This document shows positions 1 to 64,000 of a stretch of DNA of 64,000 bases, in pieces. Both the position numbers and the translations under genes were made by a program. The first letter of the stretch is position 1; every line of letters begins with the position of its first letter. Origin of the DNA: Deinococcales bacterium (GTDB lineage Bacteria; Deinococcota; Deinococci; Deinococcales; JAAFIG01). The notes beneath the pieces were generated by a model. The model had not been told where the DNA came from and made no database searches. It saw nothing but the letters and a program-made list of their open reading frames with translations. The DNA is taken from NCBI GenBank assembly GCA_043778225.1, contig JAYWGM010000063.1:17107-81106 (forward strand), written 5' to 3'.

Positions 1-1356
1 GTCTACAATATAAAAAAAACCATCTGTGTCCATCCGTCCCATATCGCCAGTCAGCAACCAGCGTTTGCCACCAATTTCTTTGATGCACTCGGCGGTTTCT
101 TCGGGGCGCTGCCAGTAGCCACGCATGACATGATGCCCAGCAATCGCAATTTCGCCAATGTCACCAATCGGCATTGGCTCGAGTTCGGGCGACAAAATAC
201 ACAGTTCGACTCCCGGTATTGGAATGCCGATGCTGCCAACACGGCGTTCACCTTTAATCGGGTTGTTGGTGGCGCACGGGCTGCACTCAGTTAGCCCATA
301 ACCCTCGAGCAGATGTCCACCACTCAGGCTTTCAAAAGTTCGTGCCACCTCGAGCGGCAAGGCTGCTGCGCCCGATAAGCACAGTTGGATACTCGAGAGA
401 TCGTATTTTTTAATTTCTGGGTGATTGTTGATTGCCACATACATGGTTGGCACACCGGGGAACATCGTCGGTTTGTGCTTGTGAATCGCCTCAAGCACAT
501 CTTTTACGACAAAGCGCGGCAGCAGCACAATACTGGCGGCGGCTTTAATTGCCATGTTCATAGCGACCGTCATGCCGTACACATGAAAAAATGGAATTAC
601 CCCAAGCATCACACCGGTAGCATCTGGCACACTTGTCCAACTCGAGGCACTGGTAACATTCGACATCAGATTGCGGTGTGTCAGCATTGCCCCTTTTGGT
701 GTACCAGTCGTGCCGCCAGTGTATTGTAACAGGGCTAAATCGTCTGGCAATACACTGGTTTTTGGGGCAGCACTCGAGACTGTTTTCTCGAGCAATTTTT
801 TGAATTGATAGATATAGGGTTCTGGCTTGACCTCGACCCAAGTGCCATCGCGCTTGGCTTTGACGGGATATAACATATTTTTTGGAAAGGCTAAAAAGTC
901 GGAAATTGTGGTCATGACCACGCGCTTGACCGGAACGCTGGCGGCAATCTCGCGGTAACGCGGATAAAATAGATTCAGCATTATCAGCGTTTCTGCTCCA
1001 GAATCCCGCAACTGATGCTCGAGTTCTCGAGCCACATAGAGCGGACTGGTGTTGACCACGACTGCGCCAAGCATCATTGTGCCAAAAAAGGCAATCACAA
1101 ATTGTGGACAGTTGGGCAGCATAATTGCCACACGGTCGCCTTTTTTAACACCTAAGCCTTCGAGTGAATTGGCAAAGCGTCGGGCGTTCTCGAGTAGGGC
1201 ATGATAGCTCATGGTGTAACCCAAAAACTCGAGCGCCATTCGTTCGGGAGCGCGTTTAGCAGCGCCTTCTAATAAGCTCTGAATTGGGCTTTCAGGGTAA
1301 ATCAGGCTTTTGGGAACGCCAGCGTCGTATTGGGAAAGCCAAGGGAATGGGGTCAT
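1..1356 (-). CDS. fadD: Long-chain fatty acid-CoA ligase (3' end runs off the window)
   Basis: Manual translation from ATG 1356: MTPFPWLSQYDAGVPKSL...GVKKGDRVAIMLPNCPQFVIAFFG...LQYTGGTTGTPKGAMLTH (AMP-binding motif); absent from the ORF track because its stop lies outside the window. Confidence 0.9.
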   Translation of the reverse strand, partial: MTPFPWLSQYDAGVPKSLIYPESPIQSLLEGAAKRAPERMALEFLGYTMSYHALLENARRFANSLEGLGVKKGDRVAIMLPNCPQFVIAFFGTMMLGAVVVNTSPLYVARELEHQLRDSGAETLIMLNLFYPRYREIAASVPVKRVVMTTISDFLAFPKNMLYPVKAKRDGTWVEVKPEPYIYQFKKLLEKTVSSAAPKTSVLPDDLALLQYTGGTTGTPKGAMLTHRNLMSNVTSASSWTSVPDATGVMLGVIPFFHVYGMTVAMNMAIKAAASIVLLPRFVVKDVLEAIHKHKPTMFPGVPTMYVAINNHPEIKKYDLSSIQLCLSGAAALPLEVARTFESLSGGHLLEGYGLTECSPCATNNPIKGERRVGSIGIPIPGVELCILSPELEPMPIGDIGEIAIAGHHVMRGYWQRPEETAECIKEIGGKRWLLTGDMGRMDTDGFFYIVD

Positions 1357-1446
1357 GAAAATACCTCGAGAGAAAGCAGCGTGGCAACGGGTCGAAGACT
1401 AAAAACTTACACTCAGTATAAGTTCTTTTTAGTAAAGTGCAAGTCT

Positions 1447-3036
1447 TTAGGGCAGTAAATTGGTGGCTAAACCAATCCGTATGTTGGGCAGGCGAATCAA
1501 ACGCAAAGCCGCATCGCTCGGTGTGTCCGAGTCCGAACCCACCAGCACCAATTGGCTTGGGTTGCTACTCGAGCTTAACGCCGTGGCTCGAGCCAAACTG
1601 GCATCGGTGTTTTCCAGAATCGCTCGTGAAACTCGAGTGGCGGTGTCGGTTGCCACCAAAAAACTAAGTTTGAACTTAAAAATTTTTGATAACGGGTCGG
1701 CTGGCACTAAACGTCGTGGAATTCTGACCGCTACACTGACCAGCCCAGTGCCACCAGCCGCAATGCTGCGGCTTGAGCCATTTTTAGCCACATAGGCATA
1801 GTCCAAGATATTTTCGGTGGCACTTAGCATCCCAGCACCTCGAGCGGCGGTCTCGAGGGCGGTACTTTCTGAGATTCGGTATGCCTGAAAATCCGAGGCT
1901 AAGTTGTCCGGCACGGGGGCGGTTGCACCAAGCTGCATACCATGTAAAGGCACAATCTGCTGCCCAACGCTGGAGTCAGTATAAAGTGCGCCATCTGGAT
2001 TATTGGCATCTGGAAAAGCCCGAATGTCAAAAGCGGCGGTCTGCCCGATGTTTCCAGACTTAAAAATTGCCCGTAAACTCAAGTTCTCGAGTGGCTGACT
2101 GCTGAGGTTGGTAATGCGGTAGGTGGCGGTCAAATAGCGCACGCCAGCCGCTACATAATCTATATCGCTGTAGGTTAAAGGTAAAAAACTGACCTGTCCG
2201 CTCGAGTCGGTCTCTGCATTGCGCTGACTGGTATCCCATGCCAAATTAACCAAGCCAAGGGCTGTACTTTGAAGGGCGGTACTCGAGACCAAAACCGTTT
2301 TGGTGACTGTTCCACCGTTGTTGCTGGCGGTTAAAGTAAAAATGGTGTTTTTGGCGACGTTGACTTGTACTGTACTACCAGTCACCACGCCAATATCTGG
2401 TGAAATACTCAGGGTTGTCGCACCAAGGGCAACCCACTCGAGCTTGACCAGTCCAGCCTCGAGATTGTCTGGCGTGGCGCTCAAACTCTGAATCACGGGT
2501 GCGGCATCCTGCACAAATATCCCAACGGTTTTTGTGGTTGTACCACCCGCTCCTACGGCTGTGAGCGTATAGGTTTTACTGGTATTGACACTGACCTCGA
2601 GACTGGTTTTACCAGTTACGTCGCTAATGCCGCCATCCATGCTTAGGCTGGTGCTGTTTTCGGTTGCCCAAGCCAAAGTGACCATACCGCCGCCAAAGGC
2701 AAGTGTGTTTGGGGTAGCGGTCAAACTCAAGATGGTTGGTGGGGCAGGGGCAACGGTCACTGCTACCGATTGATTAACACTGCCACCCGCATTGCTGGCG
2801 CTTAAAACAAAAATTGTGCTGCTCGAGATGATTAGGGTTTTTGAAGTTAAACCTGTCACATCTGTATCACCAAGACTCAAAGCCGTGGCGCGTTCGGTTG
2901 TCCACGATAGCAGCACCGCACCACCACCAAAAGGCAGACTGACTTTATCGGCGTTTAGACTCGAGATGACTGGCGGCTGAACTGGACAACCTACCAACAG
3001 TAAAACTAAACTTAGCATCGCAAAAAATCGCTTCAT
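1447..3036 (-). CDS. Lipoprotein with three Ig-like/PKD-like repeats and an uncharacterised C-terminal domain
   Basis: Lipobox LLVGC; three ~78-aa repeats (P.I.SL.A...G.V.L.W....T.LS...VTG....V...T..TLTA...GGT..KTV). Confidence 0.75.
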   Translation of the reverse strand: MKRFFAMLSLVLLLVGCPVQPPVISSLNADKVSLPFGGGAVLLSWTTERATALSLGDTDVTGLTSKTLIISSSTIFVLSASNAGGSVNQSVAVTVAPAPPTILSLTATPNTLAFGGGMVTLAWATENSTSLSMDGGISDVTGKTSLEVSVNTSKTYTLTAVGAGGTTTKTVGIFVQDAAPVIQSLSATPDNLEAGLVKLEWVALGATTLSISPDIGVVTGSTVQVNVAKNTIFTLTASNNGGTVTKTVLVSSTALQSTALGLVNLAWDTSQRNAETDSSGQVSFLPLTYSDIDYVAAGVRYLTATYRITNLSSQPLENLSLRAIFKSGNIGQTAAFDIRAFPDANNPDGALYTDSSVGQQIVPLHGMQLGATAPVPDNLASDFQAYRISESTALETAARGAGMLSATENILDYAYVAKNGSSRSIAAGGTGLVSVAVRIPRRLVPADPLSKIFKFKLSFLVATDTATRVSRAILENTDASLARATALSSSSNPSQLVLVGSDSDTPSDAALRLIRLPNIRIGLATNLLP

Positions 3037-3060
3037 GCCCTAGATTCTACAACCCAAAGG

Positions 3061-3840
3061 TTAAAACAAACCCTCGAGCTTGAACTTGCGCCCAGTCACA
3101 AATTCGAGTTGGGCGGATAAATGATGCGCCCTGATTTTTTTGTGCAGCACCACTTGCCCACCAATTCGCTCAAGCGCTACAGCTAAGGAACTTTCGCCAG
3201 CCACCTCGACCAAGGTGTGATAGGGCTGCAATAAACGTGGCTCGAGTCGCAGTTTGGCATCGCAAATCAGCAGTAAATCTGCCCGTTCTAAGGCTTCTAA
3301 TAACGCAGCTTCCTCGAGGCTGATACAGCGCACCACCACACCGGCTGGGGCGTGTTTAGCAAGGCGTTCGGCATGAGGACGGTCTGGGGCAGCAATCGTC
3401 AGGCTTTTGACCCCAGCGCGAGCCACTTGCACTGCCGCACTGGCACTTGCGCCACCGCCAAGCACCACGGCATTTGCCCCAAAACCACGGTATTTAATGC
3501 TCTCGAGGGCGGCTAATAAACCATCTTCTAAGGTGTGCGAGCCTTGTGTGCCGCGAGTCACACTGATGGCATCCAATGCCCCATCACGCTCGCTACTGCT
3601 CGAGAGACCATCCACCAAAGTCAGGGCTTCGGTACTTGCCCCACCAATAAAAACCGCCCCTAAGAAACCCAAAGGCTCGAGACCCTGCACCACCGCTCCA
3701 AGTTTGGCGCTGGTTGGCACAAGGGTCGGTAAAAACTGTGCCTCGAGTTTGTAAAGGGCGGTCACGATTGGGGCGGCTTCTGCGCCAAGAAACGCCACGG
3801 GTTTTAAGGTATTCATGTTCAATGGCAAGTATACGACCAT
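3061..3840 (-). CDS. Shikimate dehydrogenase-like protein, degenerate (start uncertain)
   Basis: AVVLGGGASA Rossmann motif and AroE-like layout, but no SxSP or NTD motifs. Confidence 0.55.
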   Translation of the reverse strand: MVVYLPLNMNTLKPVAFLGAEAAPIVTALYKLEAQFLPTLVPTSAKLGAVVQGLEPLGFLGAVFIGGASTEALTLVDGLSSSSERDGALDAISVTRGTQGSHTLEDGLLAALESIKYRGFGANAVVLGGGASASAAVQVARAGVKSLTIAAPDRPHAERLAKHAPAGVVVRCISLEEAALLEALERADLLLICDAKLRLEPRLLQPYHTLVEVAGESSLAVALERIGGQVVLHKKIRAHHLSAQLEFVTGRKFKLEGLF

Positions 3841-4069
3841 CCGCCTGTGTTGGATTGCAGGCGGTACTTTATGATTGTGGTCAACTCGAATATGATTTCG
3901 TAAAAATTTCGGTAGTACAGCTAGAAAGCATACAGACGATTGTTCAGAAATTGAGCTTTTGGTGTGTCTCGAGCTAATCTAGAAAGTGCGCCATAGCGTC
4001 TATTGGTCGGTCCAGTTGCGTTTAGTCTAAGCAATTTGCAGTATCCTATTGGTCTACGGAGGTTGGCTT

Positions 4070-4915
4070 ATGAAAATAAAACTTTTAGCGGCACTTGGCT
4101 TGGTTGGTATGACGGTACTTGGTTTTAGCTCTGGGGCGCAGAACATGACAAAATACGGCGATTGTACGATTACGGGCATGATGGGTTCGATGAAATTTAC
4201 ACCTGCGATTGCTGGGCAACTCACTGTCCAAACCAATTTGCCAAGCCCGGGTTTTTACAACGGCGACTCGCCAGAACTGGTCAAGAGCGGCGTTGAATAC
4301 TGCATGGCTGCCAACATCGCACATCGGGCGGGACTCGAGAAAGTGGTGGTTCAAAATGTCGCGTGGGACGGTTTGGTGGCTGGACAGACCAAAGATTTTG
4401 ACTTGGCAATGAGCCAAATTTCAATCACTGCCGAGCGCAAAAAAGTGGTCGAATTCAGCACGCCGTATTTCTCGAGCGACATTGGGGTATTGGTGCGTAA
4501 AGGCTTTAAGGTTGACGAAAAAAGTATCAAAACCGCCAAAATCGGTGTACAGCAAGGCACAACTGGCGAAAAATTTGCTCGAGAAACCTTAAAAATTAAA
4601 AACGTTAAGGTTTTCCCAGATACCCCCGGAATGTTTGTGGCGCTCCAAGCCAAACAAGTGGACATCGCCATGACCGACACCAGCATTGTTTTATCGCAAG
4701 CCAAGCAATCGGCTGGCAAGTTTGAAGTCGTTGGGCAGTACAAAACTGGCGAAAGCTACGGCGCATTGTTTCCAAAAGCTGGCAAAAATAACAAAGCCAT
4801 CAACACCATCCTGCAAGAAATGCTCAAAGATGGCACAGTCGCCAAACTCGTTGGGCAGTATCTCTCGAGCGAATGGGGCGTTGACCCACTGAAAATCAAG
4901 TATTTCAAACCTTAA
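4070..4915 (+). CDS. Polar amino acid ABC transporter substrate-binding protein
   Basis: GGAGG RBS, signal peptide, SBP_bac_3 motifs (ISITAERKKVVEFSTPYF, IGVQQGTT). Confidence 0.9.
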   Translation: MKIKLLAALGLVGMTVLGFSSGAQNMTKYGDCTITGMMGSMKFTPAIAGQLTVQTNLPSPGFYNGDSPELVKSGVEYCMAANIAHRAGLEKVVVQNVAWDGLVAGQTKDFDLAMSQISITAERKKVVEFSTPYFSSDIGVLVRKGFKVDEKSIKTAKIGVQQGTTGEKFARETLKIKNVKVFPDTPGMFVALQAKQVDIAMTDTSIVLSQAKQSAGKFEVVGQYKTGESYGALFPKAGKNNKAINTILQEMLKDGTVAKLVGQYLSSEWGVDPLKIKYFKP

Positions 4916-4921
4916 AAGCTC

Positions 4922-4988
4922 AGGTAAAAAGGGTAAAAGGTCAAAAGGATAAAAGTTTGACCTTTTTACCCTTTGACCTTTTACCCTT
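4922..4988. repeat. Octamer-based imperfect palindrome (AAAAGGKT-like units followed by TTTKACCC-like units)
   Basis: Inverted arrays of ~8-nt units between the SBP and permease genes. Confidence 0.7.
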
Positions 4989-4992
4989 CTCT

Positions 4993-6156
4993 ATGCTTCC
5001 AGACCGTTCAGCGCGTTTTCGCGCTCCAAGTATCCCCAAAAGCGCCATGCCTTTGTCGCTGGCAGCTTTACTTGTCTCGAGCCTGACGATGCTTTTTGCT
5101 TGGTCGGTGGTTTGGCAATTGGCGCTGGCATTGGCTGGCGTGACTGAAGAAAATGTGGCGGCAGCAGTCGAAAAAAACCTCTATTGGTTTTTGATGTGGT
5201 CTCGAGTCTCGGGTTTACCTTTTTTGGCTTGGGTGGGGCTGGTGGGGCTGGCGATTGTGCCACTTTTACTATTTATTCCAGCTTTTCGTGGGCTTTCTGC
5301 GGCGGCTCGAGCCAAAAATGCAAGACTTAAAGATGATTTAATCCTGGCTCGAGTCGAATCAGCCGACTCGAGTAATTCGGCTTGGTTTACCATCGGCTAT
5401 GCAGTTTTTGCACTTTTGGCTTTCTCGAGCATTGGTTTTATGATTGCCAAAGATGTGGCGGTTGGCAACACTTTTTTTAAGCTCGATTTGATGCTTTCTA
5501 AAGCCGGTTTGGTCGGACAAGCGTTTTTGACCAATGTTTTTATTTTTATGGTAGCGCAGGTTTTTATTCTGGTTTGGGCATTGATTGTGGCACTTGCCCG
5601 TATGATTCCGGGGTCAGCCGGTCAGCCGATTCGCTTACTGGCAACGCTTTATACCGATGTTTTTCGTGGGCTACCGAGTGTGATTACGATTTACCTGATT
5701 GGCTTTGGCTTGCCTTTAACTGGTTTTCCGATTCTTGGCGATTTATCACCAATTTGGTATGCGATTTTTGCCCTAATGCTAACTTACGGCGCATATGTTG
5801 CCGAAGTCTACCGCGCTGGCATCGAGAGCATTCACCCCAGCCAAATGATGGCAGCCCGCAGTCTGGGCTTAAACTTTTTTCAGACGATGCGCTTTGTGAT
5901 TGTGCCGCAAGCCATCCGCCGAATTATCCCGCCACTCTTGAACGACTTTATTGGACTGCAAAAAGACACGGCTTTGGTCAATGTCATCGGCACAATAGAT
6001 GCTTTTAATCAAGCGCGGATTTTGGCAAGTAATAATTTTAATTTAAGTACGGTTACGATTGTGGCAATTTTATTTGTGCTGATTACGATTCCTCAAGCCA
6101 GATTTGTAGACCGCTTACTCGAGCAAGACGCGGCTAAAACCCGAGGCGCAAAATGA
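4993..6156 (+). CDS. Amino acid ABC transporter permease with N-terminal extension
   Basis: [19 protein letters not shown] and AARSLG EAA-loop motifs; start uncertain. Confidence 0.88.
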
Positions 6157-6896
6157 GTTTTCTTGAAATGCGAAATGTACAAAAGCGCTTTGGGTCGCTC
6201 GAGGTGCTGCGTGGCTTAAATCTCAATGTCGAGGAGCATCAAGTGGTCTGCCTGATTGGACCGAGCGGCTGCGGCAAAAGTACCTTATTGCGCTGTATCA
6301 ACGGTCTCGAGCCGATAACTGGCGGCGAGATTCGGATTCTCGACGACCGCGTTTCTGGGGCTGGGGTGGATGTAGACCGCTTGCGGCGCGATGTCGGGAT
6401 TGTGTTTCAGAGCTTTAATTTGTTTCCGCACATGACCGTCCTCGAGAACATCTGTTTAGCCCCACGCCAAGTGCTGGGGCTGACCAAAGCCGAGTCCGAA
6501 GCTCGAGCCTTTGAACTGCTTGAGCGGGTGCAGTTGGCACAAAAAGCCAAAGCCTACCCCGACCAACTCAGCGGTGGGCAGCAACAACGGGTGGCGATTG
6601 CTCGAGCCTTGGCAATGCAGCCGATGCTGATGCTGCTCGACGAGATTACTTCAGCACTCGACCCAGAACTGGTGGCAGAAGTGCTTGACCTTGTGCGCGA
6701 CCTTGCAAGTGAGGGCATGACGATGTTGCTTGCGACCCACGAAATGGGTTTTGCCAAAGAAGTCTCGAGCAAGGTGTGTTTTTTATACGAAGGCGTGGTG
6801 CATGAAGAAGGCACACCCGAAGAAATTTTTAGCGCTCCAAAAGAAGAGCGAACCCAAGCCTTTTTGAAAAAGATTATCGAGGCTGGGAGGTTATAA
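6153..6896 (+). CDS. Amino acid ABC transporter ATP-binding protein (GlnQ-like)
   Basis: [38 protein letters not shown]. Confidence 0.95.
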
Positions 6897-6899
6897 ATT

Positions 6900-7091
6900 A
6901 TGGAGCTTACCAAGGCTCAAATCGAGCGCCAAGATTTTGTTGATTCACAGATTTTTGATTTATTGAATCAACTGAATACAACTGAAGTCAAACTCGAGTG
7001 GGACATTGAAATGATTGGCGACATTCGAGACAGCATTGAAGCGTGGCTCTTGGAGAAAGTCTCGCTTGAGCCACAAGAATTTTATCCGTAA
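6900..7091 (+). CDS. Small acidic hypothetical protein
   Basis: 63-aa ORF 3 nt after the ATPase, GGGAGG RBS, protein-like composition. Confidence 0.65.
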
Positions 7092-7095
7092 AGTC

Positions 7096-7917
7096 TTAAA
7101 AAATAGCTTTTGAACTTTGCTCGAGTGGTTCAATGCCTAGAAATTCGCGGTAGATTCGTTCTTTATACGGCAGCCCGATTTCATTGATGGCTTGGATAAA
7201 GGCTGCATATGTGCCAACACCACCAATTTTATCCCAGAACTCCGCGCCAATCAGCACCACAGGGTCTTGTCTCATGTCAAACCAACGGGCTGGGAATGTC
7301 CACGCATAATCGGTTTTTGCGCCATATGGATTGTACGGCAGGGCATAATAGGCAGCGTCTATCGGTTTATTGTCCATCGCAAAGAGCTTAAAAATTTTCT
7401 CTTTGCTTTGCTTGGTTTGGTCGCTATTTGGCAAGGGGGCTTTGAGTTCAAAAGCAAATCGCTCGCCTGTAGCTGTATCTTCGGTGCAAATATCACAAAC
7501 CACGGTCGCTGGTATCAGTTCGCCTTTTCCCTCGAGAATATAGTTAAGTTCGGTCTGCCAATTTGGTTTTTGGCGTTCGATGCCCACTTCTGGATGCTCG
7601 AGTTTGTTTAAGACCTCTTGGATTCGCTGCAACCTGCCCATTCTGATATTCCCGCGGATAGTGTGCTGTTGGAGGCACTTTCCTAAACCTTGTTCGGCTG
7701 CAACGGCAGCTAGTTTTTTCCAAATATCACTAAAATGCTCGAGAAACTTCTTTTGAAGGAATGCAGCTTTTCTGATTTCTAAAGGAAGAAAAGCATCAAA
7801 AAAAAGCCTGTTCTGTAGGCATTCAGTGCTTCCTAAAAACTCTTGTGTATCACAAGCAAGAAACTCTGTAAGTTGATTCTCAAGAGTCAAGAAAAACTTG
7901 TCTTTGAGTTTAGACAT
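7096..7917 (-). CDS. TdeIII-family type II restriction endonuclease (no adjacent MTase)
   Basis: PD-(D/E)xK-like core VVCD...AFELKAPLPNSDQTKQSKEK, YYALPYNPYG, VLIGAEFWDKIGG, recognised as TdeIII family. Confidence 0.75.
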   Translation of the reverse strand: MSKLKDKFFLTLENQLTEFLACDTQEFLGSTECLQNRLFFDAFLPLEIRKAAFLQKKFLEHFSDIWKKLAAVAAEQGLGKCLQQHTIRGNIRMGRLQRIQEVLNKLEHPEVGIERQKPNWQTELNYILEGKGELIPATVVCDICTEDTATGERFAFELKAPLPNSDQTKQSKEKIFKLFAMDNKPIDAAYYALPYNPYGAKTDYAWTFPARWFDMRQDPVVLIGAEFWDKIGGVGTYAAFIQAINEIGLPYKERIYREFLGIEPLEQSSKAIF

Positions 7918-7968
7918 ACTTTTTCCGTAAACAGTCTAATCGCATCTGGCGTTATGATAACACACGAA

Positions 7969-8721
7969 TCACTTGACTTTAATTTCAAACAGCTTATCCC
8001 AAAGTTTGCCCGTCACAAAAATACGCTTGGTCTTGGCATCGTATGCAATGCCATTCAACACTGAATCCGAATTGCCAAGGGTATTTTCTGGGCGTAAACC
8101 CACCAAGTTGATAAAGGCTTTGACTGCACCCGTTTTCGGGTCAATTCGAGCAATCAAGTCGGTCTGCCAGATATTCGCCCAAATTTCGTTATCTATCCAC
8201 TCGAGTTCGTTGAGGTTGCGGATTTCCGAGCCAGCATTGCTGACTGTAATCGTGCGTAAAACCTTAAAAGTATTTGGCTCGAGAAAATAAATTTGGTCTG
8301 TGCCGTCGGACAAGACCAAATTTTTACCATCGGTGGTTAAGCCCCAGCCTTCGGTTTGGTAGCCGCGTGTTGCCTCGAGCTTAAAAGTGCTGGCGTTGTA
8401 GACAAAGGCTTTTTTACTTGTCCAAGTCAGTTGGTATAATTTGTCGCCAAGCCAAGCCAAGCCTTCGGCAAAAACGCTCGAGTCGACGGCTTGGCTGCGA
8501 AGCACTTTTCCATCCAAGCTGGTTTGGCGCAGACTGCTTGTGCCGTAACCGCCACTGCTTTCATAAAAACCGCTACCATTCCAGACCAAGCCCTGTGTAT
8601 AGGATTTTGGGTCATGGCTATGGGTTTTAAGCACCGTATAGCCTTGCAAGGCGGCTCGAGGGGCTTGACTATATGAACTCGGGAGCAGCGCCAAGACCAG
8701 CACAGCCAAAAATCGTTTCAT
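7969..8721 (-). CDS. Glutaminyl-peptide cyclotransferase (beta-propeller type)
   Basis: HDPKSYTQGL, FAEGL, EGWGLT, LNELEWI, VLNGIAYD; signal peptide; TAGACT 7 nt before ATG. Confidence 0.9.
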   Translation of the reverse strand: MKRFLAVLVLALLPSSYSQAPRAALQGYTVLKTHSHDPKSYTQGLVWNGSGFYESSGGYGTSSLRQTSLDGKVLRSQAVDSSVFAEGLAWLGDKLYQLTWTSKKAFVYNASTFKLEATRGYQTEGWGLTTDGKNLVLSDGTDQIYFLEPNTFKVLRTITVSNAGSEIRNLNELEWIDNEIWANIWQTDLIARIDPKTGAVKAFINLVGLRPENTLGNSDSVLNGIAYDAKTKRIFVTGKLWDKLFEIKVK

Positions 8722-8767
8722 GTTGCTCAGTCTAACGCTTACGGCATGACCAATGGATGAAGGCAAC

Positions 8768-9454
8768 TTAAATAAAACTGGCGGTTTCGACGTATTCTCG
8801 CAAAGCTGGTAGGTCTATTTCGTATTCGCCGCGTGTGCCAACCACCAAGCCAAGGTCGCGCAATTCGCCTAGGGCATTGGTCACGGTCACTCGGGTGCTG
8901 CCAACAAAAGCCGCCAATTCTTCGTGGGTCAAATCAAGTTTAAGGTTGGTTTTGTTAGCCACCTTTAAGCCAAAGCGCTCGGCAAATGCCATCAACGCCC
9001 CGCCAACTCGAGCCGTAACGGGCGAGGTTGTGGCTTCAAGTTGTGCCTCGAGTTCTTGTACCCTTTGGGCTAAGACTCGAGCCAAAGCAATCGCAATGGT
9101 TGGTTGTTTGGCGGTCAGCTCGAGGATTTTATCAATGCAGACTGGACTGGCAATCACGGGTTCGGTCAGGGCGACTGCATCGGTGGTGTGGCGTTCTTGA
9201 CCACTTAAAAAGCTCTCGCCAAAAAAGTCGCCAGGTCCTAAGACTGATAAAATTCGTTCGCCGCCATCCGAAGTTGGGGCAGTAATTTTAACCTTGCCAG
9301 TATGGACAATAAACAGGTCGTCGGCACGGTCTTGGTAGCGATAAATGGCTTGTCCCTTTTTGAATTTCCGAGGTGGACATAAGCGCTCGAGGGTTGATTT
9401 ATCTTCGGGCGTAAGATATTGCATCAGTTGATGGTTTGCAGCAATGACCGGCAT
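8768..9454 (-). CDS. Crp/Fnr family transcriptional regulator
   Basis: cNMP-binding GDFFGE and HTH LTHEELAAFVGSTRVTVTNAL. Confidence 0.92.
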   Translation of the reverse strand: MPVIAANHQLMQYLTPEDKSTLERLCPPRKFKKGQAIYRYQDRADDLFIVHTGKVKITAPTSDGGERILSVLGPGDFFGESFLSGQERHTTDAVALTEPVIASPVCIDKILELTAKQPTIAIALARVLAQRVQELEAQLEATTSPVTARVGGALMAFAERFGLKVANKTNLKLDLTHEELAAFVGSTRVTVTNALGELRDLGLVVGTRGEYEIDLPALREYVETASFI

Positions 9455-9531
9455 GGCTCTATTGTACTCTTAAAAATCAAAAGGCAAACGTCTTATCACT
9501 TGGCTAAGCCATTTGGGTTAGGCTACTGCCC

Positions 9532-10200
9532 ATGCGGCGCGGAATTTTATTTGTTTTATCGGGAGCAAGTGGGGTTGGTAAGGGTACGGTTTTGTCGTAT
9601 GTGCTGAGCCAAGACGAAAATCTGTATTTTAGTATTTCGTGGACAACCCGTAACCAACGTAAAGGCGAGACCAATGGTAAAGATTATTACTTTAAGAGTC
9701 GAGAAGAATTTATGCTCGAACTCGAGACGACTGGTTTTTTAGAACACGCCGAATTTGTCGGTTCAATGTACGGTACACCAAGGCGCAAAGTCGAAGAGCA
9801 ACTCGAAGCGGGTAGGGATGTGATTCTTGATGTTGAACGGGTTGGGGCGCTCAATGTCAAACGGCTGATGCCCGAAGCGGTGCTGATTCAACTTGTGCCG
9901 CCGAATTTATCCAAATTGCGCCAACGCTTGCTTAAACGTGGTACAGATGCGCTCGAGGTGATTGGGCGGCGCTTAAAACGTGCCAAAGAGGACATGCAGT
10001 ATTACCGCGAATTTGATTATGTAATTGTCAACGATGACCTTTCGACGGCAGTAGATGACCTCGAGAGTGTGTTAAGAGCCGAACGTTTAAGCACCAGTCG
10101 GATTGTGTCCGATGAATTTCTGGTCCATTCGAGCCAAGAGCTAGAATTAGAACTCGAGCTAGATTCATTAGAAGCCAAAATTCGTGACAGTGGTCACTAG
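9532..10200 (+). CDS. gmk: Guanylate kinase
   Basis: SGASGVGKGT, SWTTR..R.GE..GKDYYF, YGTP. Confidence 0.95.
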   Translation: MRRGILFVLSGASGVGKGTVLSYVLSQDENLYFSISWTTRNQRKGETNGKDYYFKSREEFMLELETTGFLEHAEFVGSMYGTPRRKVEEQLEAGRDVILDVERVGALNVKRLMPEAVLIQLVPPNLSKLRQRLLKRGTDALEVIGRRLKRAKEDMQYYREFDYVIVNDDLSTAVDDLESVLRAERLSTSRIVSDEFLVHSSQELELELELDSLEAKIRDSGH

Positions 10201-12377
10201 CCCAAGAACTTAGTCTCGAGGGCAGACTCAACCAAGCGGTTGCGCCCCAAAGTCACATGGTATGCCTTGGCATTTGGCATGGAAGTCATTGCGCCAAGAT
10301 ATTCGCCATTGACAAAATGCAGGGCTGCACCGTCATCGGCTGCAAAACCGGGGGCGATTTTTTGCGCCCGTAAAAATTTCTCGAGTGCCACTTTGCGAAA
10401 ACGTTCGCTATCGTAATGCGGTGTAAACGAACCGGGAAGCCAACCCAAGCCGTTCATCACCCCTAAAGAGCGCCCAAGAGAATCGGTTGTGAACTGCTCA
10501 AACCAACAGATTGCCCCCGCCGAGACACCTGTAAAAACAGTCCCAGCTTCGTATGCCCGCTTAAAAATCGGCTCGAGTTCCCAGGCTTGCCACAATGCCA
10601 GTGCATTTTTGCTACTGCCGCCCGAGAAATACAGCACATCAGCCCCCAAAATCATGTCCTCGAGTTCATCCGCCCAGTCTTCGGTATGAAACAAAGCCAG
10701 ATGGCTGGCTTCACAATTTAAGTTCTCAAAAGCATTGTAAAAACGCTTGATGTACTCTAGGCTATCGCCAGCCGCTGTCGAAACAAAGCAAACCCGTGGC
10801 ACGGCGACTTCTCGAGCCGAACTTGCGACCTCGAGAATGTATTTTTCGAGCAGTAAGGTACTCGGTTCTTCTGAAAACCCACCACCACCAAGGGCGATAA
10901 TTTGGCGTTTAATCATGCTTGAAGCCGTGACCATATCCCAAGAGGCGATTTTTAGCGTAGCTGTCTCTTTGAGAAGCAGCGAATCTGGCGTTTCGAGGAA
11001 AGCAGAAGGCTCGAGTTCAACGGCATCAGGATTTTCTGATAAGGATTGGCTCTGACTCAAGTCGGCTGCCAGTTCGGGTTCTTCGTTTTGGTAGGCTGGC
11101 TCGAGTTGTAAAGGCTCAGTTTCGGCTATGGTGAAGTCGAGTGTCGCTTCGGTACTCGTGTTTGCGGTCTCGAGTATCTGAAGGTCGGTTTGTGGCAGTG
11201 CAAAATGTACAAGTACAGGTGCTTGGTATGGCTCGAGCAATTCGGGTAAATCGCTGACCAATAAATCGTCTACCGAATCAGTTTCGGCTATTTCTGAGGT
11301 TGTACTTGGCATCATTTCGGTTTCACGTACCTCAGCCGTGGCTTTGGTGGTTGGTTGAAGTGTCAACTCGTTGACCATCACCTCGGCGGTGACTTTGGCG
11401 GCTGGGTCTGGCATCATTTCTATAGCTGCCACCACTTCGATGTTTGGCATGATTTCATCGGTGGCTTTGAGGCGTGGCTCTACAGGGTCTGAGGCTGGAG
11501 TTTCAATCTCCTCAATGACCTCCTCAAGATGTTGCTCGGCTTGGGTTTCCTCGAGTATCGGACTGGCGACGATTTCTTCTATCGTGACTTTCTCGACTGG
11601 GATTTCTTCTGGGGGAACTTCTTCAAAGGCTACATCTATCAACATGGACTCTGGAATGTCATCGTCTGCCTCGAGTGTGAGTTCTGTCTGCGTCAGTTCA
11701 GCAACTTCTGTATGCGGTAGTTCAGCTACTTCTGTATGCGGTAGTTCAGCTACTTCTGTATGCGGCAGTTCAGCAACTTCTGTCAAATTCTCGAGGGTCG
11801 TGCTTATTGGCTCGCTTTGCAGTATCGGTTTTTGATTCAGTAAGCGTGCCAAGACCGAATCGGCTGGAACAGCCACAATCCCCGCCAAACTCGAGGCTGA
11901 CTCTTGGAGGTTGTTGGTTTCTTCTGGGTCGGCGGGCAATTGCAGCGAAACCAATGTGGCGCGGCGTACACCTTTTGTTCCACCTGGGGTTTGATTGATA
12001 ATCCCCATGGCAACACCATCGCCCGCATGAATCATGCCGAGCAGCACAAAGCCAGTATTGATAAACGAAGATTGATAACGGGCTGCCTCGACTCCAGCCA
12101 AATCCATCACCCGACGTGCCAAAGCGGTGATGGCGGGTGGCGGCGCATCTCGAGAACGGTCAAAGCGCCCAATCAGTTCAACAATCCGATGGCGGGCTGC
12201 CTCGAGTGTCAGTCCAGCCCCATTCAGCACTTTGGCAGCCGTGCCGCCTTCGCGCAGCAAGCCAAGCAGCAGATGCTCAGATTCAATGACGGCGTGACCC
12301 AAACGGTCTGCTTCTTCTCGAGCATAATGGAACACCAAACGCGCTCGGGCATCTAAACGATTCATGGTCATTGCCAA
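10197..12377 (-). CDS. Clp N-terminal repeat domain - long acidic linker - peptidase S51 (PepE-like) fusion
   Basis: N-term AREEADRLGHAVIESEHLLLGLL; C-term IIALGGGGFS...YFSGGS...GVSAGAICWF...SFTPHYD. Confidence 0.8.
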   Translation of the reverse strand: MAMTMNRLDARARLVFHYAREEADRLGHAVIESEHLLLGLLREGGTAAKVLNGAGLTLEAARHRIVELIGRFDRSRDAPPPAITALARRVMDLAGVEAARYQSSFINTGFVLLGMIHAGDGVAMGIINQTPGGTKGVRRATLVSLQLPADPEETNNLQESASSLAGIVAVPADSVLARLLNQKPILQSEPISTTLENLTEVAELPHTEVAELPHTEVAELPHTEVAELTQTELTLEADDDIPESMLIDVAFEEVPPEEIPVEKVTIEEIVASPILEETQAEQHLEEVIEEIETPASDPVEPRLKATDEIMPNIEVVAAIEMMPDPAAKVTAEVMVNELTLQPTTKATAEVRETEMMPSTTSEIAETDSVDDLLVSDLPELLEPYQAPVLVHFALPQTDLQILETANTSTEATLDFTIAETEPLQLEPAYQNEEPELAADLSQSQSLSENPDAVELEPSAFLETPDSLLLKETATLKIASWDMVTASSMIKRQIIALGGGGFSEEPSTLLLEKYILEVASSAREVAVPRVCFVSTAAGDSLEYIKRFYNAFENLNCEASHLALFHTEDWADELEDMILGADVLYFSGGSSKNALALWQAWELEPIFKRAYEAGTVFTGVSAGAICWFEQFTTDSLGRSLGVMNGLGWLPGSFTPHYDSERFRKVALEKFLRAQKIAPGFAADDGAALHFVNGEYLGAMTSMPNAKAYHVTLGRNRLVESALETKFLG
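11695..11783. repeat. 24-bp tandem repeat x3.7 encoding TEVAELPH
   Basis: AGTTCAGCWACTTCTGTATGCGGY units in frame within the ClpN-PepE linker. Confidence 0.95.
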
Positions 12378-12412
12378 TAGTTTACGTCATTCTGGTCAGA
12401 AGAAACGCATAT

Positions 12413-13192
12413 TCATTCTAAAGTTGCTTGGATAAATGCAATGCCCTTCCAAATACGCCAAGAACCCATCTGACATTTTTGTGAAAAAGCCACCTCGAGC
12501 AATGCCGTGGCATCTGCCCAAGCATCGGTTGGAATATCAAAGCCAGCCTGCATCGAATTCCAGTAAGCCAGTGGTGCGTTCGCATTTGGAAACTCGAGAA
12601 ATTGGTCTATGACCTCGAGTTTGGCTGCTCCAAAAACCGATTTGATGTGTTGGAACAGGTCAGTATGAAAATACTTAGGGCTTCGGTGTTCAAGAAAAAA
12701 ATTTCTAAAAACTAGTTTTGAACCAAGTTGAGCTTCAATCACATCCCAGTAATCGGCTAAGTAACCATCGGCATTGGTCAGCGCTAAGAAGCGTCCATTT
12801 GGTTTAAGGACGCGCTTTGCCTCGAGCAGCGCCTTTTCGATGTTTGACACATGATAGAGCATATGTCTTGCGGTCACAACATCAAAACTTTGGTCAGTAA
12901 AAGGCAACAGCACTGCGTCACCCTCGAGAAATTCAACCTTGGTATTTTGGGCTTTGGCGAGGGCAATCATGCCGCTCGAAAAATCTAAGCCAACCAAGCG
13001 CCCTGTGTGTTTTTGACTTAACCGAATTGGAAACGCACCATTGGCAGTGCCAACATCGAGCAACGCTTCATGAGGCTCGAGTTCTAGGGCTGTATCTACC
13101 AAATCTTCGAGTGGTTTCCCAACTGTGTATTCGGCATGGGTTTCTTGTCGAACTCGTAGATTTATATCGGTGCGGTAGGCTTCGAGATTCAC
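12413..13192 (-). CDS. Class I SAM-dependent methyltransferase
   Basis: LLDVGTANG, GLDFSSGMI, GDAVLLPFTDQSFDVV, VLKPNG. Confidence 0.9.
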   Translation of the reverse strand: MNLEAYRTDINLRVRQETHAEYTVGKPLEDLVDTALELEPHEALLDVGTANGAFPIRLSQKHTGRLVGLDFSSGMIALAKAQNTKVEFLEGDAVLLPFTDQSFDVVTARHMLYHVSNIEKALLEAKRVLKPNGRFLALTNADGYLADYWDVIEAQLGSKLVFRNFFLEHRSPKYFHTDLFQHIKSVFGAAKLEVIDQFLEFPNANAPLAYWNSMQAGFDIPTDAWADATALLEVAFSQKCQMGSWRIWKGIAFIQATLE

Positions 13193-15183
13193 GGCATTAC
13201 CTCAATCCGAATGGGCGTGTTATGAAATAAACTCCCGCCGCCCAAATCGGTCAAGTTCTGACTGGTCAAGGTATTGATGCTCTGCCCGTCTGGGGCGTGT
13301 TTTCCCCACCATGTCCCTTCGACTATCACCACGCCTTGGCTGGTGGCTTGGGTCACTTTTGCGATTCGTACCACACTGCCTTGTTGGCTCGAGAGCCGAA
13401 TTTGTGTTTGGTCTTTGACTTTATAGAGGGCTGCATCGGCTGGATGAATCATGGCGTGTGGCTGGTGTTGCTCGAGTTGGCGTATTTTACTGATTTCGCC
13501 ATACGTGCTGTTCAAAAAGTGATGGGCTGGCGGGGTCATCAGTTTTAGCGGAAATTCTGGGCTGGTGGTATCGTTTGGCACAATAAATTCTGGCACAGGG
13601 TCGAGGTGCAGTAAACCATCTTCAGTCAAACTTGAACCATGCTGGTACGGCAAAAAAACCTCTGGGATATTGAGGCGCATAAATCCATGTTCTTTTAAGC
13701 CTTCGAGCGATATGCCCTGCACAAATTCATGGGGACTGTCCAGCAATTCTCGAGCTAACGTTTCAGTATCCCAGTACAAACTCGGTTCAGAAACGCCAAG
13801 GCGCTGCCCAAGTTCAGCAAAAATCTGGGTGTTGCTTTTTGATTCAAAATACGGTTCGCAAGCTGCCTCGTTGAAACTCAGGTAATAATGCCCATAAGCC
13901 GTGTACAAATCCTGATGCTCGAGGAAAGTGGTGGCTGGCAGCACAAAATCTGCCAATTCGGCAGTCTCGGTCATGGCATTCTCGAGAACGACCGTCAGTA
14001 AATCTGGGCGCTTAAAACCAGCCAATACACGGCTCGAGTCTGGCGATACGACAATCGGATTGCAATTATAGACAAACATCGCATGAATGCCGTTCTGTGG
14101 CTCGAGGGCTGTGCCTAACTGATTCATGTTGACCCGTTTTGTTTTGGGGTTAATTAAGTGCGCCGCGCCAAGTTTGGAGCGATTGAGTTGGAATGCACCG
14201 CTTGTACTGAGCAAAGCGCCGCCGCCACGGTGCTTCCATTGTCCAGCCAGAATCGGCAGCATTGTTACAGCCCGTTGGGCATTGCCGCCGCCTTCATGGC
14301 GGGTCATGCCATAACCAGTGCGAATAAAACTTGGGCTTGTCTGGGCATACTCGAGTGCCAAAGCCTCGATGATTTGAGTTTCAATGCCAGTCACTTCGGC
14401 GGTTTGATCTAAATTCCAGATTTTGGCAGCCGCTTGGAATGCCGCAAAGCCGCGTGTGTGCTGCTCAAGGAAACTTACATCGTGTAGCCCCCTCGAGATA
14501 ATAACGTTTGCCATACCGAGCGCCAAGGCTGCATCTGTTCCGGGCTTAATTCGGATGTGCATATCGCTGTATAAACTGGTTTTAGATTCATACGGGTCGA
14601 TATGAATGATTTTTGCGCCATTGCGTCGGGCTGCTGTTAAAAACGGGGTCAGGTGCGAATTTGTCGCCAAGCTGTTAATCCCCCAGAGCAGAATCAGCTT
14701 GGCATTTGGCACATCCTCGGGGTTTGTGCCAAATCGGGCATCACCATAGGTTTGCGCCCAAGCCTCGCTGCCTGTACTGGCACAGATGGTTTCCTCGAGT
14801 TCGATTGCTCCTAGCGCCCGAAAAAGTGCATGGGCATGACTGCCTTGCATCAAGCCCATCGTGCCAGCATAGTGATACGGCAGAATACTTTCTGCGCCGT
14901 GCTGCTCGAGAATCTGCTGAAGTTTGGCGGCAATTTCGTCCAGCGCATCTTCCCAAGAAACCCGAGTCAAAACACCAGTTAAATTGCGCCGCATTGGGTA
15001 TTTCGGGCGAGTCTCGAGGTAGGCGCGTTCTGGATAGCGGTAGGTCTTGCTGCACAAAAAGCCTTGGGTGATGGGGTGATTCGGGTCGCCAAGCACTTTG
15101 ACGGCGCGTCCGTTCTCGAGCGTCACCAGCATTGAACAGGCATCAGGGCAATCGAGCGGACAGGTCAAGCGAATCGGTTTCAT
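13189..15183 (-). CDS. Molybdopterin-dependent oxidoreductase
   Basis: CPLDCPDAC...GFLCSK Fe-S motif, RIKPGTDAAL, TAELADFVLPA, C-terminal MGD-binding domain. Confidence 0.9.
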   Translation of the reverse strand: MKPIRLTCPLDCPDACSMLVTLENGRAVKVLGDPNHPITQGFLCSKTYRYPERAYLETRPKYPMRRNLTGVLTRVSWEDALDEIAAKLQQILEQHGAESILPYHYAGTMGLMQGSHAHALFRALGAIELEETICASTGSEAWAQTYGDARFGTNPEDVPNAKLILLWGINSLATNSHLTPFLTAARRNGAKIIHIDPYESKTSLYSDMHIRIKPGTDAALALGMANVIISRGLHDVSFLEQHTRGFAAFQAAAKIWNLDQTAEVTGIETQIIEALALEYAQTSPSFIRTGYGMTRHEGGGNAQRAVTMLPILAGQWKHRGGGALLSTSGAFQLNRSKLGAAHLINPKTKRVNMNQLGTALEPQNGIHAMFVYNCNPIVVSPDSSRVLAGFKRPDLLTVVLENAMTETAELADFVLPATTFLEHQDLYTAYGHYYLSFNEAACEPYFESKSNTQIFAELGQRLGVSEPSLYWDTETLARELLDSPHEFVQGISLEGLKEHGFMRLNIPEVFLPYQHGSSLTEDGLLHLDPVPEFIVPNDTTSPEFPLKLMTPPAHHFLNSTYGEISKIRQLEQHQPHAMIHPADAALYKVKDQTQIRLSSQQGSVVRIAKVTQATSQGVVIVEGTWWGKHAPDGQSINTLTSQNLTDLGGGSLFHNTPIRIEVMP

Positions 15184-15428
15184 GCTTTAATTTACGCTGC
15201 TGGCAAGTTTTCGTACAAGACGGCTAAAGGCAATGTAAAACCAGCACTTGGAATTTCGAGTTTTGAATCGCTATTCAAAAATTCATGTTGCCACAAACCA
15301 TTGCGTTGTCTCGAGAAGACTTCGCCCATTGGCTCGGATTGAGACAGTAAAAAATACTGCTCGAGACACTTTGTACTGGGGCTTGGCGGTTCATAAGTCC
15401 AGTATACGACAGAACAATCTTTACAGTA

Positions 15429-16514
15429 TCAGCGTGGCAACCAATTTATAATTGCTGCCATGGCAGCTTCGGTCACAGCCGCGCCAAGGTCAATCGGTGA
15501 ATTGGTGGCAATTCCAATGGCTAGATTGGCTTTTGGAAAAATGATCATCTCGGCAAAATTTAAGGTATTTGAGCCATTGTGCCAAATTGCTCCATCGGGG
15601 AAAATAAACCAGCCCAGCGCTGCATAAATTCCTTGCCCAGCATTGGCTCGAGGCTGATGCAGATACTTAAAGCTCTGGCTCGAGACGATGCCACTCGTAC
15701 CGTTTTCGCCGTTTAAGTGCGCCAGTAAATACTTGCCAAGGTCTGGCAGACTGCACCGAATGCCATCTGCGCCAAATAACACATTGGAATTGCCATTGGG
15801 CAATTCGGGTGAAACCGCCATAACTGTTTTGCCAACTTGCTGATGCCCGTGTGGCTGGGTGAGCACTGGAAAGCGTGTGCCAAAAGCACAATTTTTTAGC
15901 TCGAGTGGTGCAAAAATATACTCCCGAATCAGATTTTCCCATTTTTTACCCGTTACTTTTTCGGCAGCTAAACTTGCCACTACAAAACCAATGTTGGAAT
16001 AAGCCACCATCTGCCTAGCTTCAGGTGTTTGGTTGAGGGCTTTCTCGAGGTACATGGCTCGGGCTTTTTGTGGCTCGAGTTCCCAACTATACACAGCGCT
16101 GTCCTCGACATTGGCAGCAAAACCAGCCACATGAAAAAGTATTTCTTGAATCGTGACTTTACGGTAAGCCAGCAGCATTTTTTGGTCGCTAAAAACCTCT
16201 TCTAAAGTCGTGTCCCAGCCCAATAACTTTTGCTCGACCAATTTGGCAATCAGGGTGGCAGTAAAACTTTTGGACAAACTCCCCAGTTGGTACATATCCC
16301 CAAGTTGCACCGCCACTTTTGAGCCGATTGCCCGTTCACCAACGGCGGCTGACTCGAGAACTGCGCCGTTTTTAACCACCGTGGCAGCGAGACTTGGTGC
16401 GCCAAATTTAAGCCTGACCGCCTCGAGGGTGCTGGCTAAAGAATTCTGACTCGAGAAGCCAAGGCTCGAGAGGCTAAAAACGCTAAGTAAAGCAACGCCA
16501 AGCCAGTGCTTCAT
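15429..16514 (-). CDS. Secreted serine hydrolase, beta-lactamase family
   Basis: GSLSK (SxxK), YSN, WHNG; signal peptide; TATATT 7 nt before ATG 16514. Confidence 0.88.
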   Translation of the reverse strand: MKHWLGVALLSVFSLSSLGFSSQNSLASTLEAVRLKFGAPSLAATVVKNGAVLESAAVGERAIGSKVAVQLGDMYQLGSLSKSFTATLIAKLVEQKLLGWDTTLEEVFSDQKMLLAYRKVTIQEILFHVAGFAANVEDSAVYSWELEPQKARAMYLEKALNQTPEARQMVAYSNIGFVVASLAAEKVTGKKWENLIREYIFAPLELKNCAFGTRFPVLTQPHGHQQVGKTVMAVSPELPNGNSNVLFGADGIRCSLPDLGKYLLAHLNGENGTSGIVSSQSFKYLHQPRANAGQGIYAALGWFIFPDGAIWHNGSNTLNFAEMIIFPKANLAIGIATNSPIDLGAAVTEAAMAAIINWLPR

Positions 16515-16596
16515 GGAAGTCAATATATGATACAAGTTGCGTTTAGACTTGGAGTTTAGCTCACAAAATATAGGTAGGACATGGTAAGATAAACCC

Positions 16597-16857
16597 ATGA
16601 AAGCCAGTATTTATCTTCCATCCGAACTCGAGGCTGTGGTGCAAAGTTATCTCCAAGACCATCCAGAACTGACCCTTTCTGGTCTGGTGCAAGAAGCCCT
16701 CGAGCATAAACTTAAACCACGCCGCAATCGCTTGCTCGAGTTGGCTGGTTTTGTTTCTTTCGATGGCAAAGATAAACGTACATCCGAACAGATCGCAGAT
16801 GATATGCGTGAACGACCTGAAGATGAACCCACAAAGCGTGGCTTTGATCGTCCATGA
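16597..16857 (+). CDS. Putative antitoxin (RHH-like)
   Basis: MKASIYLPSEL N-terminus; ATGA overlap with the PIN gene. Confidence 0.7.
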   Translation: MKASIYLPSELEAVVQSYLQDHPELTLSGLVQEALEHKLKPRRNRLLELAGFVSFDGKDKRTSEQIADDMRERPEDEPTKRGFDRP

Positions 16858-17267
16858 GATTAGCGCGTTTGGTACTTGATACGGGTGTATTGTTGGCATT
16901 TTTTAATGACCGAGATGAATTTCATGCTATTGCGATTGAGGGATTTGAGGCGCTTAACGCCATGAATACTCGGCTGATTACCCCCTCATGCGTGGTTCTC
17001 GAGGTTGCCAAAAGACTTTTGTTCGATGTCAATGCCACTGCCATGCAAACCGCCACCCGTGCCATGCTCGAGACCCTTGAAGTTTTGGACACCACCCCTT
17101 TTGGTATTCGGGATGCGCTTGAGTTGATCGAAAATATGAAAAAATGGAATGCCACGCTCGAGGATGCAATTGTCATCAACACCGCTTTGGCACTGAATGC
17201 ACCCGTTTGGACATTTAACGACCGAGACTTTGGCAACATCAAAAATCTTGACTTTTGGAATCCGTAA
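16854..17267 (+). CDS. PIN domain toxin (VapC-like)
   Basis: LVLDTGVL...E...LEDAIV...WTFNDRDF acidic residues. Confidence 0.88.
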   Translation: MRLARLVLDTGVLLAFFNDRDEFHAIAIEGFEALNAMNTRLITPSCVVLEVAKRLLFDVNATAMQTATRAMLETLEVLDTTPFGIRDALELIENMKKWNATLEDAIVINTALALNAPVWTFNDRDFGNIKNLDFWNP

Positions 17268-17280
17268 CCCGAGGCGTGTG

Positions 17281-17327
17281 GCTTAGGTCAACAAACTGGC
17301 TTGTCGCTCAGGTCAACAAACTGGCTT
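17281..17327. repeat. 25-bp tandem duplication of the glpD 3' end including the stop codon
   Basis: GCTYAGGTCAACAAACTGGCTT at 17281 and 17306. Confidence 0.9.
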
Positions 17328-18897
17328 TGGCTAAAGTGCCAAAAGCCTCGAGTTGGGCTTCTTGCCAAGCGGTGTCGCGCCCAAGTTCTTTTGCCATCAG
17401 GCTTGCCACAAGTGGGGCTGCCTCGAGTGCAGCTTTGGCATCGAGCAATAAGGCTCGAGTTCGTCTGGATAAGGCATCCTCGAGGGTACGGCTCATTTCT
17501 TGGCGCACTGCCCAGATAATCTCGGCTTGGATGTACGGCAGTTTGGCATGAATTTTTGCGCCCAGTTCGGGGTGGTCTTGGACCATCCCTTGAATGTGTT
17601 TGGCATCCGAGCCATACATCGAAAGGCTCTCCTCGAGCGACCCGCCAATTTGTTCGGGTGAGTTTTCGACGGCAGGTGCGCCGTGCAGCCGCATCTCTGG
17701 GGTCGGTGAGGTTCGCACTTCAATTCCAGCAATTGGTGCGGCTTTGTTAATCACATCTTCGCCCATTTTGCGGTAGGTTGTCCATTTGCCACCAACGATG
17801 GTCAGTAAACCTGTTCTTGAAACCAGAATGGTGTGGTCTCGAGACAGTGCCGAGGTATTGCCATCCGAATCCGAGGCTTTGACCAGTGGGCGTAAACCAG
17901 CGTAAACCGCCAGCACATCGGAGCGCACTGGGTCTTTGGTCAAGTACCGCCCGGCGTGTTGCACCAAAAACTCGAGTTCTTGCTCGAGCGGGCGCGGCTC
18001 GGCATCTATGCTTGGGACTGGCGTGTCGGTTGTGCCTATAATCGCTTTGCCATGCCACGGCACAGCAAATAAAACCCGTCCATCGTCGGTGCGTGGAACC
18101 ATCAGGGCATTGTTGCCGGGAAAGAATTCTTTGGGCAGCACCAAATGTACCCCTTGGCTTGGCGAAATCACACTTTTTGCCTCGGGGTCATCCATTTTGC
18201 GGATGTTGTCGGTAAAGACACCAGTTGAATTGATAACTGCTTTGGCATAAATTTCAATTTCACGCCCAGACTCGAGGTCGAGGACTACAGCGCCCACGAC
18301 ACGGTCTGCTTGGTGAATCAGGCTTTTGACGGGCGTGTAATTACTGATGGCTGCGCCTTTGTTGGTGGCAGTTTGCGCCAATGTAACCGCCAGTCTCGAG
18401 TCATCAAACTGCCCATCGAAATAGACCACACCGCCTTGAAGTCCTTCTGGCTCGAGGGTCGGGATGCGCTCTAAGGCGTTGCTTTTAGAAATCAGTTTGC
18501 TGCTGCCGAGGTTTAATTTGCCAGCCAGCACATCGTAGACCTTTAAGCCCACGCCATAATACGGACCTGCCCACCAATCGTAAGCTGGAATGACAAACTC
18601 GAGGTCGCGCACCAAATGGGCAGCGTTGCGCCGTAAGCGCCCACGTTCGCGCAGGGCTTCACGCACCAAGCCTATGTTGCCCTGAGCCAGATAACGCACT
18701 CCACCATGAACCAATTTGGTGCTGCGGCTGCTTGTGCCTTTAGCAAAATCGTGGCTTTCTACAAGTGCGACGCTGTGTCCTCGAGCCGCCGCTTCGACGG
18801 CTGCGCCTAAACCAGTTGCGCCGCCGCCAATAATTAAAAAGTCGAATGGTTCGGTTTTTGAAGACTCAAGGCGCGATAAACTGTCGGAGCGATTCAT
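17308..18897 (-). CDS. glpD: FAD-dependent glycerol-3-phosphate dehydrogenase
   Basis: IIGGGATG, DFAKGTSSRSTKLVHGGVRYL, GGKWTTYR. Confidence 0.95.
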   Translation of the reverse strand: MNRSDSLSRLESSKTEPFDFLIIGGGATGLGAAVEAAARGHSVALVESHDFAKGTSSRSTKLVHGGVRYLAQGNIGLVREALRERGRLRRNAAHLVRDLEFVIPAYDWWAGPYYGVGLKVYDVLAGKLNLGSSKLISKSNALERIPTLEPEGLQGGVVYFDGQFDDSRLAVTLAQTATNKGAAISNYTPVKSLIHQADRVVGAVVLDLESGREIEIYAKAVINSTGVFTDNIRKMDDPEAKSVISPSQGVHLVLPKEFFPGNNALMVPRTDDGRVLFAVPWHGKAIIGTTDTPVPSIDAEPRPLEQELEFLVQHAGRYLTKDPVRSDVLAVYAGLRPLVKASDSDGNTSALSRDHTILVSRTGLLTIVGGKWTTYRKMGEDVINKAAPIAGIEVRTSPTPEMRLHGAPAVENSPEQIGGSLEESLSMYGSDAKHIQGMVQDHPELGAKIHAKLPYIQAEIIWAVRQEMSRTLEDALSRRTRALLLDAKAALEAAPLVASLMAKELGRDTAWQEAQLEAFGTLAKASLLT

Positions 18898-18962
18898 AGG
18901 TCTAAGTTTATACCCACAAGCCTTGGGAATTCGAGAGCGCGAGTATAAACATTTCTAAACAT

Positions 18963-19562
18963 TTAAGCCAAAGCCATAAAATACAGCACACCCAAAATCG
19001 CCTCGAGTTCTTGGATGCTGTAATCGCGTAAATCTAAGCGTACCTCCGTGCCTTCTAACTCTAGGAACCGCCAATCTGTGCCACTCGAGACAATCCCAAA
19101 GATTTTGGCTCGAGGTTTGCCACGTTTGAGGTTGAACCGTTGGGCTGCCACCATTTCCGCCACGCACTGGGCAATGCCACCCGCTAAATCTTCTTTTTTT
19201 GCCTCGACCAGCATGATAATCGGCGCTTGAACTTCAATCAAAAGCGGGTCTTGGCTGATTAAAAAATCACAAAAACCATGTAATCCAAGTTTGCGGTCTA
19301 CGTTAAAGGCAATTCCAGAAAAGACCGCAATCTGGCGCTGTAGAATTTCGCGTATTTCGACCAAAACTGGCGCAATAATGAGTTCGGAACGGGCTTTTTC
19401 TGTGCCTTTATTGACAATTAAAGGCAAGTTGCGTTGCAGTGTGGCTAACAACAAATCACTGGCGGTAACAGCTTTAACTTGCCCATATAAATTATCAAAT
19501 TCCTTAAAGCGAAGTTCAAAACGCTCACTCAGGATGTCCAAAGTAAAAGATTCATATGCCAT
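18963..19562 (-). CDS. PD-(D/E)xK nuclease-fold hypothetical protein (HsdR-N-like family, common in cyanobacteria)
   Basis: EKARSELIIAPVL, GFCDFLI, LVEAKK, AQCVAEMVAAQ, GIVSSGTDWRF. Confidence 0.7.
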   Translation of the reverse strand: MAYESFTLDILSERFELRFKEFDNLYGQVKAVTASDLLLATLQRNLPLIVNKGTEKARSELIIAPVLVEIREILQRQIAVFSGIAFNVDRKLGLHGFCDFLISQDPLLIEVQAPIIMLVEAKKEDLAGGIAQCVAEMVAAQRFNLKRGKPRAKIFGIVSSGTDWRFLELEGTEVRLDLRDYSIQELEAILGVLYFMALA

Positions 19563-19570
19563 GTAACCTC

Positions 19571-19849
19571 CTAAATCAGTTCACTGACTTTCTCGGCAGC
19601 CTCAAAATCCAGCGCAGTAATTCCGCCAACATCGTGAGTAATGTAGGCGACCCTAAGTTTTTTGTACATAATCTCGAGGCTGTCCGGATGGTGATTGATT
19701 CGCTCCGAAAGCATGGCGATTTCGACCGCCAGCGCCACACCACTGGCATAGGTCGGGCAGTTAAAAAATCGGGTCAATTTACCATTCTTAAAAGCCCAAT
19801 CGGGAAGATGAGTCAGGCGCTCGGTGATTTCGGTTTCGGTTAATTTCAT
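19571..19849 (-). CDS. Pterin-4-alpha-carbinolamine dehydratase
   Basis: NHHPD, THDVGGITALDF. Confidence 0.92.
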   Translation of the reverse strand: MKLTETEITERLTHLPDWAFKNGKLTRFFNCPTYASGVALAVEIAMLSERINHHPDSLEIMYKKLRVAYITHDVGGITALDFEAAEKVSELI

Positions 19850-20499
19850 GGTTGCAGTCTACGCTCTAATTCTAAGAGGCTGATATTCGCCAGAGTCTCG
19901 AGCCGAATCACACCACTGGGAAACTCGAGGTTCTTGGTCACAGAATTTGGAATCACCACACAAGCAATGCCAGCCGCCAAAGCCGCTTTTGCACCATTGG
20001 GTGAATCCTCGAGAACGACGGCTTCGTGGGCTGACAGCCCTAACTTATGCAGTGCCAACAAAAAAAGCGCAGGGTCTGGTTTAACCTTTTCGACTTCATA
20101 GCGTGTGGCGGTTGCGTCAAAATACTCGAGAATGCCATGCTTTTGCGTCCAGCCCGAAACCCAATCGTAATCACTCGAGGAAGCAATGGCGAGTTGTAAG
20201 CCAGCCGCTTTTGCCTCGAGTATCAATTCTTTTGTGCCAGCCAACAAACTCGAGGCGTGAATCAAACGCAAAACCTCTTCGCGGTGTTCAGCTTGCAAGG
20301 TTTCTCGAGGCAGCGCGTAACCGATTTTTTGCTCTAAATCAAGCCAAGGGTCAAAGCCGCCCCAAGTGCCAATGCCGCGCCCCCAGTCTTGGGTATTCAG
20401 CACTTGCTCAAAACGCTGATAAAGGGCTGTCCAAGCCACAAATTCTGGTGTTTCGGTATCTAAAATCGTGCCATCAAAGTCAAAAATCAGTGCTTTCAT
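19846..20499 (-). CDS. HAD family phosphatase
   Basis: FDFDGTILDTE, KPDP, EDSPNG. Confidence 0.92.
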   Translation of the reverse strand: MKALIFDFDGTILDTETPEFVAWTALYQRFEQVLNTQDWGRGIGTWGGFDPWLDLEQKIGYALPRETLQAEHREEVLRLIHASSLLAGTKELILEAKAAGLQLAIASSSDYDWVSGWTQKHGILEYFDATATRYEVEKVKPDPALFLLALHKLGLSAHEAVVLEDSPNGAKAALAAGIACVVIPNSVTKNLEFPSGVIRLETLANISLLELERRLQP

Positions 20500-20510
20500 G
20501 GCTAGAGCAT

Positions 20511-20594
20511 AAGGGAAAAGAGGCAAAGGGAAAAAGGGAAAAAGGTGAAAGGGTAAATCTGTGCGCCCTTTTACCCTTTTCTACTTTTAACCCT
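20511..20594. repeat. Octamer-based imperfect palindrome (AAAGGG/CCCTTT arrays)
   Basis: Same unit family as 4922 and 38104. Confidence 0.65.
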
Positions 20595-20620
20595 GCTTTT
20601 GCTGTGTCATACTCGAGCCT

Positions 20621-21397
20621 ATGGACTTACCCGATGTTTCAAAGCTCGAAGGGGCGCTGGGGGCAATTTGCCGTGACCGTGCGACCGATTATACCAATGC
20701 CAGTTTTGAACTCACGGCTCGAGCCTCGAGCCACGGTTTTGAAAATGCCCTTAAAACCCAAGGCATCAAACTGATAGCCGAAGTCAAACGCGCCTCACCA
20801 CGCGGCGACTTAAATACTGCACTGTCGGCAATCGAGGCAGCCAAGGCTTATGCGGCTGGCGGCGCAAGTGCCATTTCGGTGCTGACCGAGCCACGGCGTT
20901 TTCTGGGGTCGTTTGAAGATTTACAAAGCGTCTCAAGCCAGATTGCACTTCCTACACTCTGCAAAGACTTTGTGGTTCATCCTGCGATGCTCCAAGAGGC
21001 GGTACAGGCGGGCGCGGCGGCGGTACTGCTTTTGGTCAATGTGCTGGGCAAACAGACCAAGGCGTACCTCGAGGCTTGCCACAGTGTTGGCTTAGATGCA
21101 CTGGTCGAGGTTCACACCGAAGATGAATTAGACCTTGCGCTCGAAGCTGGCTCGAGGATGATTGGGGTCAATAACCGCGATTTAATCAGCTTAGATATAA
21201 ACCTTGGAACTGCGCCGCGCCTTGGCTTGTTGGCTCGAGAATACGATTTTGAGGGGGTGCTGATTGCCTTGTCTGGCTATTCTAATCGCGCCGAAATTAT
21301 TTCTTTACAGGATGTCTTTAACGCCGTGCTGGTTGGCTCGAGCTTGGTTTCGTCTATGGATTTAGCTGCCAGTGTACGCGGTTTACTAGGACGGTGA
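20621..21397 (+). CDS. trpC: Indole-3-glycerol phosphate synthase
   Basis: IAEVKRASP, AISVLTE, LVEVH, IGVNNRDL. Confidence 0.9.
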   Translation: MDLPDVSKLEGALGAICRDRATDYTNASFELTARASSHGFENALKTQGIKLIAEVKRASPRGDLNTALSAIEAAKAYAAGGASAISVLTEPRRFLGSFEDLQSVSSQIALPTLCKDFVVHPAMLQEAVQAGAAAVLLLVNVLGKQTKAYLEACHSVGLDALVEVHTEDELDLALEAGSRMIGVNNRDLISLDINLGTAPRLGLLAREYDFEGVLIALSGYSNRAEIISLQDVFNAVLVGSSLVSSMDLAASVRGLLGR

Positions 21398-22954
21398 GTT
21401 GATGCGATTTTTGCCGCTTTTTTTGGCAGCCACCAAGGCTTGGTCGGCTTGGGATAATTTTTCCTCGAGTTGCGAAACATGGTCAAGGCTGACCATTCCA
21501 ACACTGACACTGACCATTTGGTGAAATGGCTCAACGATTTCGGTGCGCCACTGCTCGAGCCTTTCGTGTGCCATTTCGAGCGAGATATTGGGTAAAAGCA
21601 GCGCAAATTCATCGCCACCAAAACGCGCCACCAAGTCGTATTGGCGTACCCGTTCACGCAAACGCTGGGTGATGGTTTTTAGAACTTTGTCGCCAGCATC
21701 GTGACCAAAAACATCGTTGACGGTTTTGAATTTGTCCAAATCAAACATCACCACCACGCTCGGGGAAGTGGTCTGTGGCAGGATTAACTTGGCACGGTTC
21801 AAAAACTCGGTGCGATTGAGTAACTGCGTTAGTTCGTCGGTGGTGGCGCGTTTATACCAAGCCTCAATTGGACTCGAGATGCGCCAAATCAGCGGAATTG
21901 AAAACAGAATCACCAGTACACTGACCACAATCGTTTGCCACAATTGGCGATTAAACACGGCTTCGCTCGAGCCAACAAAATCTTTTTTAGGGGCATGGAT
22001 TCCAAGTAACCAGTTGGCATCTTGATTGACCAAAAGCGGTCGCATTAACCCGACCCACTCGAGATTGCCAATACGGTAATTTTGTAAATCTGAGCCGTTG
22101 TGACTCAATTGTTGCAATGCTTTGGCTTGTTGGCTGCCAACTTCGGACAGCTTAGGTAAAGCGCGGCTATTGGGTTGTAGTTTTTCGGCAAGTTGAGGCA
22201 TTCCAACCACTTCGCCATTCTTGGTGACGATAAACGCAGCCCCATTAGCACTGGTTGGGATATTGCCAATAAAATCTGACAAAACCGTAATTTCGATGTC
22301 AACGCCGACGACACCATCTAAATTAAAGGCTGCGTTTTTAATCGGTAGCGCGGTGGTAATGCCCGGGCGTTGTGAGGAAAAAAAAACATAAGGACCTGTC
22401 CAAACCAAAGTCTGTCGGCTGAGTGATTCCTTAAACCAAGGTCGGGTTCGCGGGTCGTAACCATCGTCTGGGCTGATTGCATCTGAGACTAAATTGCCAG
22501 CCTTATCAAATTGTTCGAGTTTGGTTAAACGCAAATTTTTTTGAACGATAATTTTTTTGAGGCTAAAGCCAATTTTTTCACGTCTGGCAAAAATAAAACT
22601 GCCGTCTTGCCCACCAAAATATAAACCTGTCAGTTGTGGCACACTTTTAAGCTGCTCGAGTAAAAAACCATCAAAGGCTTGACTGTTGGGGCGCAATGTA
22701 CCGCGAGTCATTAAGCCATGTAACACTCGAGCCGTTTGTTCGGCAGGTGCAAGAAAACGCTGTGTCCGCTCGAGAACACTTTCGGACACATGGCGCATGA
22801 TAATTCCAGCATTCTCGAGTTGTAGCGCCGTGGTGTTGCTGCGGGCTGCCAAAAGTAAGGCAACAATAGCAATTCCCTGTAGGGCGACCAAACCCAACAA
22901 CATCCATTGACGGATTGGTGGAATGGTGTTGGAAGGCTGCTTACGGTTAAACAC
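21386..22954 (-). CDS. dCache sensor diguanylate cyclase
   Basis: Two TM helices, YDPRTRPWF Cache motif, DLDKFKTVND, RFGGDEF. Confidence 0.92.
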   Translation of the reverse strand: MFNRKQPSNTIPPIRQWMLLGLVALQGIAIVALLLAARSNTTALQLENAGIIMRHVSESVLERTQRFLAPAEQTARVLHGLMTRGTLRPNSQAFDGFLLEQLKSVPQLTGLYFGGQDGSFIFARREKIGFSLKKIIVQKNLRLTKLEQFDKAGNLVSDAISPDDGYDPRTRPWFKESLSRQTLVWTGPYVFFSSQRPGITTALPIKNAAFNLDGVVGVDIEITVLSDFIGNIPTSANGAAFIVTKNGEVVGMPQLAEKLQPNSRALPKLSEVGSQQAKALQQLSHNGSDLQNYRIGNLEWVGLMRPLLVNQDANWLLGIHAPKKDFVGSSEAVFNRQLWQTIVVSVLVILFSIPLIWRISSPIEAWYKRATTDELTQLLNRTEFLNRAKLILPQTTSPSVVVMFDLDKFKTVNDVFGHDAGDKVLKTITQRLRERVRQYDLVARFGGDEFALLLPNISLEMAHERLEQWRTEIVEPFHQMVSVSVGMVSLDHVSQLEEKLSQADQALVAAKKSGKNRINSPS

Positions 22955-23058
22955 AACCTCAAGCCTAGCATAAATGGTAAGCGCTTACGGCTAAACTTAA
23001 AGCGAGGTTAAAACCTGTACTTAGCAGGGTGGAGTGATCACCCATTCTTGAAACAATT

Positions 23059-26000
23059 TTAGACTTTAGCCAGTCCTAGTCTGCCTTCCTCGAGACTGAC
23101 CACAAAATCAGAAGATAGAGGAGAGCTAAACTCGAGAAAATCACAAAGCGTATCTTCGCGCAATGTGGCTTCCCACGCCTTAGCTGCCTCGAGCCAATCG
23201 CCGCTTAAATCTAAACGCAATGCAATACGATTAGAAACTTCGAGACCAGAATCCTTACGCCCTTGTTGCACTGCCCGTAGTAAATCTCGAGCCAAACCCT
23301 CGAGAATCAAATCCTTAGTCAGTTCCGTGGTGAATGCCACCAGCAAACCATCTTGTTCCACTGCCGCAAACCCTTCTGGCGATTTTGCATCCACCAGCAC
23401 ATCGGCAGGCTCGAGAAGAAACGCACCATCAGCAGTCTCGAGCGTAAAATTCTGGTTCTTGTTGACACTTGAAACAATCGCGCTCGAGTCGCCTTGCAGC
23501 AGCGCTTCGCGGATGGCTGGGATATTTTTGCCGTACTTGCGCCCAAGGGTTGGCAGATTTGGCTTTAAGTTGTACGAAATTAAATTTGTGCCTTCCTCGA
23601 GCAATTTTACAGTTTTAACATTGAGTTCTTCGGCAATCGTACTCGTGAAGCGTTCCAGTGCCAGATTATCGGTACTTTCTCGCGCCCTAAGCATGACTTC
23701 GGCTAATGGCTGACGCAGTTTTAGGTTTGCCTGTCCTCGAGCCGCCCGTCCTAAGTCTACGACCCGAATCACGGCTTGCATTTCGGACACCAGTTGAGCG
23801 TCAAAACGCGCTGCATTGAACTTTGGAAACTCGCACAGATGCACACTTTCTGGAGCGCTTGAATCCAAGCCAACCACCAAATTCTGATACAAACTCTCGG
23901 ACAAAAATGGCGTAAATGGCGCAGCCAATTTTGTGACCGTGACCAATGCCTCATACAAAGTTGCATAGGCACTCGAGTCCACAATTCCATCCTGAGTCCA
24001 GAAACGCCGACGATTACGGCGCACATACCAATTGCTCAGTTCATCCACAAATGCCTCGAGTGCTTTACCGCCTTTTCGCGCATCGTAATTATTCAGCGCT
24101 TCTGTAACTGTTTGCACCAGCCCTTCAAGCCTCGAGATGAGCCAACGGTCAATTTCTGGGCGAGTCTCGAGTGTGGGCGCAACCTTCAAATCTGGATTAT
24201 CGAGGTTGGCGTACAGCACAAAAAAGCTGTACACATTCCAAAGCGTATTGATAAAGCCGCGCTGTCCTTCAGCAATTAAGCGCTCCGAGAAACGCTTGGT
24301 GTCGCCCGGTTCAGAACCCGTGAACATATACCAACGCACTGAGTCCGCGCCAAATTTATCAAAGGCTGGCAGAGGCTCGACCACATTGCCTTTGGATTTG
24401 GACATTTTCGCGCCTTTTTCGTCTACCAAATGCCCGAGGCAAATCACGTTTTTATAGACTGGCTGGTCATAAAGTAGCGTTCCAATGGCGTGCAAGCTGT
24501 AAAACCACCCTCGAGTCTGGTCAATCGCCTCACAAATGTAATCGGCTGGAAAGTGCTTCTCGAAGGTATCCAAAGTTTCTTTGCTGCGAGCCACACCGTC
24601 CGCATCCAGCAGTAAATGCCACTGGGCATACGGCATTGCCCCAGAATCAAACCAGACATCCAGCACTTCTGGGACTCGAGAAAATGTCTTGCCATCTTTT
24701 ATAAAAGTGGCATCATCAATGTACGGACGGTGTAAATCCTCATTCTCGAGTTCTTTGCCCATCAGGTTCTCGAGTTCCGCCACAGAACCAACGCAAACGT
24801 AATCACGTCCATCTTCAGAAACCCAAAAAGGAAGCGGCGAACCCCAATAGCGCTCACGGCTGATGCCCCAATCGACGTTGCCCTCGAGCCATTTACCAAA
24901 GCGTCCATCCTTGATATGTTCTGGAATCCAATTGATTTCTTGGTTGGTCTCGGACATCCGCTTTGACATTTTTTCGGTGCGGATAAACCAACTTGGACGG
25001 GCAAAATATAAAATTGGGTCGCCAGTGCGGTCATGGAACGGATACCTGTGCTTGAGTGTTCCCGCGTGGTACATCAGACCGCGTTCGCGCATGGTTTTGA
25101 TGAGACCCTTATCGGCATCCTTAAAAAACTTGCCACGCTCGTCGGTCACTTGCATGATGCCGTTGCCATTTGTGCCAAAACACAAGACGCAATCGTAAGA
25201 TTTACCAACTTCTAAATCCTCTGCGCCGTAGACTGGGGCTTGGTGGGCTAAACCAGAGCCGTCTTCGTCGCCGACAAAATCGGCTAGGACGACGATGTGC
25301 GCCCTTGGGTGAGACGAGTCCGCGCCAACCGTACCCGCTTTCCGACTCGAGAATTTATCTTTATTCAAACCGAGTTCTTCAAAAACTTCGGGGAATGGCT
25401 GCTCGTACTGCCAAAAGTGCATCAGTTCGCCTTTGAAGGTGGCTAGAACCTCGAGGGGCGGGGCATCCTTATTCAGTTCTGAGATTCGAGTCACAGCATT
25501 TTTGGCAATCACGATATGACCCATTGGGCTAGAACACAGCACATACTCGAGATTTGGATTGACGGCTGCCAAAGTGTTGCTCGGCAGTGTCCAAGGTGTG
25601 GTTGTCCAAACAATCAAGGCTGGCTGCTCGAGCTTGGTTAAATCCACGCCCTGCGCCTCGAGACTTGCCCTTAAATCTTGTGGGGTGGTCTCGAGCTTGA
25701 CCGGCAGACGCACATAGACACTTGGGTCATCCACCATTTGGTAGCTGTTCTCATCGCCAAGTTCGGCTTTGGACAAGGTGCTGCCGATGCGCGGCGAAAC
25801 CGGCACAACCTTAAAATCTCGCTCGACCAAACCTTTATCCCAGAGGCGCTTGAGTAAATTCCAAACCGATTCAATGTACTCGTTTTTATAGGTCACATAG
25901 GCATTCTCGAGGTCTACCCACATCCCGAGGCGTTCGGTAAAATAATTCCAATCTAAAATGTTGCTAAAGACACTTTCACGGCACAAGCGGTTAAATTCCT

Positions 26001-26346
26001 CGAGTTCGGCGCGGCTCGAGCCATGATTGCGCCCTTTCATACCCATTTTCTTTTCGACTGCAATTTCGACAGGCAGCCCGTGGGTGTCCCAGCCGCCTTT
26101 GCGGGTCACATGAAAACCATTCATGACCTTAAAACGTGGGAAAATATCTTTGAAGGCTCGAGCCAAAACATGGTGCATGGCGGGTTGCCCGTTGGCGGTT
26201 GGCGGACCTTCGTAAAACACAAATTCGCCAGATGGGGCGGGTTTGGATTCGGTTTGACCGAAAATATCTCGAGCCTTCCAGAACTCGAGAACGCGGGCTT
26301 CGACATCTTTGTAGCTGACTTGCGGGCTGACTTCGTTAAATTTCAT
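23059..26346 (-). CDS. ileS: Isoleucyl-tRNA synthetase, type 2
   Basis: FYEGPPTANG, GWDTHGLPVE, WTTTPWTLPSN, DWGISRERYWG, KMSKS. Confidence 0.97.
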   Translation of the reverse strand: MKFNEVSPQVSYKDVEARVLEFWKARDIFGQTESKPAPSGEFVFYEGPPTANGQPAMHHVLARAFKDIFPRFKVMNGFHVTRKGGWDTHGLPVEIAVEKKMGMKGRNHGSSRAELEEFNRLCRESVFSNILDWNYFTERLGMWVDLENAYVTYKNEYIESVWNLLKRLWDKGLVERDFKVVPVSPRIGSTLSKAELGDENSYQMVDDPSVYVRLPVKLETTPQDLRASLEAQGVDLTKLEQPALIVWTTTPWTLPSNTLAAVNPNLEYVLCSSPMGHIVIAKNAVTRISELNKDAPPLEVLATFKGELMHFWQYEQPFPEVFEELGLNKDKFSSRKAGTVGADSSHPRAHIVVLADFVGDEDGSGLAHQAPVYGAEDLEVGKSYDCVLCFGTNGNGIMQVTDERGKFFKDADKGLIKTMRERGLMYHAGTLKHRYPFHDRTGDPILYFARPSWFIRTEKMSKRMSETNQEINWIPEHIKDGRFGKWLEGNVDWGISRERYWGSPLPFWVSEDGRDYVCVGSVAELENLMGKELENEDLHRPYIDDATFIKDGKTFSRVPEVLDVWFDSGAMPYAQWHLLLDADGVARSKETLDTFEKHFPADYICEAIDQTRGWFYSLHAIGTLLYDQPVYKNVICLGHLVDEKGAKMSKSKGNVVEPLPAFDKFGADSVRWYMFTGSEPGDTKRFSERLIAEGQRGFINTLWNVYSFFVLYANLDNPDLKVAPTLETRPEIDRWLISRLEGLVQTVTEALNNYDARKGGKALEAFVDELSNWYVRRNRRRFWTQDGIVDSSAYATLYEALVTVTKLAAPFTPFLSESLYQNLVVGLDSSAPESVHLCEFPKFNAARFDAQLVSEMQAVIRVVDLGRAARGQANLKLRQPLAEVMLRARESTDNLALERFTSTIAEELNVKTVKLLEEGTNLISYNLKPNLPTLGRKYGKNIPAIREALLQGDSSAIVSSVNKNQNFTLETADGAFLLEPADVLVDAKSPEGFAAVEQDGLLVAFTTELTKDLILEGLARDLLRAVQQGRKDSGLEVSNRIALRLDLSGDWLEAAKAWEATLREDTLCDFLEFSSPLSSDFVVSLEEGRLGLAKV

Positions 26347-26376
26347 AAGACCTCAGTTTGCATGAATTTGATTTTC

Positions 26377-26513
26377 GTAGGGACAGACTCCCGTGTCTGC
26401 CCTGTGAGACGATGTAATTTGGAATTTTCCTTTGAATTATTGTTTTTGTTTACCTTTTGGTTTATCTCGAGCAATGATTAGCTGGCAGGACGAACACGGG
26501 GGTTCGTCCCTAT
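26377..26513. repeat. Inverted pair of GTAG-type REP-like palindromes (REPIN-like)
   Basis: GTAGGGACAGACTCCCGTGTCTGCCCT (+, 26377-26403) and ATAGGGACGAACCCCCGTGTTCGTCCT (-, 26513-26487). Confidence 0.75.
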
Positions 26514-26590
26514 GGTTTTTTTGGTTTGAATTTTCGAGACATTGTGCATATCATTGATACAGCTATGTAAATTTGCTTTCATACTAAAAT

Positions 26591-27376
26591 CTATCCTTGA
26601 AATCCGATGTTGTTTAGGTGCTGCTCGGCAACTTGACCAAGACATAAGCGAATTGTTGTGAAGAACGGTCTCCATTGATAATCTAAATAGCGACTGATTA
26701 GGTTTAAGGTTACGTCACGGTTTGCAACTCGCCATTGTTTTTTATTGTGTTCTATATCTCTGAATATGATAAGTCGCTGTTGTGCAAGTCGGTCACAGTT
26801 TAAGTTCAGTATTTTGATGGTGTTTTCAACTAATTCAAAAACACTGGTAAACTTGTTATCCTCTAAGTTAATGGTTTTACAGTGTTGTTCATTTGGCTCG
26901 AGGAATCCATTTGTTGGATTGAACTGAAATAAACAGGGTGATGGAATTATGGTTAATGGATTGAGAATAATGCCTTCGCAGTTTTTTGGTATTTTTCCAG
27001 CTTGTTCCATATGATTTTTATGCGAATCACAACTTAAATTTTCTTCCAATGGTGATAGAAAATTGGGAAGATTGGGATTGTCACCGCCATTACAAACCCC
27101 AATCATATTTGACCAAAGCAATGCCCAGTTTAGTGCCGAATCTGACGTATCTGACTTTGCATGAAAATGTTCTACTCGAGTCGTTAATGGTTCTGACGCT
27201 GAAATCTTGCATTCACAATAGGCACAGAGACCGTATTGGTCACTAATAATTTGGGTTCTAATGTTTTTATAAACATCTTCAAAATTCCTCAAATCTTTCC
27301 AAGTGGCTTTTGGATTATTGCTTTCAAAGGCGGTTAATTCTTCTGGGGGAGTGGTATTTTTGAAAACTGGTTTCAT
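26591..27376 (-). CDS. HNH endonuclease, Septu PtuB / retron-effector HNH family
   Basis: DQYGLCAYCE...VEHFHAKS...WSNMIGVCNGG...SCDSHK...LNLNCDRL; ATGA overlap with the ATPase. Confidence 0.85.
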   Translation of the reverse strand: MKPVFKNTTPPEELTAFESNNPKATWKDLRNFEDVYKNIRTQIISDQYGLCAYCECKISASEPLTTRVEHFHAKSDTSDSALNWALLWSNMIGVCNGGDNPNLPNFLSPLEENLSCDSHKNHMEQAGKIPKNCEGIILNPLTIIPSPCLFQFNPTNGFLEPNEQHCKTINLEDNKFTSVFELVENTIKILNLNCDRLAQQRLIIFRDIEHNKKQWRVANRDVTLNLISRYLDYQWRPFFTTIRLCLGQVAEQHLNNIGFQG

Positions 27377-28728
27377 TGATTCTGCTCCCAAATTCGGTTT
27401 TCAATAAATAAATCCGCTTCGAGTAAAGCAGGTTCTTCACCCAGATAACGTTGATCTAAAATAGTTCGCAATTCGATGGCTCGAGGCGAAGCCCACTCAT
27501 TTTTGAAAACAAGTTCTTGATATTCAAGCAGTTCTCGAGTTGCCATGTTTTTCTGAGGTCTTGGGTCAACTCCAAAAATGCGTTTTAGAATCCGATTGGA
27601 CTCTGCTCCTTCCGTACCAGAAGGGGTGAAAATTTGATTATTCTCAATAACTCGAATACATTCGGCGGGAACAGTTGATAACACTTGAGGGCTGTGGGTA
27701 CTCACAATAAATTGAGTATTCGGAAAAGTACGTCGTAAATCCCCAAGAATTCGTTGCTGCCACATCGGATGCAAATGTAAATCTATTTCATCAATAATCA
27801 CAATGGCTTCTTGATGCAATGGGTTGATACCAGTAGCCTCAGATGGATTGGCTTGTGCCATCCGCAAAGATAAATCCATAGCCAGTGCCAGCATGGTGCG
27901 GAAGCCATCACTAAGTTGTCCGAGCCTAAGGGTTTTGACTTCCCCATTTTCAAGTGTTTGATCTATGACAAATTGCAAGGGTTTAAGTTTGGTACGTGGA
28001 TTTGAAAAGCTGGGCAGCATGATTCTGATTGCTTCGCGCATGACTTTCAAATCAGGTAATTCATAGTTGAAATCCCTTAGTTCGCGCTGAGCATGAAGCT
28101 CAAGCCGCTCAAGGTAATCAAAACGCTCGTAAATAGCGCGAAAATTGCTGGTTGCGCCAAACGCGCCTTCAAAAGCCTCGAAACGTCTAAATTGCTTGCG
28201 GAAGTCAGTACGGCGTTCAACCTCTGCCATAAATACCCTATTTGTACCGTAGTAACGAACCAGTGGGAGGGTGTAAGGTTTACCAGTTTTTTCTGCCTCC
28301 AGAAGACCAGAGATGAACTCATTAAAATTCTGCTTCAATTTAGCTATATCTTCTGGATTGCTAGCAGGTTTTCCTAGCTCCGCATCAAACTCAAATTGGG
28401 GATAGACTTTTTTGACACTTTTGTCTTTGACTTTAATTGCTATTAACAGTGTTGAACCTTGAGTCGGCAAATATATTGATAATGAAATTTGCGCCAAGTC
28501 TGCACTTTGTTGATTCGTACCTATCTTAATGTCATTTGTGGTCATTGCTTTGCCATCGCGCTGAATCAAACCAGTTGCCATACGACTTAGGAGAAAATTT
28601 ATTGCTTCAAGCACGGCTGTTTTTCCACCACCATTTTCAGATACAAAAACGGTTAATTTTGGATGGAACATGATCATTGCTTCTTGAAAACAACGAAAAG
28701 TTGTTAGGTTTAGAGCTACTAGTTTCAT
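27373..28728 (-). CDS. ABC/AAA ATPase, Septu PtuA / retron Ec78 PtuA-like
   Basis: ENGGGKT Walker A, LSDG signature, IIDEIDLHLHPMWQ, STHSPQ; C-term GAESNRILKRIFGVDPRP; GGAG RBS. Confidence 0.85.
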   Translation of the reverse strand: MKLVALNLTTFRCFQEAMIMFHPKLTVFVSENGGGKTAVLEAINFLLSRMATGLIQRDGKAMTTNDIKIGTNQQSADLAQISLSIYLPTQGSTLLIAIKVKDKSVKKVYPQFEFDAELGKPASNPEDIAKLKQNFNEFISGLLEAEKTGKPYTLPLVRYYGTNRVFMAEVERRTDFRKQFRRFEAFEGAFGATSNFRAIYERFDYLERLELHAQRELRDFNYELPDLKVMREAIRIMLPSFSNPRTKLKPLQFVIDQTLENGEVKTLRLGQLSDGFRTMLALAMDLSLRMAQANPSEATGINPLHQEAIVIIDEIDLHLHPMWQQRILGDLRRTFPNTQFIVSTHSPQVLSTVPAECIRVIENNQIFTPSGTEGAESNRILKRIFGVDPRPQKNMATRELLEYQELVFKNEWASPRAIELRTILDQRYLGEEPALLEADLFIENRIWEQNQ

Positions 28729-28771
28729 AAATCTCCATTATATTTTTGACTTTGCAGAATCTTGAGCAACA

Positions 28772-28808
28772 CAAAAACCCCAACAGACGCTTGTGCGTCA
28801 TGCTGGGG
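28772..28808 (-). terminator. T-box intrinsic terminator
   Basis: CCCCAGCA-TGACGC-ACAA-GCGTC-TGTTGGGG-TTTTT, mutually exclusive with the antiterminator. Confidence 0.88.
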
Positions 28809-29048
28809 CGCTAGTAATTGCGCGTTACCACCCAACTTCACTCGAGCCTTGCGGTTCTCGAGCCTTTATACCAACCATTGCGGATTGGTTTGCGCTGTAT
28901 CGGGCGCACCCGAACGGTTCTACTCGAGAATAATTCTCTTTCTTCCATCTGCTCGGAGGTGATGTTGGCTCGAGTTCGTGTCCATCGGCGCTTTCACCGT
29001 CCGCCGTTCGCTGTTGGTCGTGTCTCGAGTTACGTCCTCGTCGTTGCG
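28772..29048 (-). ncRNA. T-box riboswitch, Ile specifier (AUC), transcriptional type
   Basis: Stem I GAGG...AGCGA...GGTGAAAG...AAC-ATC-ACCTC (ATC at 28963-28961); T-box AGTTGGGTGGTAACGCG (28837-28821); antiterminator GGG-UGGUAAC-GCGC...GCGC-CCC. Confidence 0.92.
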
Positions 29049-29054
29049 GCTATC

Positions 29055-29084
29055 AGTGTACGGACTCGAGGTAGGGCGTGTCAA
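29055..29084 (-). promoter_or_regulatory. Sigma70-type promoter of the T-box leader
   Basis: TTGACA (29084-29079), 18 nt, TACACT (29060-29055). Confidence 0.8.
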
Positions 29085-29100
29085 CGTGGTAGAATGGCGT

Positions 29101-29682
29101 ATGCGTTCCGCACCTGTAAAAACAGCTTTGTCTTTTGACCAATTTCTCGAGTTCGAGATTTCCAGTCTTGAGCGCCATGAGTTCGTGGATGGTAATCTGT
29201 TTGTTATGGCGGGTGGGACAGATAAACAAAATCATTTGATTGGCGAATTGTATATTTCGCTCAAAGCAGTGGCTCGAGCGGCTGGTTTTCGGGTTTATAT
29301 GAGTGATGTGTTAATTCGCACCCCCGACGATGTGGGTTATTACCCTGACGTTTATGTGGCTCGAGATGAAATTGGCGATTCTCCTCGGGTTAAACGTCAT
29401 CCGATTGTGATTATTGAAGTCTTGTCTTCAAGTACCGAAATTTTTGACCGTGGTGAAAAATGGCACAACTATCAGACTATTCCAAGCCTCGAGCAGTATG
29501 TCTTGTTGTCGCAGTCTGAGCCACTTGCCGAAATGTACACAAGGCAAGCCGATGGTTCGTGGCGTTATCAATCATTTTCTGGTGCGTCGGTGCTTCATTT
29601 CTCGAGCCTCAATTTTGATTTGCCGCTTGAGTCTTTGTATACAGATTTACCTGCCAACGAAAACCAATCAACTCGAGCTTAA
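29101..29682 (+). CDS. Uma2 family (DUF820) endonuclease-fold protein
   Basis: RHEFVDG, YYPDV, IIEVLSSST..DRGEK..Y..IPSLEQYVL; TAGAAT 5 nt before ATG 29101. Confidence 0.9.
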   Translation: MRSAPVKTALSFDQFLEFEISSLERHEFVDGNLFVMAGGTDKQNHLIGELYISLKAVARAAGFRVYMSDVLIRTPDDVGYYPDVYVARDEIGDSPRVKRHPIVIIEVLSSSTEIFDRGEKWHNYQTIPSLEQYVLLSQSEPLAEMYTRQADGSWRYQSFSGASVLHFSSLNFDLPLESLYTDLPANENQSTRA

Positions 29683-29712
29683 CGTGTTCCCGAGTTGATT
29701 GGTTTTTGGTTT

Positions 29713-31197
29713 TTACTTGCCAATCAGGTTATCAAACCCAAACAGGTAATGCTGGGTATTGCGGTTTTTGCTGCTCATTTCTTTGGCTGTGCCTATTTCG
29801 ATGCGCTCTTTGACATCGGTGCTGACTAAACCAATTTCTTCGCCAGATTTTTGTGGGGCAGTTAAGCGCAAAGTCTTGACTCCGAGTATTGGCTCACTGC
29901 TTTGGGCGGAAGCCGCAAGGTTCGTGCTTTCGTGTGGAAATTTGTAATTGCTGGGGTCGCGCCACTCGCCTACTACATTTGTGCCAAGCGGATAAATCCA
30001 ACCAGCCACATATAACCTGTTGCCATAAGCTGCGATTCCCATCGTGTGATCCATTGCTACGACATCTTGTTGCGTGCCAGTAAAATGAAACAGTTCGCGC
30101 TCGAGTTTTCCATCGAAGTTGTATTGTAGTAAGGCACTGTCGCCAAACTGATAATCGGCTTGGGTGTACTCTTGGAAACCAACTCGCCCACCAAGATAAA
30201 CTTTATCGCCAATTACGCGCACCACTCGAGCGTTGTTGCGGTCATTGCGAACTCCAGCGTTATAGCGCCGCCCCCAGAGAACTTTGCCATTGGGGTCGAG
30301 CTTAAAAAGCTCGAGATAGGTTTGTGTGCCGTGGACATCGCTGGCGGCGTACAGATTGCCATTGGCATCCAAGTCAAGGTCGGAAATCGTGCTGCCACGG
30401 GTTTCTTGGGGCATTTCTTTTGCCCATAAAAACTCGAGTTTATCGTTGGCTACACCAAGTTTTAGGATTTGTCCGCGACCTGTGCGTCCGTTCCAACCGC
30501 CTAAATAAATGGTTGTTCCAGCTGGATTTGCCACTAAGCTAAATACGCGGTCATTGCTGCCGGGCGTTGGGTCTATGGTCAAGGCATCGAGTTGATTGCC
30601 GTTGTTTGCGTCCAGAATACTGACCAGAATTTGGGCTTCGTCGCCAGCATCGCCGCCGCCACCCGCAACATAGACTCGGTTGCCAACTACGGTCACACTC
30701 GAGGCATTGGTTGTGCCGTTGGCTTGATTTTTCCAATGTGGTCGCCAAGCTTTGCTCCATAGTATCTCGCCGTTGGCAGACAGTTTAACCACAATTTGTG
30801 TCTGTGGTTCGGCATTGATTTTCCAAGCGGCTCGAGCCACCACATAGACACTGTTTTGGGCATCGGTGGCAATTGCACGGCTGGTTGCCCCATGGTCGCC
30901 ATCAATGTAGCGCATTGGGGAGTCTAAGCCGGGTGTGCCAATGTTTTTTGCCCAGAGCAGTTCGCCGGTGGGCGATAATTTACTGACCAATAAATCGCCG
31001 TAATACGAATCCACAAAACTTTTGGAAACCCCAACCGTCAGGGCATTGCCGCTCGAGTCTAACGCTAAGCCGTTCAGGACATCCGAGCTATTGCCGCCCC
31101 AGACGCGCTCAAGGCTTGGTTTTAGGGTGGTGGTTTGAGCAAAAGCAAAGATACATAGTCCAATGGCGAGGGTGGTGGTTTGAATAATTTTTTTCAT
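29713..31197 (-). CDS. Secreted beta-propeller (SBBP-like repeat) protein
   Basis: Signal peptide; repeated LALDSSGN / KLSPTGELLW / KLDPNGKVLW motifs. Confidence 0.75.
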   Translation of the reverse strand: MKKIIQTTTLAIGLCIFAFAQTTTLKPSLERVWGGNSSDVLNGLALDSSGNALTVGVSKSFVDSYYGDLLVSKLSPTGELLWAKNIGTPGLDSPMRYIDGDHGATSRAIATDAQNSVYVVARAAWKINAEPQTQIVVKLSANGEILWSKAWRPHWKNQANGTTNASSVTVVGNRVYVAGGGGDAGDEAQILVSILDANNGNQLDALTIDPTPGSNDRVFSLVANPAGTTIYLGGWNGRTGRGQILKLGVANDKLEFLWAKEMPQETRGSTISDLDLDANGNLYAASDVHGTQTYLELFKLDPNGKVLWGRRYNAGVRNDRNNARVVRVIGDKVYLGGRVGFQEYTQADYQFGDSALLQYNFDGKLERELFHFTGTQQDVVAMDHTMGIAAYGNRLYVAGWIYPLGTNVVGEWRDPSNYKFPHESTNLAASAQSSEPILGVKTLRLTAPQKSGEEIGLVSTDVKERIEIGTAKEMSSKNRNTQHYLFGFDNLIGK

Positions 31198-31241
31198 GTT
31201 TCCTCCGACCTCAAGTATCGGGGAATGGTGTTATGTGGGTG

Positions 31242-34043
31242 TTATGCCAAGGCTGAAAACGGCAGGATTTCCTCGAGTGAATCAATCTGGATTTGGTCAG
31301 TTGGACTGACCTCGAGTGTCTCGAGTAACTGCTCGAGCAATTGCCGTTCTCGAGGGGCGGGTTGGCGTTTTAGAACCAATTGTGCAATCTGCCAAGCCAG
31401 TCGGTGCTGCCCACCTTGGGCTTGGAGTTCGGCAAGGGCAACCAGTGTTAAATTGGTTTGCGGGGCGGCTTCTAAGTGCATTGCCACCCGCAAACTTTGC
31501 TGCATTGCGGTTGTGGCTGCCTCGAGTTGCCCAAGGTCGCGCAGTGTTAAACCCATGCCACGCAAGGCAATCACTTCAACATAGCCATGTCCCATACGTC
31601 GGCAACGCTCCAAGGTATCGGTAAAACCCGTCAGGGCTTGGGGCAAGCGTTGCTCGCGGCGGTCTAAATCAGCCAGTTGGCTACGAACCAAGGTTTCGCC
31701 AAATTGGTCGCCAATGTCCTTGGCTAAATCCAGACAAGCCACAAATAATTGTCTGGCAGCCAACAGTTGCCCAAGGTTTTTTTGGGCATCGCCAAGGTTG
31801 AGTTGAGCAATAAACATGGCTCGAGGCTGGGCGCTTGGTCGTCGTAGCTCGAGACTTTCGCGGTGGTACTGCACGGCTTTTTCGGCATGACCACTGTTTA
31901 AGGACACCAACCCAAGCGAATTGAGAACTCGCGCTGTGGCGTTGGTATCGCCAAGTTGTCGAAAAATCTTGAGGGCTGCTTCAAATTGGATTGTGGCTTT
32001 TGTAAAATCACCAAGTCCTTCAAAAACATTGCCAAGCTGGTACTGACAGCCAGCAATGCCACTTAAATCATCTTGTTGGACATAGATTTGTTGAGCTTGT
32101 TGAAGTGTGTTCTGTACTTTTTGGTAGTAGCCCAGACGAAATTCTGCCCAAGCAGAGCGCATTAAGAGTTTGGCGTGTTCGTCTGGTACTTGTGCAGTAG
32201 CGGCAGCAGTAAAAAGCTGTTGGGCTTCGTAAAACAAGCCGCGTAAATCCAAATAGGTGGACAGCGCAGGACAAGCCATTGCCAGCCATTGGCTTTGTTG
32301 GGTTTGGCAAGCAAAATTCCAAGCCGCACGGATATTCTCGAGTTCAAGGGTAATCCGATTCAGTTGGGTCTTTGGGTCTGCCTCGAGTTTGTTTTCGAGG
32401 CTCGCCAGCCAGTTTAGAAAAAAATGGCTATGGAGCGCTTTGGTTTTTTCTGGCTGCTCAAGATTTTTTTCGGCAGCATGGCGAATCAGTTTAAGCATTG
32501 TGAAACGACCATCTTCGGCTTTTAACAGCGATGCTTTGACCAAAATAGCCAAGTCCTGAAGGCTGACTTCTGCCAATTGTCGAGCCGTTTCACGGTCAAA
32601 ACCACCGACACAAACCGATAGAACACACAGTTTTTTTCTTAATAACGCTGGCAATCTGCGCCAAGAACCCTCAAAGACATTGCGCCAATCAAGTAAACCC
32701 GTATCCTGCTCGAGTTCGTCGGCTAGGGCTTTAAGCGGCAGTGTCCGAGTCCAAGTGGCTGCCAGTTCTAGTGCCAAAGGCATTCCATCGAGTGCCATGA
32801 TAATTCTTTGTATCGCAATTGGGTCTGGTTTTAGGTTTGGATTTTGGCGCTGACTGCGTTCTAAAAAAAGCTGAATTGCCGAGTCTTGGCTTAAACCTTG
32901 CAGTACATAAATTTGCTCGATATTCAGTCCAAGGGCTTGTCTTGAGGTGATTACCATTCGCAAACCTGTCTCGACTAAGGCATTGACCAAGCCAATTTGC
33001 GGCAACAACTGCTCGTAGTTATCGAGCAACAACGTGGTGCTGGGCATTTTTTGGCATATTTGCAAGAGTTGTGTTTTGGCATCCTGATGACCTGCAAAAC
33101 GTACCCCAAGGGCTTGAGCAATTTGGGTCAATAAACCAAGTTCATCAAAAACGTTTTCAAGTCGTACCAAAATAGCATCTGGACAAATGTGTTTGGCTAA
33201 ACGGGTTTTACCAGTTCCGCCAAAGCCAGTCAGGGTCAGTAAACGGGTTTCGGGTTGCTGTAAAATGATGCCTAAGTCTGTAATTTCTTGTTCACGACCA
33301 AAAAAACGTGGTTCTGGAGGTAACATTGTTGGCTGTTGGGGTACAACTTGATATTCGAGGGCTGCCAATAATTCGAGGGTGCGCGGGGCTGGATTGACAC
33401 CAACATCGCGCTGCAAGACGGTTGCAAAGGTTTGAAAGGCTGACATTCCTCGAACATAAAAGCGCCTTGGCTGACTGGCAGCCAATAACAATTGCAAGGT
33501 ATCTTCGGCAAGTGGATCAATTGCTAAAACCCGCTCGAGTAAACCAATTGCCTGTGCCGACTCACCGCGCATTAAATCTTGGTCGGCGGTCTCGAGTGCC
33601 AATGCCCGCCAGCCATACAGCATATCTTGGCGTTCGGCTTCGAGCCACGCCATAAAATCTGGCGCATCGGGTAAATTCCAATCTAAACTTGGCGAAAACT
33701 CGAGAACGCTTAAATCTCGAGTTTTAATTTTGAAGCGCCACTCGAGCCAATCGCACGTTCCGATAAACTCGAGCGGCACCGCACTGCGCGAGTCTGGGGC
33801 TTGACGTGCCAAAGCTACGCCAAATGGCAATTGCCAGACCCGTTGCAACAGTTGGCGTAAATTGCGCCTCGCCTCAAAATCTGGCGAATCTGCCCAAAAT
33901 AAACGGGTCAGTTCTTGGCGCTGGACTGGTCGCGCCTTGAGTGCCAAAAAAATCAGCAGCCCACTGCGTTTGTCTAAGGGTAGGGCATAGCGCTCCGACT
34001 CGAGCCACGCCGCCCCAGACCCCAGCAACTCGAGATGCACCAT
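31242..34043 (-). CDS. AfsR/SARP-type regulator: BTAD + NB-ARC (STAND) + TPR
   Basis: LAIDPLAE (BTAD), FFGREQEI, LTGFGGTGKT, LLLDNYE, LDGMPLALELAA, TPR repeats. Confidence 0.88.
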   Translation of the reverse strand: MVHLELLGSGAAWLESERYALPLDKRSGLLIFLALKARPVQRQELTRLFWADSPDFEARRNLRQLLQRVWQLPFGVALARQAPDSRSAVPLEFIGTCDWLEWRFKIKTRDLSVLEFSPSLDWNLPDAPDFMAWLEAERQDMLYGWRALALETADQDLMRGESAQAIGLLERVLAIDPLAEDTLQLLLAASQPRRFYVRGMSAFQTFATVLQRDVGVNPAPRTLELLAALEYQVVPQQPTMLPPEPRFFGREQEITDLGIILQQPETRLLTLTGFGGTGKTRLAKHICPDAILVRLENVFDELGLLTQIAQALGVRFAGHQDAKTQLLQICQKMPSTTLLLDNYEQLLPQIGLVNALVETGLRMVITSRQALGLNIEQIYVLQGLSQDSAIQLFLERSQRQNPNLKPDPIAIQRIIMALDGMPLALELAATWTRTLPLKALADELEQDTGLLDWRNVFEGSWRRLPALLRKKLCVLSVCVGGFDRETARQLAEVSLQDLAILVKASLLKAEDGRFTMLKLIRHAAEKNLEQPEKTKALHSHFFLNWLASLENKLEADPKTQLNRITLELENIRAAWNFACQTQQSQWLAMACPALSTYLDLRGLFYEAQQLFTAAATAQVPDEHAKLLMRSAWAEFRLGYYQKVQNTLQQAQQIYVQQDDLSGIAGCQYQLGNVFEGLGDFTKATIQFEAALKIFRQLGDTNATARVLNSLGLVSLNSGHAEKAVQYHRESLELRRPSAQPRAMFIAQLNLGDAQKNLGQLLAARQLFVACLDLAKDIGDQFGETLVRSQLADLDRREQRLPQALTGFTDTLERCRRMGHGYVEVIALRGMGLTLRDLGQLEAATTAMQQSLRVAMHLEAAPQTNLTLVALAELQAQGGQHRLAWQIAQLVLKRQPAPRERQLLEQLLETLEVSPTDQIQIDSLEEILPFSALA

Positions 34044-34054
34044 GAGCAATAGTT

Positions 34055-34115
34055 TAGCCCAGTTTTAGCAGCCTGTGGACTAGCCCAGTTTGCCAGCCTG
34101 TGGACTAGCCCAGTT
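34055..34115. repeat. 25/26-bp tandem repeat x2.4 copying the MFS stop codon region
   Basis: TAGCCCAGTTT..CAGCCTGTGGAC units. Confidence 0.9.
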
Positions 34116-35280
34116 CGGCTCGAGGTGGCTCGGGCAGTTTTAAGGTAATAATCCAAGCTGGAATCAGCAACGCAATGGTTGCCAGCATTGCAATTTGCGG
34201 TGTGGTGGCTTCGGCAAGTTCTGCCACCAGTTTATACAGCACCCCAGCCGTTCCCCAACTAAAGCCCATCATCAAGGCGCTGGTGGTGGCGGTTTTTCCG
34301 GGAGCAAATTCTTGGGCAGCCACGACTGCCACTGGAATCGTGGCATTGGCAAGCCCGCCAGTTGCAAAACACAGCAGGTAAAACGGCACAAGCCCAATGC
34401 TCGAGGGACTGACAAAAACAAGCAGCACGAATAATGGAATCAACAGCAACACACTCGAGCGCAGAACCGTTGTCCGCCCAATTTTATCCGAGATTTGCCC
34501 ACCGATAATCCCACCAATCGCGCTGGCTATGGAAAGCATAAACAGCGAACCCGCAATCACCCAGTCAGTTTCTTTATCTTTTAGCACAAATGGCAGCAAG
34601 CTGGCATAGGTCACGGTGCTGAGCGAACGCAGTACCCCCATTGCCCAAAGGCTACGAATCGGACCCTTAAAAAGTTCGACATAATCGCGCCATGCAACGG
34701 GTTTACTCGAGACTCGGCTGCTCGGCGTAACAATAAACGAAATAATGCCCATAACAAAGCCAAGCGGCATCAGATAAACAATGCCTTGTAATCCAAGGGC
34801 GGTGGCGGTTAAGGGTCCCAATGCTAAACCCGCCGTACCACCAGCGCTAAAAATACTGGCGTACAGACCACGTTTCTCGAGTTGCGAGTTTTGGGCAACA
34901 TAGGCTGCCCCACTTGGATGAAAAACTGCGCTGCCGATGCCACCCAGCACAATCAGCATGGCGACTAAAAAAAACGACGGCGCAAACCCCATTAAGGTCA
35001 TGCCGACAGCCGCCAGAATCGGACCCGCTGCCGCCAACCATTTGCGGTCTACACGGTCGCCAAGCGCTCCAAAAAGTGGCTGTGAAACACTGCCAACCAC
35101 CGATAAAATCGCCACCAGTGTACCCGTATCGCCCAAGGTGACATTAAATTTTTCGGTCAGGGCGGGTTGCAAAGGGGTCAGCAAACTGGTGAAATTATCG
35201 TTGATAAAATGGCTGGCGGTCACGACCGCAATGATGGTTGTTCCAGATGCCGCCGCTAATTTGCTACTCGAGGTTTGCAC
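34105..35280 (-). CDS. MFS transporter (Fsr-like)
   Basis: SHFIND, QPLFGALGDR, GSAVFHP; multiple TM helices. Confidence 0.88.
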   Translation of the reverse strand: MQTSSSKLAAASGTTIIAVVTASHFINDNFTSLLTPLQPALTEKFNVTLGDTGTLVAILSVVGSVSQPLFGALGDRVDRKWLAAAGPILAAVGMTLMGFAPSFFLVAMLIVLGGIGSAVFHPSGAAYVAQNSQLEKRGLYASIFSAGGTAGLALGPLTATALGLQGIVYLMPLGFVMGIISFIVTPSSRVSSKPVAWRDYVELFKGPIRSLWAMGVLRSLSTVTYASLLPFVLKDKETDWVIAGSLFMLSIASAIGGIIGGQISDKIGRTTVLRSSVLLLIPLFVLLVFVSPSSIGLVPFYLLCFATGGLANATIPVAVVAAQEFAPGKTATTSALMMGFSWGTAGVLYKLVAELAEATTPQIAMLATIALLIPAWIITLKLPEPPRAELG

Positions 35281-35329
35281 GCCCTTAGTCTAACGCCCAA
35301 GGCTCGAGCCGTGCAGTAAGCCAAAATGC

Positions 35330-36439
35330 TCATTGTATCAAGTGCGCCACATCCACAGCCCGCAATTCTGGGGCTTTTTGCTCGGGCAACACATCCATGG
35401 CGACCAAACCCGCACCGAGTTCTGTGCCAGCCAAGTATTTAAGTTTATCTTTGGTGCGGTATGGCGGGTAAAACTCGAGGTGCAAATGGGCTTCGGGGTG
35501 TGGTTGTCCATCGGTGGGTGCTTGGTGCATGACCATTAAATACGGGAAAATCGGGCGGTTAAGAAACATATGGTCAAATTTTAAGAGCAGCGTTTTTAAG
35601 ACCAGCGCTAAGTCTTTGCGTTCTGCCTCCGATAACTCGAGCAAACTGGCTTTTGGAGCAATCGGCGCAATCCATGTTTCAAACGGGTACCTCGAGAAGG
35701 CTGGGATAAAGGCAACAACTGTATCGGTCTTGACCACAATTCGGGTATCTTCTTCGATTTCGGCAGCAATAATTCCCTCGAGTAAACCCTGACCTGTTTT
35801 GGCGTAATGTGCGGCTTGTAACTCGAGTTCGCGTTTTGGGACGGGTGGCACATGGTCATAAGCATAAATCTGTCCGTGCGGATGGTGCAGTGTCACACCC
35901 ATTTCGACCCCACGATTCTCGAAGGGCATGATGTATTTGATTTGTTCGAGTAAGCCTAACTCGCGGTAACGGTCAGTCCAAACCTCGAGTAAAAGCTCGA
36001 TTTGTGCCAGTGGCAAGCGCCCAAGGCTCGAGTTTGCGTCGTTGTCAAAAACAACAACTTCGCACTTACCAACGCCAGCCGTGGTCGGCACAAGTCCAGC
36101 ATCGAGGGCTGGTGGTGGGTCGTGTGCATCCACCTCGAGACTCGGGAAGCGGTTATCAAACACGGCAATTTCATAATCTCCCACGGGTAATTCTGTAGGG
36201 ATTTTGGGGTTGGTCATACGAGCAAGTGGGTTGTAATCTGGCGGTGGTAAAAACGGACGGCTTTGGCGGTGGGCAGCAAAAGTAATCCATTCACCACGCA
36301 GCGGATGCCAGCGCATATGCGGGTTGCCAACAATCGGGTCGTTGCCCGGACTTGGCGCAATAATCCCATCTGGAATGGGCGTACTCGAGTACAGATGCAG
36401 GGCGCGACCATCTGGCTTGGTTAAGGTTTTCTTATGCAC
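35330..36439 (-). CDS. galT: Galactose-1-phosphate uridylyltransferase
   Basis: RWHPLRGEW, FENRG..MGVTLHHPHGQIY. Confidence 0.92.
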   Translation of the reverse strand: MHKKTLTKPDGRALHLYSSTPIPDGIIAPSPGNDPIVGNPHMRWHPLRGEWITFAAHRQSRPFLPPPDYNPLARMTNPKIPTELPVGDYEIAVFDNRFPSLEVDAHDPPPALDAGLVPTTAGVGKCEVVVFDNDANSSLGRLPLAQIELLLEVWTDRYRELGLLEQIKYIMPFENRGVEMGVTLHHPHGQIYAYDHVPPVPKRELELQAAHYAKTGQGLLEGIIAAEIEEDTRIVVKTDTVVAFIPAFSRYPFETWIAPIAPKASLLELSEAERKDLALVLKTLLLKFDHMFLNRPIFPYLMVMHQAPTDGQPHPEAHLHLEFYPPYRTKDKLKYLAGTELGAGLVAMDVLPEQKAPELRAVDVAHLIQ

Positions 36440-36467
36440 AGCCTATATTGTATCAGGTTGCTGGGAA

Positions 36468-38087
36468 TTACTGCTTTTGCTGCTTGTGTCGTGCCAGAAG
36501 TGCTGTGGTGCTGCTGTCTTGGTTTGGTGGCGCGGCGGCATTCTCGAGTAATTGCGGTGCGATTTTTTGCGCCAAGACCTTGCCAAGTTCTACGCCCCAC
36601 TGGTCAAAGCTATTCACATCCCAAATAATTCCTTGGACAAAAACCTTGTGTTCGTATAAAGCAACCAACGCGCCAAGTGTAAATGGGGTCAGTTCTCGAG
36701 CCAAGATCGTGTTGCTTGGTTTATTGCCAGCAAAAACCTTGTGCGCCACCAGTTCAGGTTTTACGCCATCTGCACTGACTTCTGCTGCGGTTTTACCAAA
36801 CGCCAGTGCTTGAGTTTGGGCAAAGACATTGGCAAGTAAAATTTCGTGGTGGTTAGAAAGTGGATTAAGGCTGCTCGAGAAAGCAATAAAATCGGTTGGA
36901 ATCAGTTTAGAACCCTGATGGATTAGCTGATAAAAAGCGTGTTGTCCATTTGTGCCGGGTTGCCCCCAAATAATCTGCCCAGTTTCATAATCGGTTCTTG
37001 AGCCAGAAAGGGTAGTGGTTTTGCCGTTGCTTTCCATATCGAGTTGCTGCAAATAAGCACTAAAATAGGTCAGGTAATGGTCGTAGGGGAGAACAGCGTG
37101 GCTGGCAGCCCCAAAAAAATTGTTGTACCAAATACCCAGCATCCCTAAAATTACAGGCATATTCTGCTCGAGTGGTGCAGTTCTAAAATGTGTGTCCATG
37201 CTTCTAAAACCCTCGAGCATTGCCAGATAATGTTTTTGTCCAATCGCAATCATTAACGATAAGCCAACCGCCGAGGTTAGGCTGTAGCGTCCGCCAACCC
37301 AATCCCAAAAACCAAACATATTGGCGGGGTCAATGCCAAATTCTGCCACAGCGCTGGCATTGGTACTGACCGCCACAAAATGCCTCGAGACGGCTGAAGG
37401 GTCTTGCAGTGCCGCTAAAGTCCACGCTCGAGCAGAATGGGCATTGGTCATCGTTTCTTGGGTCGTAAAGGTTTTACTGCACACAATAAAAAGCGTTTCT
37501 TCGGGGTTTAAGTCCCTCGTATTCTCAACAAAATCAGTGCTGTCTACATTGGATACAAACCGAAAAACCAACTCACGGCTCGAGTAAAACCCAAGGGCTT
37601 TATACGCCATCACTGGACCTAAATCCGAGCCACCAATACCAATGTTGACAACGTTTTTAATCGGTTTACCGCTATGCCCAAGCCACTTTCCAGCACGGAT
37701 TGAATCAGCAAAATCCGCCATTTTATCCAGCACCGCATAGACCTCTGGAATCACATTTTTGCCGTCTACCAAAACTTTAGCGTCTCGAGTCGCCCGCAAC
37801 GCCGTATGCAATACGGCTCGATGCTCGGTGGTGTTGATTTTTTCGCCGATAAACATCGCTTCGCGTTTTTCCTCGAGACCAGTTGCGCGGGCTAACTCGA
37901 GCAACAAAGTTAGGGTGGTGTTGCTGACCCGATTTTTACTGTAGTCCAAATACAGCCCAGCCGCCTCGAGTGAAAAATCTGTGCCACGACTCGAGTCAGC
38001 CGCAAAAAGCTCTCGCAAATGAGTGTCTTTAATCTCTAAATAATGTTGCTCAAGGGCGTGCCAAGCCGGTAAATCATTCAGTGCCAT
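36468..38087 (-). CDS. pgi: Glucose-6-phosphate isomerase
   Basis: [38 protein letters not shown]. Confidence 0.97.
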
Positions 38088-38103
38088 AAAAACCCCTTAT
38101 GAA

Positions 38104-38230
38104 AAAAGGGTCAAACGGTGATGAAACAACCTTTTGACCCATCTTGACCCCACAGATGCACCTCACGGGTTGGGTCGCTTTGACCCTTTGACCCTTTGAC
38201 CCTTTGACCTTTTAACCCTGCCTTTTACCT
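38104..38230. repeat. Octamer TTTGACCC tandem array with an inverted GGGTCAAA copy
   Basis: Five tandem units around 38179-38218 plus scattered copies. Confidence 0.8.
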
Positions 38231-39394
38231 CTGCTCGACGGCAATCCAATGGGCATCGCTCGGACCTGTATAATTGGCTAGAGGACGCAAAATACTGTTT
38301 TTACGGGTAAATTCGATGATGCTGGCTGTCCAACCCGCCACTCGAGACAAGGCAAATATCGGGGTAAAAAACGATTTTGGTAGCCCAAGGTCGGAATAGA
38401 CCACACCGCTATAAAAATCCACATTGGGGTAAATTCCCCTTGAGCCAAGTCGTGCCACGACAATTTCTTCAACTTTTTCGAGGGTGCTGTACGCCACGCT
38501 TTTGCCATGTTTGTTGGCGACCACTTCGGCGTATTCTTTTAAGACACGGCTGCGTGGGTCAAAGAATTTATAGACCGCGTGTCCGACCCCCATAATTTTT
38601 TCTTTTTTCTCGAGCTTGGCGTTGATAAAACTTTCGGCGTTCTCGGGTGTGCCAATTAAAGCCAACATATCCATCACAGCTTCGTTTGCGCCGCCATGCA
38701 GAGGACCTTTGAGGCTGCCAATCGCACTGGTGATGCTCGAGTACATATCCGATAAGGTGCTGGCGGTGGCAATACCGGTAAAGGTACTGGCGTTCATGCC
38801 GTGGTCGGCGTGTAAAATCAGTGCAATATCAAATAACCGCGCTTGCTCGAGGCTAGGCTCGGTGGCATGGAGCATATACAAAAAGTTGGCGGCGTGGCTT
38901 AAATCTAGGCGTGGTGCGACTGGCTCGAGACCCCGTTGTAAGCGAAATAAAGCCGCAATAATCGTGGCGGTCTGGGCGGTCAGGCTCAGGGCTTTCTCGA
39001 GTTTGCCGCTCTCAGAAACATCATCGGCAGTTTGGTCAAACATCGCTAAGCTCGAGATGGCGGTTCGTAAGGCGTGCATTGGGTGCAAGTCTTTTGGGTA
39101 AAGGCGCATTTGCTCGGTCAAACCACTTGGAATTTGGCGGTGGGTTTTGAGGTGGGTATCAAATGCCTCGAGTTCGCTTTGCGTTGGTAGACGGGCATTA
39201 AACAATAAAAATGCAGTTTCTTCGTAAGTGCTGTTCTCGGCAAGTTCTTGAATTGGGATACCAACGTATTTAAGGATTCCTTTTTCGCCATCTATAAATG
39301 AGAGTTTGGATTCGGTAAAAACCACGCCTTTTAATCCGTCCATAACGGCGGGCTTGGTACTAATCGAGACATCTTGAGGGGTGGGTTGGCTCAC
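38225..39394 (-). CDS. gltA: Citrate synthase
   Basis: HADHGMNAST, GPLHGGANE, MGVGHAVYK, YPNVDFYSG. Confidence 0.93.
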   Translation of the reverse strand: MSQPTPQDVSISTKPAVMDGLKGVVFTESKLSFIDGEKGILKYVGIPIQELAENSTYEETAFLLFNARLPTQSELEAFDTHLKTHRQIPSGLTEQMRLYPKDLHPMHALRTAISSLAMFDQTADDVSESGKLEKALSLTAQTATIIAALFRLQRGLEPVAPRLDLSHAANFLYMLHATEPSLEQARLFDIALILHADHGMNASTFTGIATASTLSDMYSSITSAIGSLKGPLHGGANEAVMDMLALIGTPENAESFINAKLEKKEKIMGVGHAVYKFFDPRSRVLKEYAEVVANKHGKSVAYSTLEKVEEIVVARLGSRGIYPNVDFYSGVVYSDLGLPKSFFTPIFALSRVAGWTASIIEFTRKNSILRPLANYTGPSDAHWIAVEQR

Positions 39395-39467
39395 TTTTGC
39401 TCCTTTAAGTTGGTGACTGCTTGTGGGCTATTTTACACCTCGAGCCGTGGCAAATTGTGGGTGTACC

Positions 39468-39515
39468 TTTAGCAGTAAATTGAACGGCAGTTTTAGCAGT
39501 AAATTGAACCGCAGT
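39468..39515. repeat. 24-bp tandem duplication
   Basis: TTTAGCAGTAAATTGAACSGCAGT x2. Confidence 0.9.
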
Positions 39516-39556
39516 TTATCGCGCAACACAAGACGCAAACGTTTGTTATGGGCAAT

Positions 39557-39586
39557 AAAAAAAGGCGAATCCATAATGGATTCGCC
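39557..39586 (-). terminator. Intrinsic terminator after csp
   Basis: GGCGAATCCA-TTA-TGGATTCGCC followed by T7. Confidence 0.9.
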
Positions 39587-39604
39587 CGAAAGAAGTCTGG
39601 TCTA

Positions 39605-39811
39605 TTAAGCGCGGGTAACGTTGGCGGCTTGTGGACCTTTGCCGTTCTTGCCACTCTCGATTTCTAGCTTGACGTTTGTGCCTTCCTCGAGATTACGGTA
39701 GCCATCGCCTTGAATCGCGCTGAAATGCACGAACACGTCGGGTTGTCCTTGGACACTAATGAAACCATAGCCTTTTTCCGCGCTGAACCATTTAACTACA
39801 CCATCAATCAT
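39605..39811 (-). CDS. Cold-shock protein
   Basis: [32 protein letters not shown] before ATG 39811. Confidence 0.95.
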
Positions 39812-40019
39812 GAAACTCCTTGCCGCAAACTCTTGCGGATATAACATAAGTGAGGACAACATCTGCTCGAGAATTGACCAAAGCATTTCACTTAGTCGCT
39901 CGCCTCAGAACTCACCTACCCGTACAGTCTAGCTGATTTTTATGAAAAAGGGAAGTGGTTTTGACTACATCAAGACAAAGGGCAAATCCAAGGCTCGCTC
40001 ACCAAGAGGTCTGGTCTAT

Positions 40020-40094
40020 TTAAGTGCGGTTGATGTTCGCGGCTTGTGAACCTTTATCGTTTTTACCGCTCTCAATCTCGAATTTGACTCGAGT
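40020..40094 (-). pseudogene. 3' fragment of a second cold-shock gene
   Basis: TRVKFEIESGKNDKGSQAANINRT* versus [24 protein letters not shown]; same 3' flank TAGACCAGAC; in-frame TGA immediately upstream. Confidence 0.85.
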
Positions 40095-40216
40095 TCACCC
40101 CCGCATTTCACGGGGTGTCTTGAGTAAAAACCTAAATAAGCGAGAAAAATCTGAGCGCGAAATCCTAAACTTCGCCAAAGGTTTAGGTAAGCGATTTTCA
40201 GGATATAATCTTGTTT

Positions 40217-41395
40217 ATGGGATTAGCCCAAAATTTTGATTTTATCTTTGCTGGAGCGGGTGCAAGCGGCTTGGCGTTGGCGTATCTTTTGCCGCCAGAA
40301 GTTTCGGTGCTGCTTGTGGATCAAAGCCCAAAAACCACAAATGACCGAACTTGGTGCTTTTGGGAAGCTCAAACCAATCCTTTTGAAGAAATTGTGCTTC
40401 ACCGTTGGGATAATATCTTTTTTCATGCCAGCGATTTCTCGAGCCGCTTGGCGATTTCGCCCTACCAGTACAAAATGATTCGCGGTATTGATTTTTATAA
40501 CCTGACGATGCAAAATTTAAGTCAGCGCCCGAATGTCCGTTTTTTGTATGGGACAATAGAAAAGCTCGAGTCCGACCAAACCGAGGCTCGAGTGACGATC
40601 GGTGGTCAGACCTACCGCGCTCCATGGGCATTTAACAGCGCTTTTCGATCAAGTGTGCCAAGTGGGTATCAAAGCCTGTTGCAGCACTTTAAGGGCTACA
40701 TCATAAAAACATCCGAGGATGCCTTTGACCCCAAAGCTGCCACATTTATGGATTTTCGGATAGACCAGATGGGCGAAACGCGCTTTGTCTATGTCTTGCC
40801 GTTTGACCGACGAACCGCTTTGGTCGAGTACACGCTGTTCTCGAGTGCCTTGTTGCCAGCCTCAGCCTACGATATTGCTCTCGAGCAGTACATCAAAACC
40901 TACATCACAGCTTTACCCTACCAAATTCTCGAGACCGAGGCTGGCGTTATCCCAATGACCGATGCCCCTTTTCCACGGCTGCACAGCCCTCGAGTGATGA
41001 ACATTGGCATTGCTGGAGGTCGAGCCAAAGCCAGCACGGGTTATGCCTTTAGGCGGATTGTGCGTCAGGCCCAAGCCATTGCCAAGCACCTCGAGCAAAC
41101 CCAATCGCCACTGTTTTTGGAAAGCCGCTTTGACCGCCATGCTTGGATGGACAGCGTATACCTGCGGGTACTCGAGCAAAAACGCATTGGTGGGGCAGAA
41201 TTTTTTAGTGGCTTATTTCAGCGCAACCCAGCCAATCAGGTACTCAAGTTTTTAGATGAAAGCACAGGTTTACTCGAGGATTTACGCTTAATGAGTTCGG
41301 TCAACATCCCCGTTTTTACGCGCAGCGCCTTCGAGATTTCGGCTCAGACGGCACGGCGTTCGCTGATGCGAATTGCGCCTAACACGACCCGATAA
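40217..41395 (+). CDS. Lycopene cyclase family protein
   Basis: FAGAGASGL, NDRTWCFW, FMDFR, FVYVLP, LVEYT, EAGVIPM, GGRAKASTGYAF. Confidence 0.88.
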   Translation: MGLAQNFDFIFAGAGASGLALAYLLPPEVSVLLVDQSPKTTNDRTWCFWEAQTNPFEEIVLHRWDNIFFHASDFSSRLAISPYQYKMIRGIDFYNLTMQNLSQRPNVRFLYGTIEKLESDQTEARVTIGGQTYRAPWAFNSAFRSSVPSGYQSLLQHFKGYIIKTSEDAFDPKAATFMDFRIDQMGETRFVYVLPFDRRTALVEYTLFSSALLPASAYDIALEQYIKTYITALPYQILETEAGVIPMTDAPFPRLHSPRVMNIGIAGGRAKASTGYAFRRIVRQAQAIAKHLEQTQSPLFLESRFDRHAWMDSVYLRVLEQKRIGGAEFFSGLFQRNPANQVLKFLDESTGLLEDLRLMSSVNIPVFTRSAFEISAQTARRSLMRIAPNTTR

Positions 41396-41883
41396 ATTGA
41401 CCAGACCCAAACCGCAAAAATAAGACCAAAGCCAACCAAAATAAAGGTCAGTAAACCGCCAAGAATGTACAACCAAAATGACCACCAAAAGGTTTCGACA
41501 ATCCATTTGGCGTGCGACTCGAGGTATGTGCCACGCACCTCATCACGTTTGACATACGCCATAATGAGGCTGACAATACCACTGATTCCACCTGTCAAAA
41601 GCGCTACTCCAAGCAGGATATGGGCAATTAAAAAATAAGTGTAATCGCTTTCCTTGACTCCTGAATTTGGGTTTGCAACCACCACTGGCGCAAAACGCGG
41701 TGGGGCTGGGGCTGCTTGAGCAGGGGCTAAAACCGTGGCAATCGGCTGCCAATCGCTCATGCCTTCTGTCCAGACTAAGGCATCTATCGGCACTTCGCCG
41801 TTGCGTCGAAAGTTCTCGAGTTGCGAGACCGAATATGGACCACGCTGGGCGTTATCGGCATACACCATGTAAAATCGTTCCAC
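41344..41883 (-). CDS. GYF_2 (DUF4339) domain + DUF4870-like membrane protein
   Basis: QRGPYS...LVWTEGMSDWQP; MAYVKRDE...SHAKWIVETFW; TATACT 6 nt before GTG. Confidence 0.8.
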   Translation of the reverse strand: MERFYMVYADNAQRGPYSVSQLENFRRNGEVPIDALVWTEGMSDWQPIATVLAPAQAAPAPPRFAPVVVANPNSGVKESDYTYFLIAHILLGVALLTGGISGIVSLIMAYVKRDEVRGTYLESHAKWIVETFWWSFWLYILGGLLTFILVGFGLIFAVWVWSIYRVVLGAIRISERRAV

Positions 41884-41935
41884 ATTTTTAGTATACGAGG
41901 TTTTTTGAGAATCGTTCCCAAGCTCGAGTAAATAC

Positions 41936-41960
41936 AAAAACCACCAGTTAAGGTGGCTTT
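41936..41960 (-). terminator. Terminator after the tRNA operon
   Basis: AAAGCCACC-TTAACT-GGTGGTTTTT. Confidence 0.7.
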
Positions 41961-41964
41961 CATG

Positions 41965-42041
<77 letters not shown>

Positions 42042-42084
42042 CGACCCGTTCTATTGCGACCCGTTTTGCTATGCGGGGTTTTGC

Positions 42085-42176
42085 TGGCGGAGGGAGAGAG
42101 ATTCGAACTCTCGGTACAAATTTCTTCGTACGACGGTTTAGCAAACCGTTGGTTTCAACCGCTCACCCATCCCTCC
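42085..42176 (-). tRNA. tRNA-Ser(GCT)
   Basis: GGAGGGATGG...ACGGT-TT-GCT-AA-ACCGT, long variable arm, CCA end. Confidence 0.95.
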
Positions 42177-42202
42177 TAGGACAGTTCTTGGGATTTATGG
42201 TC

Positions 42203-42292
42203 TGGCGGAGGGTGAGGGATTCGAACCCCCGGTAGAGTTCCCCCTACTACAGTTTTCAAGACTGTCGCCTTCAACCGCTCGGCCAACCCTCC
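42203..42292 (-). tRNA. tRNA-Ser(TGA)
   Basis: GGAGGGTTGG...ACAGT-CT-TGA-AA-ACTGT, long variable arm, CCA end. Confidence 0.95.
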
Positions 42293-42328
42293 CTAAGAGA
42301 GCAACACACTTCAAGAAGTGCGAGCGAG

Positions 42329-42357
42329 AGTGTATCAGGCAGGAGGTGGCGTGTCAA
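42329..42357 (-). promoter_or_regulatory. Promoter of the tRNA Ser-Ser-Arg operon
   Basis: TTGACA, 17 nt, TACACT. Confidence 0.85.
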
Positions 42358-42436
42358 CTGGTGCGTGAACCCATGTGTAAACTGGTACGTGAACCCATGT
42401 GTCAACTGGTACGTGAACCCATGTGTCAACTGGTAC
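42351..42436. repeat. 24-bp tandem repeat x3.6
   Basis: GTGTMAACTGGTRCGTGAACCCAT units with no spacers. Confidence 0.95.
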
Positions 42437-42472
42437 AAAGGCTGATGACTCTCGGGGTATACTTGGAGTTCG

Positions 42473-42910
42473 ATGATTGAAGGATATTTAGGTTCAGAGC
42501 GGTTCGAGGTTAAAGTTCGACTCGAGGGTGATAAGTTACTTGGGCGTGTTGGTGGCGCATTGATGGCTCGGGATGTGAAACTAGACTTGAGTGCCACAGG
42601 CGTGACCGGACGGGTTGGCGGCAGCAATGGCTTTGATGTGCGCCTTAGCCTCGAGTCTGGCGAGTTAATTGGCTTTGTCGGCAACGACCCAATCAGTTTA
42701 CGTGGTGTGGACATGGTGGTTGGCACACTGGGCGACGGTTTTTCGGCACTCGAGTTTGGCGCACGTCAGTCGGGTACAAAACTGGTTGGCAGCCTTGGTG
42801 GTCTTCTTGGTAAGCCGTTTATGCTCGAGTTAGGCGAAGCCCCCGGTTGGCTTGGAGCGCTGGTTGTGTTGGTGGCTTTTTATGCACTCGAGCGGCACAC
42901 AACCAAGTAA
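42473..42910 (+). CDS. Gly-rich hypothetical protein with GRVGG repeats
   Basis: 145-aa ORF with TATACT upstream. Confidence 0.75.
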   Translation: MIEGYLGSERFEVKVRLEGDKLLGRVGGALMARDVKLDLSATGVTGRVGGSNGFDVRLSLESGELIGFVGNDPISLRGVDMVVGTLGDGFSALEFGARQSGTKLVGSLGGLLGKPFMLELGEAPGWLGALVVLVAFYALERHTTK

Positions 42911-42911
42911 A

Positions 42912-43913
42912 TTAATGAGCGGTGCTGCGGCGTTCGATTAAGTGCGGTTCAAAACGCACTTGGCGTGGTTTGCCTTGATAGCCGTTGAGGCGTTCAATCA
43001 GCAGTTCGGCAGCCGCCGCCCCCATGGCTTCGACTGGCTGATGCAGGGTGGTTAGACCACGTTCCTTTGCCCAGGGGTGGTCGTCAAAGCCAATCACTCG
43101 AACATCTGTGCCAATCTCGAGGTTTCTGGCTTTGGCTTCATCCAAGACCGCCAAAGCCACCAAGTCGGCGGCGGCAAAGATATTGACTGGAAAAGTGGCG
43201 TTGTCTAGGATATTTTGGGCGGCTTGTCGAGCGTTGTTCAGGTCAAACGTAATCGTCTGTAGACAAGGCTCTGGCAGTGGGCGCTTGGCTGTCTCGAGGG
43301 CTTTTCTAAAGCCACGCATTCGATCCTGAAAAACGGTATTTTTGAAGACTTCATCCAAAGCCTGATGAACACTGATGGCATGAATTTCGCCAGCTAAGCC
43401 AGCTAGGGCTTTGGCTGCCAGTTCGCCGCCGAGTTCGTTGTCTAAAAAAACACTGTCGTAATGGCGGCTACAACCGTCTACAATCACGACCGGTTGACGG
43501 GTCGGCAGTTTGCCATCCGAGTATAAATCGCCAAGGTTATGGCTTGCCATGATGATGCCATCGGACTGATAGGCTAAGGTACTCGAGTTCAAGTAGCGCT
43601 CTAAGCGCTCGCGCCCAATCAGTGGAAACAAGGCGCTGTCGTAACGGTGGGTCTCGAGGGTTTTCTCGAGTCCGGACAGCAAGCGAATGTAAAATTCTGT
43701 GCCGACGACTTGCAAAATAATACTGACGCTGTAACTTTTTCCGCCCGCCACACGCCGCGCATGGGGGTTAGGAACAAATCCAAGCTCCTGCATGGCGCTG
43801 GTGACGCGCTCTCGGGTTTCGGGGCGCACCGATTTATGGTTGTTCAGCACCCGAGAAACTGTGCCAACCCCGACACCAGCTTTATGAGCCACTTCTTGGA
43901 TGGTCAGTTTCAC
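42912..43913 (-). CDS. LacI family transcriptional regulator
   Basis: TIQEVAHKAGVGVGTVSRVLN, VIGFDD, LTTLHQP. Confidence 0.93.
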   Translation of the reverse strand: MKLTIQEVAHKAGVGVGTVSRVLNNHKSVRPETRERVTSAMQELGFVPNPHARRVAGGKSYSVSIILQVVGTEFYIRLLSGLEKTLETHRYDSALFPLIGRERLERYLNSSTLAYQSDGIIMASHNLGDLYSDGKLPTRQPVVIVDGCSRHYDSVFLDNELGGELAAKALAGLAGEIHAISVHQALDEVFKNTVFQDRMRGFRKALETAKRPLPEPCLQTITFDLNNARQAAQNILDNATFPVNIFAAADLVALAVLDEAKARNLEIGTDVRVIGFDDHPWAKERGLTTLHQPVEAMGAAAAELLIERLNGYQGKPRQVRFEPHLIERRSTAH

Positions 43914-43949
43914 AAATCGCAGCATAACACCAAAGGGTAGACTGCCTTC

Positions 43950-44864
43950 GTGATTTTCTTGTTTTCTCGAGCCTTACAAACCCTGATGGTGCTGTGGTTG
44001 GTTGGCACGATTGCTTTTTTGGCATTGCACGTGGCTGGCGACCCCGTTTCGCTGCTGGTGTCCGAGGATGCGACCCCACTCGAGCGCCAGACCTTACGCC
44101 AAGCCTACGGACTCGAGCAGCCTCTTTTGGTGCAGTATTTTATTTTTTGGAAAAACGCGGCTCAAGGCGAACTGGGTAATTCTTTTTATAGCCAGCAAAG
44201 CGCCATGCACCTTTTGCTCGAGCGTTTGCCAGCCACGCTTGGCTTGGTACTGCTCGGTTTAACTTTGGGGCTGCTGCTCGGTGTGCCACTTGGCGTGTTG
44301 AGTGCGGCTAAAGCTGGCTCGAGCTTTGACCGAATTTTACAGGGTTTGTGTGCCGTATTTATCAGTGCGCCAAGTTTTTGGATTGGTATCGTTTTGATTC
44401 ATCTTTTTGCTGTCCAATGGCGACTTTTGCCATCTCAGGGCAGTGGTACGGTCTGGCATCTTATTTTGCCAGCCGTCACGTTGGCGTTGCCTCGAGCCGC
44501 TGTCTATGTGCAAATTTTGCGCCTCGAATTGCTCGAGGTTCTCAGTCAAGATTTTATCCGCACCGCTCGAGCCAAAGGTGTCCTCGAGACTCGGGTGCTG
44601 TACCATCATGCCCTTCGCAATTGTTTTGTGCCGTTTGTGACGGTTTTTGGTTTGCAACTCTCGGGCTTACTGTCTGGGGCAGTCATCACCGAAAGTTTAT
44701 TTGCGTACCCCGGCATGAACCGCTTGGCATTGGATGCGATGAATCGTTTGGATATTCCAGTTATTTTGGCATTTGTGCTGCTCAGTGCTTTTTTATTTGC
44801 GAGCATTAACTTCTTAACCGACCTTGGCTATGTGTTGATTGACCCTCGTGTGCGCTATGAATAA
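43950..44864 (+). CDS. Peptide/nickel ABC permease (DppB-like)
   Basis: ERLPATL, DFIRTARAKG, HALRN, TESLFAYPG. Confidence 0.92.
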   Translation: MIFLFSRALQTLMVLWLVGTIAFLALHVAGDPVSLLVSEDATPLERQTLRQAYGLEQPLLVQYFIFWKNAAQGELGNSFYSQQSAMHLLLERLPATLGLVLLGLTLGLLLGVPLGVLSAAKAGSSFDRILQGLCAVFISAPSFWIGIVLIHLFAVQWRLLPSQGSGTVWHLILPAVTLALPRAAVYVQILRLELLEVLSQDFIRTARAKGVLETRVLYHHALRNCFVPFVTVFGLQLSGLLSGAVITESLFAYPGMNRLALDAMNRLDIPVILAFVLLSAFLFASINFLTDLGYVLIDPRVRYE

Positions 44865-45669
44865 AAAGAACATTTTTTATGCGGCACTGCCGCTCTTGTT
44901 TTTTCTTGGCTTGGCGGTCTTGGCTCGGGTTTTTTTGCCAAACCCCAACAATCAGAACTTACTCGAGACCCTACAAGCTCCTTTTGGCACACATTGGCTT
45001 GGTACAGACGAACTTGGGCGTGATGTTTTCGGGCTTTTGCTGCACGGCTTAGGGATTTCGCTCTTGGTTGGCTTGCTGTGCAGCCTGATTTCGGCAGCCA
45101 TTGGCGTACCATTGGGTTTATTGGCGGGGCTGCGCGGCGGTTGGCTCGAGATCATCATCATGCGGGCTATCGAAGTCCAAATGGCACTGCCGACGGTTTT
45201 ACTGGCGCTGGTGACACTAGCGTTATTGGGGGCTGGACTCGAGAATCTAATTGTGATTATCGGCGTTTTTGGTTGGGCTGGCTTTGCTCGTTATACCCGA
45301 GCCACGGTTTTGGTACAGCGCCAACTCGAGTATGTGCTGGCAGCCCAAGCCTTGGGTGCAAATGACTGGCGCACCATTTTGCGCCATGTGTTGCCCAATG
45401 TTGCCAGTGGGATTTTATTGCAAATCAGCCTCGATTTTCCGCAGAACATTCTGCTCGAGGCAAGTCTGTCTTTTTTAGGTGTGGGGGTTGGCGTAGACAC
45501 CCCAAGCCTTGGCGCGATGGTCTCGAGGGGTTATGGCTATTTACTGAGTGGCGCATGGTGGCTCAGTCTTTTGCCCGGAGGGTTTATTATGTTGCTGGTG
45601 TTAAGCACCAATCGGCTGACTGAAGCCATTCGGGTCGGTTTAGACCCAAGAGCCAAGCCAGAACGTTAA
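44857..45669 (+). CDS. Peptide/nickel ABC permease (DppC-like)
   Basis: HWLGTDELGRD, EYVLAAQALGA, RHVLPN, EASLSFLG. Confidence 0.92.
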   Translation: MNKKNIFYAALPLLFFLGLAVLARVFLPNPNNQNLLETLQAPFGTHWLGTDELGRDVFGLLLHGLGISLLVGLLCSLISAAIGVPLGLLAGLRGGWLEIIIMRAIEVQMALPTVLLALVTLALLGAGLENLIVIIGVFGWAGFARYTRATVLVQRQLEYVLAAQALGANDWRTILRHVLPNVASGILLQISLDFPQNILLEASLSFLGVGVGVDTPSLGAMVSRGYGYLLSGAWWLSLLPGGFIMLLVLSTNRLTEAIRVGLDPRAKPER

Positions 45670-46196
45670 TTTTTGAGCAGCAGACTTGTAAAGTGCTTAC
45701 GGGCTTTTGCCACCTTGGGCGCAACCACACCGATACAGTAGCCCTGAAATTGATTGCGGGCATAATAATTTTGGTGGTAGGTCTCGGCGGGGTAAAAGAT
45801 TTTTAGCGGTTCAAGTTGGGTCACGATTGCTTGGTCATAAACACTCGAGAAGGCTTGAATCACGGTTTTTGCGATTTCGAGTTGCGATTGGCTATGGGTC
45901 AAAATAATGCTGCGGTAACTCTCGCCGATGTCGTTGCCTTGGCGGTTGAGCGTCGTCGGGTCATGAATCGTAAAAAAGACATTCAGCAGGTTCTCAAAAC
46001 TGATTTCAGTGTTCTCAAATTCAACTTGTGTCACCTCGGCATGACCTGTGGTTTCGCTACAGACCGCCTGATAGGTTGGATTGGTCGTGTGACCGCCAGC
46101 ATAGCCACTGACAACCTTTCTAACGCCACGAAGCTCGAGAAATACCGCCTCGAGACACCAAAAGCAGCCACCGCCTAATGTTGCCGTTTCAATCAT
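45666..46196 (-). CDS. msrA: Peptide methionine (S)-sulfoxide reductase
   Basis: GGGCFWC, TGHAE, HDPTTLNRQGND, AETYHQNY. Confidence 0.96.
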   Translation of the reverse strand: MIETATLGGGCFWCLEAVFLELRGVRKVVSGYAGGHTTNPTYQAVCSETTGHAEVTQVEFENTEISFENLLNVFFTIHDPTTLNRQGNDIGESYRSIILTHSQSQLEIAKTVIQAFSSVYDQAIVTQLEPLKIFYPAETYHQNYYARNQFQGYCIGVVAPKVAKARKHFTSLLLKN

Positions 46197-46243
46197 GGTT
46201 AGAGTTTAGCCAATTCAAAGGCATATGAACAGAGACGGGCTAC

Positions 46244-47431
46244 TCATTTCAAATACTTATCGCTCGAGAATGACCCACCCAAAACCTGTTGGCTCGAGAC
46301 ACCCAGCCAGTTCTCGAGGGCTTGTCCGTAGACACCGCGAAAATCGGTGCTGAATCTTAAATCGCCATTGTCAAGTTTCTCGAGGTCTGGGGCTGTGCCA
46401 TGGATACCACCCAGCACGCCATTTCCAAGGGCAAACATGATGCTGGCTTTACCGTGGTCTGTGCCAGAACTGGCATTTTCGGCAACCCGCCGACCAAATT
46501 CCGAGAAACCCAAGACCAGCACATCGTTGGCGCGTCCTTGGGTCTCGAGGTCGGCGCGAAAGGCTTCAAGGCTCGAGGACAGGTCGGCAAGCAATTTGGG
46601 ATGGTCTTCTGGTTGTGCCGCGTGGGTGTCGTAGCCACCCTGCTGCACATAGTAAACCCGTAAGCCAAGGTCGGTGCTGATGAGCCGTGCCACATCGCGC
46701 AAATTGTTGGCTAAGCCAGATTTTGGATAAGTCGCGCCAGCTTTATATTTTTGTAAGTTCTTTTGTACCCGAGCCGTGTTCTCGAGCAACGATAAAGTAT
46801 TGCGGCGCAGCAAATCGGTCTTGCCTTTGTCGCTGTAGCCCTCGACTGGATACGACAATAAATCCTTATACGCCGCATCGAGTTTAGGCTCGAGTTTTAA
46901 TTGAAACGAATCCACACTGCTAATCGAAGGCAGAATCACACTGTTGCTCTCGAGTGCTTTGGGTTTAATGCTACCAAAATTGGTGGCACAAAATGGGTCG
47001 CCGTAAAGGTCGGCAAAACGCCCAATCCAGCCTTCGGACTGGGTAGCATTGGGGTTAGCGGTGTGCCAGATTGCCATGCTTTCAAAATGACTGCGGTTTG
47101 AATTGGGATAGCCCACGCCCTGAATAATCCCGAGTTGTCCAGCCTCCCAGCTTTTCAGGAATGGGCGCAGACTTGGATGTAAGCCAGCATCTGCCGACAA
47201 AGCCAGTACCTCTTTTTTGGTAATCGCAATGCTCGGACGCGCCGCATAATAAGCACCATTGCTGTACGGCACAAGCGTATTCAAACCATCGTTGCCGCCA
47301 GACAATTGCACAACCACCAAAATTTTGCCTTGCCCATCAGCCGCCAAAGCGGTTTTCTCGAGGAAACTCGGAGCGCCAAAGCCAGCCGCAAGGGTAAAGA
47401 AGGAGTTTGCTAAAAATTCGCGTCGTTTCAT
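46244..47431 (-). CDS. DUF1501 protein (Tat signal), copy 2
   Basis: MKRREFL, LSGGNDGLN, GGYDTHA, SEFGRR..EN..GTDHG. Confidence 0.88.
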   Translation of the reverse strand: MKRREFLANSFFTLAAGFGAPSFLEKTALAADGQGKILVVVQLSGGNDGLNTLVPYSNGAYYAARPSIAITKKEVLALSADAGLHPSLRPFLKSWEAGQLGIIQGVGYPNSNRSHFESMAIWHTANPNATQSEGWIGRFADLYGDPFCATNFGSIKPKALESNSVILPSISSVDSFQLKLEPKLDAAYKDLLSYPVEGYSDKGKTDLLRRNTLSLLENTARVQKNLQKYKAGATYPKSGLANNLRDVARLISTDLGLRVYYVQQGGYDTHAAQPEDHPKLLADLSSSLEAFRADLETQGRANDVLVLGFSEFGRRVAENASSGTDHGKASIMFALGNGVLGGIHGTAPDLEKLDNGDLRFSTDFRGVYGQALENWLGVSSQQVLGGSFSSDKYLK

Positions 47432-47439
47432 AAAAGCTC

Positions 47440-48831
47440 CTAACTTAGGTGATACTGCGGACTGCCCAAAATAAGATACGCCAAGCCCTTAACCGTATCG
47501 GGGCTGTTTTTGCTATCGGCATATTTCTCGAGGCTACGGCGTAGGGCATCTTCGGGCGGGGCATCAAGAAACATTTGCCCAAGGGCGTTAATCGTCTCGA
47601 GGGCGGTTTTTCCTTGGGGTAAACGGTAACGAATCGCAGGTGTGGTTTGTCCTTTTTGCAGGTTGGCGGGCAAGCGGTACTGCGAGACACCACCAATAAA
47701 ATTGAGCCGACTGAGTAAGCTCGAGTCTGATACCCAAGTTGTTCCACCATCCCAGCCTTTGACATTGGGAGGATTAAACAAGCGTTGCCCCATATTCTGC
47801 ATGGCACTGTATGCTCCAAGGCACTGCTCGGGAGTGGCTTTGACCTCGAGCCGACGCAGTGTGCCAACGACATACTCGGCTGGGCTTTTGACCAGTGCGT
47901 AGCGGCTTTTGTTGCTGTAAAAAACTTGGCTGGTCAGGATGCGCCGCAAAAGCGCCGCAATTTCGCCGTTGCTCTCTTGCCAAACTTGGGTCAGGGTTTC
48001 GAGGTCAGCGTCCGAAATAGCGTCATCTACAAAAAAATTCCAGAGCTTGGTGATGATAAATTTGGCGCTGCTTGGGTGTGCCACTGCCAAGCGCACGATG
48101 TCTTCGCCAGTCCATGTACCGCGCTGACCAAGATAGGTTTTTTCGCCAGTATCGAACTGATTTTTATTAAAGACATATTGCGGATTGATGTACTTGGCGT
48201 TGTCTTTGGGGTTTTGTGGATTTGCATTACTTAAAGTCCAACCTGTAAAAGCTCGAGCCGACTCTTGGACATCGGTTTCGCTGTAGCCACCATTGACTCC
48301 AAGCGTAAAGAGTTCCATCAGTTCTCGAGCATAATTTTCGTTGGGCTTGCCTTTGACATTGCGGTTGTTGTCTAAATAGCGCAACATCGCGGGGTCTTTG
48401 GAGATGGCTTGCACCAGTGTTTCAAATTTACCCAAGCCAAGGCGGCGCAGGGTTTGATTTTGTAGCTGCATTGCAAACGGATTTTCGACTTTGCTTAGTT
48501 CGGTGGCAAAATGTCCATGCCAAAAAAGCGTTAATTTTTCTTTGAGAGGTTGGTTGGTGTAAATCAGTTTATGCAGCCACCAACCATATAAACCAGTCCC
48601 AGCCCCGATACCTTCATTCTTTTCTTGGCGCTCTAAAAATAACTGCTCGAGGTCAAAAGGATTATTTTCAGTGCCATCGTCGCTCGAGGTATAGAGCAGC
48701 CGTTCAACCGCCAGTTCCACACCGAGTTTGGCGTATGTGGCAATTTCTTGGCTCGAGCCGCCAAATCCAGCCCGTCGCAATAAGTGGGCAGCATCGGACA
48801 GCGAATAATTTTTTGGTGCATAGGGCAGCAT
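47440..48831 (-). CDS. DUF1800 protein, copy 2
   Basis: [54 protein letters not shown]. Confidence 0.88.
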   Translation of the reverse strand: MLPYAPKNYSLSDAAHLLRRAGFGGSSQEIATYAKLGVELAVERLLYTSSDDGTENNPFDLEQLFLERQEKNEGIGAGTGLYGWWLHKLIYTNQPLKEKLTLFWHGHFATELSKVENPFAMQLQNQTLRRLGLGKFETLVQAISKDPAMLRYLDNNRNVKGKPNENYARELMELFTLGVNGGYSETDVQESARAFTGWTLSNANPQNPKDNAKYINPQYVFNKNQFDTGEKTYLGQRGTWTGEDIVRLAVAHPSSAKFIITKLWNFFVDDAISDADLETLTQVWQESNGEIAALLRRILTSQVFYSNKSRYALVKSPAEYVVGTLRRLEVKATPEQCLGAYSAMQNMGQRLFNPPNVKGWDGGTTWVSDSSLLSRLNFIGGVSQYRLPANLQKGQTTPAIRYRLPQGKTALETINALGQMFLDAPPEDALRRSLEKYADSKNSPDTVKGLAYLILGSPQYHLS

Positions 48832-48883
48832 GGCTTGACCTCCATTGGTTCTAGTTTAATACAGTGTACTGCCCAGTTCTATG

Positions 48884-48924
48884 AAAAATACAGCAAGGTC
48901 AAGACCAATGTCTTAACCTTGCTG
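48884..48924 (-). terminator. Hairpin/terminator between the two DUF1800-DUF1501 pairs
   Basis: CAGCAAGGTTAAGAC-ATTG-GTCTTGACCTTGCTG followed by TATTTTT. Confidence 0.7.
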
Positions 48925-48934
48925 ATTCTCGAGC

Positions 48935-50104
48935 CTACTTTAAGAAAGCAATATTTTTGAACGAAGCCCCCAAAATATCTCGGCTTGGTACATTCAGCCA
49001 TCCATCAAGCGCCGTGGCATAAACTTGTCGAAAATCGGTGGTCATGACTGGATCGCCGTCGTTGAGTTTTTCGAGGTCGGGTTGTGCGCCGTACAATCCG
49101 CCTTTGACCTGTTCGCCGATGGTAAACATCAAACCAGCTTTACCGTGGTCAGTGCCAGAACTGGCATTCTCGGCAAGTCGCCGCCCAAATTCCGAGAAAC
49201 CAATAATCATCACATCGTCTAAGCGCCCTTGTTTCTCGAGGTCAGCCCGAAACGCGATAATGCTGCTGGCTAAGGTCTCGAGCAATTCTGGGTGGTCTTC
49301 GGGTTGGGCAGCATGGGTATCGTAACCGCCTTGCGAGGTGTAAAAAACCCGAGGTCCAACATCGGCACTGATGAGACGGGCAATATCGCGCAGGCTGCCC
49401 GCCAGATTGCTTTCGGGGTAGGCAGTACCTGCTTTGTACTTGCTGACCCCTTTTTGTACGCTGTCAATGTTAGAGAACATCTGATTGGTGGCGTTACGAA
49501 TCGTTTCGGCACGTCCGGGCATTTTTGAACTGAGCATGATGTCCACCGCCGTTTTGGCTTCGGGAGCAAGTTTTAACTGAAAACTATCGATATTGGCAAT
49601 GCTCGGTAAAATAATATCCGCGCCACGCAATGCCAACGGGGTCGTACCGCCAAAGTTGGTGGCACAAAATGGGTCGCCGTATTTTTCGGCAATTCGTCCA
49701 ATCCAGCCATCGTGTTCTCTGGCACTTGGGTCGGCGGTGTGCCAAATTGCCATGCTTTCAAAGTGGCTGCGGTTGGCATTGGGATAACCCACACCCTGCA
49801 CCAAGCCCAGTTTTCCATCGTCCCAGAGTCGCATCAAAGGCTTGAGGCTTGGGTGTAAGCCAACATCGCTGCTGAGCGTCAGCACGTCTTTTTTCTCGAT
49901 GGCGATGCTCGGGCGAGCGGCATAGTATGCGCCATTGCTGTACGGTACAAGCGTATTCAGGGCATCGTTGCCACCAGACAACTGAATCACGACCAGAATT
50001 TTGCCTTTACCGATGGCGGCTTGGGCGCTTCTCGAGAGAAAACCAGGTCCGGTCAAGCCAGCCACGGTCAACATCGAAGATTTTAAGAAGTCACGTCTTT
50101 TCAT
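48935..50104 (-). CDS. DUF1501 protein (Tat signal), copy 1
   Basis: [45 protein letters not shown]. Confidence 0.88.
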
Positions 50105-50255
50105 AAATAGCTCCTTGCAACTCGAGATTCGTTTTGAATCAGCACAGAAATGTAACGAAACTCGAGCGAGGTCTGCACCAAACGCGGCAACTCGAGCCGA
50201 ACACGAATTTTTTTGCAACCACAAAGCTGGCAATTCGAGCAGGTCTTTTTCATGA

Positions 50256-51674
50256 TTAACTCAAGTGGTACTGCGGCGAAATCATGGTTAAGTAAGCTAA
50301 GCCCTTTGCCACCTCTGGGGTGTTGCGCCCTTTGGCATAGGTCTCGAGCGCCCGACGTAAACTGTCGGTTGGCACAGCCCCAAGGTGGGTTTTTCCGACC
50401 AAATCAATCGTTTGGGCGAGGTCTTTACCCATCACCCACTCGAGCTTAGAGATTTTACGTGTTCCGCCACCTTGCAGATTGCCGCTGTTGCCTCGAGCCG
50501 AGCTAGGTAAACTGCCACCCGCCAGCATTGCCACATATTGCAAGCGATTGAGCATCGTGGTGTCGGCAATCCAGTCGATGTCGCCATCCCAACCCGAGAC
50601 ATCTGGCGGGAAAAATGGAATCTGTGCCATACGAGCTAAAATTGCCGATAAGGCTTTTTCGTGCTGTGGCTCGAGCGCCGCTTGACTGGCACGCAAAGAG
50701 CCAATCACAAACTCGAGCGGGGTTTTAATCAGTGCATAGCGGTTTTCGGGGGCATAAAATTCTGCCGAGGAAAAAATTTCACGCAAGAGGTCGCGGATGT
50801 TGCCTTGACTGCGTGTCCAGAATGCCTCGAGTTCGCTCAAGGTGTCTTGTGGGATTTTTGGTGCAACAAAAAAATTCCAGAGCTTGGTGACCATGTACTT
50901 GGCGGTGCTTGGGTGATTAGCCACAATCCGTACCACGTCTTCGCCATTCCAATTGCCAGTTTTCCCGAGAATTGTTTTGTTGCCGGTATCGTGTTCTTTG
51001 GCGTTAAAAACAAATTCTGGGTGCTTAATCGCTTCTACACCAGCATTGCGTTTGTAGCTAAAAGTCCAACCTGTAAAAGCCCTTGCCGCTTCTTGGATGT
51101 CGCGTTCGGTGTAGCCGCCGTGAACCCCCATGGTAAAAAGCTCCATCACTTCTCGAGCAAAATTTTCGTTGGGTTTTTTCTTGGTGTTGACGTTGTTATC
51201 TAAGTAGCGCAGCATCGCGGGGTCTTTGGCGACCTCGAGCGTTAGGTTCTCAAATTTCCCGAGTGCCATGCGCCTAAACAACTCGTTTTGGGTTTGTAGC
51301 ATATAGCCGTGGCGTACTTTGTCTAAGCCACTGACAAAATGCCCATGCCAAAAAAGCGTCATTTTTTCTTTGAGCGGCTGGGTGCTGACCCGCATTTTAT
51401 AGAGCCACCAGGCTTGAGCCACTGCAATGGTGCTGGCTACTTGGTTGTTGACTGGGCGACCTGCGGCTCGAACCGCCTCGAATTGTTCATCTAAATCGTG
51501 TGGGTTGCCCTCTGTGCCATCGTTACTCGAGAATGACAAGAGCTTTTCGACGGCTAAACTTGGTCCAAGGCGGCGTAACTGCTCGATTTCTTCGATGCTG
51601 CCACCAAAACCAGCGCGGCGCAGTAAATGAGCGGCATCTTCAAAGCTGTACGTTTGTGGGTTATACGGTTTCAT
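50256..51674 (-). CDS. DUF1800 protein, copy 1
   Basis: [46 protein letters not shown]. Confidence 0.88.
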
Positions 51675-51732
51675 TGTTCCTCCAATTCGGGATTTGCTAG
51701 TAGGATGCCAACCAGCCAACAAAAGTTCCCAG

Positions 51733-51792
51733 ATGAAGAACCGCACATTTTGGGTATGACAAACCGCACATTTTGGGTATGAAAAACCGCAC
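51733..51792. repeat. 23-bp tandem repeat x2.6 in a divergent promoter region
   Basis: ATGAMRAACCGCACATTTTGGGT units. Confidence 0.92.
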
Positions 51793-51814
51793 CTTCTCGA
51801 GTAGACTGTTTACC

Positions 51815-52711
51815 GTGATTGAAACCATCGAGAACGACCATTGGCGTTTAAGTCTGCATCCACAACTTGGCGCAAGCCCAACGGCTTTACAAGCCAAAAT
51901 TGGTGGAGTTTGGCAAGACATCTTGCGTCCGACCACAGACTTCGCCGTTTCCAACAGTTCAAAATTCTCGAGCTATACCCTTGCGCCGTGGAGTAATCGT
52001 ATTCCCAACGGTCAATTTAGCTTTGCCAATGCCCAGCACCAATTAAAAATCAACAGCCCCAAAGAACAAACGGCTCGACACGGCGATGTCCAAGACCGAG
52101 TTTGGCAAGTCTTCAATCATGGCTCGAGCCTCGAGTGCCATTTTGACTCGGGTTTATATCCAGACATTAATTTCCCATTTCCATTCTCGATGACCATGAC
52201 CCACACCCTCAAAGGTTCAATCTACCGCACCAGAATCAGGCTCGAGAACACTGGCGCTACTGCCATGCCAGCCGGATTTGGAATTCATCCTTATTTTTTG
52301 CGCCGTATGGCTGCGCCAAGTTTGCAATTTCAGGCAGATGCGATTTACTTAACCGACTCGAGCAATGTCCCAACCAAGGGTGCGACCAGTATCCCGCAAA
52401 GATTTGATTTTTCGACACCTAAGCCTTTGGATGATTTGGGTGTAGACCACGTGTACCAAGGTTGGGACGGTAAAGCCGTCTTGACTTGGCAGGATGCGGT
52501 TTTGTACTTAGAAGCCTCGGAGGTTTTTTCGCATTTTGTGGTTTTTACCGGCGCACCAGACCAAAGCATTGCCTTAGAGCCAATTACCCACGCCACCAAT
52601 GCCTTTAACTTGGCTGTGGCTGGGGTACAAAATACAGGACACCAGATTCTCGAGCCAAACCAAGTCTTGTCTGGCGAAATCTGTTTTAGGTTAGAGCAAA
52701 CCCCTGAATAG
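51815..52711 (+). CDS. Aldose 1-epimerase family protein
   Basis: PWSNRI, HG, GFGIHPYF, ALEP; TAGACT 7 nt before GTG. Confidence 0.88.
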   Translation: MIETIENDHWRLSLHPQLGASPTALQAKIGGVWQDILRPTTDFAVSNSSKFSSYTLAPWSNRIPNGQFSFANAQHQLKINSPKEQTARHGDVQDRVWQVFNHGSSLECHFDSGLYPDINFPFPFSMTMTHTLKGSIYRTRIRLENTGATAMPAGFGIHPYFLRRMAAPSLQFQADAIYLTDSSNVPTKGATSIPQRFDFSTPKPLDDLGVDHVYQGWDGKAVLTWQDAVLYLEASEVFSHFVVFTGAPDQSIALEPITHATNAFNLAVAGVQNTGHQILEPNQVLSGEICFRLEQTPE

Positions 52712-52740
52712 CCGAGCTAGTTCTTGGTCAATCTGGCAAG

Positions 52741-52772
52741 CAAAAACCTCGCGTATAAAGGCGAGGTTTTTG
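52741..52772. terminator. Bidirectional terminator
   Basis: CAAAAACCTCGC...GCGAGGTTTTTG between convergent genes. Confidence 0.85.
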
Positions 52773-52810
52773 ATTCAAGAATTACAACGAAAACCTGAAG
52801 TATTTTACGA

Positions 52811-53371
52811 TCATTTAAGCGCAGCTTCGATATTGGCAGTTAAAGCGCGTCCGCTTGAGTCATAACCAGCTTGGACTGCTGCAATTTCGCCACTGGCTTT
52901 GACAAAAACTGTGAATGGGATAAAGTAACTTTGGTCGGTACTGCCTTGCCAAATAGGCAGCAAAGGTCCAATTTTATCGTGGGGAAACGATGCGCCCTTA
53001 TCCTCGTACCAAACATTAAAACCAAGTGGTACAACCTTGATAAACGATTCGATTAAACTTTTGCGCTCTTGAACATTAACCCCAATCACCACCAGACCTT
53101 GATCGCGGTAACGAATTTGGGCTTTGTTCAAATCGGGCATTTCGGCACGGCATGGTCCACACCATGTTGCCCAGAAGTTATACACCACAGGTTTGCCTTT
53201 CAAGGATGTGGTTGAAACGACACCGCCTTGCAAGTCCAATAACTGTATGACTGGCATTGGCATTCCCTTTTCGAGTTTGATCGGTGCAGTTTGCACTGAT
53301 TGTGAACTTGGATTACAAGCTGCAAGTGTTAGTGTCCCAATAAGACCAACCAAAACGATTCGTAAAGTCAT
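52811..53371 (-). CDS. TlpA-family thiol-disulfide oxidoreductase lipoprotein
   Basis: LAAC lipobox; NFWATWCGPCRAEMP. Confidence 0.9.
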   Translation of the reverse strand: MTLRIVLVGLIGTLTLAACNPSSQSVQTAPIKLEKGMPMPVIQLLDLQGGVVSTTSLKGKPVVYNFWATWCGPCRAEMPDLNKAQIRYRDQGLVVIGVNVQERKSLIESFIKVVPLGFNVWYEDKGASFPHDKIGPLLPIWQGSTDQSYFIPFTVFVKASGEIAAVQAGYDSSGRALTANIEAALK

Positions 53372-53454
53372 GGTCAAAAGTATAACCTGGAACAAAAAGT
53401 AAGAACAACATTCTGACTCTTGCACGTTTCATGGTCAGCCGCCAAAATACAATC

Positions 53455-54012
53455 GTGAAAATTTATACCAAGACTGGTGACAACGGACAAACAGGTTTAT
53501 ACGGTGGCGAACGGGTTGCCAAATACGCCCAGCGTGTTGAGGCATACGGCACAGTAGACGAATGCAATTCTGCGATTGGCATGGCTCGAGCCACCATCAC
53601 CGATACCGAACTCGATACTGTGCTGGCAGAAATTCAAAATGCGCTTTTTGATCTTGGGGCAGACCTTGCCACGCCAATTGGTTCACAGTACGAAAAAAAA
53701 TTGGTGCGAATGGATGCCCAAGATGTGACTCGGCTCGAGAACTTGATAGACCAATACCAACTCGAGTGTCCAGAATGGAGTAATTTTATCCATCCGGGCG
53801 GCACACCAGCCGCCGCCACGCTGCATCTGGCTCGTACCATTGCCCGTCGAGCCGAACGCGAGGTGCTGCGGCTCGAGACGCAAGAACCCAGCAATCACGA
53901 TGTTGTGCTGTACTTAAATCGTTTATCGGACTTTTTGTTTATCCTTGCTAGGGTTGTCAATGCTCGGGCTGGAATGTCCGAGGCGGGTTGGCACGTCAAA
54001 GGGCGGCGCTAG
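53455..54012 (+). CDS. Cob(I)alamin adenosyltransferase, PduO type
   Basis: KIYTKTGDNGQT, AYGTVDECNS, RTIARRAER, YLNRLSD. Confidence 0.93.
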   Translation: MKIYTKTGDNGQTGLYGGERVAKYAQRVEAYGTVDECNSAIGMARATITDTELDTVLAEIQNALFDLGADLATPIGSQYEKKLVRMDAQDVTRLENLIDQYQLECPEWSNFIHPGGTPAAATLHLARTIARRAEREVLRLETQEPSNHDVVLYLNRLSDFLFILARVVNARAGMSEAGWHVKGRR

Positions 54013-54054
54013 TTTGTCATCGGCTTGTCAGGGCAACTTGGTGTAAACTCGAGC

Positions 54055-54867
54055 ATGGAAAAATACTTGGTTTCGGGTAAAAAATGGAAATTATCGAGCA
54101 TCAACCCAGACGACACGGGCAAGTTTAAGGGCGAAGCAGGTCGCGCCAAGTGCGAAGCCAAAACCTATAAATTGTATCAACGCATTGCCGAGTTGCAAGA
54201 ATTGATGTTTGCCAGTCAATCCAGAGCCTTGTTGGTGGTTTTCCAAGCCATGGATGGCAGCGGTAAAGATAGCGCGATTAAAAATATTTTCCGCGATTGC
54301 CCAGCCAGTGGCGCTCGAGTCACCTATTTCAAAGCCCCAAGTAGTTTAGAACTGAGCCACAATTACCTTTGGCGGATTCAGGCAGCTTTGCCCGCCAAGG
54401 GGATTATTGGCGTTTTTAACCGCTCACATTACGAGGATGTGCTGATTACTCGGGTCCACCAGTGGGTATCGGATAAACAAGCTGCCAAGCGCTTTATCCA
54501 TATTCAAGACTTTGAAACAATGCTGACCCAAGAAGGTACAAGCGTGCTTAAATTTCATTTTGTGATTTCCAAAGAAGAACAAGCGATTCAACTCCAAGAG
54601 CGAATTGACGACCCCACCAAGCGCTGGAAATTTAACCCCGGCGACCTCGAGGAACGTAAACTCTGGGATACTTATATGGATATGTACCAAGATGCAATGC
54701 GCCACACCAGCACCAAAGCAGCCCCGTGGTATGCCGTCCCCGGCAACAGCCGTTGGTACAGAAATTATATTATCGCGGGTGTGATTGTAGAAGCACTCGA
54801 AGCCATGAAGCTCGAGTATCCAACCCCCAAGGGCGAAATTGATTGGCAAAATCTCAAGGTTGTCTAA
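54055..54867 (+). CDS. ppk2: Polyphosphate kinase 2 family protein
   Basis: QAMDGSGKD, FNRSHYEDVL, KRWKFNPGD, APWYAVP. Confidence 0.93.
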   Translation: MEKYLVSGKKWKLSSINPDDTGKFKGEAGRAKCEAKTYKLYQRIAELQELMFASQSRALLVVFQAMDGSGKDSAIKNIFRDCPASGARVTYFKAPSSLELSHNYLWRIQAALPAKGIIGVFNRSHYEDVLITRVHQWVSDKQAAKRFIHIQDFETMLTQEGTSVLKFHFVISKEEQAIQLQERIDDPTKRWKFNPGDLEERKLWDTYMDMYQDAMRHTSTKAAPWYAVPGNSRWYRNYIIAGVIVEALEAMKLEYPTPKGEIDWQNLKVV

Positions 54868-54901
54868 TAGACATCATCTCTAAAGTTGTTTAAGGTGAAC
54901 C

Positions 54902-55324
54902 ATGAACAGTAAAACCATTCGTCCAACGGTTTTGGTGGTGGATGACGAAGCCAGTATTCGTCAATTTCTCGAGGTCATCCTCAGTGCCGATTTTGATGTG
55001 ACTTCATTGCCAGATGGTCGAGCCGCTGCCGATTACTTAAAACTCAATACCCCAGACCTGATTATTTTGGATGTCAATATGCCCCATGTTGGTGGCTTAG
55101 ATTTATGCGGCAAACTCAAACGAATGCTTCGCTTTGAACACACCCCGATTATTATTTTGACTGGTAATCAAGACGAGCGTACCAAAGACCATGCTAAGTT
55201 ATCCAAAGCCGATGTCTTTGTGACTAAACCTTTGTCGGGCAAGGGTTTTCTCGAGATTGTACGGCGCTTGGTGCGTGGTGAACAAGATAAAATTGAAGAA
55301 TTATTAAAACAAACGCAGTTCTAA
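54902..55324 (+). CDS. Single-domain response regulator
   Basis: LVVDDE, PDLIILDVNMP, PIIILT, TKP. Confidence 0.9.
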   Translation: MNSKTIRPTVLVVDDEASIRQFLEVILSADFDVTSLPDGRAAADYLKLNTPDLIILDVNMPHVGGLDLCGKLKRMLRFEHTPIIILTGNQDERTKDHAKLSKADVFVTKPLSGKGFLEIVRRLVRGEQDKIEELLKQTQF

Positions 55325-55371
55325 TGCGTCTCGAGCTATTGAGCCAGTTGCACGGGTTAGCTTGCGCCTCG

Positions 55372-55465
55372 TATACTCGAGCCATGAGTCGGAAGTCATG
55401 GCGAATGCCAAGGTGCGCCCTGCAACCCTAGTGCTTTTTCTCGAGGGTCGGGCGGGGCGTTTTTT
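55372..55465 (+). promoter_or_regulatory. Candidate metG leader/attenuator
   Basis: TATACT -10; hairpin GCCATGA/TCATGGC; GC-rich hairpin 55415-55460 plus T-run ~30 nt before metG. Confidence 0.55.
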
Positions 55466-55497
55466 ACGCCTCGTTTTTTAGTTTTACAAAGGAATCT

Positions 55498-57435
55498 ATG
55501 AATAAAACTTTTTATGTCACTACCCCGATTTATTATGTCAATGACGTGCCACACTTGGGTCATGCTTATGCCACCTTGGTTGCCGATACCTTAGCGCGGT
55601 ATCACCGATTGGCGGGCTATGACACCTATTTTTTAACCGGCACGGACGAACATGGCGAAAAAATCTGGAAGGTTGTCCAAGCCCTTGGGCGCGAACCTCA
55701 AGAATTTGTCGATGAAATCTCGGAGACTGGTTTCAAAGCCCTCTGGAAGCGTTGGGGCTTAACCAACGACGACTTTATTCGCACCACCCAATCGCGCCAT
55801 ATTGAGTATGTGCAGCGTATTTTGCAGCGTTTATACGATGCGGGCGATATTTACTTTGCCGAGTATGAAGGCTTATACAGCGTTGGCTCGGAGCGCTATG
55901 TGACCGAAAAAGAACTGATTACGGGCGCAGATGGTCTAAAACGCATTGCTGGCGACCGCGACCCGCCGGAGTTGCGCCGCGAAGCCAATTATTTTTTTAA
56001 GCTCGAGAAATACCGCCCATGGCTGATTGAATACCTCGAGACCCACCCAAATTTAATTGAACCGATAACTTATCGCAATGAAGTTATGGAAATGCTTAAA
56101 GAACCAATTGGCGACCTTTCGATCTCGAGACCAGTCGGGCGTTTGCCGTGGGGCATTCCGATTCCTTGGGATGTCGGCGATGTGACTTATGTTTGGTTTG
56201 ATGCGCTCCTAAATTATGTTTCGGCATTGGGCGGCGAAGGCAGCCCCAAATTCGAGCAATACTGGCGCAGTGCGTGGCACTTGGTCGGTAAGGATATTCT
56301 TAAAACCCATTCGGTCTTTTGGCTGCCAATGCTCCACGCGGCTGGCTTACCGATTTACGAAAAATTGGTGGTTCACGCCCATATTTTGGGGTTTGATGGT
56401 CGAAAAATGGGTAAGAGCCTAGGCAACGCCGTAGACCCAGTCGAAATGGAAGAAAAATATGGCATTGATGCCTTGCGCTATGCCTTGCTGCGCGAAACCA
56501 CTTTCCAAGCCGACAGTGCCTTTGGCGAAAAAATTCTGGTCAACCGCTTAAATTCAGACCTTGCCAACGACCTTGGGAATTTGTTGTCTCGGGTGCTTTC
56601 GATGCTCGAGAAATTTAACGCTGGTATTATCCCCACTCCAGACGTTTTCGAGGCTCGAGAAGAAGGTATCAAAGCGGCGGCGCTGCAATTACCAGTCACG
56701 GTTCTTGAAGAAGTTCGCGGCTTGCGGTTTCATATTGCGATCGAGCGCATCATGGAATTTGTGCGTGACCTAAACCGTTATGTGGCAGAAACCAAACCGT
56801 GGGAACTGGCAAAACTTGAAGATAAAAAACGCCTCGATACCGTCTTGTACACCCTTGTCGAAGGAATCCGTGTGGCTTCGGTACTGCTCGAGCCAGTTAT
56901 TCCTAACCAAGCTAAAGAAATTCGTAAGCAGCTTGGACTTGAAGCCTTTTATGTTCTCGAGCCAGCTTGGGGACTTGCCAAAAGCGGCAGCCAGATTGCG
57001 CCGGCTAATGTTTTATTCCCAAAAGTAGAAATTAAGGAGCTTGCCATGTCCGACATCATCAAACCACCAGAGCCAGCCGCCCAAGAAGTACCAGTTCTCG
57101 AGCCAATAGAGTTTATTGGCATCGAAGATTTTGCCAAAGTTCAATTGCGGGTCGCCGAAGTCCTCGAGTGCGAAAAAGTGCCAAAAGCCGATAAGCTCTT
57201 AAAGCTCACCGTGGCGCTTGGCGATGAGCGGCGCACGATTCTTTCGGGAATTGCCGAGTATTACAGCCCCCAAGAAATGGTCGGTAAGCGCGTTGTGGTG
57301 GTGGCAAACCTTGCGCCACGCAAAATGCGTGGTATCGAGAGCCAAGGCATGATTCTGGCTGCCACCGACGAAAATGGTAAAGTCGTGATTGTCAGTCCAG
57401 AGCGACTTGTGCCAAGTGGGGGAGAGGTTCGCTGA
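55498..57435 (+). CDS. metG: Methionyl-tRNA synthetase with C-terminal tRNA-binding domain
   Basis: TTPIYYVND.PHLGH, TGTDEHG, YVWFDAL, KMGKS, Trbp-like C-terminus. Confidence 0.97.
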   Translation: MNKTFYVTTPIYYVNDVPHLGHAYATLVADTLARYHRLAGYDTYFLTGTDEHGEKIWKVVQALGREPQEFVDEISETGFKALWKRWGLTNDDFIRTTQSRHIEYVQRILQRLYDAGDIYFAEYEGLYSVGSERYVTEKELITGADGLKRIAGDRDPPELRREANYFFKLEKYRPWLIEYLETHPNLIEPITYRNEVMEMLKEPIGDLSISRPVGRLPWGIPIPWDVGDVTYVWFDALLNYVSALGGEGSPKFEQYWRSAWHLVGKDILKTHSVFWLPMLHAAGLPIYEKLVVHAHILGFDGRKMGKSLGNAVDPVEMEEKYGIDALRYALLRETTFQADSAFGEKILVNRLNSDLANDLGNLLSRVLSMLEKFNAGIIPTPDVFEAREEGIKAAALQLPVTVLEEVRGLRFHIAIERIMEFVRDLNRYVAETKPWELAKLEDKKRLDTVLYTLVEGIRVASVLLEPVIPNQAKEIRKQLGLEAFYVLEPAWGLAKSGSQIAPANVLFPKVEIKELAMSDIIKPPEPAAQEVPVLEPIEFIGIEDFAKVQLRVAEVLECEKVPKADKLLKLTVALGDERRTILSGIAEYYSPQEMVGKRVVVVANLAPRKMRGIESQGMILAATDENGKVVIVSPERLVPSGGEVR

Positions 57436-59755
57436 CAAAAAAGCGTCTTTCTAGCCATTGATAAGCTGTGTCTGAATTGGCTGGCGCGGCAAAAATATAG
57501 CCTTGAATCGCATCGCATTGAAGGCGTTGTAACTGCTCGAGTTGTTTTTTGGTTTCGACTCCCTCGACAATCAGCCGTAAGCCTAGGGTTTTGGTCAGCG
57601 CCACGATGGCTTCGAGCAAAGCCCCAGAATTTTCTTGCTGCATAAAAGTCTGTGCGATTTTCAGGCAATCTATTGGTAAGCGATGCAAATATGCCAAGTT
57701 TGAATAGCCAGTCCCAAAATCATCAATCGCAATTGAAATACCTATCTGACGCAAGTGCGTTAAACTCTGGGCGATGTGCGGTTGGGCAAGCGCATCCTCG
57801 AGCAGTTCGATTTGTAAAAATTTTGGCTCGAGCTTGTGCAGTGCTAGGTTTTCTTTAATCAAGCGCAGCAATTCTGGCTTTCCGATGTCTGCCATCGGGA
57901 TATTGACCGAAACTGGAACAAGCACCAAGCCCATGGTGCGCCATTTTTGTTGCTGGGTACAAACCGTTTCAATTACCCAATTGGTGATTGAACCCATCAG
58001 CCCGCTTTCTTCGGCAACAACAATAAATTCGCCAGGCGAGACCAGACCAAGCTGAGGCGAATTCCAACGCAGCAAGGCTTCAAATGACTCGAGCTGCCCA
58101 GATTGGGTTGCGACAATCGGCTGATAATGGAGGCTCAGTTCGTGCTGGCTAATGGCGTTGCGTAAACACTGTTCAAGTTCAAAACGGCGCTCGAGTTGGG
58201 ATCGAATCTGTGGATTAAAAACCTCGATTCGTCCTCTGCCAAGGTGTTTGGCGGTGTACATTGCGGCATCGGCATGGCGTTGCAGGGTCTCGGCATCTGT
58301 GCCATCTTCGGGTGACTGACTGATACCTAGACTGGCACTGATCGAAAACTCAAGTTTTGAATGTTTGAATGGTTGTTCGAGGGCTTGCAAAATGTTGCGA
58401 GCAATTTGCCGAGCTATTTTTTTCTCGAGCAAGACGACCACAAACTCGTCACCACCGGTTCGAGCCACAAGACTCTGGTTTGGACTGGTCTTTTGAACCC
58501 GTTGGGCGACTTCTTGCAGCAAATAATCGCCAATTTGATGTCCTAGGGTATCGTTGATTTGCTTAAAACCATCAAGGTCAATAAACAAGACCGCCACTTG
58601 GTAGAGCGGCAGTATTTCCTCGAGTTGTTTTTGTAATAAAACCCGATTGGCAATTCCAGTCAGGGCATCGTGGGTTGCATTCCACTCGAGTTGTTGTGTG
58701 CGTTCAATGACGCGCTGCTCGAGACTTTCGGAGAATTGTAGCAATTGGCTGTTTAAGTACCGATTCTCAATAAACATCAGAATTTGGCGCAGCAAGACCA
58801 GAATAACCACCAGCAGCACACCAATGTTTAAGCCCAAATGTTGTACCTCTGGCATGGATTTATGGTCAGAAAAAATATAGAAACTGACCAACATAAAGCC
58901 AGCAAACAAAGGAGCGCTCATCATAAAAATTGAACCCAAGACCCATCTGTTTTTCGTGGGTTTATTTTCAGGTTGTGCTGTGGGCTGGATATGCCAGTAA
59001 GCGGCGCAACCAAGACAAACCGAAGACCACCCCCAAGCACTATCAAAAACACCAATTTGAGTCTCTGTGCCATAAGCGCTTTGGAAAGCAAAGCCAAGGT
59101 CGGCAATCGTTAAAAATAAGATGCCAGCAAAAAGCCAAAGTAGTTCTTGGCGAATGGCGGCATTGTTGGGGCGCAAAACCATAAATAAAATAATCGTCAG
59201 GAGTATCACTGCCCCAATTGGATAGGTGATCGAAACCAAAAAAGCCAAGGGAGCTTCGCCTAACGTCAGCATTTGTGCAATTAGATAATACCAAAGTAAT
59301 GTTCCGAGGCTTGAAATGACGATGCCAATGTTGAGCAGTAAACGGATAAACTCGAGACGGGTAAAAGTAAAATTTGGCAAATAAAATAAACCAATTGCCA
59401 AGAGTGGAAGACTGGCAATATAAAATACGTCCACCAAGGAAGGATAGGGGTCTAGCTGCAATACCGATTGCAAGATAATCCAAATCCCATCACCTATTCC
59501 AAAGCAAAACAGTGCTATGGCGATAAACCACCATGTCTGTTTGAGCCATGTTTTTTGCAGCGCCACCCGAGTGCATAAGAGTCCAGCCAAGATCGAACTG
59601 GGGAGAATCAAAAGGTCATTGATCAGACTGGCACGGGTGTCCTCGGGCGGATGTGGCAGAATCACCCATATTTGGCTAATCAAGGCAACAATAAAGAGCA
59701 ACCCAAATAGAATTGTACTGATGCGGTCTCGAGACCAGATAAAAGTCATACGCAA
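57392..59755 (-). CDS. Membrane-bound GGDEF/EAL protein
   Basis: Many N-terminal TM helices, GGDEF, EALLRW, DDFGTGYS. Confidence 0.92.
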   Translation of the reverse strand: MRMTFIWSRDRISTILFGLLFIVALISQIWVILPHPPEDTRASLINDLLILPSSILAGLLCTRVALQKTWLKQTWWFIAIALFCFGIGDGIWIILQSVLQLDPYPSLVDVFYIASLPLLAIGLFYLPNFTFTRLEFIRLLLNIGIVISSLGTLLWYYLIAQMLTLGEAPLAFLVSITYPIGAVILLTIILFMVLRPNNAAIRQELLWLFAGILFLTIADLGFAFQSAYGTETQIGVFDSAWGWSSVCLGCAAYWHIQPTAQPENKPTKNRWVLGSIFMMSAPLFAGFMLVSFYIFSDHKSMPEVQHLGLNIGVLLVVILVLLRQILMFIENRYLNSQLLQFSESLEQRVIERTQQLEWNATHDALTGIANRVLLQKQLEEILPLYQVAVLFIDLDGFKQINDTLGHQIGDYLLQEVAQRVQKTSPNQSLVARTGGDEFVVVLLEKKIARQIARNILQALEQPFKHSKLEFSISASLGISQSPEDGTDAETLQRHADAAMYTAKHLGRGRIEVFNPQIRSQLERRFELEQCLRNAISQHELSLHYQPIVATQSGQLESFEALLRWNSPQLGLVSPGEFIVVAEESGLMGSITNWVIETVCTQQQKWRTMGLVLVPVSVNIPMADIGKPELLRLIKENLALHKLEPKFLQIELLEDALAQPHIAQSLTHLRQIGISIAIDDFGTGYSNLAYLHRLPIDCLKIAQTFMQQENSGALLEAIVALTKTLGLRLIVEGVETKKQLEQLQRLQCDAIQGYIFAAPANSDTAYQWLERRFFVSEPLPHLAQVALD

Positions 59756-59800
59756 GGTCAGTGTATCAAAATAATGAATAGAACCTTGGTCATTTTATAC

Positions 59801-59835
59801 AGAAAAAAGCGCATTCTTTAAGAATGCGCTTTTCT
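59801..59835. terminator. Terminator after the BMP gene
   Basis: AAAAGCGCATTCTT-T-AAGAATGCGCTTTT. Confidence 0.88.
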
Positions 59836-59848
59836 ACTTCAAATTGAT

Positions 59849-60967
59849 TTATTTATCAGCCACGTCGAGTTGACCGTTAATGATACGAGCCTTAGCTGAT
59901 TCAACACCTTTGATTGTGTCTGCCGAAATCAGGACTTCGTTGTATTGGTCTAGAGCATAGCCAACGCCACTGTTGTCTAAACCAAATTCTTGTACGCCCT
60001 TAACCCAAGGACGGTTTTGGGCAATGCCACGAATTAAGTTAAAGACTGCCAAGTCTACGCGCTTGAGCATACTGGTCAAGACATAGTTCATGGTCTTTGG
60101 GTTCTTGTCTGAATCGCCCAAGTAGTTTTGGTTGCTGTCCACGCCAATAAAGAACATTGGGCGGTCGGTGGTCTTGCATTTTGCAGTGTAATCGCTTGGC
60201 TTTGCTACGGTACGAATCGCCGCGATGGCTGGTTTGAGCTTAATGCCAGCTGGTGGCTTTGTGCCACTGATGCACTTGGTATCCATCACGTATTTCAAAG
60301 CGCCAGCGCCCGATGCTCCGGCAGCAGCATAGATAATGTCTGCGCCTTTTGCACCTTGAGCCGCCGCAATTTCTCGAGCTTTGGTTGGGTTGTTCCAGGC
60401 TTCTGGGGTTGTGCCAGTGTAGTTCTCGATCGTGGTGCAAGTTGGGCAAGCGGCTTTGACACCAGCATTAAAGCCAGCGTAGAACTTACGAATCAAAGGA
60501 ATTTGCATACCACCAACAAAGCCAATCACGCCAGTGCTGCTGGTTTTACCGGCGATATAACCAACCAAAAAGCTACCTTCGTGTTCGCGGAAAACCGCAC
60601 CACTTGTGTTATCGCCAGTTGGCACATCGTCAATCACGGCAAATTTAACGTCTTTGAACTCGGCGGCTGTTTTGGTAATGCTGGCTTGGTTAGCAAAGCC
60701 GACACCAATCACCAAATCAAAACCAGCTTCGGCAAAGGCACGGATACCAGAGCCAACTTGGCTTGGGTCAGATGGCTCGAAGTCTTTGACTTCAACACCA
60801 AATTGCTTAGCGGCGCGGGTTGCACCTTCAAAAGCACTCTGGTTAAAGCTCTTGTCGTTCTTTCCACCAGCATCGAATGCCATACCTACACGGACGGGTT
60901 GTTGTGCGGTTGTCAAGCCGAATGCGAGCATCGCGGCAACTGCACTTAAAGCCATTGCTTTCTTCAT
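59849..60967 (-). CDS. BMP family (nucleoside) ABC substrate-binding protein
   Basis: GGKNDKSFNQSA, FREHEGSFLVG, IGVDSNQ, SMLKRVD. Confidence 0.92.
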   Translation of the reverse strand: MKKAMALSAVAAMLAFGLTTAQQPVRVGMAFDAGGKNDKSFNQSAFEGATRAAKQFGVEVKDFEPSDPSQVGSGIRAFAEAGFDLVIGVGFANQASITKTAAEFKDVKFAVIDDVPTGDNTSGAVFREHEGSFLVGYIAGKTSSTGVIGFVGGMQIPLIRKFYAGFNAGVKAACPTCTTIENYTGTTPEAWNNPTKAREIAAAQGAKGADIIYAAAGASGAGALKYVMDTKCISGTKPPAGIKLKPAIAAIRTVAKPSDYTAKCKTTDRPMFFIGVDSNQNYLGDSDKNPKTMNYVLTSMLKRVDLAVFNLIRGIAQNRPWVKGVQEFGLDNSGVGYALDQYNEVLISADTIKGVESAKARIINGQLDVADK

Positions 60968-61107
60968 AAATCCTCCTAAAACTTTGCGGGTAGTACCCGA
61001 GACGGATTATGGCATTTATCAAGGCGATTTGTATACGGATTAAATTTTAAGACTGGTTTCATGATTGGCTTAGGCGGCTTTGAGTCTCGAGCTAGGGGTC
61101 AATTTTC

Positions 61108-61174
61108 AGCTGCTTGCCCATCTGGTAAGTGGTTAGCTGCTTGCCCATCTGGTAAGTGGTTAGCTGCTTGCCCA
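61108..61174. repeat. 27-bp tandem repeat x2.5 copying the stop codon of the B12-binding gene
   Basis: AGCTGCTTGCCCATCTGGTAAGTGGTT units. Confidence 0.95.
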
Positions 61175-61570
61175 ACGCGCCAAGACTTTTTGCTCGAGAA
61201 ATGCCACCACATCTTGGGTGCTTGTGCCGGGTGTAAATAAGCCATCTACCCCAAGTTCCTCGAGTTTGGGAATATCCACATCTGGAATAATTCCACCACC
61301 AAACAGCAGAATATCGGTGGCTTGGCGTTGCCCAAGGAGTGCGCGAATTTCCCGAAAATAGTGCATATGCGCTCCACTTAGCACCGATAAGCCAATGGCA
61401 TCGACATCTTCTTGCACTGCTGCGTTGACAATCATTTCGGCAGTTTGGCGTAAACCCGTGTAAATCACTTCCATGCCAGCATCTCGCAAGGCTCGAGCAA
61501 TGACTTTAGCACCACGGTCATGTCCATCTAAGCCCGGTTTGGCAATCAAGACGCGAATTTTTCTTTCCAT
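61160..61570 (-). CDS. Methylmalonyl-CoA mutase C-terminal B12-binding subunit
   Basis: [26 protein letters not shown]. Confidence 0.93.
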
Positions 61571-61641
61571 AGTTGTAGAGTCTAACAGGAATTGCAGTAT
61601 TTCTTACGGCGTGTTTCTAAAAGGGCTGCTAAAATACAATC

Positions 61642-62118
61642 ATGAAAAATCTTTGGCTGGTGGTTGGGGCGGGCAGTCTTCTTGGCTTAGCAAGCGCACA
61701 GACAGCGTATGTGGATGTGCCACCGTGTCACTGGGCAGTTACCGCCATCAATACCGTCTCGGCTGGCGATCGGGTCACACCGAGTCAAAATGCCAGCAAT
61801 GCTCAAAATGCGGTGCGTCAAGTTTTTGAAGGCATCCAGTGCGGCGACCCTGCTTGGGTACAAAAATTTATGACCGATGCTCCAAACAGCTTAGCAGCGC
61901 TGGTCTCGAGTAAACCAGTAAAAGGTTATCAACTGACTTTTGGGCGCACGCTGGTCTCTGGTAAAAATGCCAGTGTGGCGGTCAATCTGAGCTTAACCCT
62001 AGGTACTGGGGTACAAAAACGCAGTGGGGTGTTGACCCTCTCGAGCGACGAAAAAGCCGCTTGGCGGGTTGGCTATGCCTCACTTTCGGCTTTGAACTTG
62101 GTGGTTTTCCCAAAGTAA
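61642..62118 (+). CDS. Secreted hypothetical protein
   Basis: Signal peptide; SLH-like YVDVPPCHWA. Confidence 0.7.
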   Translation: MKNLWLVVGAGSLLGLASAQTAYVDVPPCHWAVTAINTVSAGDRVTPSQNASNAQNAVRQVFEGIQCGDPAWVQKFMTDAPNSLAALVSSKPVKGYQLTFGRTLVSGKNASVAVNLSLTLGTGVQKRSGVLTLSSDEKAAWRVGYASLSALNLVVFPK

Positions 62119-62215
62119 AGCCAGAAGTGGCAATCTTTATCGTTCGAGTGTTTCTTAACATAAGTTGTAGTACGTGAAACAATTCTCGAGCTAAAAACAA
62201 GCTACAATACCAACC

Positions 62216-62866
62216 ATGATAAGAATTTTGCTGGCAGATGACCATGCCCTCTTTCGCCAAGGCTTAAAAAGCCTGCTCGAGACCGAAGACGACCTGCGGG
62301 TTATCGGAGAAGCTCAAACTGGACGCGAAGCGGTGCGCTATGCCGCCGATACCAAGCCAGATGTGATTTTGATGGATATTCAAATGCCAGAATTGGATGG
62401 GGTCAAAGCCACCCAGAGCATCCTCGAGATTAACCCAAACGCTAATGTGATTATCCTGACGATGTACCGCCAAGATAGTTATGTCTTTGAAGCCGTCAAA
62501 GCCGGAGCGCGAGGCTACTTACTCAAAGATGTGGATTCGACGGCGCTGATAGCTGCGATTCATCAAATTTATGAAGGTGGCACACTCCTAGACCCCGAGA
62601 TGGCAAAAAATGTCCTCGAGGATTTCCGAGTCAAAAAAGAATCCCTGCCCGACGAGAACCGAGGCGATTTAACCGAACGCGAAGCCGCCATCCTGCGCTT
62701 GTTGGCGCAAGGCTCGAGCAACCAAGAGATTGCCTTAAAGCTCAATATCTCGGAAAAAACCGTGCGAAACCGCTTATCGGAAATTTTTGCCAAGTTACAA
62801 CTCAATAACCGTACCCAAGCTGCCCTGTATGCCATCCGCGAGGGCTTGGCGAGCCTTGACGGTTAA
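62216..62866 (+). CDS. NarL/LuxR-family response regulator
   Basis: [22 protein letters not shown]...SNQEIA..L.ISEKTV. Confidence 0.95.
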
Positions 62867-62881
62867 GGTAAGCTGCCAGCC

Positions 62882-63343
62882 ATGAATTCAAAAGTTGGAA
62901 TTGCAGTCTTGATTATCGTGTTGGTGCTGGCTGTGGCGTTGGTTTTGCGCCCAAGTTCTGGCGTACCTGTGGTCAGTAAACCTGCCGAACTCAAAGTAGA
63001 CCTGGCTGTTCTGGCGGCGGCAAAAAAAGCCTCCGAAGCCAGCACCAAGCAGTCGAATGCCGTCCAAGCCAACGCCCTAAAAGTGGCTGCCGATGCTCAG
63101 CCATCACTCGAGGGCTATAGTTTTTTGACCGAGACTTCAGAATTGATACTTTCGTACAGCGTCAATTTTGACCCTCAACAAAACGGCGGCAGCACCGAAA
63201 AATTTGCGGCAGCGCTCGCCAAAAACTGGCGCATCAAAGAACTCGAGGTCTACAAACCCAAAAAAGTAACAATCTTGTTTTACGGCACAAAAGACCGCAT
63301 CAAAGCCAGTCGCTCGTTTAGTCCAAGTGGCAAACCGCTTTAG
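62882..63343 (+). CDS. Membrane-anchored hypothetical protein
   Basis: N-terminal TM helix; TAAGCT 7 nt before ATG. Confidence 0.65.
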
Positions 63344-63810
63344 GGTTGGCTGCGCCAATCGCCGCTTTTGCCGCCCGTTTTATCGAGCAAGCGCACCAGT
63401 CGAATCTCGATGCCTTTGCTGGCGGCTTTGAGCATATCGTAGACCGTTAAGGCTGCCACACTGGCAGCCGTCAATGCCTCCATTTCGACCCCAGTTTGGG
63501 CAGAAGTCCGAGCGGTGGCTAAAATCCGTACACCATCTTCGGTGCGGTTTACTTGGACTTCGACACTCGAGAGACTGAGCGGGTGGCACAGTGGAATCAG
63601 GTTGGCGGTTTGCTTTGCGCCTATGATTCCCGCCAGTTGCGCCACTGCCAGCACATCGCCTTTGCCAACCCCGCCAGTATCCAAGGCTTCTCGAGCCGCT
63701 TGTGGCAGCCAAACCAAGGCTTCGGCGGTGGCGGTTCGTAAGGTGGTGGCTTTGCTCGAGACATCGACCATGATTGGTGTGCCGTTCTTAAAATGGGTCA
63801 GGGTAGACAT
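63340..63810 (-). CDS. moaC: Cyclic pyranopterin monophosphate synthase
   Basis: LTHF...[36 protein letters not shown]. Confidence 0.96.
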
Positions 63811-63865
63811 GGTTTATCCTTTTGGATAGTTTTTTCTAGTTGGCATTGTGATTCGTGAAAGTATT

Positions 63866-64000
63866 CTATGGTTTTAGAATATCTGCATACAAACCAAGAC
63901 CGGGGTATCTCCAACGTGGATTAACCACCTCACGATATTCTGGTTTTGCAAGTTCTTGCCATTTTGCGATCACAACAGCTGATTTTGATTCAAGCCATAA
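63866..64000 (-). CDS. 3' end of an unknown CDS entering from the right edge
   Basis: Open frame LWLESKSAVVIAKWQELAKPEYREVVNPRWRYPGLGLYADILKP*. Confidence 0.35.
   Translation of the reverse strand, partial: LWLESKSAVVIAKWQELAKPEYREVVNPRWRYPGLGLYADILKP

Follow-up and report, generated by a model that had tools for sequence, protein, structure and literature searches.

Abundance, distribution among genomes and behavior in orthologous genes support CTCGAG as a highly iterated palindrome of a lineage outside the cyanobacteria, the Deinococcales. The window, i.e. the whole stretch of 64,000 nucleotides analyzed here, comes from the 89% complete genome (G000; 4.03 Mb on 107 contigs) of an uncultured Deinococcus relative. 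The genome was placed by pgi, whose best named relative belongs to a Deinococcus sp. MAG (70% identity); a search of the assembly for rRNA motifs was negative. The window contains 411 copies of CTCGAG, with 6–20 copies per 2 kb over its full length, where approximately 15, 9 and 29 copies are expected from Markov models of order 0, 1 and 2, respectively, and ten dinucleotide shuffles yielded 5–15. About 25 copies had been counted in the first 3 kb in the first-pass annotation, and our recount of bases 1–3000 gave exactly this number. The relevant features of the window are:

178..63760, no strand: CTCGAG set of 411 copies, the first starting at 178 and the last at 63755, mean spacing approximately 155 bp, spread over every frame and the spacers
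1..3000, no strand: stretch of the initial count, 25 copies (8.3 per kb)
23059..26346, minus strand: ileS, a core gene, 31 copies (9.4 per kb); this region was part of the stretch used for locating orthologous DNA in relatives
26591..28728, minus strand: PtuB/PtuA-like defense pair with a GC content of 0.37–0.41, only 4 copies
36468..38087, minus strand: pgi, 13 copies (8.0 per kb)
59849..60967, minus strand: gene of native GC content, 1 copy in 1.1 kb, only 3 places at which the word could be written synonymously

In the entire genome, 24,877 copies were counted (6.2 per kb), and all 107 contigs contained the word at 4.0–10.6 per kb. The ratio of observed to expected counts (O/E) was 27 at order 0, 47 at order 1 and 15 at order 2, and rose to 73 when the word itself was masked at order 2, while the maximal-order (order 4) value was only 1.16 because CTCGAG dominates its own 5-mers. 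The runner-up among palindromic hexamers reached an O/E of 1.9, and most other palindromes were strongly avoided. Together with approximately 20 methylase genes in the same genome, this avoidance suggests heavy DNA traffic. All four 5' flanks of CTCGAG were common, and tRNA and tmRNA genes contained 6 copies in 5.7 kb.

An artefact of codon, dipeptide or base composition has practically no chance of explaining these numbers, despite the fact that 60% of the coding copies lie in the Leu-Glu frame and that Leu-Glu is mildly over-abundant in an unenriched relative as well (LE/EL 1.49, 20 kb). Among 2,967 genes, the three frames contained 12,522, 4,096 and 4,237 copies, compared to approximately 1,570, 355 and 300 after shuffling of synonymous codons, so that frames 1 and 2 exceeded their shuffled counts 11–14-fold. 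Spacers of 20–300 bp contained 6.4 copies per kb (O/E 37), and CTC and GAG were rare codons outside the word. The initial observation of similar density across genes, in all frames and in intergenic DNA was thereby borne out; O/E did not approach 1 after codon and dipeptide correction, and the enrichment was not confined to the Leu-Glu frame.

The word was present at 4.3–6.8 per kb in 19 of 19 genomes of the family, corresponding to one copy per 150–230 bases approximately, and several related genera of the Deinococcales were moderately enriched (1.4–3.6 per kb), supporting the proposal of a highly iterated palindrome outside the cyanobacteria. Deinococcus-like and Thermus-like genera were unenriched. 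Hyper-abundant palindromes as such are known from HIP1, but we did not find a description of this CTCGAG system in the literature.

Comparison of orthologous genes shows that existing CTCGAG copies persist, and new ones become fixed, far more often than under neutrality. Of 623 copies at conserved Leu-Glu pairs, the relative G003 kept 486 (0.78), compared to 0.12 for CTC and GAG codons serving as controls, while 92 of 240 pairs that were not sites in G000 were CTCGAG in G003; this is the conservation that the first-pass annotation had suggested to look for. In G006, 233 of 307 copies were kept and 46 of 117 non-sites were sites (control 0.07). In the saturated comparison with G013, for which a differing GC content makes the saturation baseline imperfect, the two values converged near the baseline (169 of 379 kept, 46 of 124 non-sites being sites), indicating that the correlation of sites with relatives is inherited. 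Polarization by triplets rested on 17 gene sets only. Two sequencing runs from one study were nearly identical to the window and had no power to reveal strain polymorphism. CTCGAG overrides codon preference, also in highly expressed genes: CTC GAG writes 70% of the Leu-Glu pairs against a background of 2%, its share reaches 0.73 among the 50 genes that look most highly expressed, and the log-odds over context-matched codon use are 3.6–4.2. Residues within the word were better conserved than elsewhere (L 0.92 and E 0.87 compared to 0.87 and 0.82), and CTCGAG was also associated with amino acid changes in proteins.

Sites of CTCGAG suppress their neighbors, strongly below approximately 20 bp and weakly up to approximately 150 bp, as shown mainly in coding DNA. 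With flanks and GC content controlled (n = 9,029), the effect per extra site was –1.95 at 7–11 bp, –1.58 at 12–17 bp, –0.82 at 18–24 bp, –0.54 at 25–40 bp, –0.41 at 41–70 bp, –0.18 at 71–160 bp and –0.05 at 161–250 bp. The curve was repeated in three relatives (G013, and G003 with G006), while in weakly enriched relatives interference was unresolved at n = 252. Gaps of at most 17 bp occurred 18 times in the window, where approximately 32 were expected. In intergenic DNA, interference was weak and noisy (4.2–4.8 copies per kb at 6–11 bp compared to 5.1–11.7 in other bins). Short inverted repeats were avoided in general (0.56–0.77 at 6–14 bp), which accounts for part of the interference at the shortest range. 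Over distances of 6–600 bp, the spacing was flat beyond approximately 100 bp, and neither periodicity between 30 and 600 bp nor a helical phase was detected, by which a nucleosome-like or helical arrangement was rejected. A role in promoters, ribosome binding sites or terminators was rejected as well, since CTCGAG peaked neither at the starts nor at the stops of 2,883 genes.

Genes of low GC content were depleted in the word (81 genes, 114 copies compared to 268 expected). The PtuB/PtuA-like pair, which also has the longest CTCGAG-free gap of the window (1,307 bp from position 27534), is, judging from its GC content, probably a recent acquisition in which the word has yet to accumulate. In genes of native GC content such as 59849..60967, low numbers are due to a lack of opportunity, since few places are writable. 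CTCGAG was present at host-like density in 10 of 43 CRISPR spacers and in the Meiothermus phage MMP17 (87 copies, O/E 6.0), whose host genus is enriched. Both observations fit a force that acts on any DNA inside the host. Targets of the spacers were found neither in the phage collection nor among the fetched loci, nor in viral contigs for the 1 of 43 spacers scanned there, and none of the 80 loci listed with flanks in a triple-site scan of viral contigs was a family-like phage; terminase relatives were only 25–36% identical over long matches.

The explanation that we favor, at somewhat less than even confidence, is that the family-wide abundance of CTCGAG originates from a putative sequence-specific protein that favors word-bearing alleles when DNA copies recombine in the cell. 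Such a protein would bind CTCGAG over roughly 20 bp, and word-bearing alleles would gain a fixation advantage when cells are transformed or genome copies recombine with one another, through a selection-like bias in the form of molecular drive or biased conversion. The recombination or uptake signal suggested in the first-pass annotation may still apply and comes closest to this explanation. A second CTCGAG within the footprint or patch would add nothing. Retention, interference, the density in spacers and phage, the presence of ComEC and the heavy DNA traffic all count for this explanation. Possible parallels are found in Haemophilus influenzae, where a second uptake sequence less than 100 bp from another reportedly does not increase uptake (PMC7811141), and in HIP1, which reportedly raises transformation (10.1101/2024.09.10.611283). 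The explanation is weakened by the wide occurrence of ComEC, which was found in 18 of 19 family genomes, in 10 of 14 controls and also in unenriched Thermus and Deinococcus. No recognizer was found, drive and weak organismal selection cannot be told apart by sequence statistics, and the weak, noisy interference in intergenic DNA also counts against the explanation. AddA was not detected above the cut-off in 151 genomes of the order, with one weak partial match among the 19 family genomes, and RadC was found in 0 of 151 genomes. The indication of polyploidy that we found concerns T. thermophilus and not this family.

The same retention and interference data would be expected if CTCGAG were bound by a protein that coats or protects the chromosome, with each non-overlapping bound site being slightly beneficial and weak selection filling the genome. 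Even coverage without a tie to gene starts, stops or expression is consistent with such a protein, and so are near-matches of the word, which were mildly enriched and interfered weakly (–0.33 ± 0.12), as with degenerate binding. However, the lack of periodicity and helical phase counts against coating, which also explains the host-like phage DNA and spacer targets less clearly, so that we consider it a possible but rather doubtful cause. Enriched near-matches and the depletion of low-GC genes would also suit a signal for DNA uptake that the pilus or ComE recognizes and that accumulates by uptake bias as in DUS and USS, and competence genes are conserved: G000 encodes ComEA, PilT-like ATPases and pilins including a PilX-type pilin. 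This pilin occurred in 24 of 26 g13 genomes, an enriched genus, compared to 0 of 32 g9 genomes and 2 of 86 g7 genomes, and DNA uptake by T. thermophilus reportedly lacks specificity (PMC6561018), in line with the unenriched Thermus-like genus. Yet, 6 sites per kb would place several sites on each kilobase fragment and uptake bias should saturate, whereas the benefit ranges over at most 150 bp, and phage DNA does not enter via the pilus. Moreover, the PilX/ComZ-like pilin follows the trait in f5 and part of f2 only: its body is absent in the enriched genomes G013, G009, G285 and G062, while five f3 genomes have it in spite of being unenriched. This mixed distribution and a match to ComZ with E = 0.26 only led us to reject it as the sole receptor, and we regard an uptake signal as unlikely. 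Depletion of CTCGAG in pilus and competence genes was dismissed as a general signal; nine genes realize 35 of 81 opportunities compared to 44.7 expected, and the depletion is mostly due to few Leu-Glu pairs.

An origin by methylation and repair, as the first-pass annotation had proposed, was not supported. In the model of Elhai, a methylation-directed repair ratchet would create and protect sites, in our case by a CTCGAG methylase that was missed or lost, and the model predicts saturation near existing sites (PMC4390886). A PaeR7I/XhoI-type methylase (at least 44% identity) was indeed found in 16 of 301 genomes of the order, of which 15 lack an XhoI-family nuclease, and G000 is only 89% complete. 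However, this methylase type was present in 0 of 19 family genomes, including the single-contig G013, whose five methylase matches lack an orthologue in G000 (best 25–33%). Searches for PaeR7I-type and TaqI-type methylases and for four Pfam families (the latter in G000 and 5 of 18 relatives, with local profile and motif searches) revealed no methylase common to the family. In genus g13, methylase carriers and non-carriers did not differ in density (2.25 and 2.06 per kb, 6 and 20 genomes, p = 0.30). Vsr was not found in G000, the only genome searched, near-matches were enriched instead of consumed, and CTCGAG has no GC step. Divergence was not lower near the sites, as identity was raised by 0.04 and 0.02 within 10 bp, the size of some control bins, and not farther out. 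Hence, we consider the ratchet quite improbable. A restriction-modification target was rejected, because the site is enriched instead of avoided and XhoI, BsoBI and TaqI nucleases were each found in 0 of 19 family genomes, with TaqI matches confined to genus g9. Their absence, and that of Vsr from G000, also argues against a cognate or domesticated nuclease.

We regard CTCGAG as the counterpart of the unexplained cyanobacterial HIP1 (GCGATCGC), which like its alternates GGCGCC, GCsGC and rCCGGy is a short, genome-wide, frame-independent palindrome (PMC4390886; PMC5861425; PMC13756078). Both are conserved by a selection-like force and occur in bacteria with competence genes, but phylum and word differ, and CTCGAG reaches 6,200 copies per Mb compared to 500–2,500 for HIP1 and most alternates (Elhai, with the CGATCG core left out; PMC4390886). 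HIPs generally have a cognate methylase, whereas none was found for the CTCGAG family, and the G-methyl-C step of the Elhai model is absent from CTCGAG. For the short-range mutual exclusion of CTCGAG, we found no equivalent description in the accessible portions of the HIP literature. The DUS of Neisseria and USS of Pasteurellaceae likewise accumulate by point changes, are rare in new DNA, are non-additive as close pairs and are compatible with molecular drive, but USS are spaced by approximately 1,000 bp, compared to 6 CTCGAG per kb (PMC7811141). The same hexamer is the target of an orphan methylase in Nocardia, where it reportedly clusters near dnaA and tracks the methylase, in contrast to its uniform distribution in a family without this methylase type (PMC4752239). 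No receptor was found for CTCGAG, the PilX-type pilin having a mixed distribution. DUS and USS form terminator pairs, whereas CTCGAG avoids close pairs and does not peak behind stop codons. DUS and USS are longer than CTCGAG and non-palindromic. Chi sites of RecBCD and AddAB are over-represented marks of self that are tied to recombination and also occur in phages. CTCGAG differs from Chi in being palindromic and far denser, and in the absence of AddA above the cut-off.

To our knowledge, HIP1 has been without a mechanism for 30 years, with the link to methylases confounding every test. The Deinococcales provide a comparable word in another phylum, with no methylase found and with a strength graded across one order, and share it with a sequenced phage whose host genus is enriched. 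The interference curve sets a physical length scale for any proposed mechanism, and HIP1, DUS and USS can be examined for such a curve as well. Codon and selection analyses of these genomes also have to reckon with a force at the level of DNA by which codon preference is overridden and proteins are altered. As a broader and more speculative possibility, CTCGAG may belong to a methylase-independent, sequence-specific drive or self-marking system, in which a protein with a footprint of approximately 20 bp and a patch of approximately 100–150 bp would fix CTCGAG-bearing alleles in any DNA in the cell including phages, and would have rewritten approximately 10,000 dipeptides of the proteome. Such a system would date back to the ancestor of the order or at least be common in it, with losses in Thermus and Deinococcus. 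If so, Thermus and Deinococcus would represent natural knock-outs and offer a route to the HIP1 problem.

The enrichment of the palindrome CTCGAG is a real feature of this DNA. The window contains 411 sites and its dinucleotide shuffles contained 5–15; in the first 3 kb, where the first-pass annotation had estimated about 25 sites, a recount gave exactly 25. The whole assembly (GCA_043778225.1, G000) carries 24,877 sites on 107 of 107 contigs, corresponding to 6.2 per kb and to observed/expected ratios (O/E) of 47 at order 1 and, once the word is masked, 73 at order 2. Since all four flanking bases are common, the hexamer itself is the unit. Palindromes other than CTCGAG were mostly avoided in G000, with O/E below 0.1 for about half of the palindromic hexamers, 0.01 for GGCC (two sites in the window), 0.2 for GATC and 0.3 for CCGG. 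The sets of avoided palindromes were not the same in G000 and three other enriched genomes of the family (G003, G006 and G013).

Among 2,967 genes called with a custom script, the three frames contained 12,522, 4,096 and 4,237 sites compared with approximately 1,570, 355 and 300 after synonymous shuffling, and short spacers carried 6.4 sites per kb. These excesses rule out a coding artefact as the source of CTCGAG and bear out the earlier claim that it occurs in all frames and in intergenic DNA. Leu-Glu pairs were written as CTC GAG in 12,522 of 17,972 cases (70%; background codon use predicts 2%), and context-matched backgrounds gave log-odds of 3.6 and 4.2 in two frames. Leu-Glu itself was 2.33-fold over expectation in G000 and Glu-Leu 0.97, an excess that is partly ordinary because an unenriched relative also has an LE/EL ratio of 1.49 (20 kb). 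The fraction of Leu-Glu pairs realised as CTCGAG was alike in expression-like genes (0.73) and in bulk (0.70), and no peak was found at gene starts or stops. Genes with less than 40% GC (n = 81) contained 114 sites versus 268 expected. A low-GC pair with few sites (window 26591–28728, minus strand), encoding a PtuA/PtuB-like ATPase and HNH nuclease that both score under the NCBIfam cut-offs, is probably a Septu-type defence locus. The gene at C92:10796–11689, presumably ssb-like as judged by sequence likeness, realised 0 of 8 opportunities, which is not significant among 2,617 genes.

Conservation at synonymous sites, proposed earlier as a check, was examined in 324 pairs of orthologues, drawn from roughly 685 kb in five relatives. 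At conserved Leu-Glu pairs, CTCGAG was kept in G003 at 486 of 623 sites (0.78) versus 0.12 for pooled control CTC and GAG codons, and 92 of 240 non-site pairs were CTCGAG in G003. The corresponding values for G006 were 233 of 307, 0.07 and 46 of 117; in near-saturated G013, site and non-site figures converged (0.45 and 0.37). Loss of CTCGAG must be slowed, because a gain-mutation bias alone, with neutral loss, would have wiped out the correlation at this distance. As judged from these alignments, the force behind CTCGAG is probably a fixation bias. Residues inside CTCGAG were conserved above others, and differing partners of Leu-Glu at sites were LD, LQ, LA, IE, FE or VE. One-off transitions were enriched among non-site states (CTTGAG 3.5, CCCGAG 2.9, the size varying with the background chosen), and such near-matches were not depleted. 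Lower synonymous divergence was not found beyond 10 bp of sites.

Neighbouring sites appear to exclude each other. Gaps below 15 bp occurred at 0.3–0.4 of the geometric expectation, gaps of 40–60 bp at expectation and gaps of 60–200 bp above it. Leu-Glu was written as CTCGAG in 0.28 of cases with another site 9–11 bp off and in about 0.8 with the nearest more than 80 bp away, and within-gene permutation gave the same outcome. With flanks and GC controlled, the change in log-odds per additional site was –1.95 at 7–11 bp, –1.58 at 12–17, –0.82 at 18–24, –0.54 at 25–40, –0.41 at 41–70, –0.18 at 71–160 and –0.05 at 161–250 bp. This interference was reproduced in G013 and in G003 plus G006; weakly enriched relatives gave too little resolution for a curve. 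Generic inverted hexamers were avoided at 6–14 bp only (0.56–0.77), so hairpins account for part of the shortest range and for nothing from 15 bp on. In intergenic DNA the dip in close pairs was weak and noisy, which counts against the exclusion reading. No helical or nucleosome-like period was seen in the spacing.

Mobile DNA carries the word as well. The 33,172-bp genome of Meiothermus phage MMP17 contains 87 sites (O/E 6.0), compared with 8 for the reversed control, and writes 33 of 58 Leu-Glu pairs in 13 long genes as CTCGAG; at 26062–27388 (L243) an annotated Vsr-like endonuclease adjoins a D12-class methylase. Two terminase loci in family genomes had 6–7 sites per kb. A prophage remnant in G000 (C79:1234–4851), with a tape-measure-like gene akin to that of MMP17, has host-level density. 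G000 has a single CRISPR array:

C80:1–2750 (L137), CRISPR array, 44 repeats, spacers of 31–34 bp

CTCGAG was present in 10 of its 43 spacers, with 0.28 sites expected from composition and 7.3 at the host rate. The spacers had no match in the rest of G000, and no protospacers were found in a phage collection, in viral contigs (scanned with 1 of 43 spacers) or in fetched loci. At window 12092–12198, sequencing run X2 yielded an identical copy and a second full-depth contig differing at 15 listed places; a paralogue or a different organism would explain this contig better than an allele would.

Because the advantage per site is still present at 6 sites per kb, its range of action must be at most 150 bp. 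We tentatively favour an intracellular, sequence-specific bias toward CTCGAG during recombination or conversion, in which a putative protein would bind CTCGAG and a short patch would be processed; the range of at most 150 bp agrees with this more readily than with an uptake of kilobase fragments. The presence of CTCGAG in phage DNA fits such a bias too. A chromosome-coating protein acting at CTCGAG under weak selection is conceivable though rather doubtful, and sequence statistics alone do not separate it from a recombination or conversion bias. That CTCGAG is an uptake signal at the pilus is improbable, since kilobase fragments fit the short range less well. ComEC was found in 18 of 19 family genomes; the distribution of a PilX/ComZ-like pilin matches that of the trait across a portion of the order, but four genomes with enrichment and five without it break the match. 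The PilX-type tip pilins of the family are approximately 1,050–1,200 aa long, 41–53% identical in 14 of 18 genomes and longer than relatives outside the family, whereas the PilX-type frame of genus g3 is a different one, some 1,870 aa long, with only the N-terminus in common:

G000 C86:6151–11597 (L421, L424), PilX-type tip pilin of 1,107 aa, followed by three pilins; 9 of 40 CTCGAG opportunities realised versus 21 expected
G013 C1 near 2002500 (L457), g3 PilX-type frame
G009 C11 near 14600 (L458), g3 PilX-type frame

A methylation ratchet at CTCGAG is quite improbable. The earlier idea of a methylation-driven origin gained no support, as searches covering four Pfam families and the PaeR7I and TaqI types yielded no family-wide cognate methylase. 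About 20 methylase genes occur in G000, many of them adjoining restriction-like genes, and single-contig G013 has only five matches, none orthologous to those of G000. The PaeR7I-type methylase, taken as CTCGAG-specific because it adjoins an XhoI-family gene in L031, occurred at 44% identity or more in 16 of 301 order genomes and 0 of 19 family genomes, four of which gave weak matches of 26–31%; in genus g13 its presence did not track CTCGAG density (p = 0.30). Searches of the family yielded no XhoI, BsoBI, TaqI or RadC and a single weak partial match to AddA, and a search of G000 yielded no Vsr. The XhoI-family nuclease of L031 is broken into two frames, and in family f4 (L029, L030) the gene that the XhoI-family nuclease genes meet tail to tail encodes a TSPPY-type methylase of 340 aa, not a PaeR7I-type one. 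Close to methylase loci in G000 lie genes that we take to resemble the XisH/XisI and Uma2 families (C9:8129–8868, C40:11129–12299, C99:52968–53510), which are common in cyanobacteria.

As the first-pass annotation had proposed, CTCGAG works like HIP1, which is treated by Elhai (2015; PMC4390886) and Xu (2018; PMC5861425). However, no cognate methylase like that of HIP1 was found and the G-methyl-C feature of HIP1 is absent, so CTCGAG is set as a variant of HIP1-like words. An orphan methylase for CTCGAG is described from Nocardia by Blow (2016; PMC4752239); related background is given by Kamoku and Nielsen, PMC7811141 and PMC6561018. The main text of Rodriguez-Cruz (2026; PMC13756078) mentions neither CTCGAG nor Deinococcus, and the sections consulted of PMC8112702 and the Nanomotif preprint held nothing relevant to the enrichment. 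No description of it was found in a literature search that covered mostly open-access papers.

The best named relative of the Pgi encoded in the window is from a Deinococcus sp. MAG (70%). All 19 family genomes have 4.3–6.8 sites per kb. Across the 301 genomes of the order, genus g7 (86 genomes) has less than 0.3 per kb and g9 (32 genomes) 0.6–1.6, near the reversed control; these genera appear to be Deinococcus-like and Thermus-like, the latter backed by the finding of TaqI in g9 only, and g13 appears to be Meiothermus-like. Enrichment is moderate in g13, g22, g24, several f2 genera and G285 of family f3, with masked O/E in sampled stretches of 11.8 (G285), 8.7 (G042), 4.9, 4.1, 3.2 and 2.3, compared with 24–78 in the family. 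G285, a single f3 genome outside g7 with 3.6 sites per kb, writes 76% of its Leu-Glu pairs as CTCGAG and provides a useful contrast to its otherwise unenriched family.

Follow-up and report, generated by a model that had tools for sequence, protein, structure and literature searches.

The locus lies on the minus strand of the window, the 64,000-nt stretch of DNA analysed here, whose source (G000) is a 107-contig metagenome-assembled genome (MAG) of an uncultured Deinococcales lineage. Along that strand a promoter and an Ile T-box are followed by ptuA, ptuB, a two-hairpin spacer and ileS, with 2.4 kb of defence genes between the T-box switch and ileS. The preliminary description had given this anatomy as promoter, T-box, ATPase, coupled HNH, REP-like pair and ileS, and every detail of it is present on the minus strand. 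The features are as follows:

29101..29682, plus strand: divergent Uma2-family gene (Pfam Uma2, E 2e-27; ATG at 29101), the conserved left flank of the locus
29055..29084, minus strand: sigma-70-type promoter, TTGACA-18-TACACT, 10/12 consensus matches
28773..29053, minus strand: Ile T-box leader (Stem I, specifier, T-box core, antiterminator, terminator), found by cmscan with RF00230
28963-28960, minus strand: specifier AUC+A, with a purine after the codon, in the Stem I loop
28838-28821, minus strand: T-box core, with the UGGU bulge at 28830-28827
28808-28773, minus strand: terminator hairpin and U5, about -24 kcal/mol (-24.2)
28729..28772, minus strand: junction of 43 nt from U-tract to ptuA ATG, with TATAAT 8 nt and GGAG 4 nt before the ATG
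27373..28728, minus strand: ptuA, Septu ABC-type ATPase, 451 aa (PADLOC PDLC00311, E about 3e-118, positions 1-449 of 455)
26591..27376, minus strand: ptuB, HNH nuclease, 261 aa (PADLOC PDLC00338, E about 3e-93)
26347..26590, minus strand: ptuB-ileS spacer, 244 nt, with two REP-like hairpins (26510-26488 and 26402-26380; z -4.67)
23059..26346, minus strand: ileS, type-2 isoleucyl-tRNA synthetase, 1095 aa (Pfam tRNA-synt_1, Anticodon_1, DUF5915)

The first gene of the pair starts 43 nt past the U-tract of the T-box terminator, and the second overlaps it by 4 nt (ATGA). Both had been called Septu/PtuAB-like from their translations alone, and the PADLOC PtuA and PtuB profiles bear this out. PtuA additionally matches the Pfam families AAA_21/SMC_N/AAA_15, aligns with the PtuA of PDB entry 8ee4 over its full length and with the Ec83 ATPase over its C-terminal half, and carries intact Walker A (SENGGGKT), Walker B (IIDEIDLHLHP), LSDGF and STHSPQ motifs, all invariant in the 5/5 orthologues described below. 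PtuB scores 140 bits against the retron Ec83 HNH protein, whose catalytic His in VEHF is conserved, and 26 bits against the stand-alone PtuB of 8ee7; its Cys/His/Asn set is likewise invariant in 5/5 orthologues. Values of dN/dS of 0.07-0.12 for ptuA and 0.11-0.14 for ptuB indicate that both genes are under purifying selection.

A retron type I-A assignment was considered and rejected, there being no RT or ncRNA beside PtuAB. A scan of the ORFs from about 12.4 to 43.9 kb of the window found no RVT_1 domain, and no retron RNA appears among the Rfam matches. The sole RVT_1 match of the whole genome sits on another contig (C65), away from that of the locus, in agreement with the earlier remark that no RT accompanies the pair. 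By its profile matches, the cassette is a stand-alone type I Septu pair with a predicted anti-phage role.

The cassette forms a trough in GC content, at 39.9% versus about 50% in the flanks. Around the locus we found no integrase, transposase, RT or neighbouring defence genes, the neighbours all being housekeeping genes, and no repeats flank the window cassette beyond CTCGAG-driven matches. The Uma2 left flank is also present in two relatives, G006 and G007. The PtuAB cassette thus lies outside any defence island or mobile element.

The leader contains everything that had been claimed for it, i.e., the AUC specifier, UGGU bulge, antiterminator and terminator, and its match to RF00230 (29053-28801, model positions 1-219) scores 60.8 bits (E 5e-12), under the Rfam gathering score of 93. 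The orthologous leader of G016, a relative from a second genus, scores 107.5 bits against the same model, above the gathering score. Across the aligned leaders, the -35 TTGAC and -10 TAnnnT of the promoter are invariant in 13/13, as are the specifier ATCACC and the T-box core; RNAalifold recovers the antiterminator as the consensus fold, and a terminator hairpin of -18.8 to -26.5 kcal/mol followed by a U-tract is present in 14/14. The G000 genome encodes a tRNA-Ile(GAU) ending in A73-CCA, which matches the UGGU bulge. The G000 leader is 87% identical to that of G007 although dS for ileS is about 1.1. Taken at the level of sequence, then, the leader is intact, under constraint and functional-looking. 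The leaders of G003, G005 and G001 are missing about 60 nt of distal Stem I, a loss that recalls the ultrashort-Stem-I ileS T-boxes of actinobacteria. As a control, the glyS T-box of the same genome adjoins glyS directly.

Close orthologues of PtuA, at 63-83% identity, were found in G000, G007, G003 and G005 (one genus) and in G016, and in 5/5 of them, i.e., five species in two genera, PtuAB occupies the interval from the Ile T-box to ileS. Beyond these five, no PtuA found among species genomes or metagenomes exceeds 39% identity, and four further PtuA-like genes that were checked in the phylum map far from ileS. As such, the linkage of T-box and PtuAB looks like one historical event rather than a recurrent one. 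The tightest case is G016, with its T-box, 69 nt, ptuA, ptuB, 40 nt and ileS in succession.

With this distribution, we consider it highly improbable that the arrangement is an assembly chimera, or a dead T-box with ileS moved to a new promoter. A 107-contig MAG and a T-box score below the Rfam threshold could raise such a suspicion. Nevertheless, a chimera is excluded because four other, independently assembled genomes share the layout, making five assemblies in all, and a relic is hard to square with intact diagnostic T-box motifs and terminator in a leader far more conserved than synonymous sites.

The relatives had been proposed as the place to look for a T-box beside ileS and for other cargo in the same position, and they contain both. 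The slot could be read in 14 genomes of the family, holding PtuAB in 5, other cargo in 5 and nothing in 4; the leader abuts ileS directly in 4 family genomes and in 5 order-level relatives. The non-PtuAB cargo consists of orphan membrane and soluble proteins and a NUDIX. In 6/10 cargo-bearing genomes the first cargo ORF begins 0-16 nt after the U-tract, leaving no room for a promoter there, and cargo and ileS are spaced like genes of one operon (gaps of 40 nt in G016, 9 nt in G005 and 33 nt in G018, and a 4-nt overlap in G009). PtuAB was not found in three genomes of the same genus (G001, G002 and G006), which means either that an embedded cassette can still be lost or that it is exchanged among congeners, an exchange with which the mosaic identities and unequal dS values agree. 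In G003, ptuA is immediately preceded by a 39-nt copy (97% identical) of the start of ileS, with the result that the cassette is bracketed by a duplicated gene start and ileS stays whole. No such duplication is left in the window.

The region between ptuB and ileS offers little to separate the two transcriptionally. Neither spacer hairpin is followed by a U-tract on the operon strand, and the scan of that strand detected no promoter-like site in the spacer. About 10 short partial copies of the REP-like hairpins occur elsewhere in the genome, and hairpin 2 with CCCTAC also stands upstream of ileS in 7/13 relatives, including the cargo-free G015 and G017. The ileS start is preceded by a GAGG Shine-Dalgarno 4 nt upstream, and a -10 box at leaderless spacing is absent before ileS in 13/13 genomes. 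On these scans, there is no terminator or recognisable promoter between ptuB and ileS.

The preliminary description had named an independent promoter, before ptuA or before ileS, among the things that could undo its reading. None was found between ptuB and ileS; ahead of ptuA, however, a TATAAT box stands in a genome rich in leaderless starts. In G000 this box, a perfect one, stops 8 nt short of the ptuA ATG, and in the 42-nt junction of G016, which the G000 junction resembles by eye, a TAGATT stops 7 nt short. Across G000, 12.3% of starts have a TANNNT ending 6 nt upstream and 6.7% have one ending 7 nt upstream, over a background of about 1.7%, and 60% of the mRNAs of Deinococcus deserti are given as leaderless in the part of PMC4007540 drawn on here. 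Because of these boxes and this genome-wide signature, PtuAB, and through PtuAB ileS, may in G000 and G016 have a second route of transcription that does not involve the T-box. Taken further, an own leaderless promoter would drive PtuAB mainly constitutively, with T-box read-through minor and the position incidental for regulation, which we hold to be possible but not probable. The signature peaks at 6-7 nt, whereas the 8-nt spacing seen here occurs at 3.15% of starts, just 1.9-fold over background. No leaderless -10 box precedes ptuA in G003, G005 or G007, and G005 leaves only 16 nt between U-tract and ATG. The GGAG Shine-Dalgarno before G000 ptuA suggests translation from a leadered mRNA, and a strong constitutive promoter at this place would free ileS from T-box control, whereas the T-box is strongly constrained. 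Promoter-like sites inside ptuA (9/12 matches) are weak, with 6 found versus 5.7 expected from shuffles.

With cargo so often starting 0-16 nt from the U-tract, the best reading of the sequences is that PtuAB is co-transcribed from the T-box, and since the pair sits between an Ile T-box and the ileS that this T-box controls, whatever signal induces ileS most likely induces the defence genes too. The account we favour, at a probability of roughly 0.65, is that a type I Septu cassette of foreign, AT-rich origin was acquired by an ancestor in this Deinococcales family, inserting into the short gap that separates the Ile T-box terminator from ileS, and has since been inherited within a T-box-ptuA-ptuB-ileS transcription unit and expressed by read-through. 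The acceptor end of uncharged tRNA-Ile(GAU) would pair with the UGGU bulge, the antiterminator would form, and RNA polymerase would read through ptuA and ptuB into ileS. Such read-through would place PtuAB dosage under the same feedback as IleRS, with a guaranteed basal level and a rise under Ile limitation or translational stress. PtuAB itself would presumably work like other Septu systems, in which the ATPase-nuclease complex is restrained by ATP and nicks DNA upon phage infection. The gap is a general cargo slot in the family, and read-through would express the cargo it holds. The cassette's persistence is most economically explained if embedding both assures expression and protects it, since a polar disruption or imprecise deletion would deprive the cell of IleRS. 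That the pair might simply hitchhike inside an essential operon had been offered earlier as an alternative, and it fits the presence in five species of two genera, the dN/dS of about 0.1 and the constrained T-box.

A more ambitious version is that PtuAB is kept behind the T-box adaptively, falling tRNA-Ile charging (in starvation, or in phage takeover of translation) being a useful cue to raise Septu. Consistent with such sensing are the presence of 5/5 members of the PtuA clade in the slot, across two genera and under purifying selection, and the intact T-box in all five. The earlier analogy with retron Ec78 tRNA depletion bears on the same point. Loss of tRNA-Tyr in vivo is linked to Ec78 PtuAB in the portions of PMC11555353 and PMC12819146 used here, the latter thus tying some PtuAB relatives to tRNA loss; however, the same portion of PMC12819146 gives no tRNA cleavage by Ec78 PtuAB in vitro and describes stand-alone PtuA/PtuB as a hexameric ATPase-HNH complex with DNA-nicking activity and inhibition by ATP, which leaves the link weak. 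The single apparent origin without convergent recurrence, the unrelated cargo in the same slot and the failure to find PtuAB in three congeners also weigh against adaptive sensing, and we regard it as unlikely. Similarly doubtful, in our estimation, is the broader idea that the gap from T-box to aminoacyl-tRNA synthetase (aaRS) gene might be a sheltered, tRNA-charge-responsive slot for immunity genes, i.e., Septu and possibly also the X and Y orphans. If it were true, an RNA that senses translational stress directly would govern defence dosage, and the defence would be impossible to silence without starving the cell of IleRS.

Little is settled about how bacteria control the levels of potentially self-toxic defence systems, and most of the controls known so far are protein repressors or regulators of quorum and stress responses. 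In the present locus a well-understood RNA switch, whose ligand is uncharged tRNA-Ile, stands directly before a well-studied defence pair, in an arrangement that has been stable through speciation. The literature we searched gave no prior description of a T-box- or riboswitch-controlled Septu or other anti-phage defence, matching the preliminary remark that no described T-box-controlled defence system was known. The locus provides a system for asking whether defence dosage is tied to translational status and whether embedding in an essential operon protects accessory genes from loss. Riboswitch-to-gene gaps can serve as cargo slots, a point of note for annotation, as the gene immediately behind a T-box is not necessarily its 'real' target.

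Set beside known systems, the pair resembles the effectors of type I-A retrons (Ec83, Ec78/Eco7) in that, among solved structures, PtuB and the C-terminal half of PtuA match these best, and PtuB is much nearer to the Ec83 protein than to stand-alone PtuB. The retron I-A ATPase profile, however, matches PtuA residues 223-449 only, and a roughly 90-aa N-terminal extension is missing from PtuA here. With stand-alone type I Septu (8ee4/8ee7) the cassette shares the overlapping gene pair, the stand-alone PtuA length, an HNH PtuB and the lack of an RT, but differs in being promoter-proximal in an essential aaRS operon behind a riboswitch. As for T-boxes, the sections of PMC2494555 consulted report Ile and Gly T-boxes in D. 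radiodurans and place 8% of 897 T-boxes before genes outside amino-acid metabolism, 54 of unknown function and 17 unrelated. The present case is like these in that the first gene downstream is not one for an aaRS, biosynthesis or transport, although in those sections the unrelated genes are neither identified as defence genes nor described as insertions before a native aaRS target. The closest likeness in the leader itself is to canonical ileS T-boxes (RF00230), with the same promoter, AUC Stem I, bulge, antiterminator/terminator switch and matching tRNA-Ile(GAU) A73. In 4 family genomes and 5 order-level relatives such a leader adjoins ileS, whereas here ptuA and ptuB intervene.

The T-box-ptuAB-ileS unit is read from the minus strand of 29084-23059, and what the preliminary description had observed there was confirmed: a TTGACA-18-TACACT promoter and a complete T-box (AUC specifier, UGGU bulge and terminator) stand ahead of an ATPase/HNH pair, which proved to be the Septu pair PtuA/PtuB, and ileS.

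Features of the unit, all on the minus strand
Promoter: TTGACA-18-TACACT, 10 of 12 consensus matches
29053-28801: Ile T-box; Rfam RF00230, 60.8 bits, E 5e-12, model positions 1-219 (full length)
Terminator, ending at 28773: hairpin of -24 kcal/mol followed by U5
28728-27373: ptuA, starting 43 nt past the U-tract; PADLOC PDLC00311, E 3e-118, end to end
27376-26591: ptuB, its ATG overlapping the ptuA stop; PADLOC PDLC00338, E 3e-93
ptuB-ileS spacer: 244 nt, with hairpin 1 (26510-26488) and hairpin 2 (26402-26380)
26346-23059: ileS

Because its score lies under the curated RF00230 gathering score of 93, the T-box of the window's own genome (G000) was passed over by the default Rfam scan. In the cmscan alignment the specifier position is occupied by AUC, with A as the next base, and the UGGU bulge lies within the T-box core (AAGUUGGGUGGUAACGCG); a tRNA-Ile(GAU) with an A73-CCA end, encoded in G000, fits both contacts. 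Across G000 and its relatives (other G-numbers), no difference is seen among the 13 aligned leaders in the -35 box, in the ATCACC specifier or in the T-box core, the terminator hairpin and U-tract are present in 14 of 14, and RNAalifold recovered the canonical antiterminator. The leaders of G000 and G007 are 87% identical, at a divergence at which synonymous sites are saturated. This conservation of motifs, terminator and overall leader sequence suggests a riboswitch that still looks functional where PtuAB comes after it. In the leaders of G003, G005 and G001 the tRNA-elbow platform of distal Stem I is missing, a gap of ~60 nt that explains their Rfam scores of only 27-32 bits; they retain the specifier, T-box core and terminator. 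G000 has 68 tRNAs in total, and a 4.2-kb array of 26 tRNA genes on its contig C19 (9937-14171), with nearly all amino acids represented, holds a second, atypical tRNA-Ile(GAU) with A73-CCA as well as a tRNA-Tyr(GUA).

Pfam assigns only generic AAA/SMC domains to PtuA and no domain to PtuB. Among solved structures, the full length of PtuA aligns with the stand-alone Septu PtuA 8ee4, one of the closest, and its C-terminal half matches the retron Ec83 ATPase; PtuB matches the retron Ec83 HNH protein at 140 bits, with the catalytic His kept. The absence of a nearby reverse transcriptase held up: none occurs among the ORFs scanned from ~12.4 to 43.9 kb of the window, and since the sole RVT_1 match of G000 lies on another contig (C65, 9796-10242, minus strand, 49 bits, in a 454-aa frame), the pair is a stand-alone Septu system. 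G000 carries two more PtuA-like/AAA_15-type ATPase genes (C32:103087-103557 and C52:9758-10315), with 39-44% identity in the C-terminal part. No change was seen among the five slot orthologues in Walker A or B, the ABC signature, the H-loop or the Cys/His/Asn set of the HNH nuclease, and variation in PtuA is concentrated at residues ~60-150. For pairs with unsaturated dS, dN/dS ranges from 0.07 to 0.12 in ptuA and from 0.11 to 0.14 in ptuB. Judged by these comparisons, the ptuAB genes and the T-box switch are both under selection.

We located ileS in 40 of 41 related genomes and compared the region upstream of it in 20 of them, plus G001 and G016. Four genomes of the same family (G002, G011, G015, G017) and five of the same order (G019, G025, G030, G031, G034) have their T-box at 85-170 nt from ileS; G024, G028 and G032 yielded no T-box upstream of the gene. 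The slot between the T-box terminator and ileS could be read in 14 of 19 family genomes, ileS being absent or cut by contig ends in G004, G008, G010, G012 and G014. The preliminary description had asked whether the T-box adjoins ileS in relatives and whether other cargo genes occupy the slot; both are the case.

Content of the slot in 14 family genomes
PtuAB (5 of 14): G000, G003, G005, G007 (one genus); G016 (second genus)
Other cargo only (5 of 14): G001, G006, G009, G013, G018
No cargo (4 of 14): G002, G011, G015, G017

All five close PtuA orthologues (63-83% identity) lie inside the slot. The arrangement is tightest in G016, which runs T-box, 69 nt, ptuA, ptuB, 40 nt, ileS, and whose T-box, at 107.5 bits, exceeds the gathering score. 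A PtuA scan of GTDB species genomes (nine confirmed loci) and JGI metagenomes (six) yielded no further close relatives, matches outside the family being at most 39% identical. A plasmid tblastn search with PtuA returned 127 records, all below 60% identity and at most 32% for the best among the matches listed; a check of four further PtuA-like genes in the phylum showed each to be distant from ileS. An assembly chimera at the junctions, which had been considered as an alternative, is contradicted by the recurrence of the arrangement in G003, G005, G007 and G016, and the comparison shows that the arrangement is not unique to G000.

Between G000 and G007, dS is 1.31 for ptuA and 1.12 for the adjacent 5' end of ileS, which fits co-divergence in place. 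Between G003 and G005, the values are 0.09 for ptuA and 0.47 for ileS, and the identities of PtuA and PtuB are mosaic among orthologues; these unequal dS values and mosaic identities point to some exchange between congeners. In the G003 locus (L002), 39 nt of the start of ileS recur directly upstream of ptuA (3571-3609, 97% identical), with duplicated leader hairpins at 4046-4226, also upstream of ptuA, so this junction was made with duplication of the ileS 5' end, and the duplications are the scar of the insertion event. No scar of this kind is left in the window, nor were a target-site duplication or inverted repeats found flanking the cassette there; the best direct repeat at its flanks (33 nt, 73%) turned out to be two CTCGAG-containing hairpins and was rejected as an insertion scar. 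The neighbouring genes are housekeeping genes (GGDEF, IGPS, HAD, PGI, citrate synthase and others), with no integrase or transposase among them.

The cassette has a GC content of 39.9% and four CTCGAG sites in 2138 nt, both in the lowest 2% of genome windows. Shuffled sequences would hold 0.31 such sites and the genome median is 13 per 2138 nt, a median that follows from the 24,877 copies in 4.03 Mb (6.2 per kb, ~25 times expectation) that make CTCGAG the commonest hexamer of G000. We did not rely on CTCGAG density as a clock of residence time and conclude only that the cassette is of foreign origin, yet not brand new. Five copies of the hexamer lie in the leader region of the window (28780-29056), where the palindrome even forms T-box stems.

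Other cargo of the slot includes two orphan protein families, which we call X and Y. X consists of ~200-aa multi-pass membrane proteins with 9.6-16% Ile and 25-36% GC, present in seven genomes in the gap that separates the Ile T-box from ileS. Its members are 12-25% identical to the first member of the alignment and share an FFxxTLxxxPxIxxY motif. X has no Pfam, PADLOC or PHROGs match, and its three matches among 5.8 billion proteins all come from these same genomes; its AlphaFold model (pLDDT 74.7) retrieved no significant PDB fold, the best Foldseek match being FtsX at E 0.19. Y consists of soluble proteins of 110-140 aa, without a Pfam or PADLOC match for the G006 member or a PHROGs match for four members. 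In three genomes the Y ATG directly abuts the terminator U-tract, so that its Shine-Dalgarno would be part of the terminator's 3' strand. One NUDIX hydrolase in the slot weakly matches the PADLOC candidate PDC-S07. ORFs of 94, 95 and 151 aa in G007 and G005 were set aside as spurious, having only short repeat-derived stretches in common.

Orphan families in the fetched loci (L-numbers), strand in brackets
X: L003:520-1176(-), L001:620-1219(-), L001:4204-4803(-), L002:651-1241(-)
X, continued: L021:739-1353(-), L004:643-1251(-), L007:4955-5542(+), L010:592-1185(-)
Y: L002:4361-4729(-), L002:3599-4018(-), L004:1507-1842(-), L006:5083-5484(+)

That the cargo is probably transcribed from the T-box is a reading with good support from the comparative evidence. 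The first cargo ORF begins 0-16 nt past the U-tract in six of ten cargo-bearing genomes (0 nt in G003, G006 and G013, 13 in G007, 14 in G001, 16 in G005), which leaves a promoter no space in those six. The last cargo gene ends 40 nt from ileS in G016, 33 nt in G018 and 9 nt in G005, and overlaps it by 4 nt in G009. A -10 box at leaderless spacing before ileS is absent in 13 of 13 genomes, in which a Shine-Dalgarno site is usual at ileS (GAGG in G000). On the operon strand of the window, neither spacer hairpin is followed by a U-tract. The two hairpins had been described as REP-like, and this was borne out: hairpin 2 with CCCTAC precedes ileS in 7 of 13 genomes, with compensatory stem changes among them, and its presence in cargo-free G015 and G017, along with short copies of the spacer hairpins elsewhere in G000, identifies it as a REP-like element that belongs to the ileS leader itself. 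Where hairpin 2 occurs, the cargo lies upstream of it. The two hairpins (26380-26402 and 26488-26510) can also pair mutually in a long-range fold (z -4.67), and a T-run behind hairpin 1 on the opposite strand makes it look terminator-like there.

Against exclusive control by the T-box, an independent promoter, the possibility of which had been raised for both ileS and ptuA, has to be weighed. The operon strand of the ptuB-ileS spacer shows no promoter-like site, but a perfect TATAAT ends 8 nt before the ptuA ATG of G000. Among 2287 long ORFs of this genome, TANNNT ends 6 nt before the start in 12.3% and 7 nt before it in 6.7%, over a background of ~1.7%, a leaderless signature that agrees with the 60% of leaderless mRNAs given for Deinococcus deserti in the abstract of PMC4007540. 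Given this signature and the TATAAT, some T-box-independent transcription of ptuAB may occur in G000. At the 8-nt spacing, TANNNT accounts for 3.15% of starts, only 1.9-fold over background. In G016, whose terminator-ptuA junction looks like that of G000 by eye, TAGATT ends 7 nt before the ptuA ATG; no -10-like box occurs at ptuA of G003, G005 or G007. Co-transcription from the T-box remains the reading that we favor for the slot as a whole.

PMC2494555 lists T-boxes for Ile and for Gly in D. radiodurans and places 8% of 897 T-boxes before genes of unknown or unrelated function. Stand-alone PtuAB is described in PMC12819146 as nicking DNA and being inhibited by ATP; the same paper reports tRNA-Tyr loss in vivo for retron Ec78 PtuAB, with no tRNA cleavage or binding in vitro, which makes the analogy with tRNA suggestive only. 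A defence tuned by tRNA-Ile charging would be a minority but testable reading. Our literature search, which covered the cited papers without their supplements, turned up no account of Septu, or of any other defence system, under the control of a T-box or riboswitch; matches to 'septum' and to riboswitch-based expression tools were discarded as artefacts. Both the defence system and the switch of this unit are known, and what is new is their wiring, which has been evolutionarily stable.
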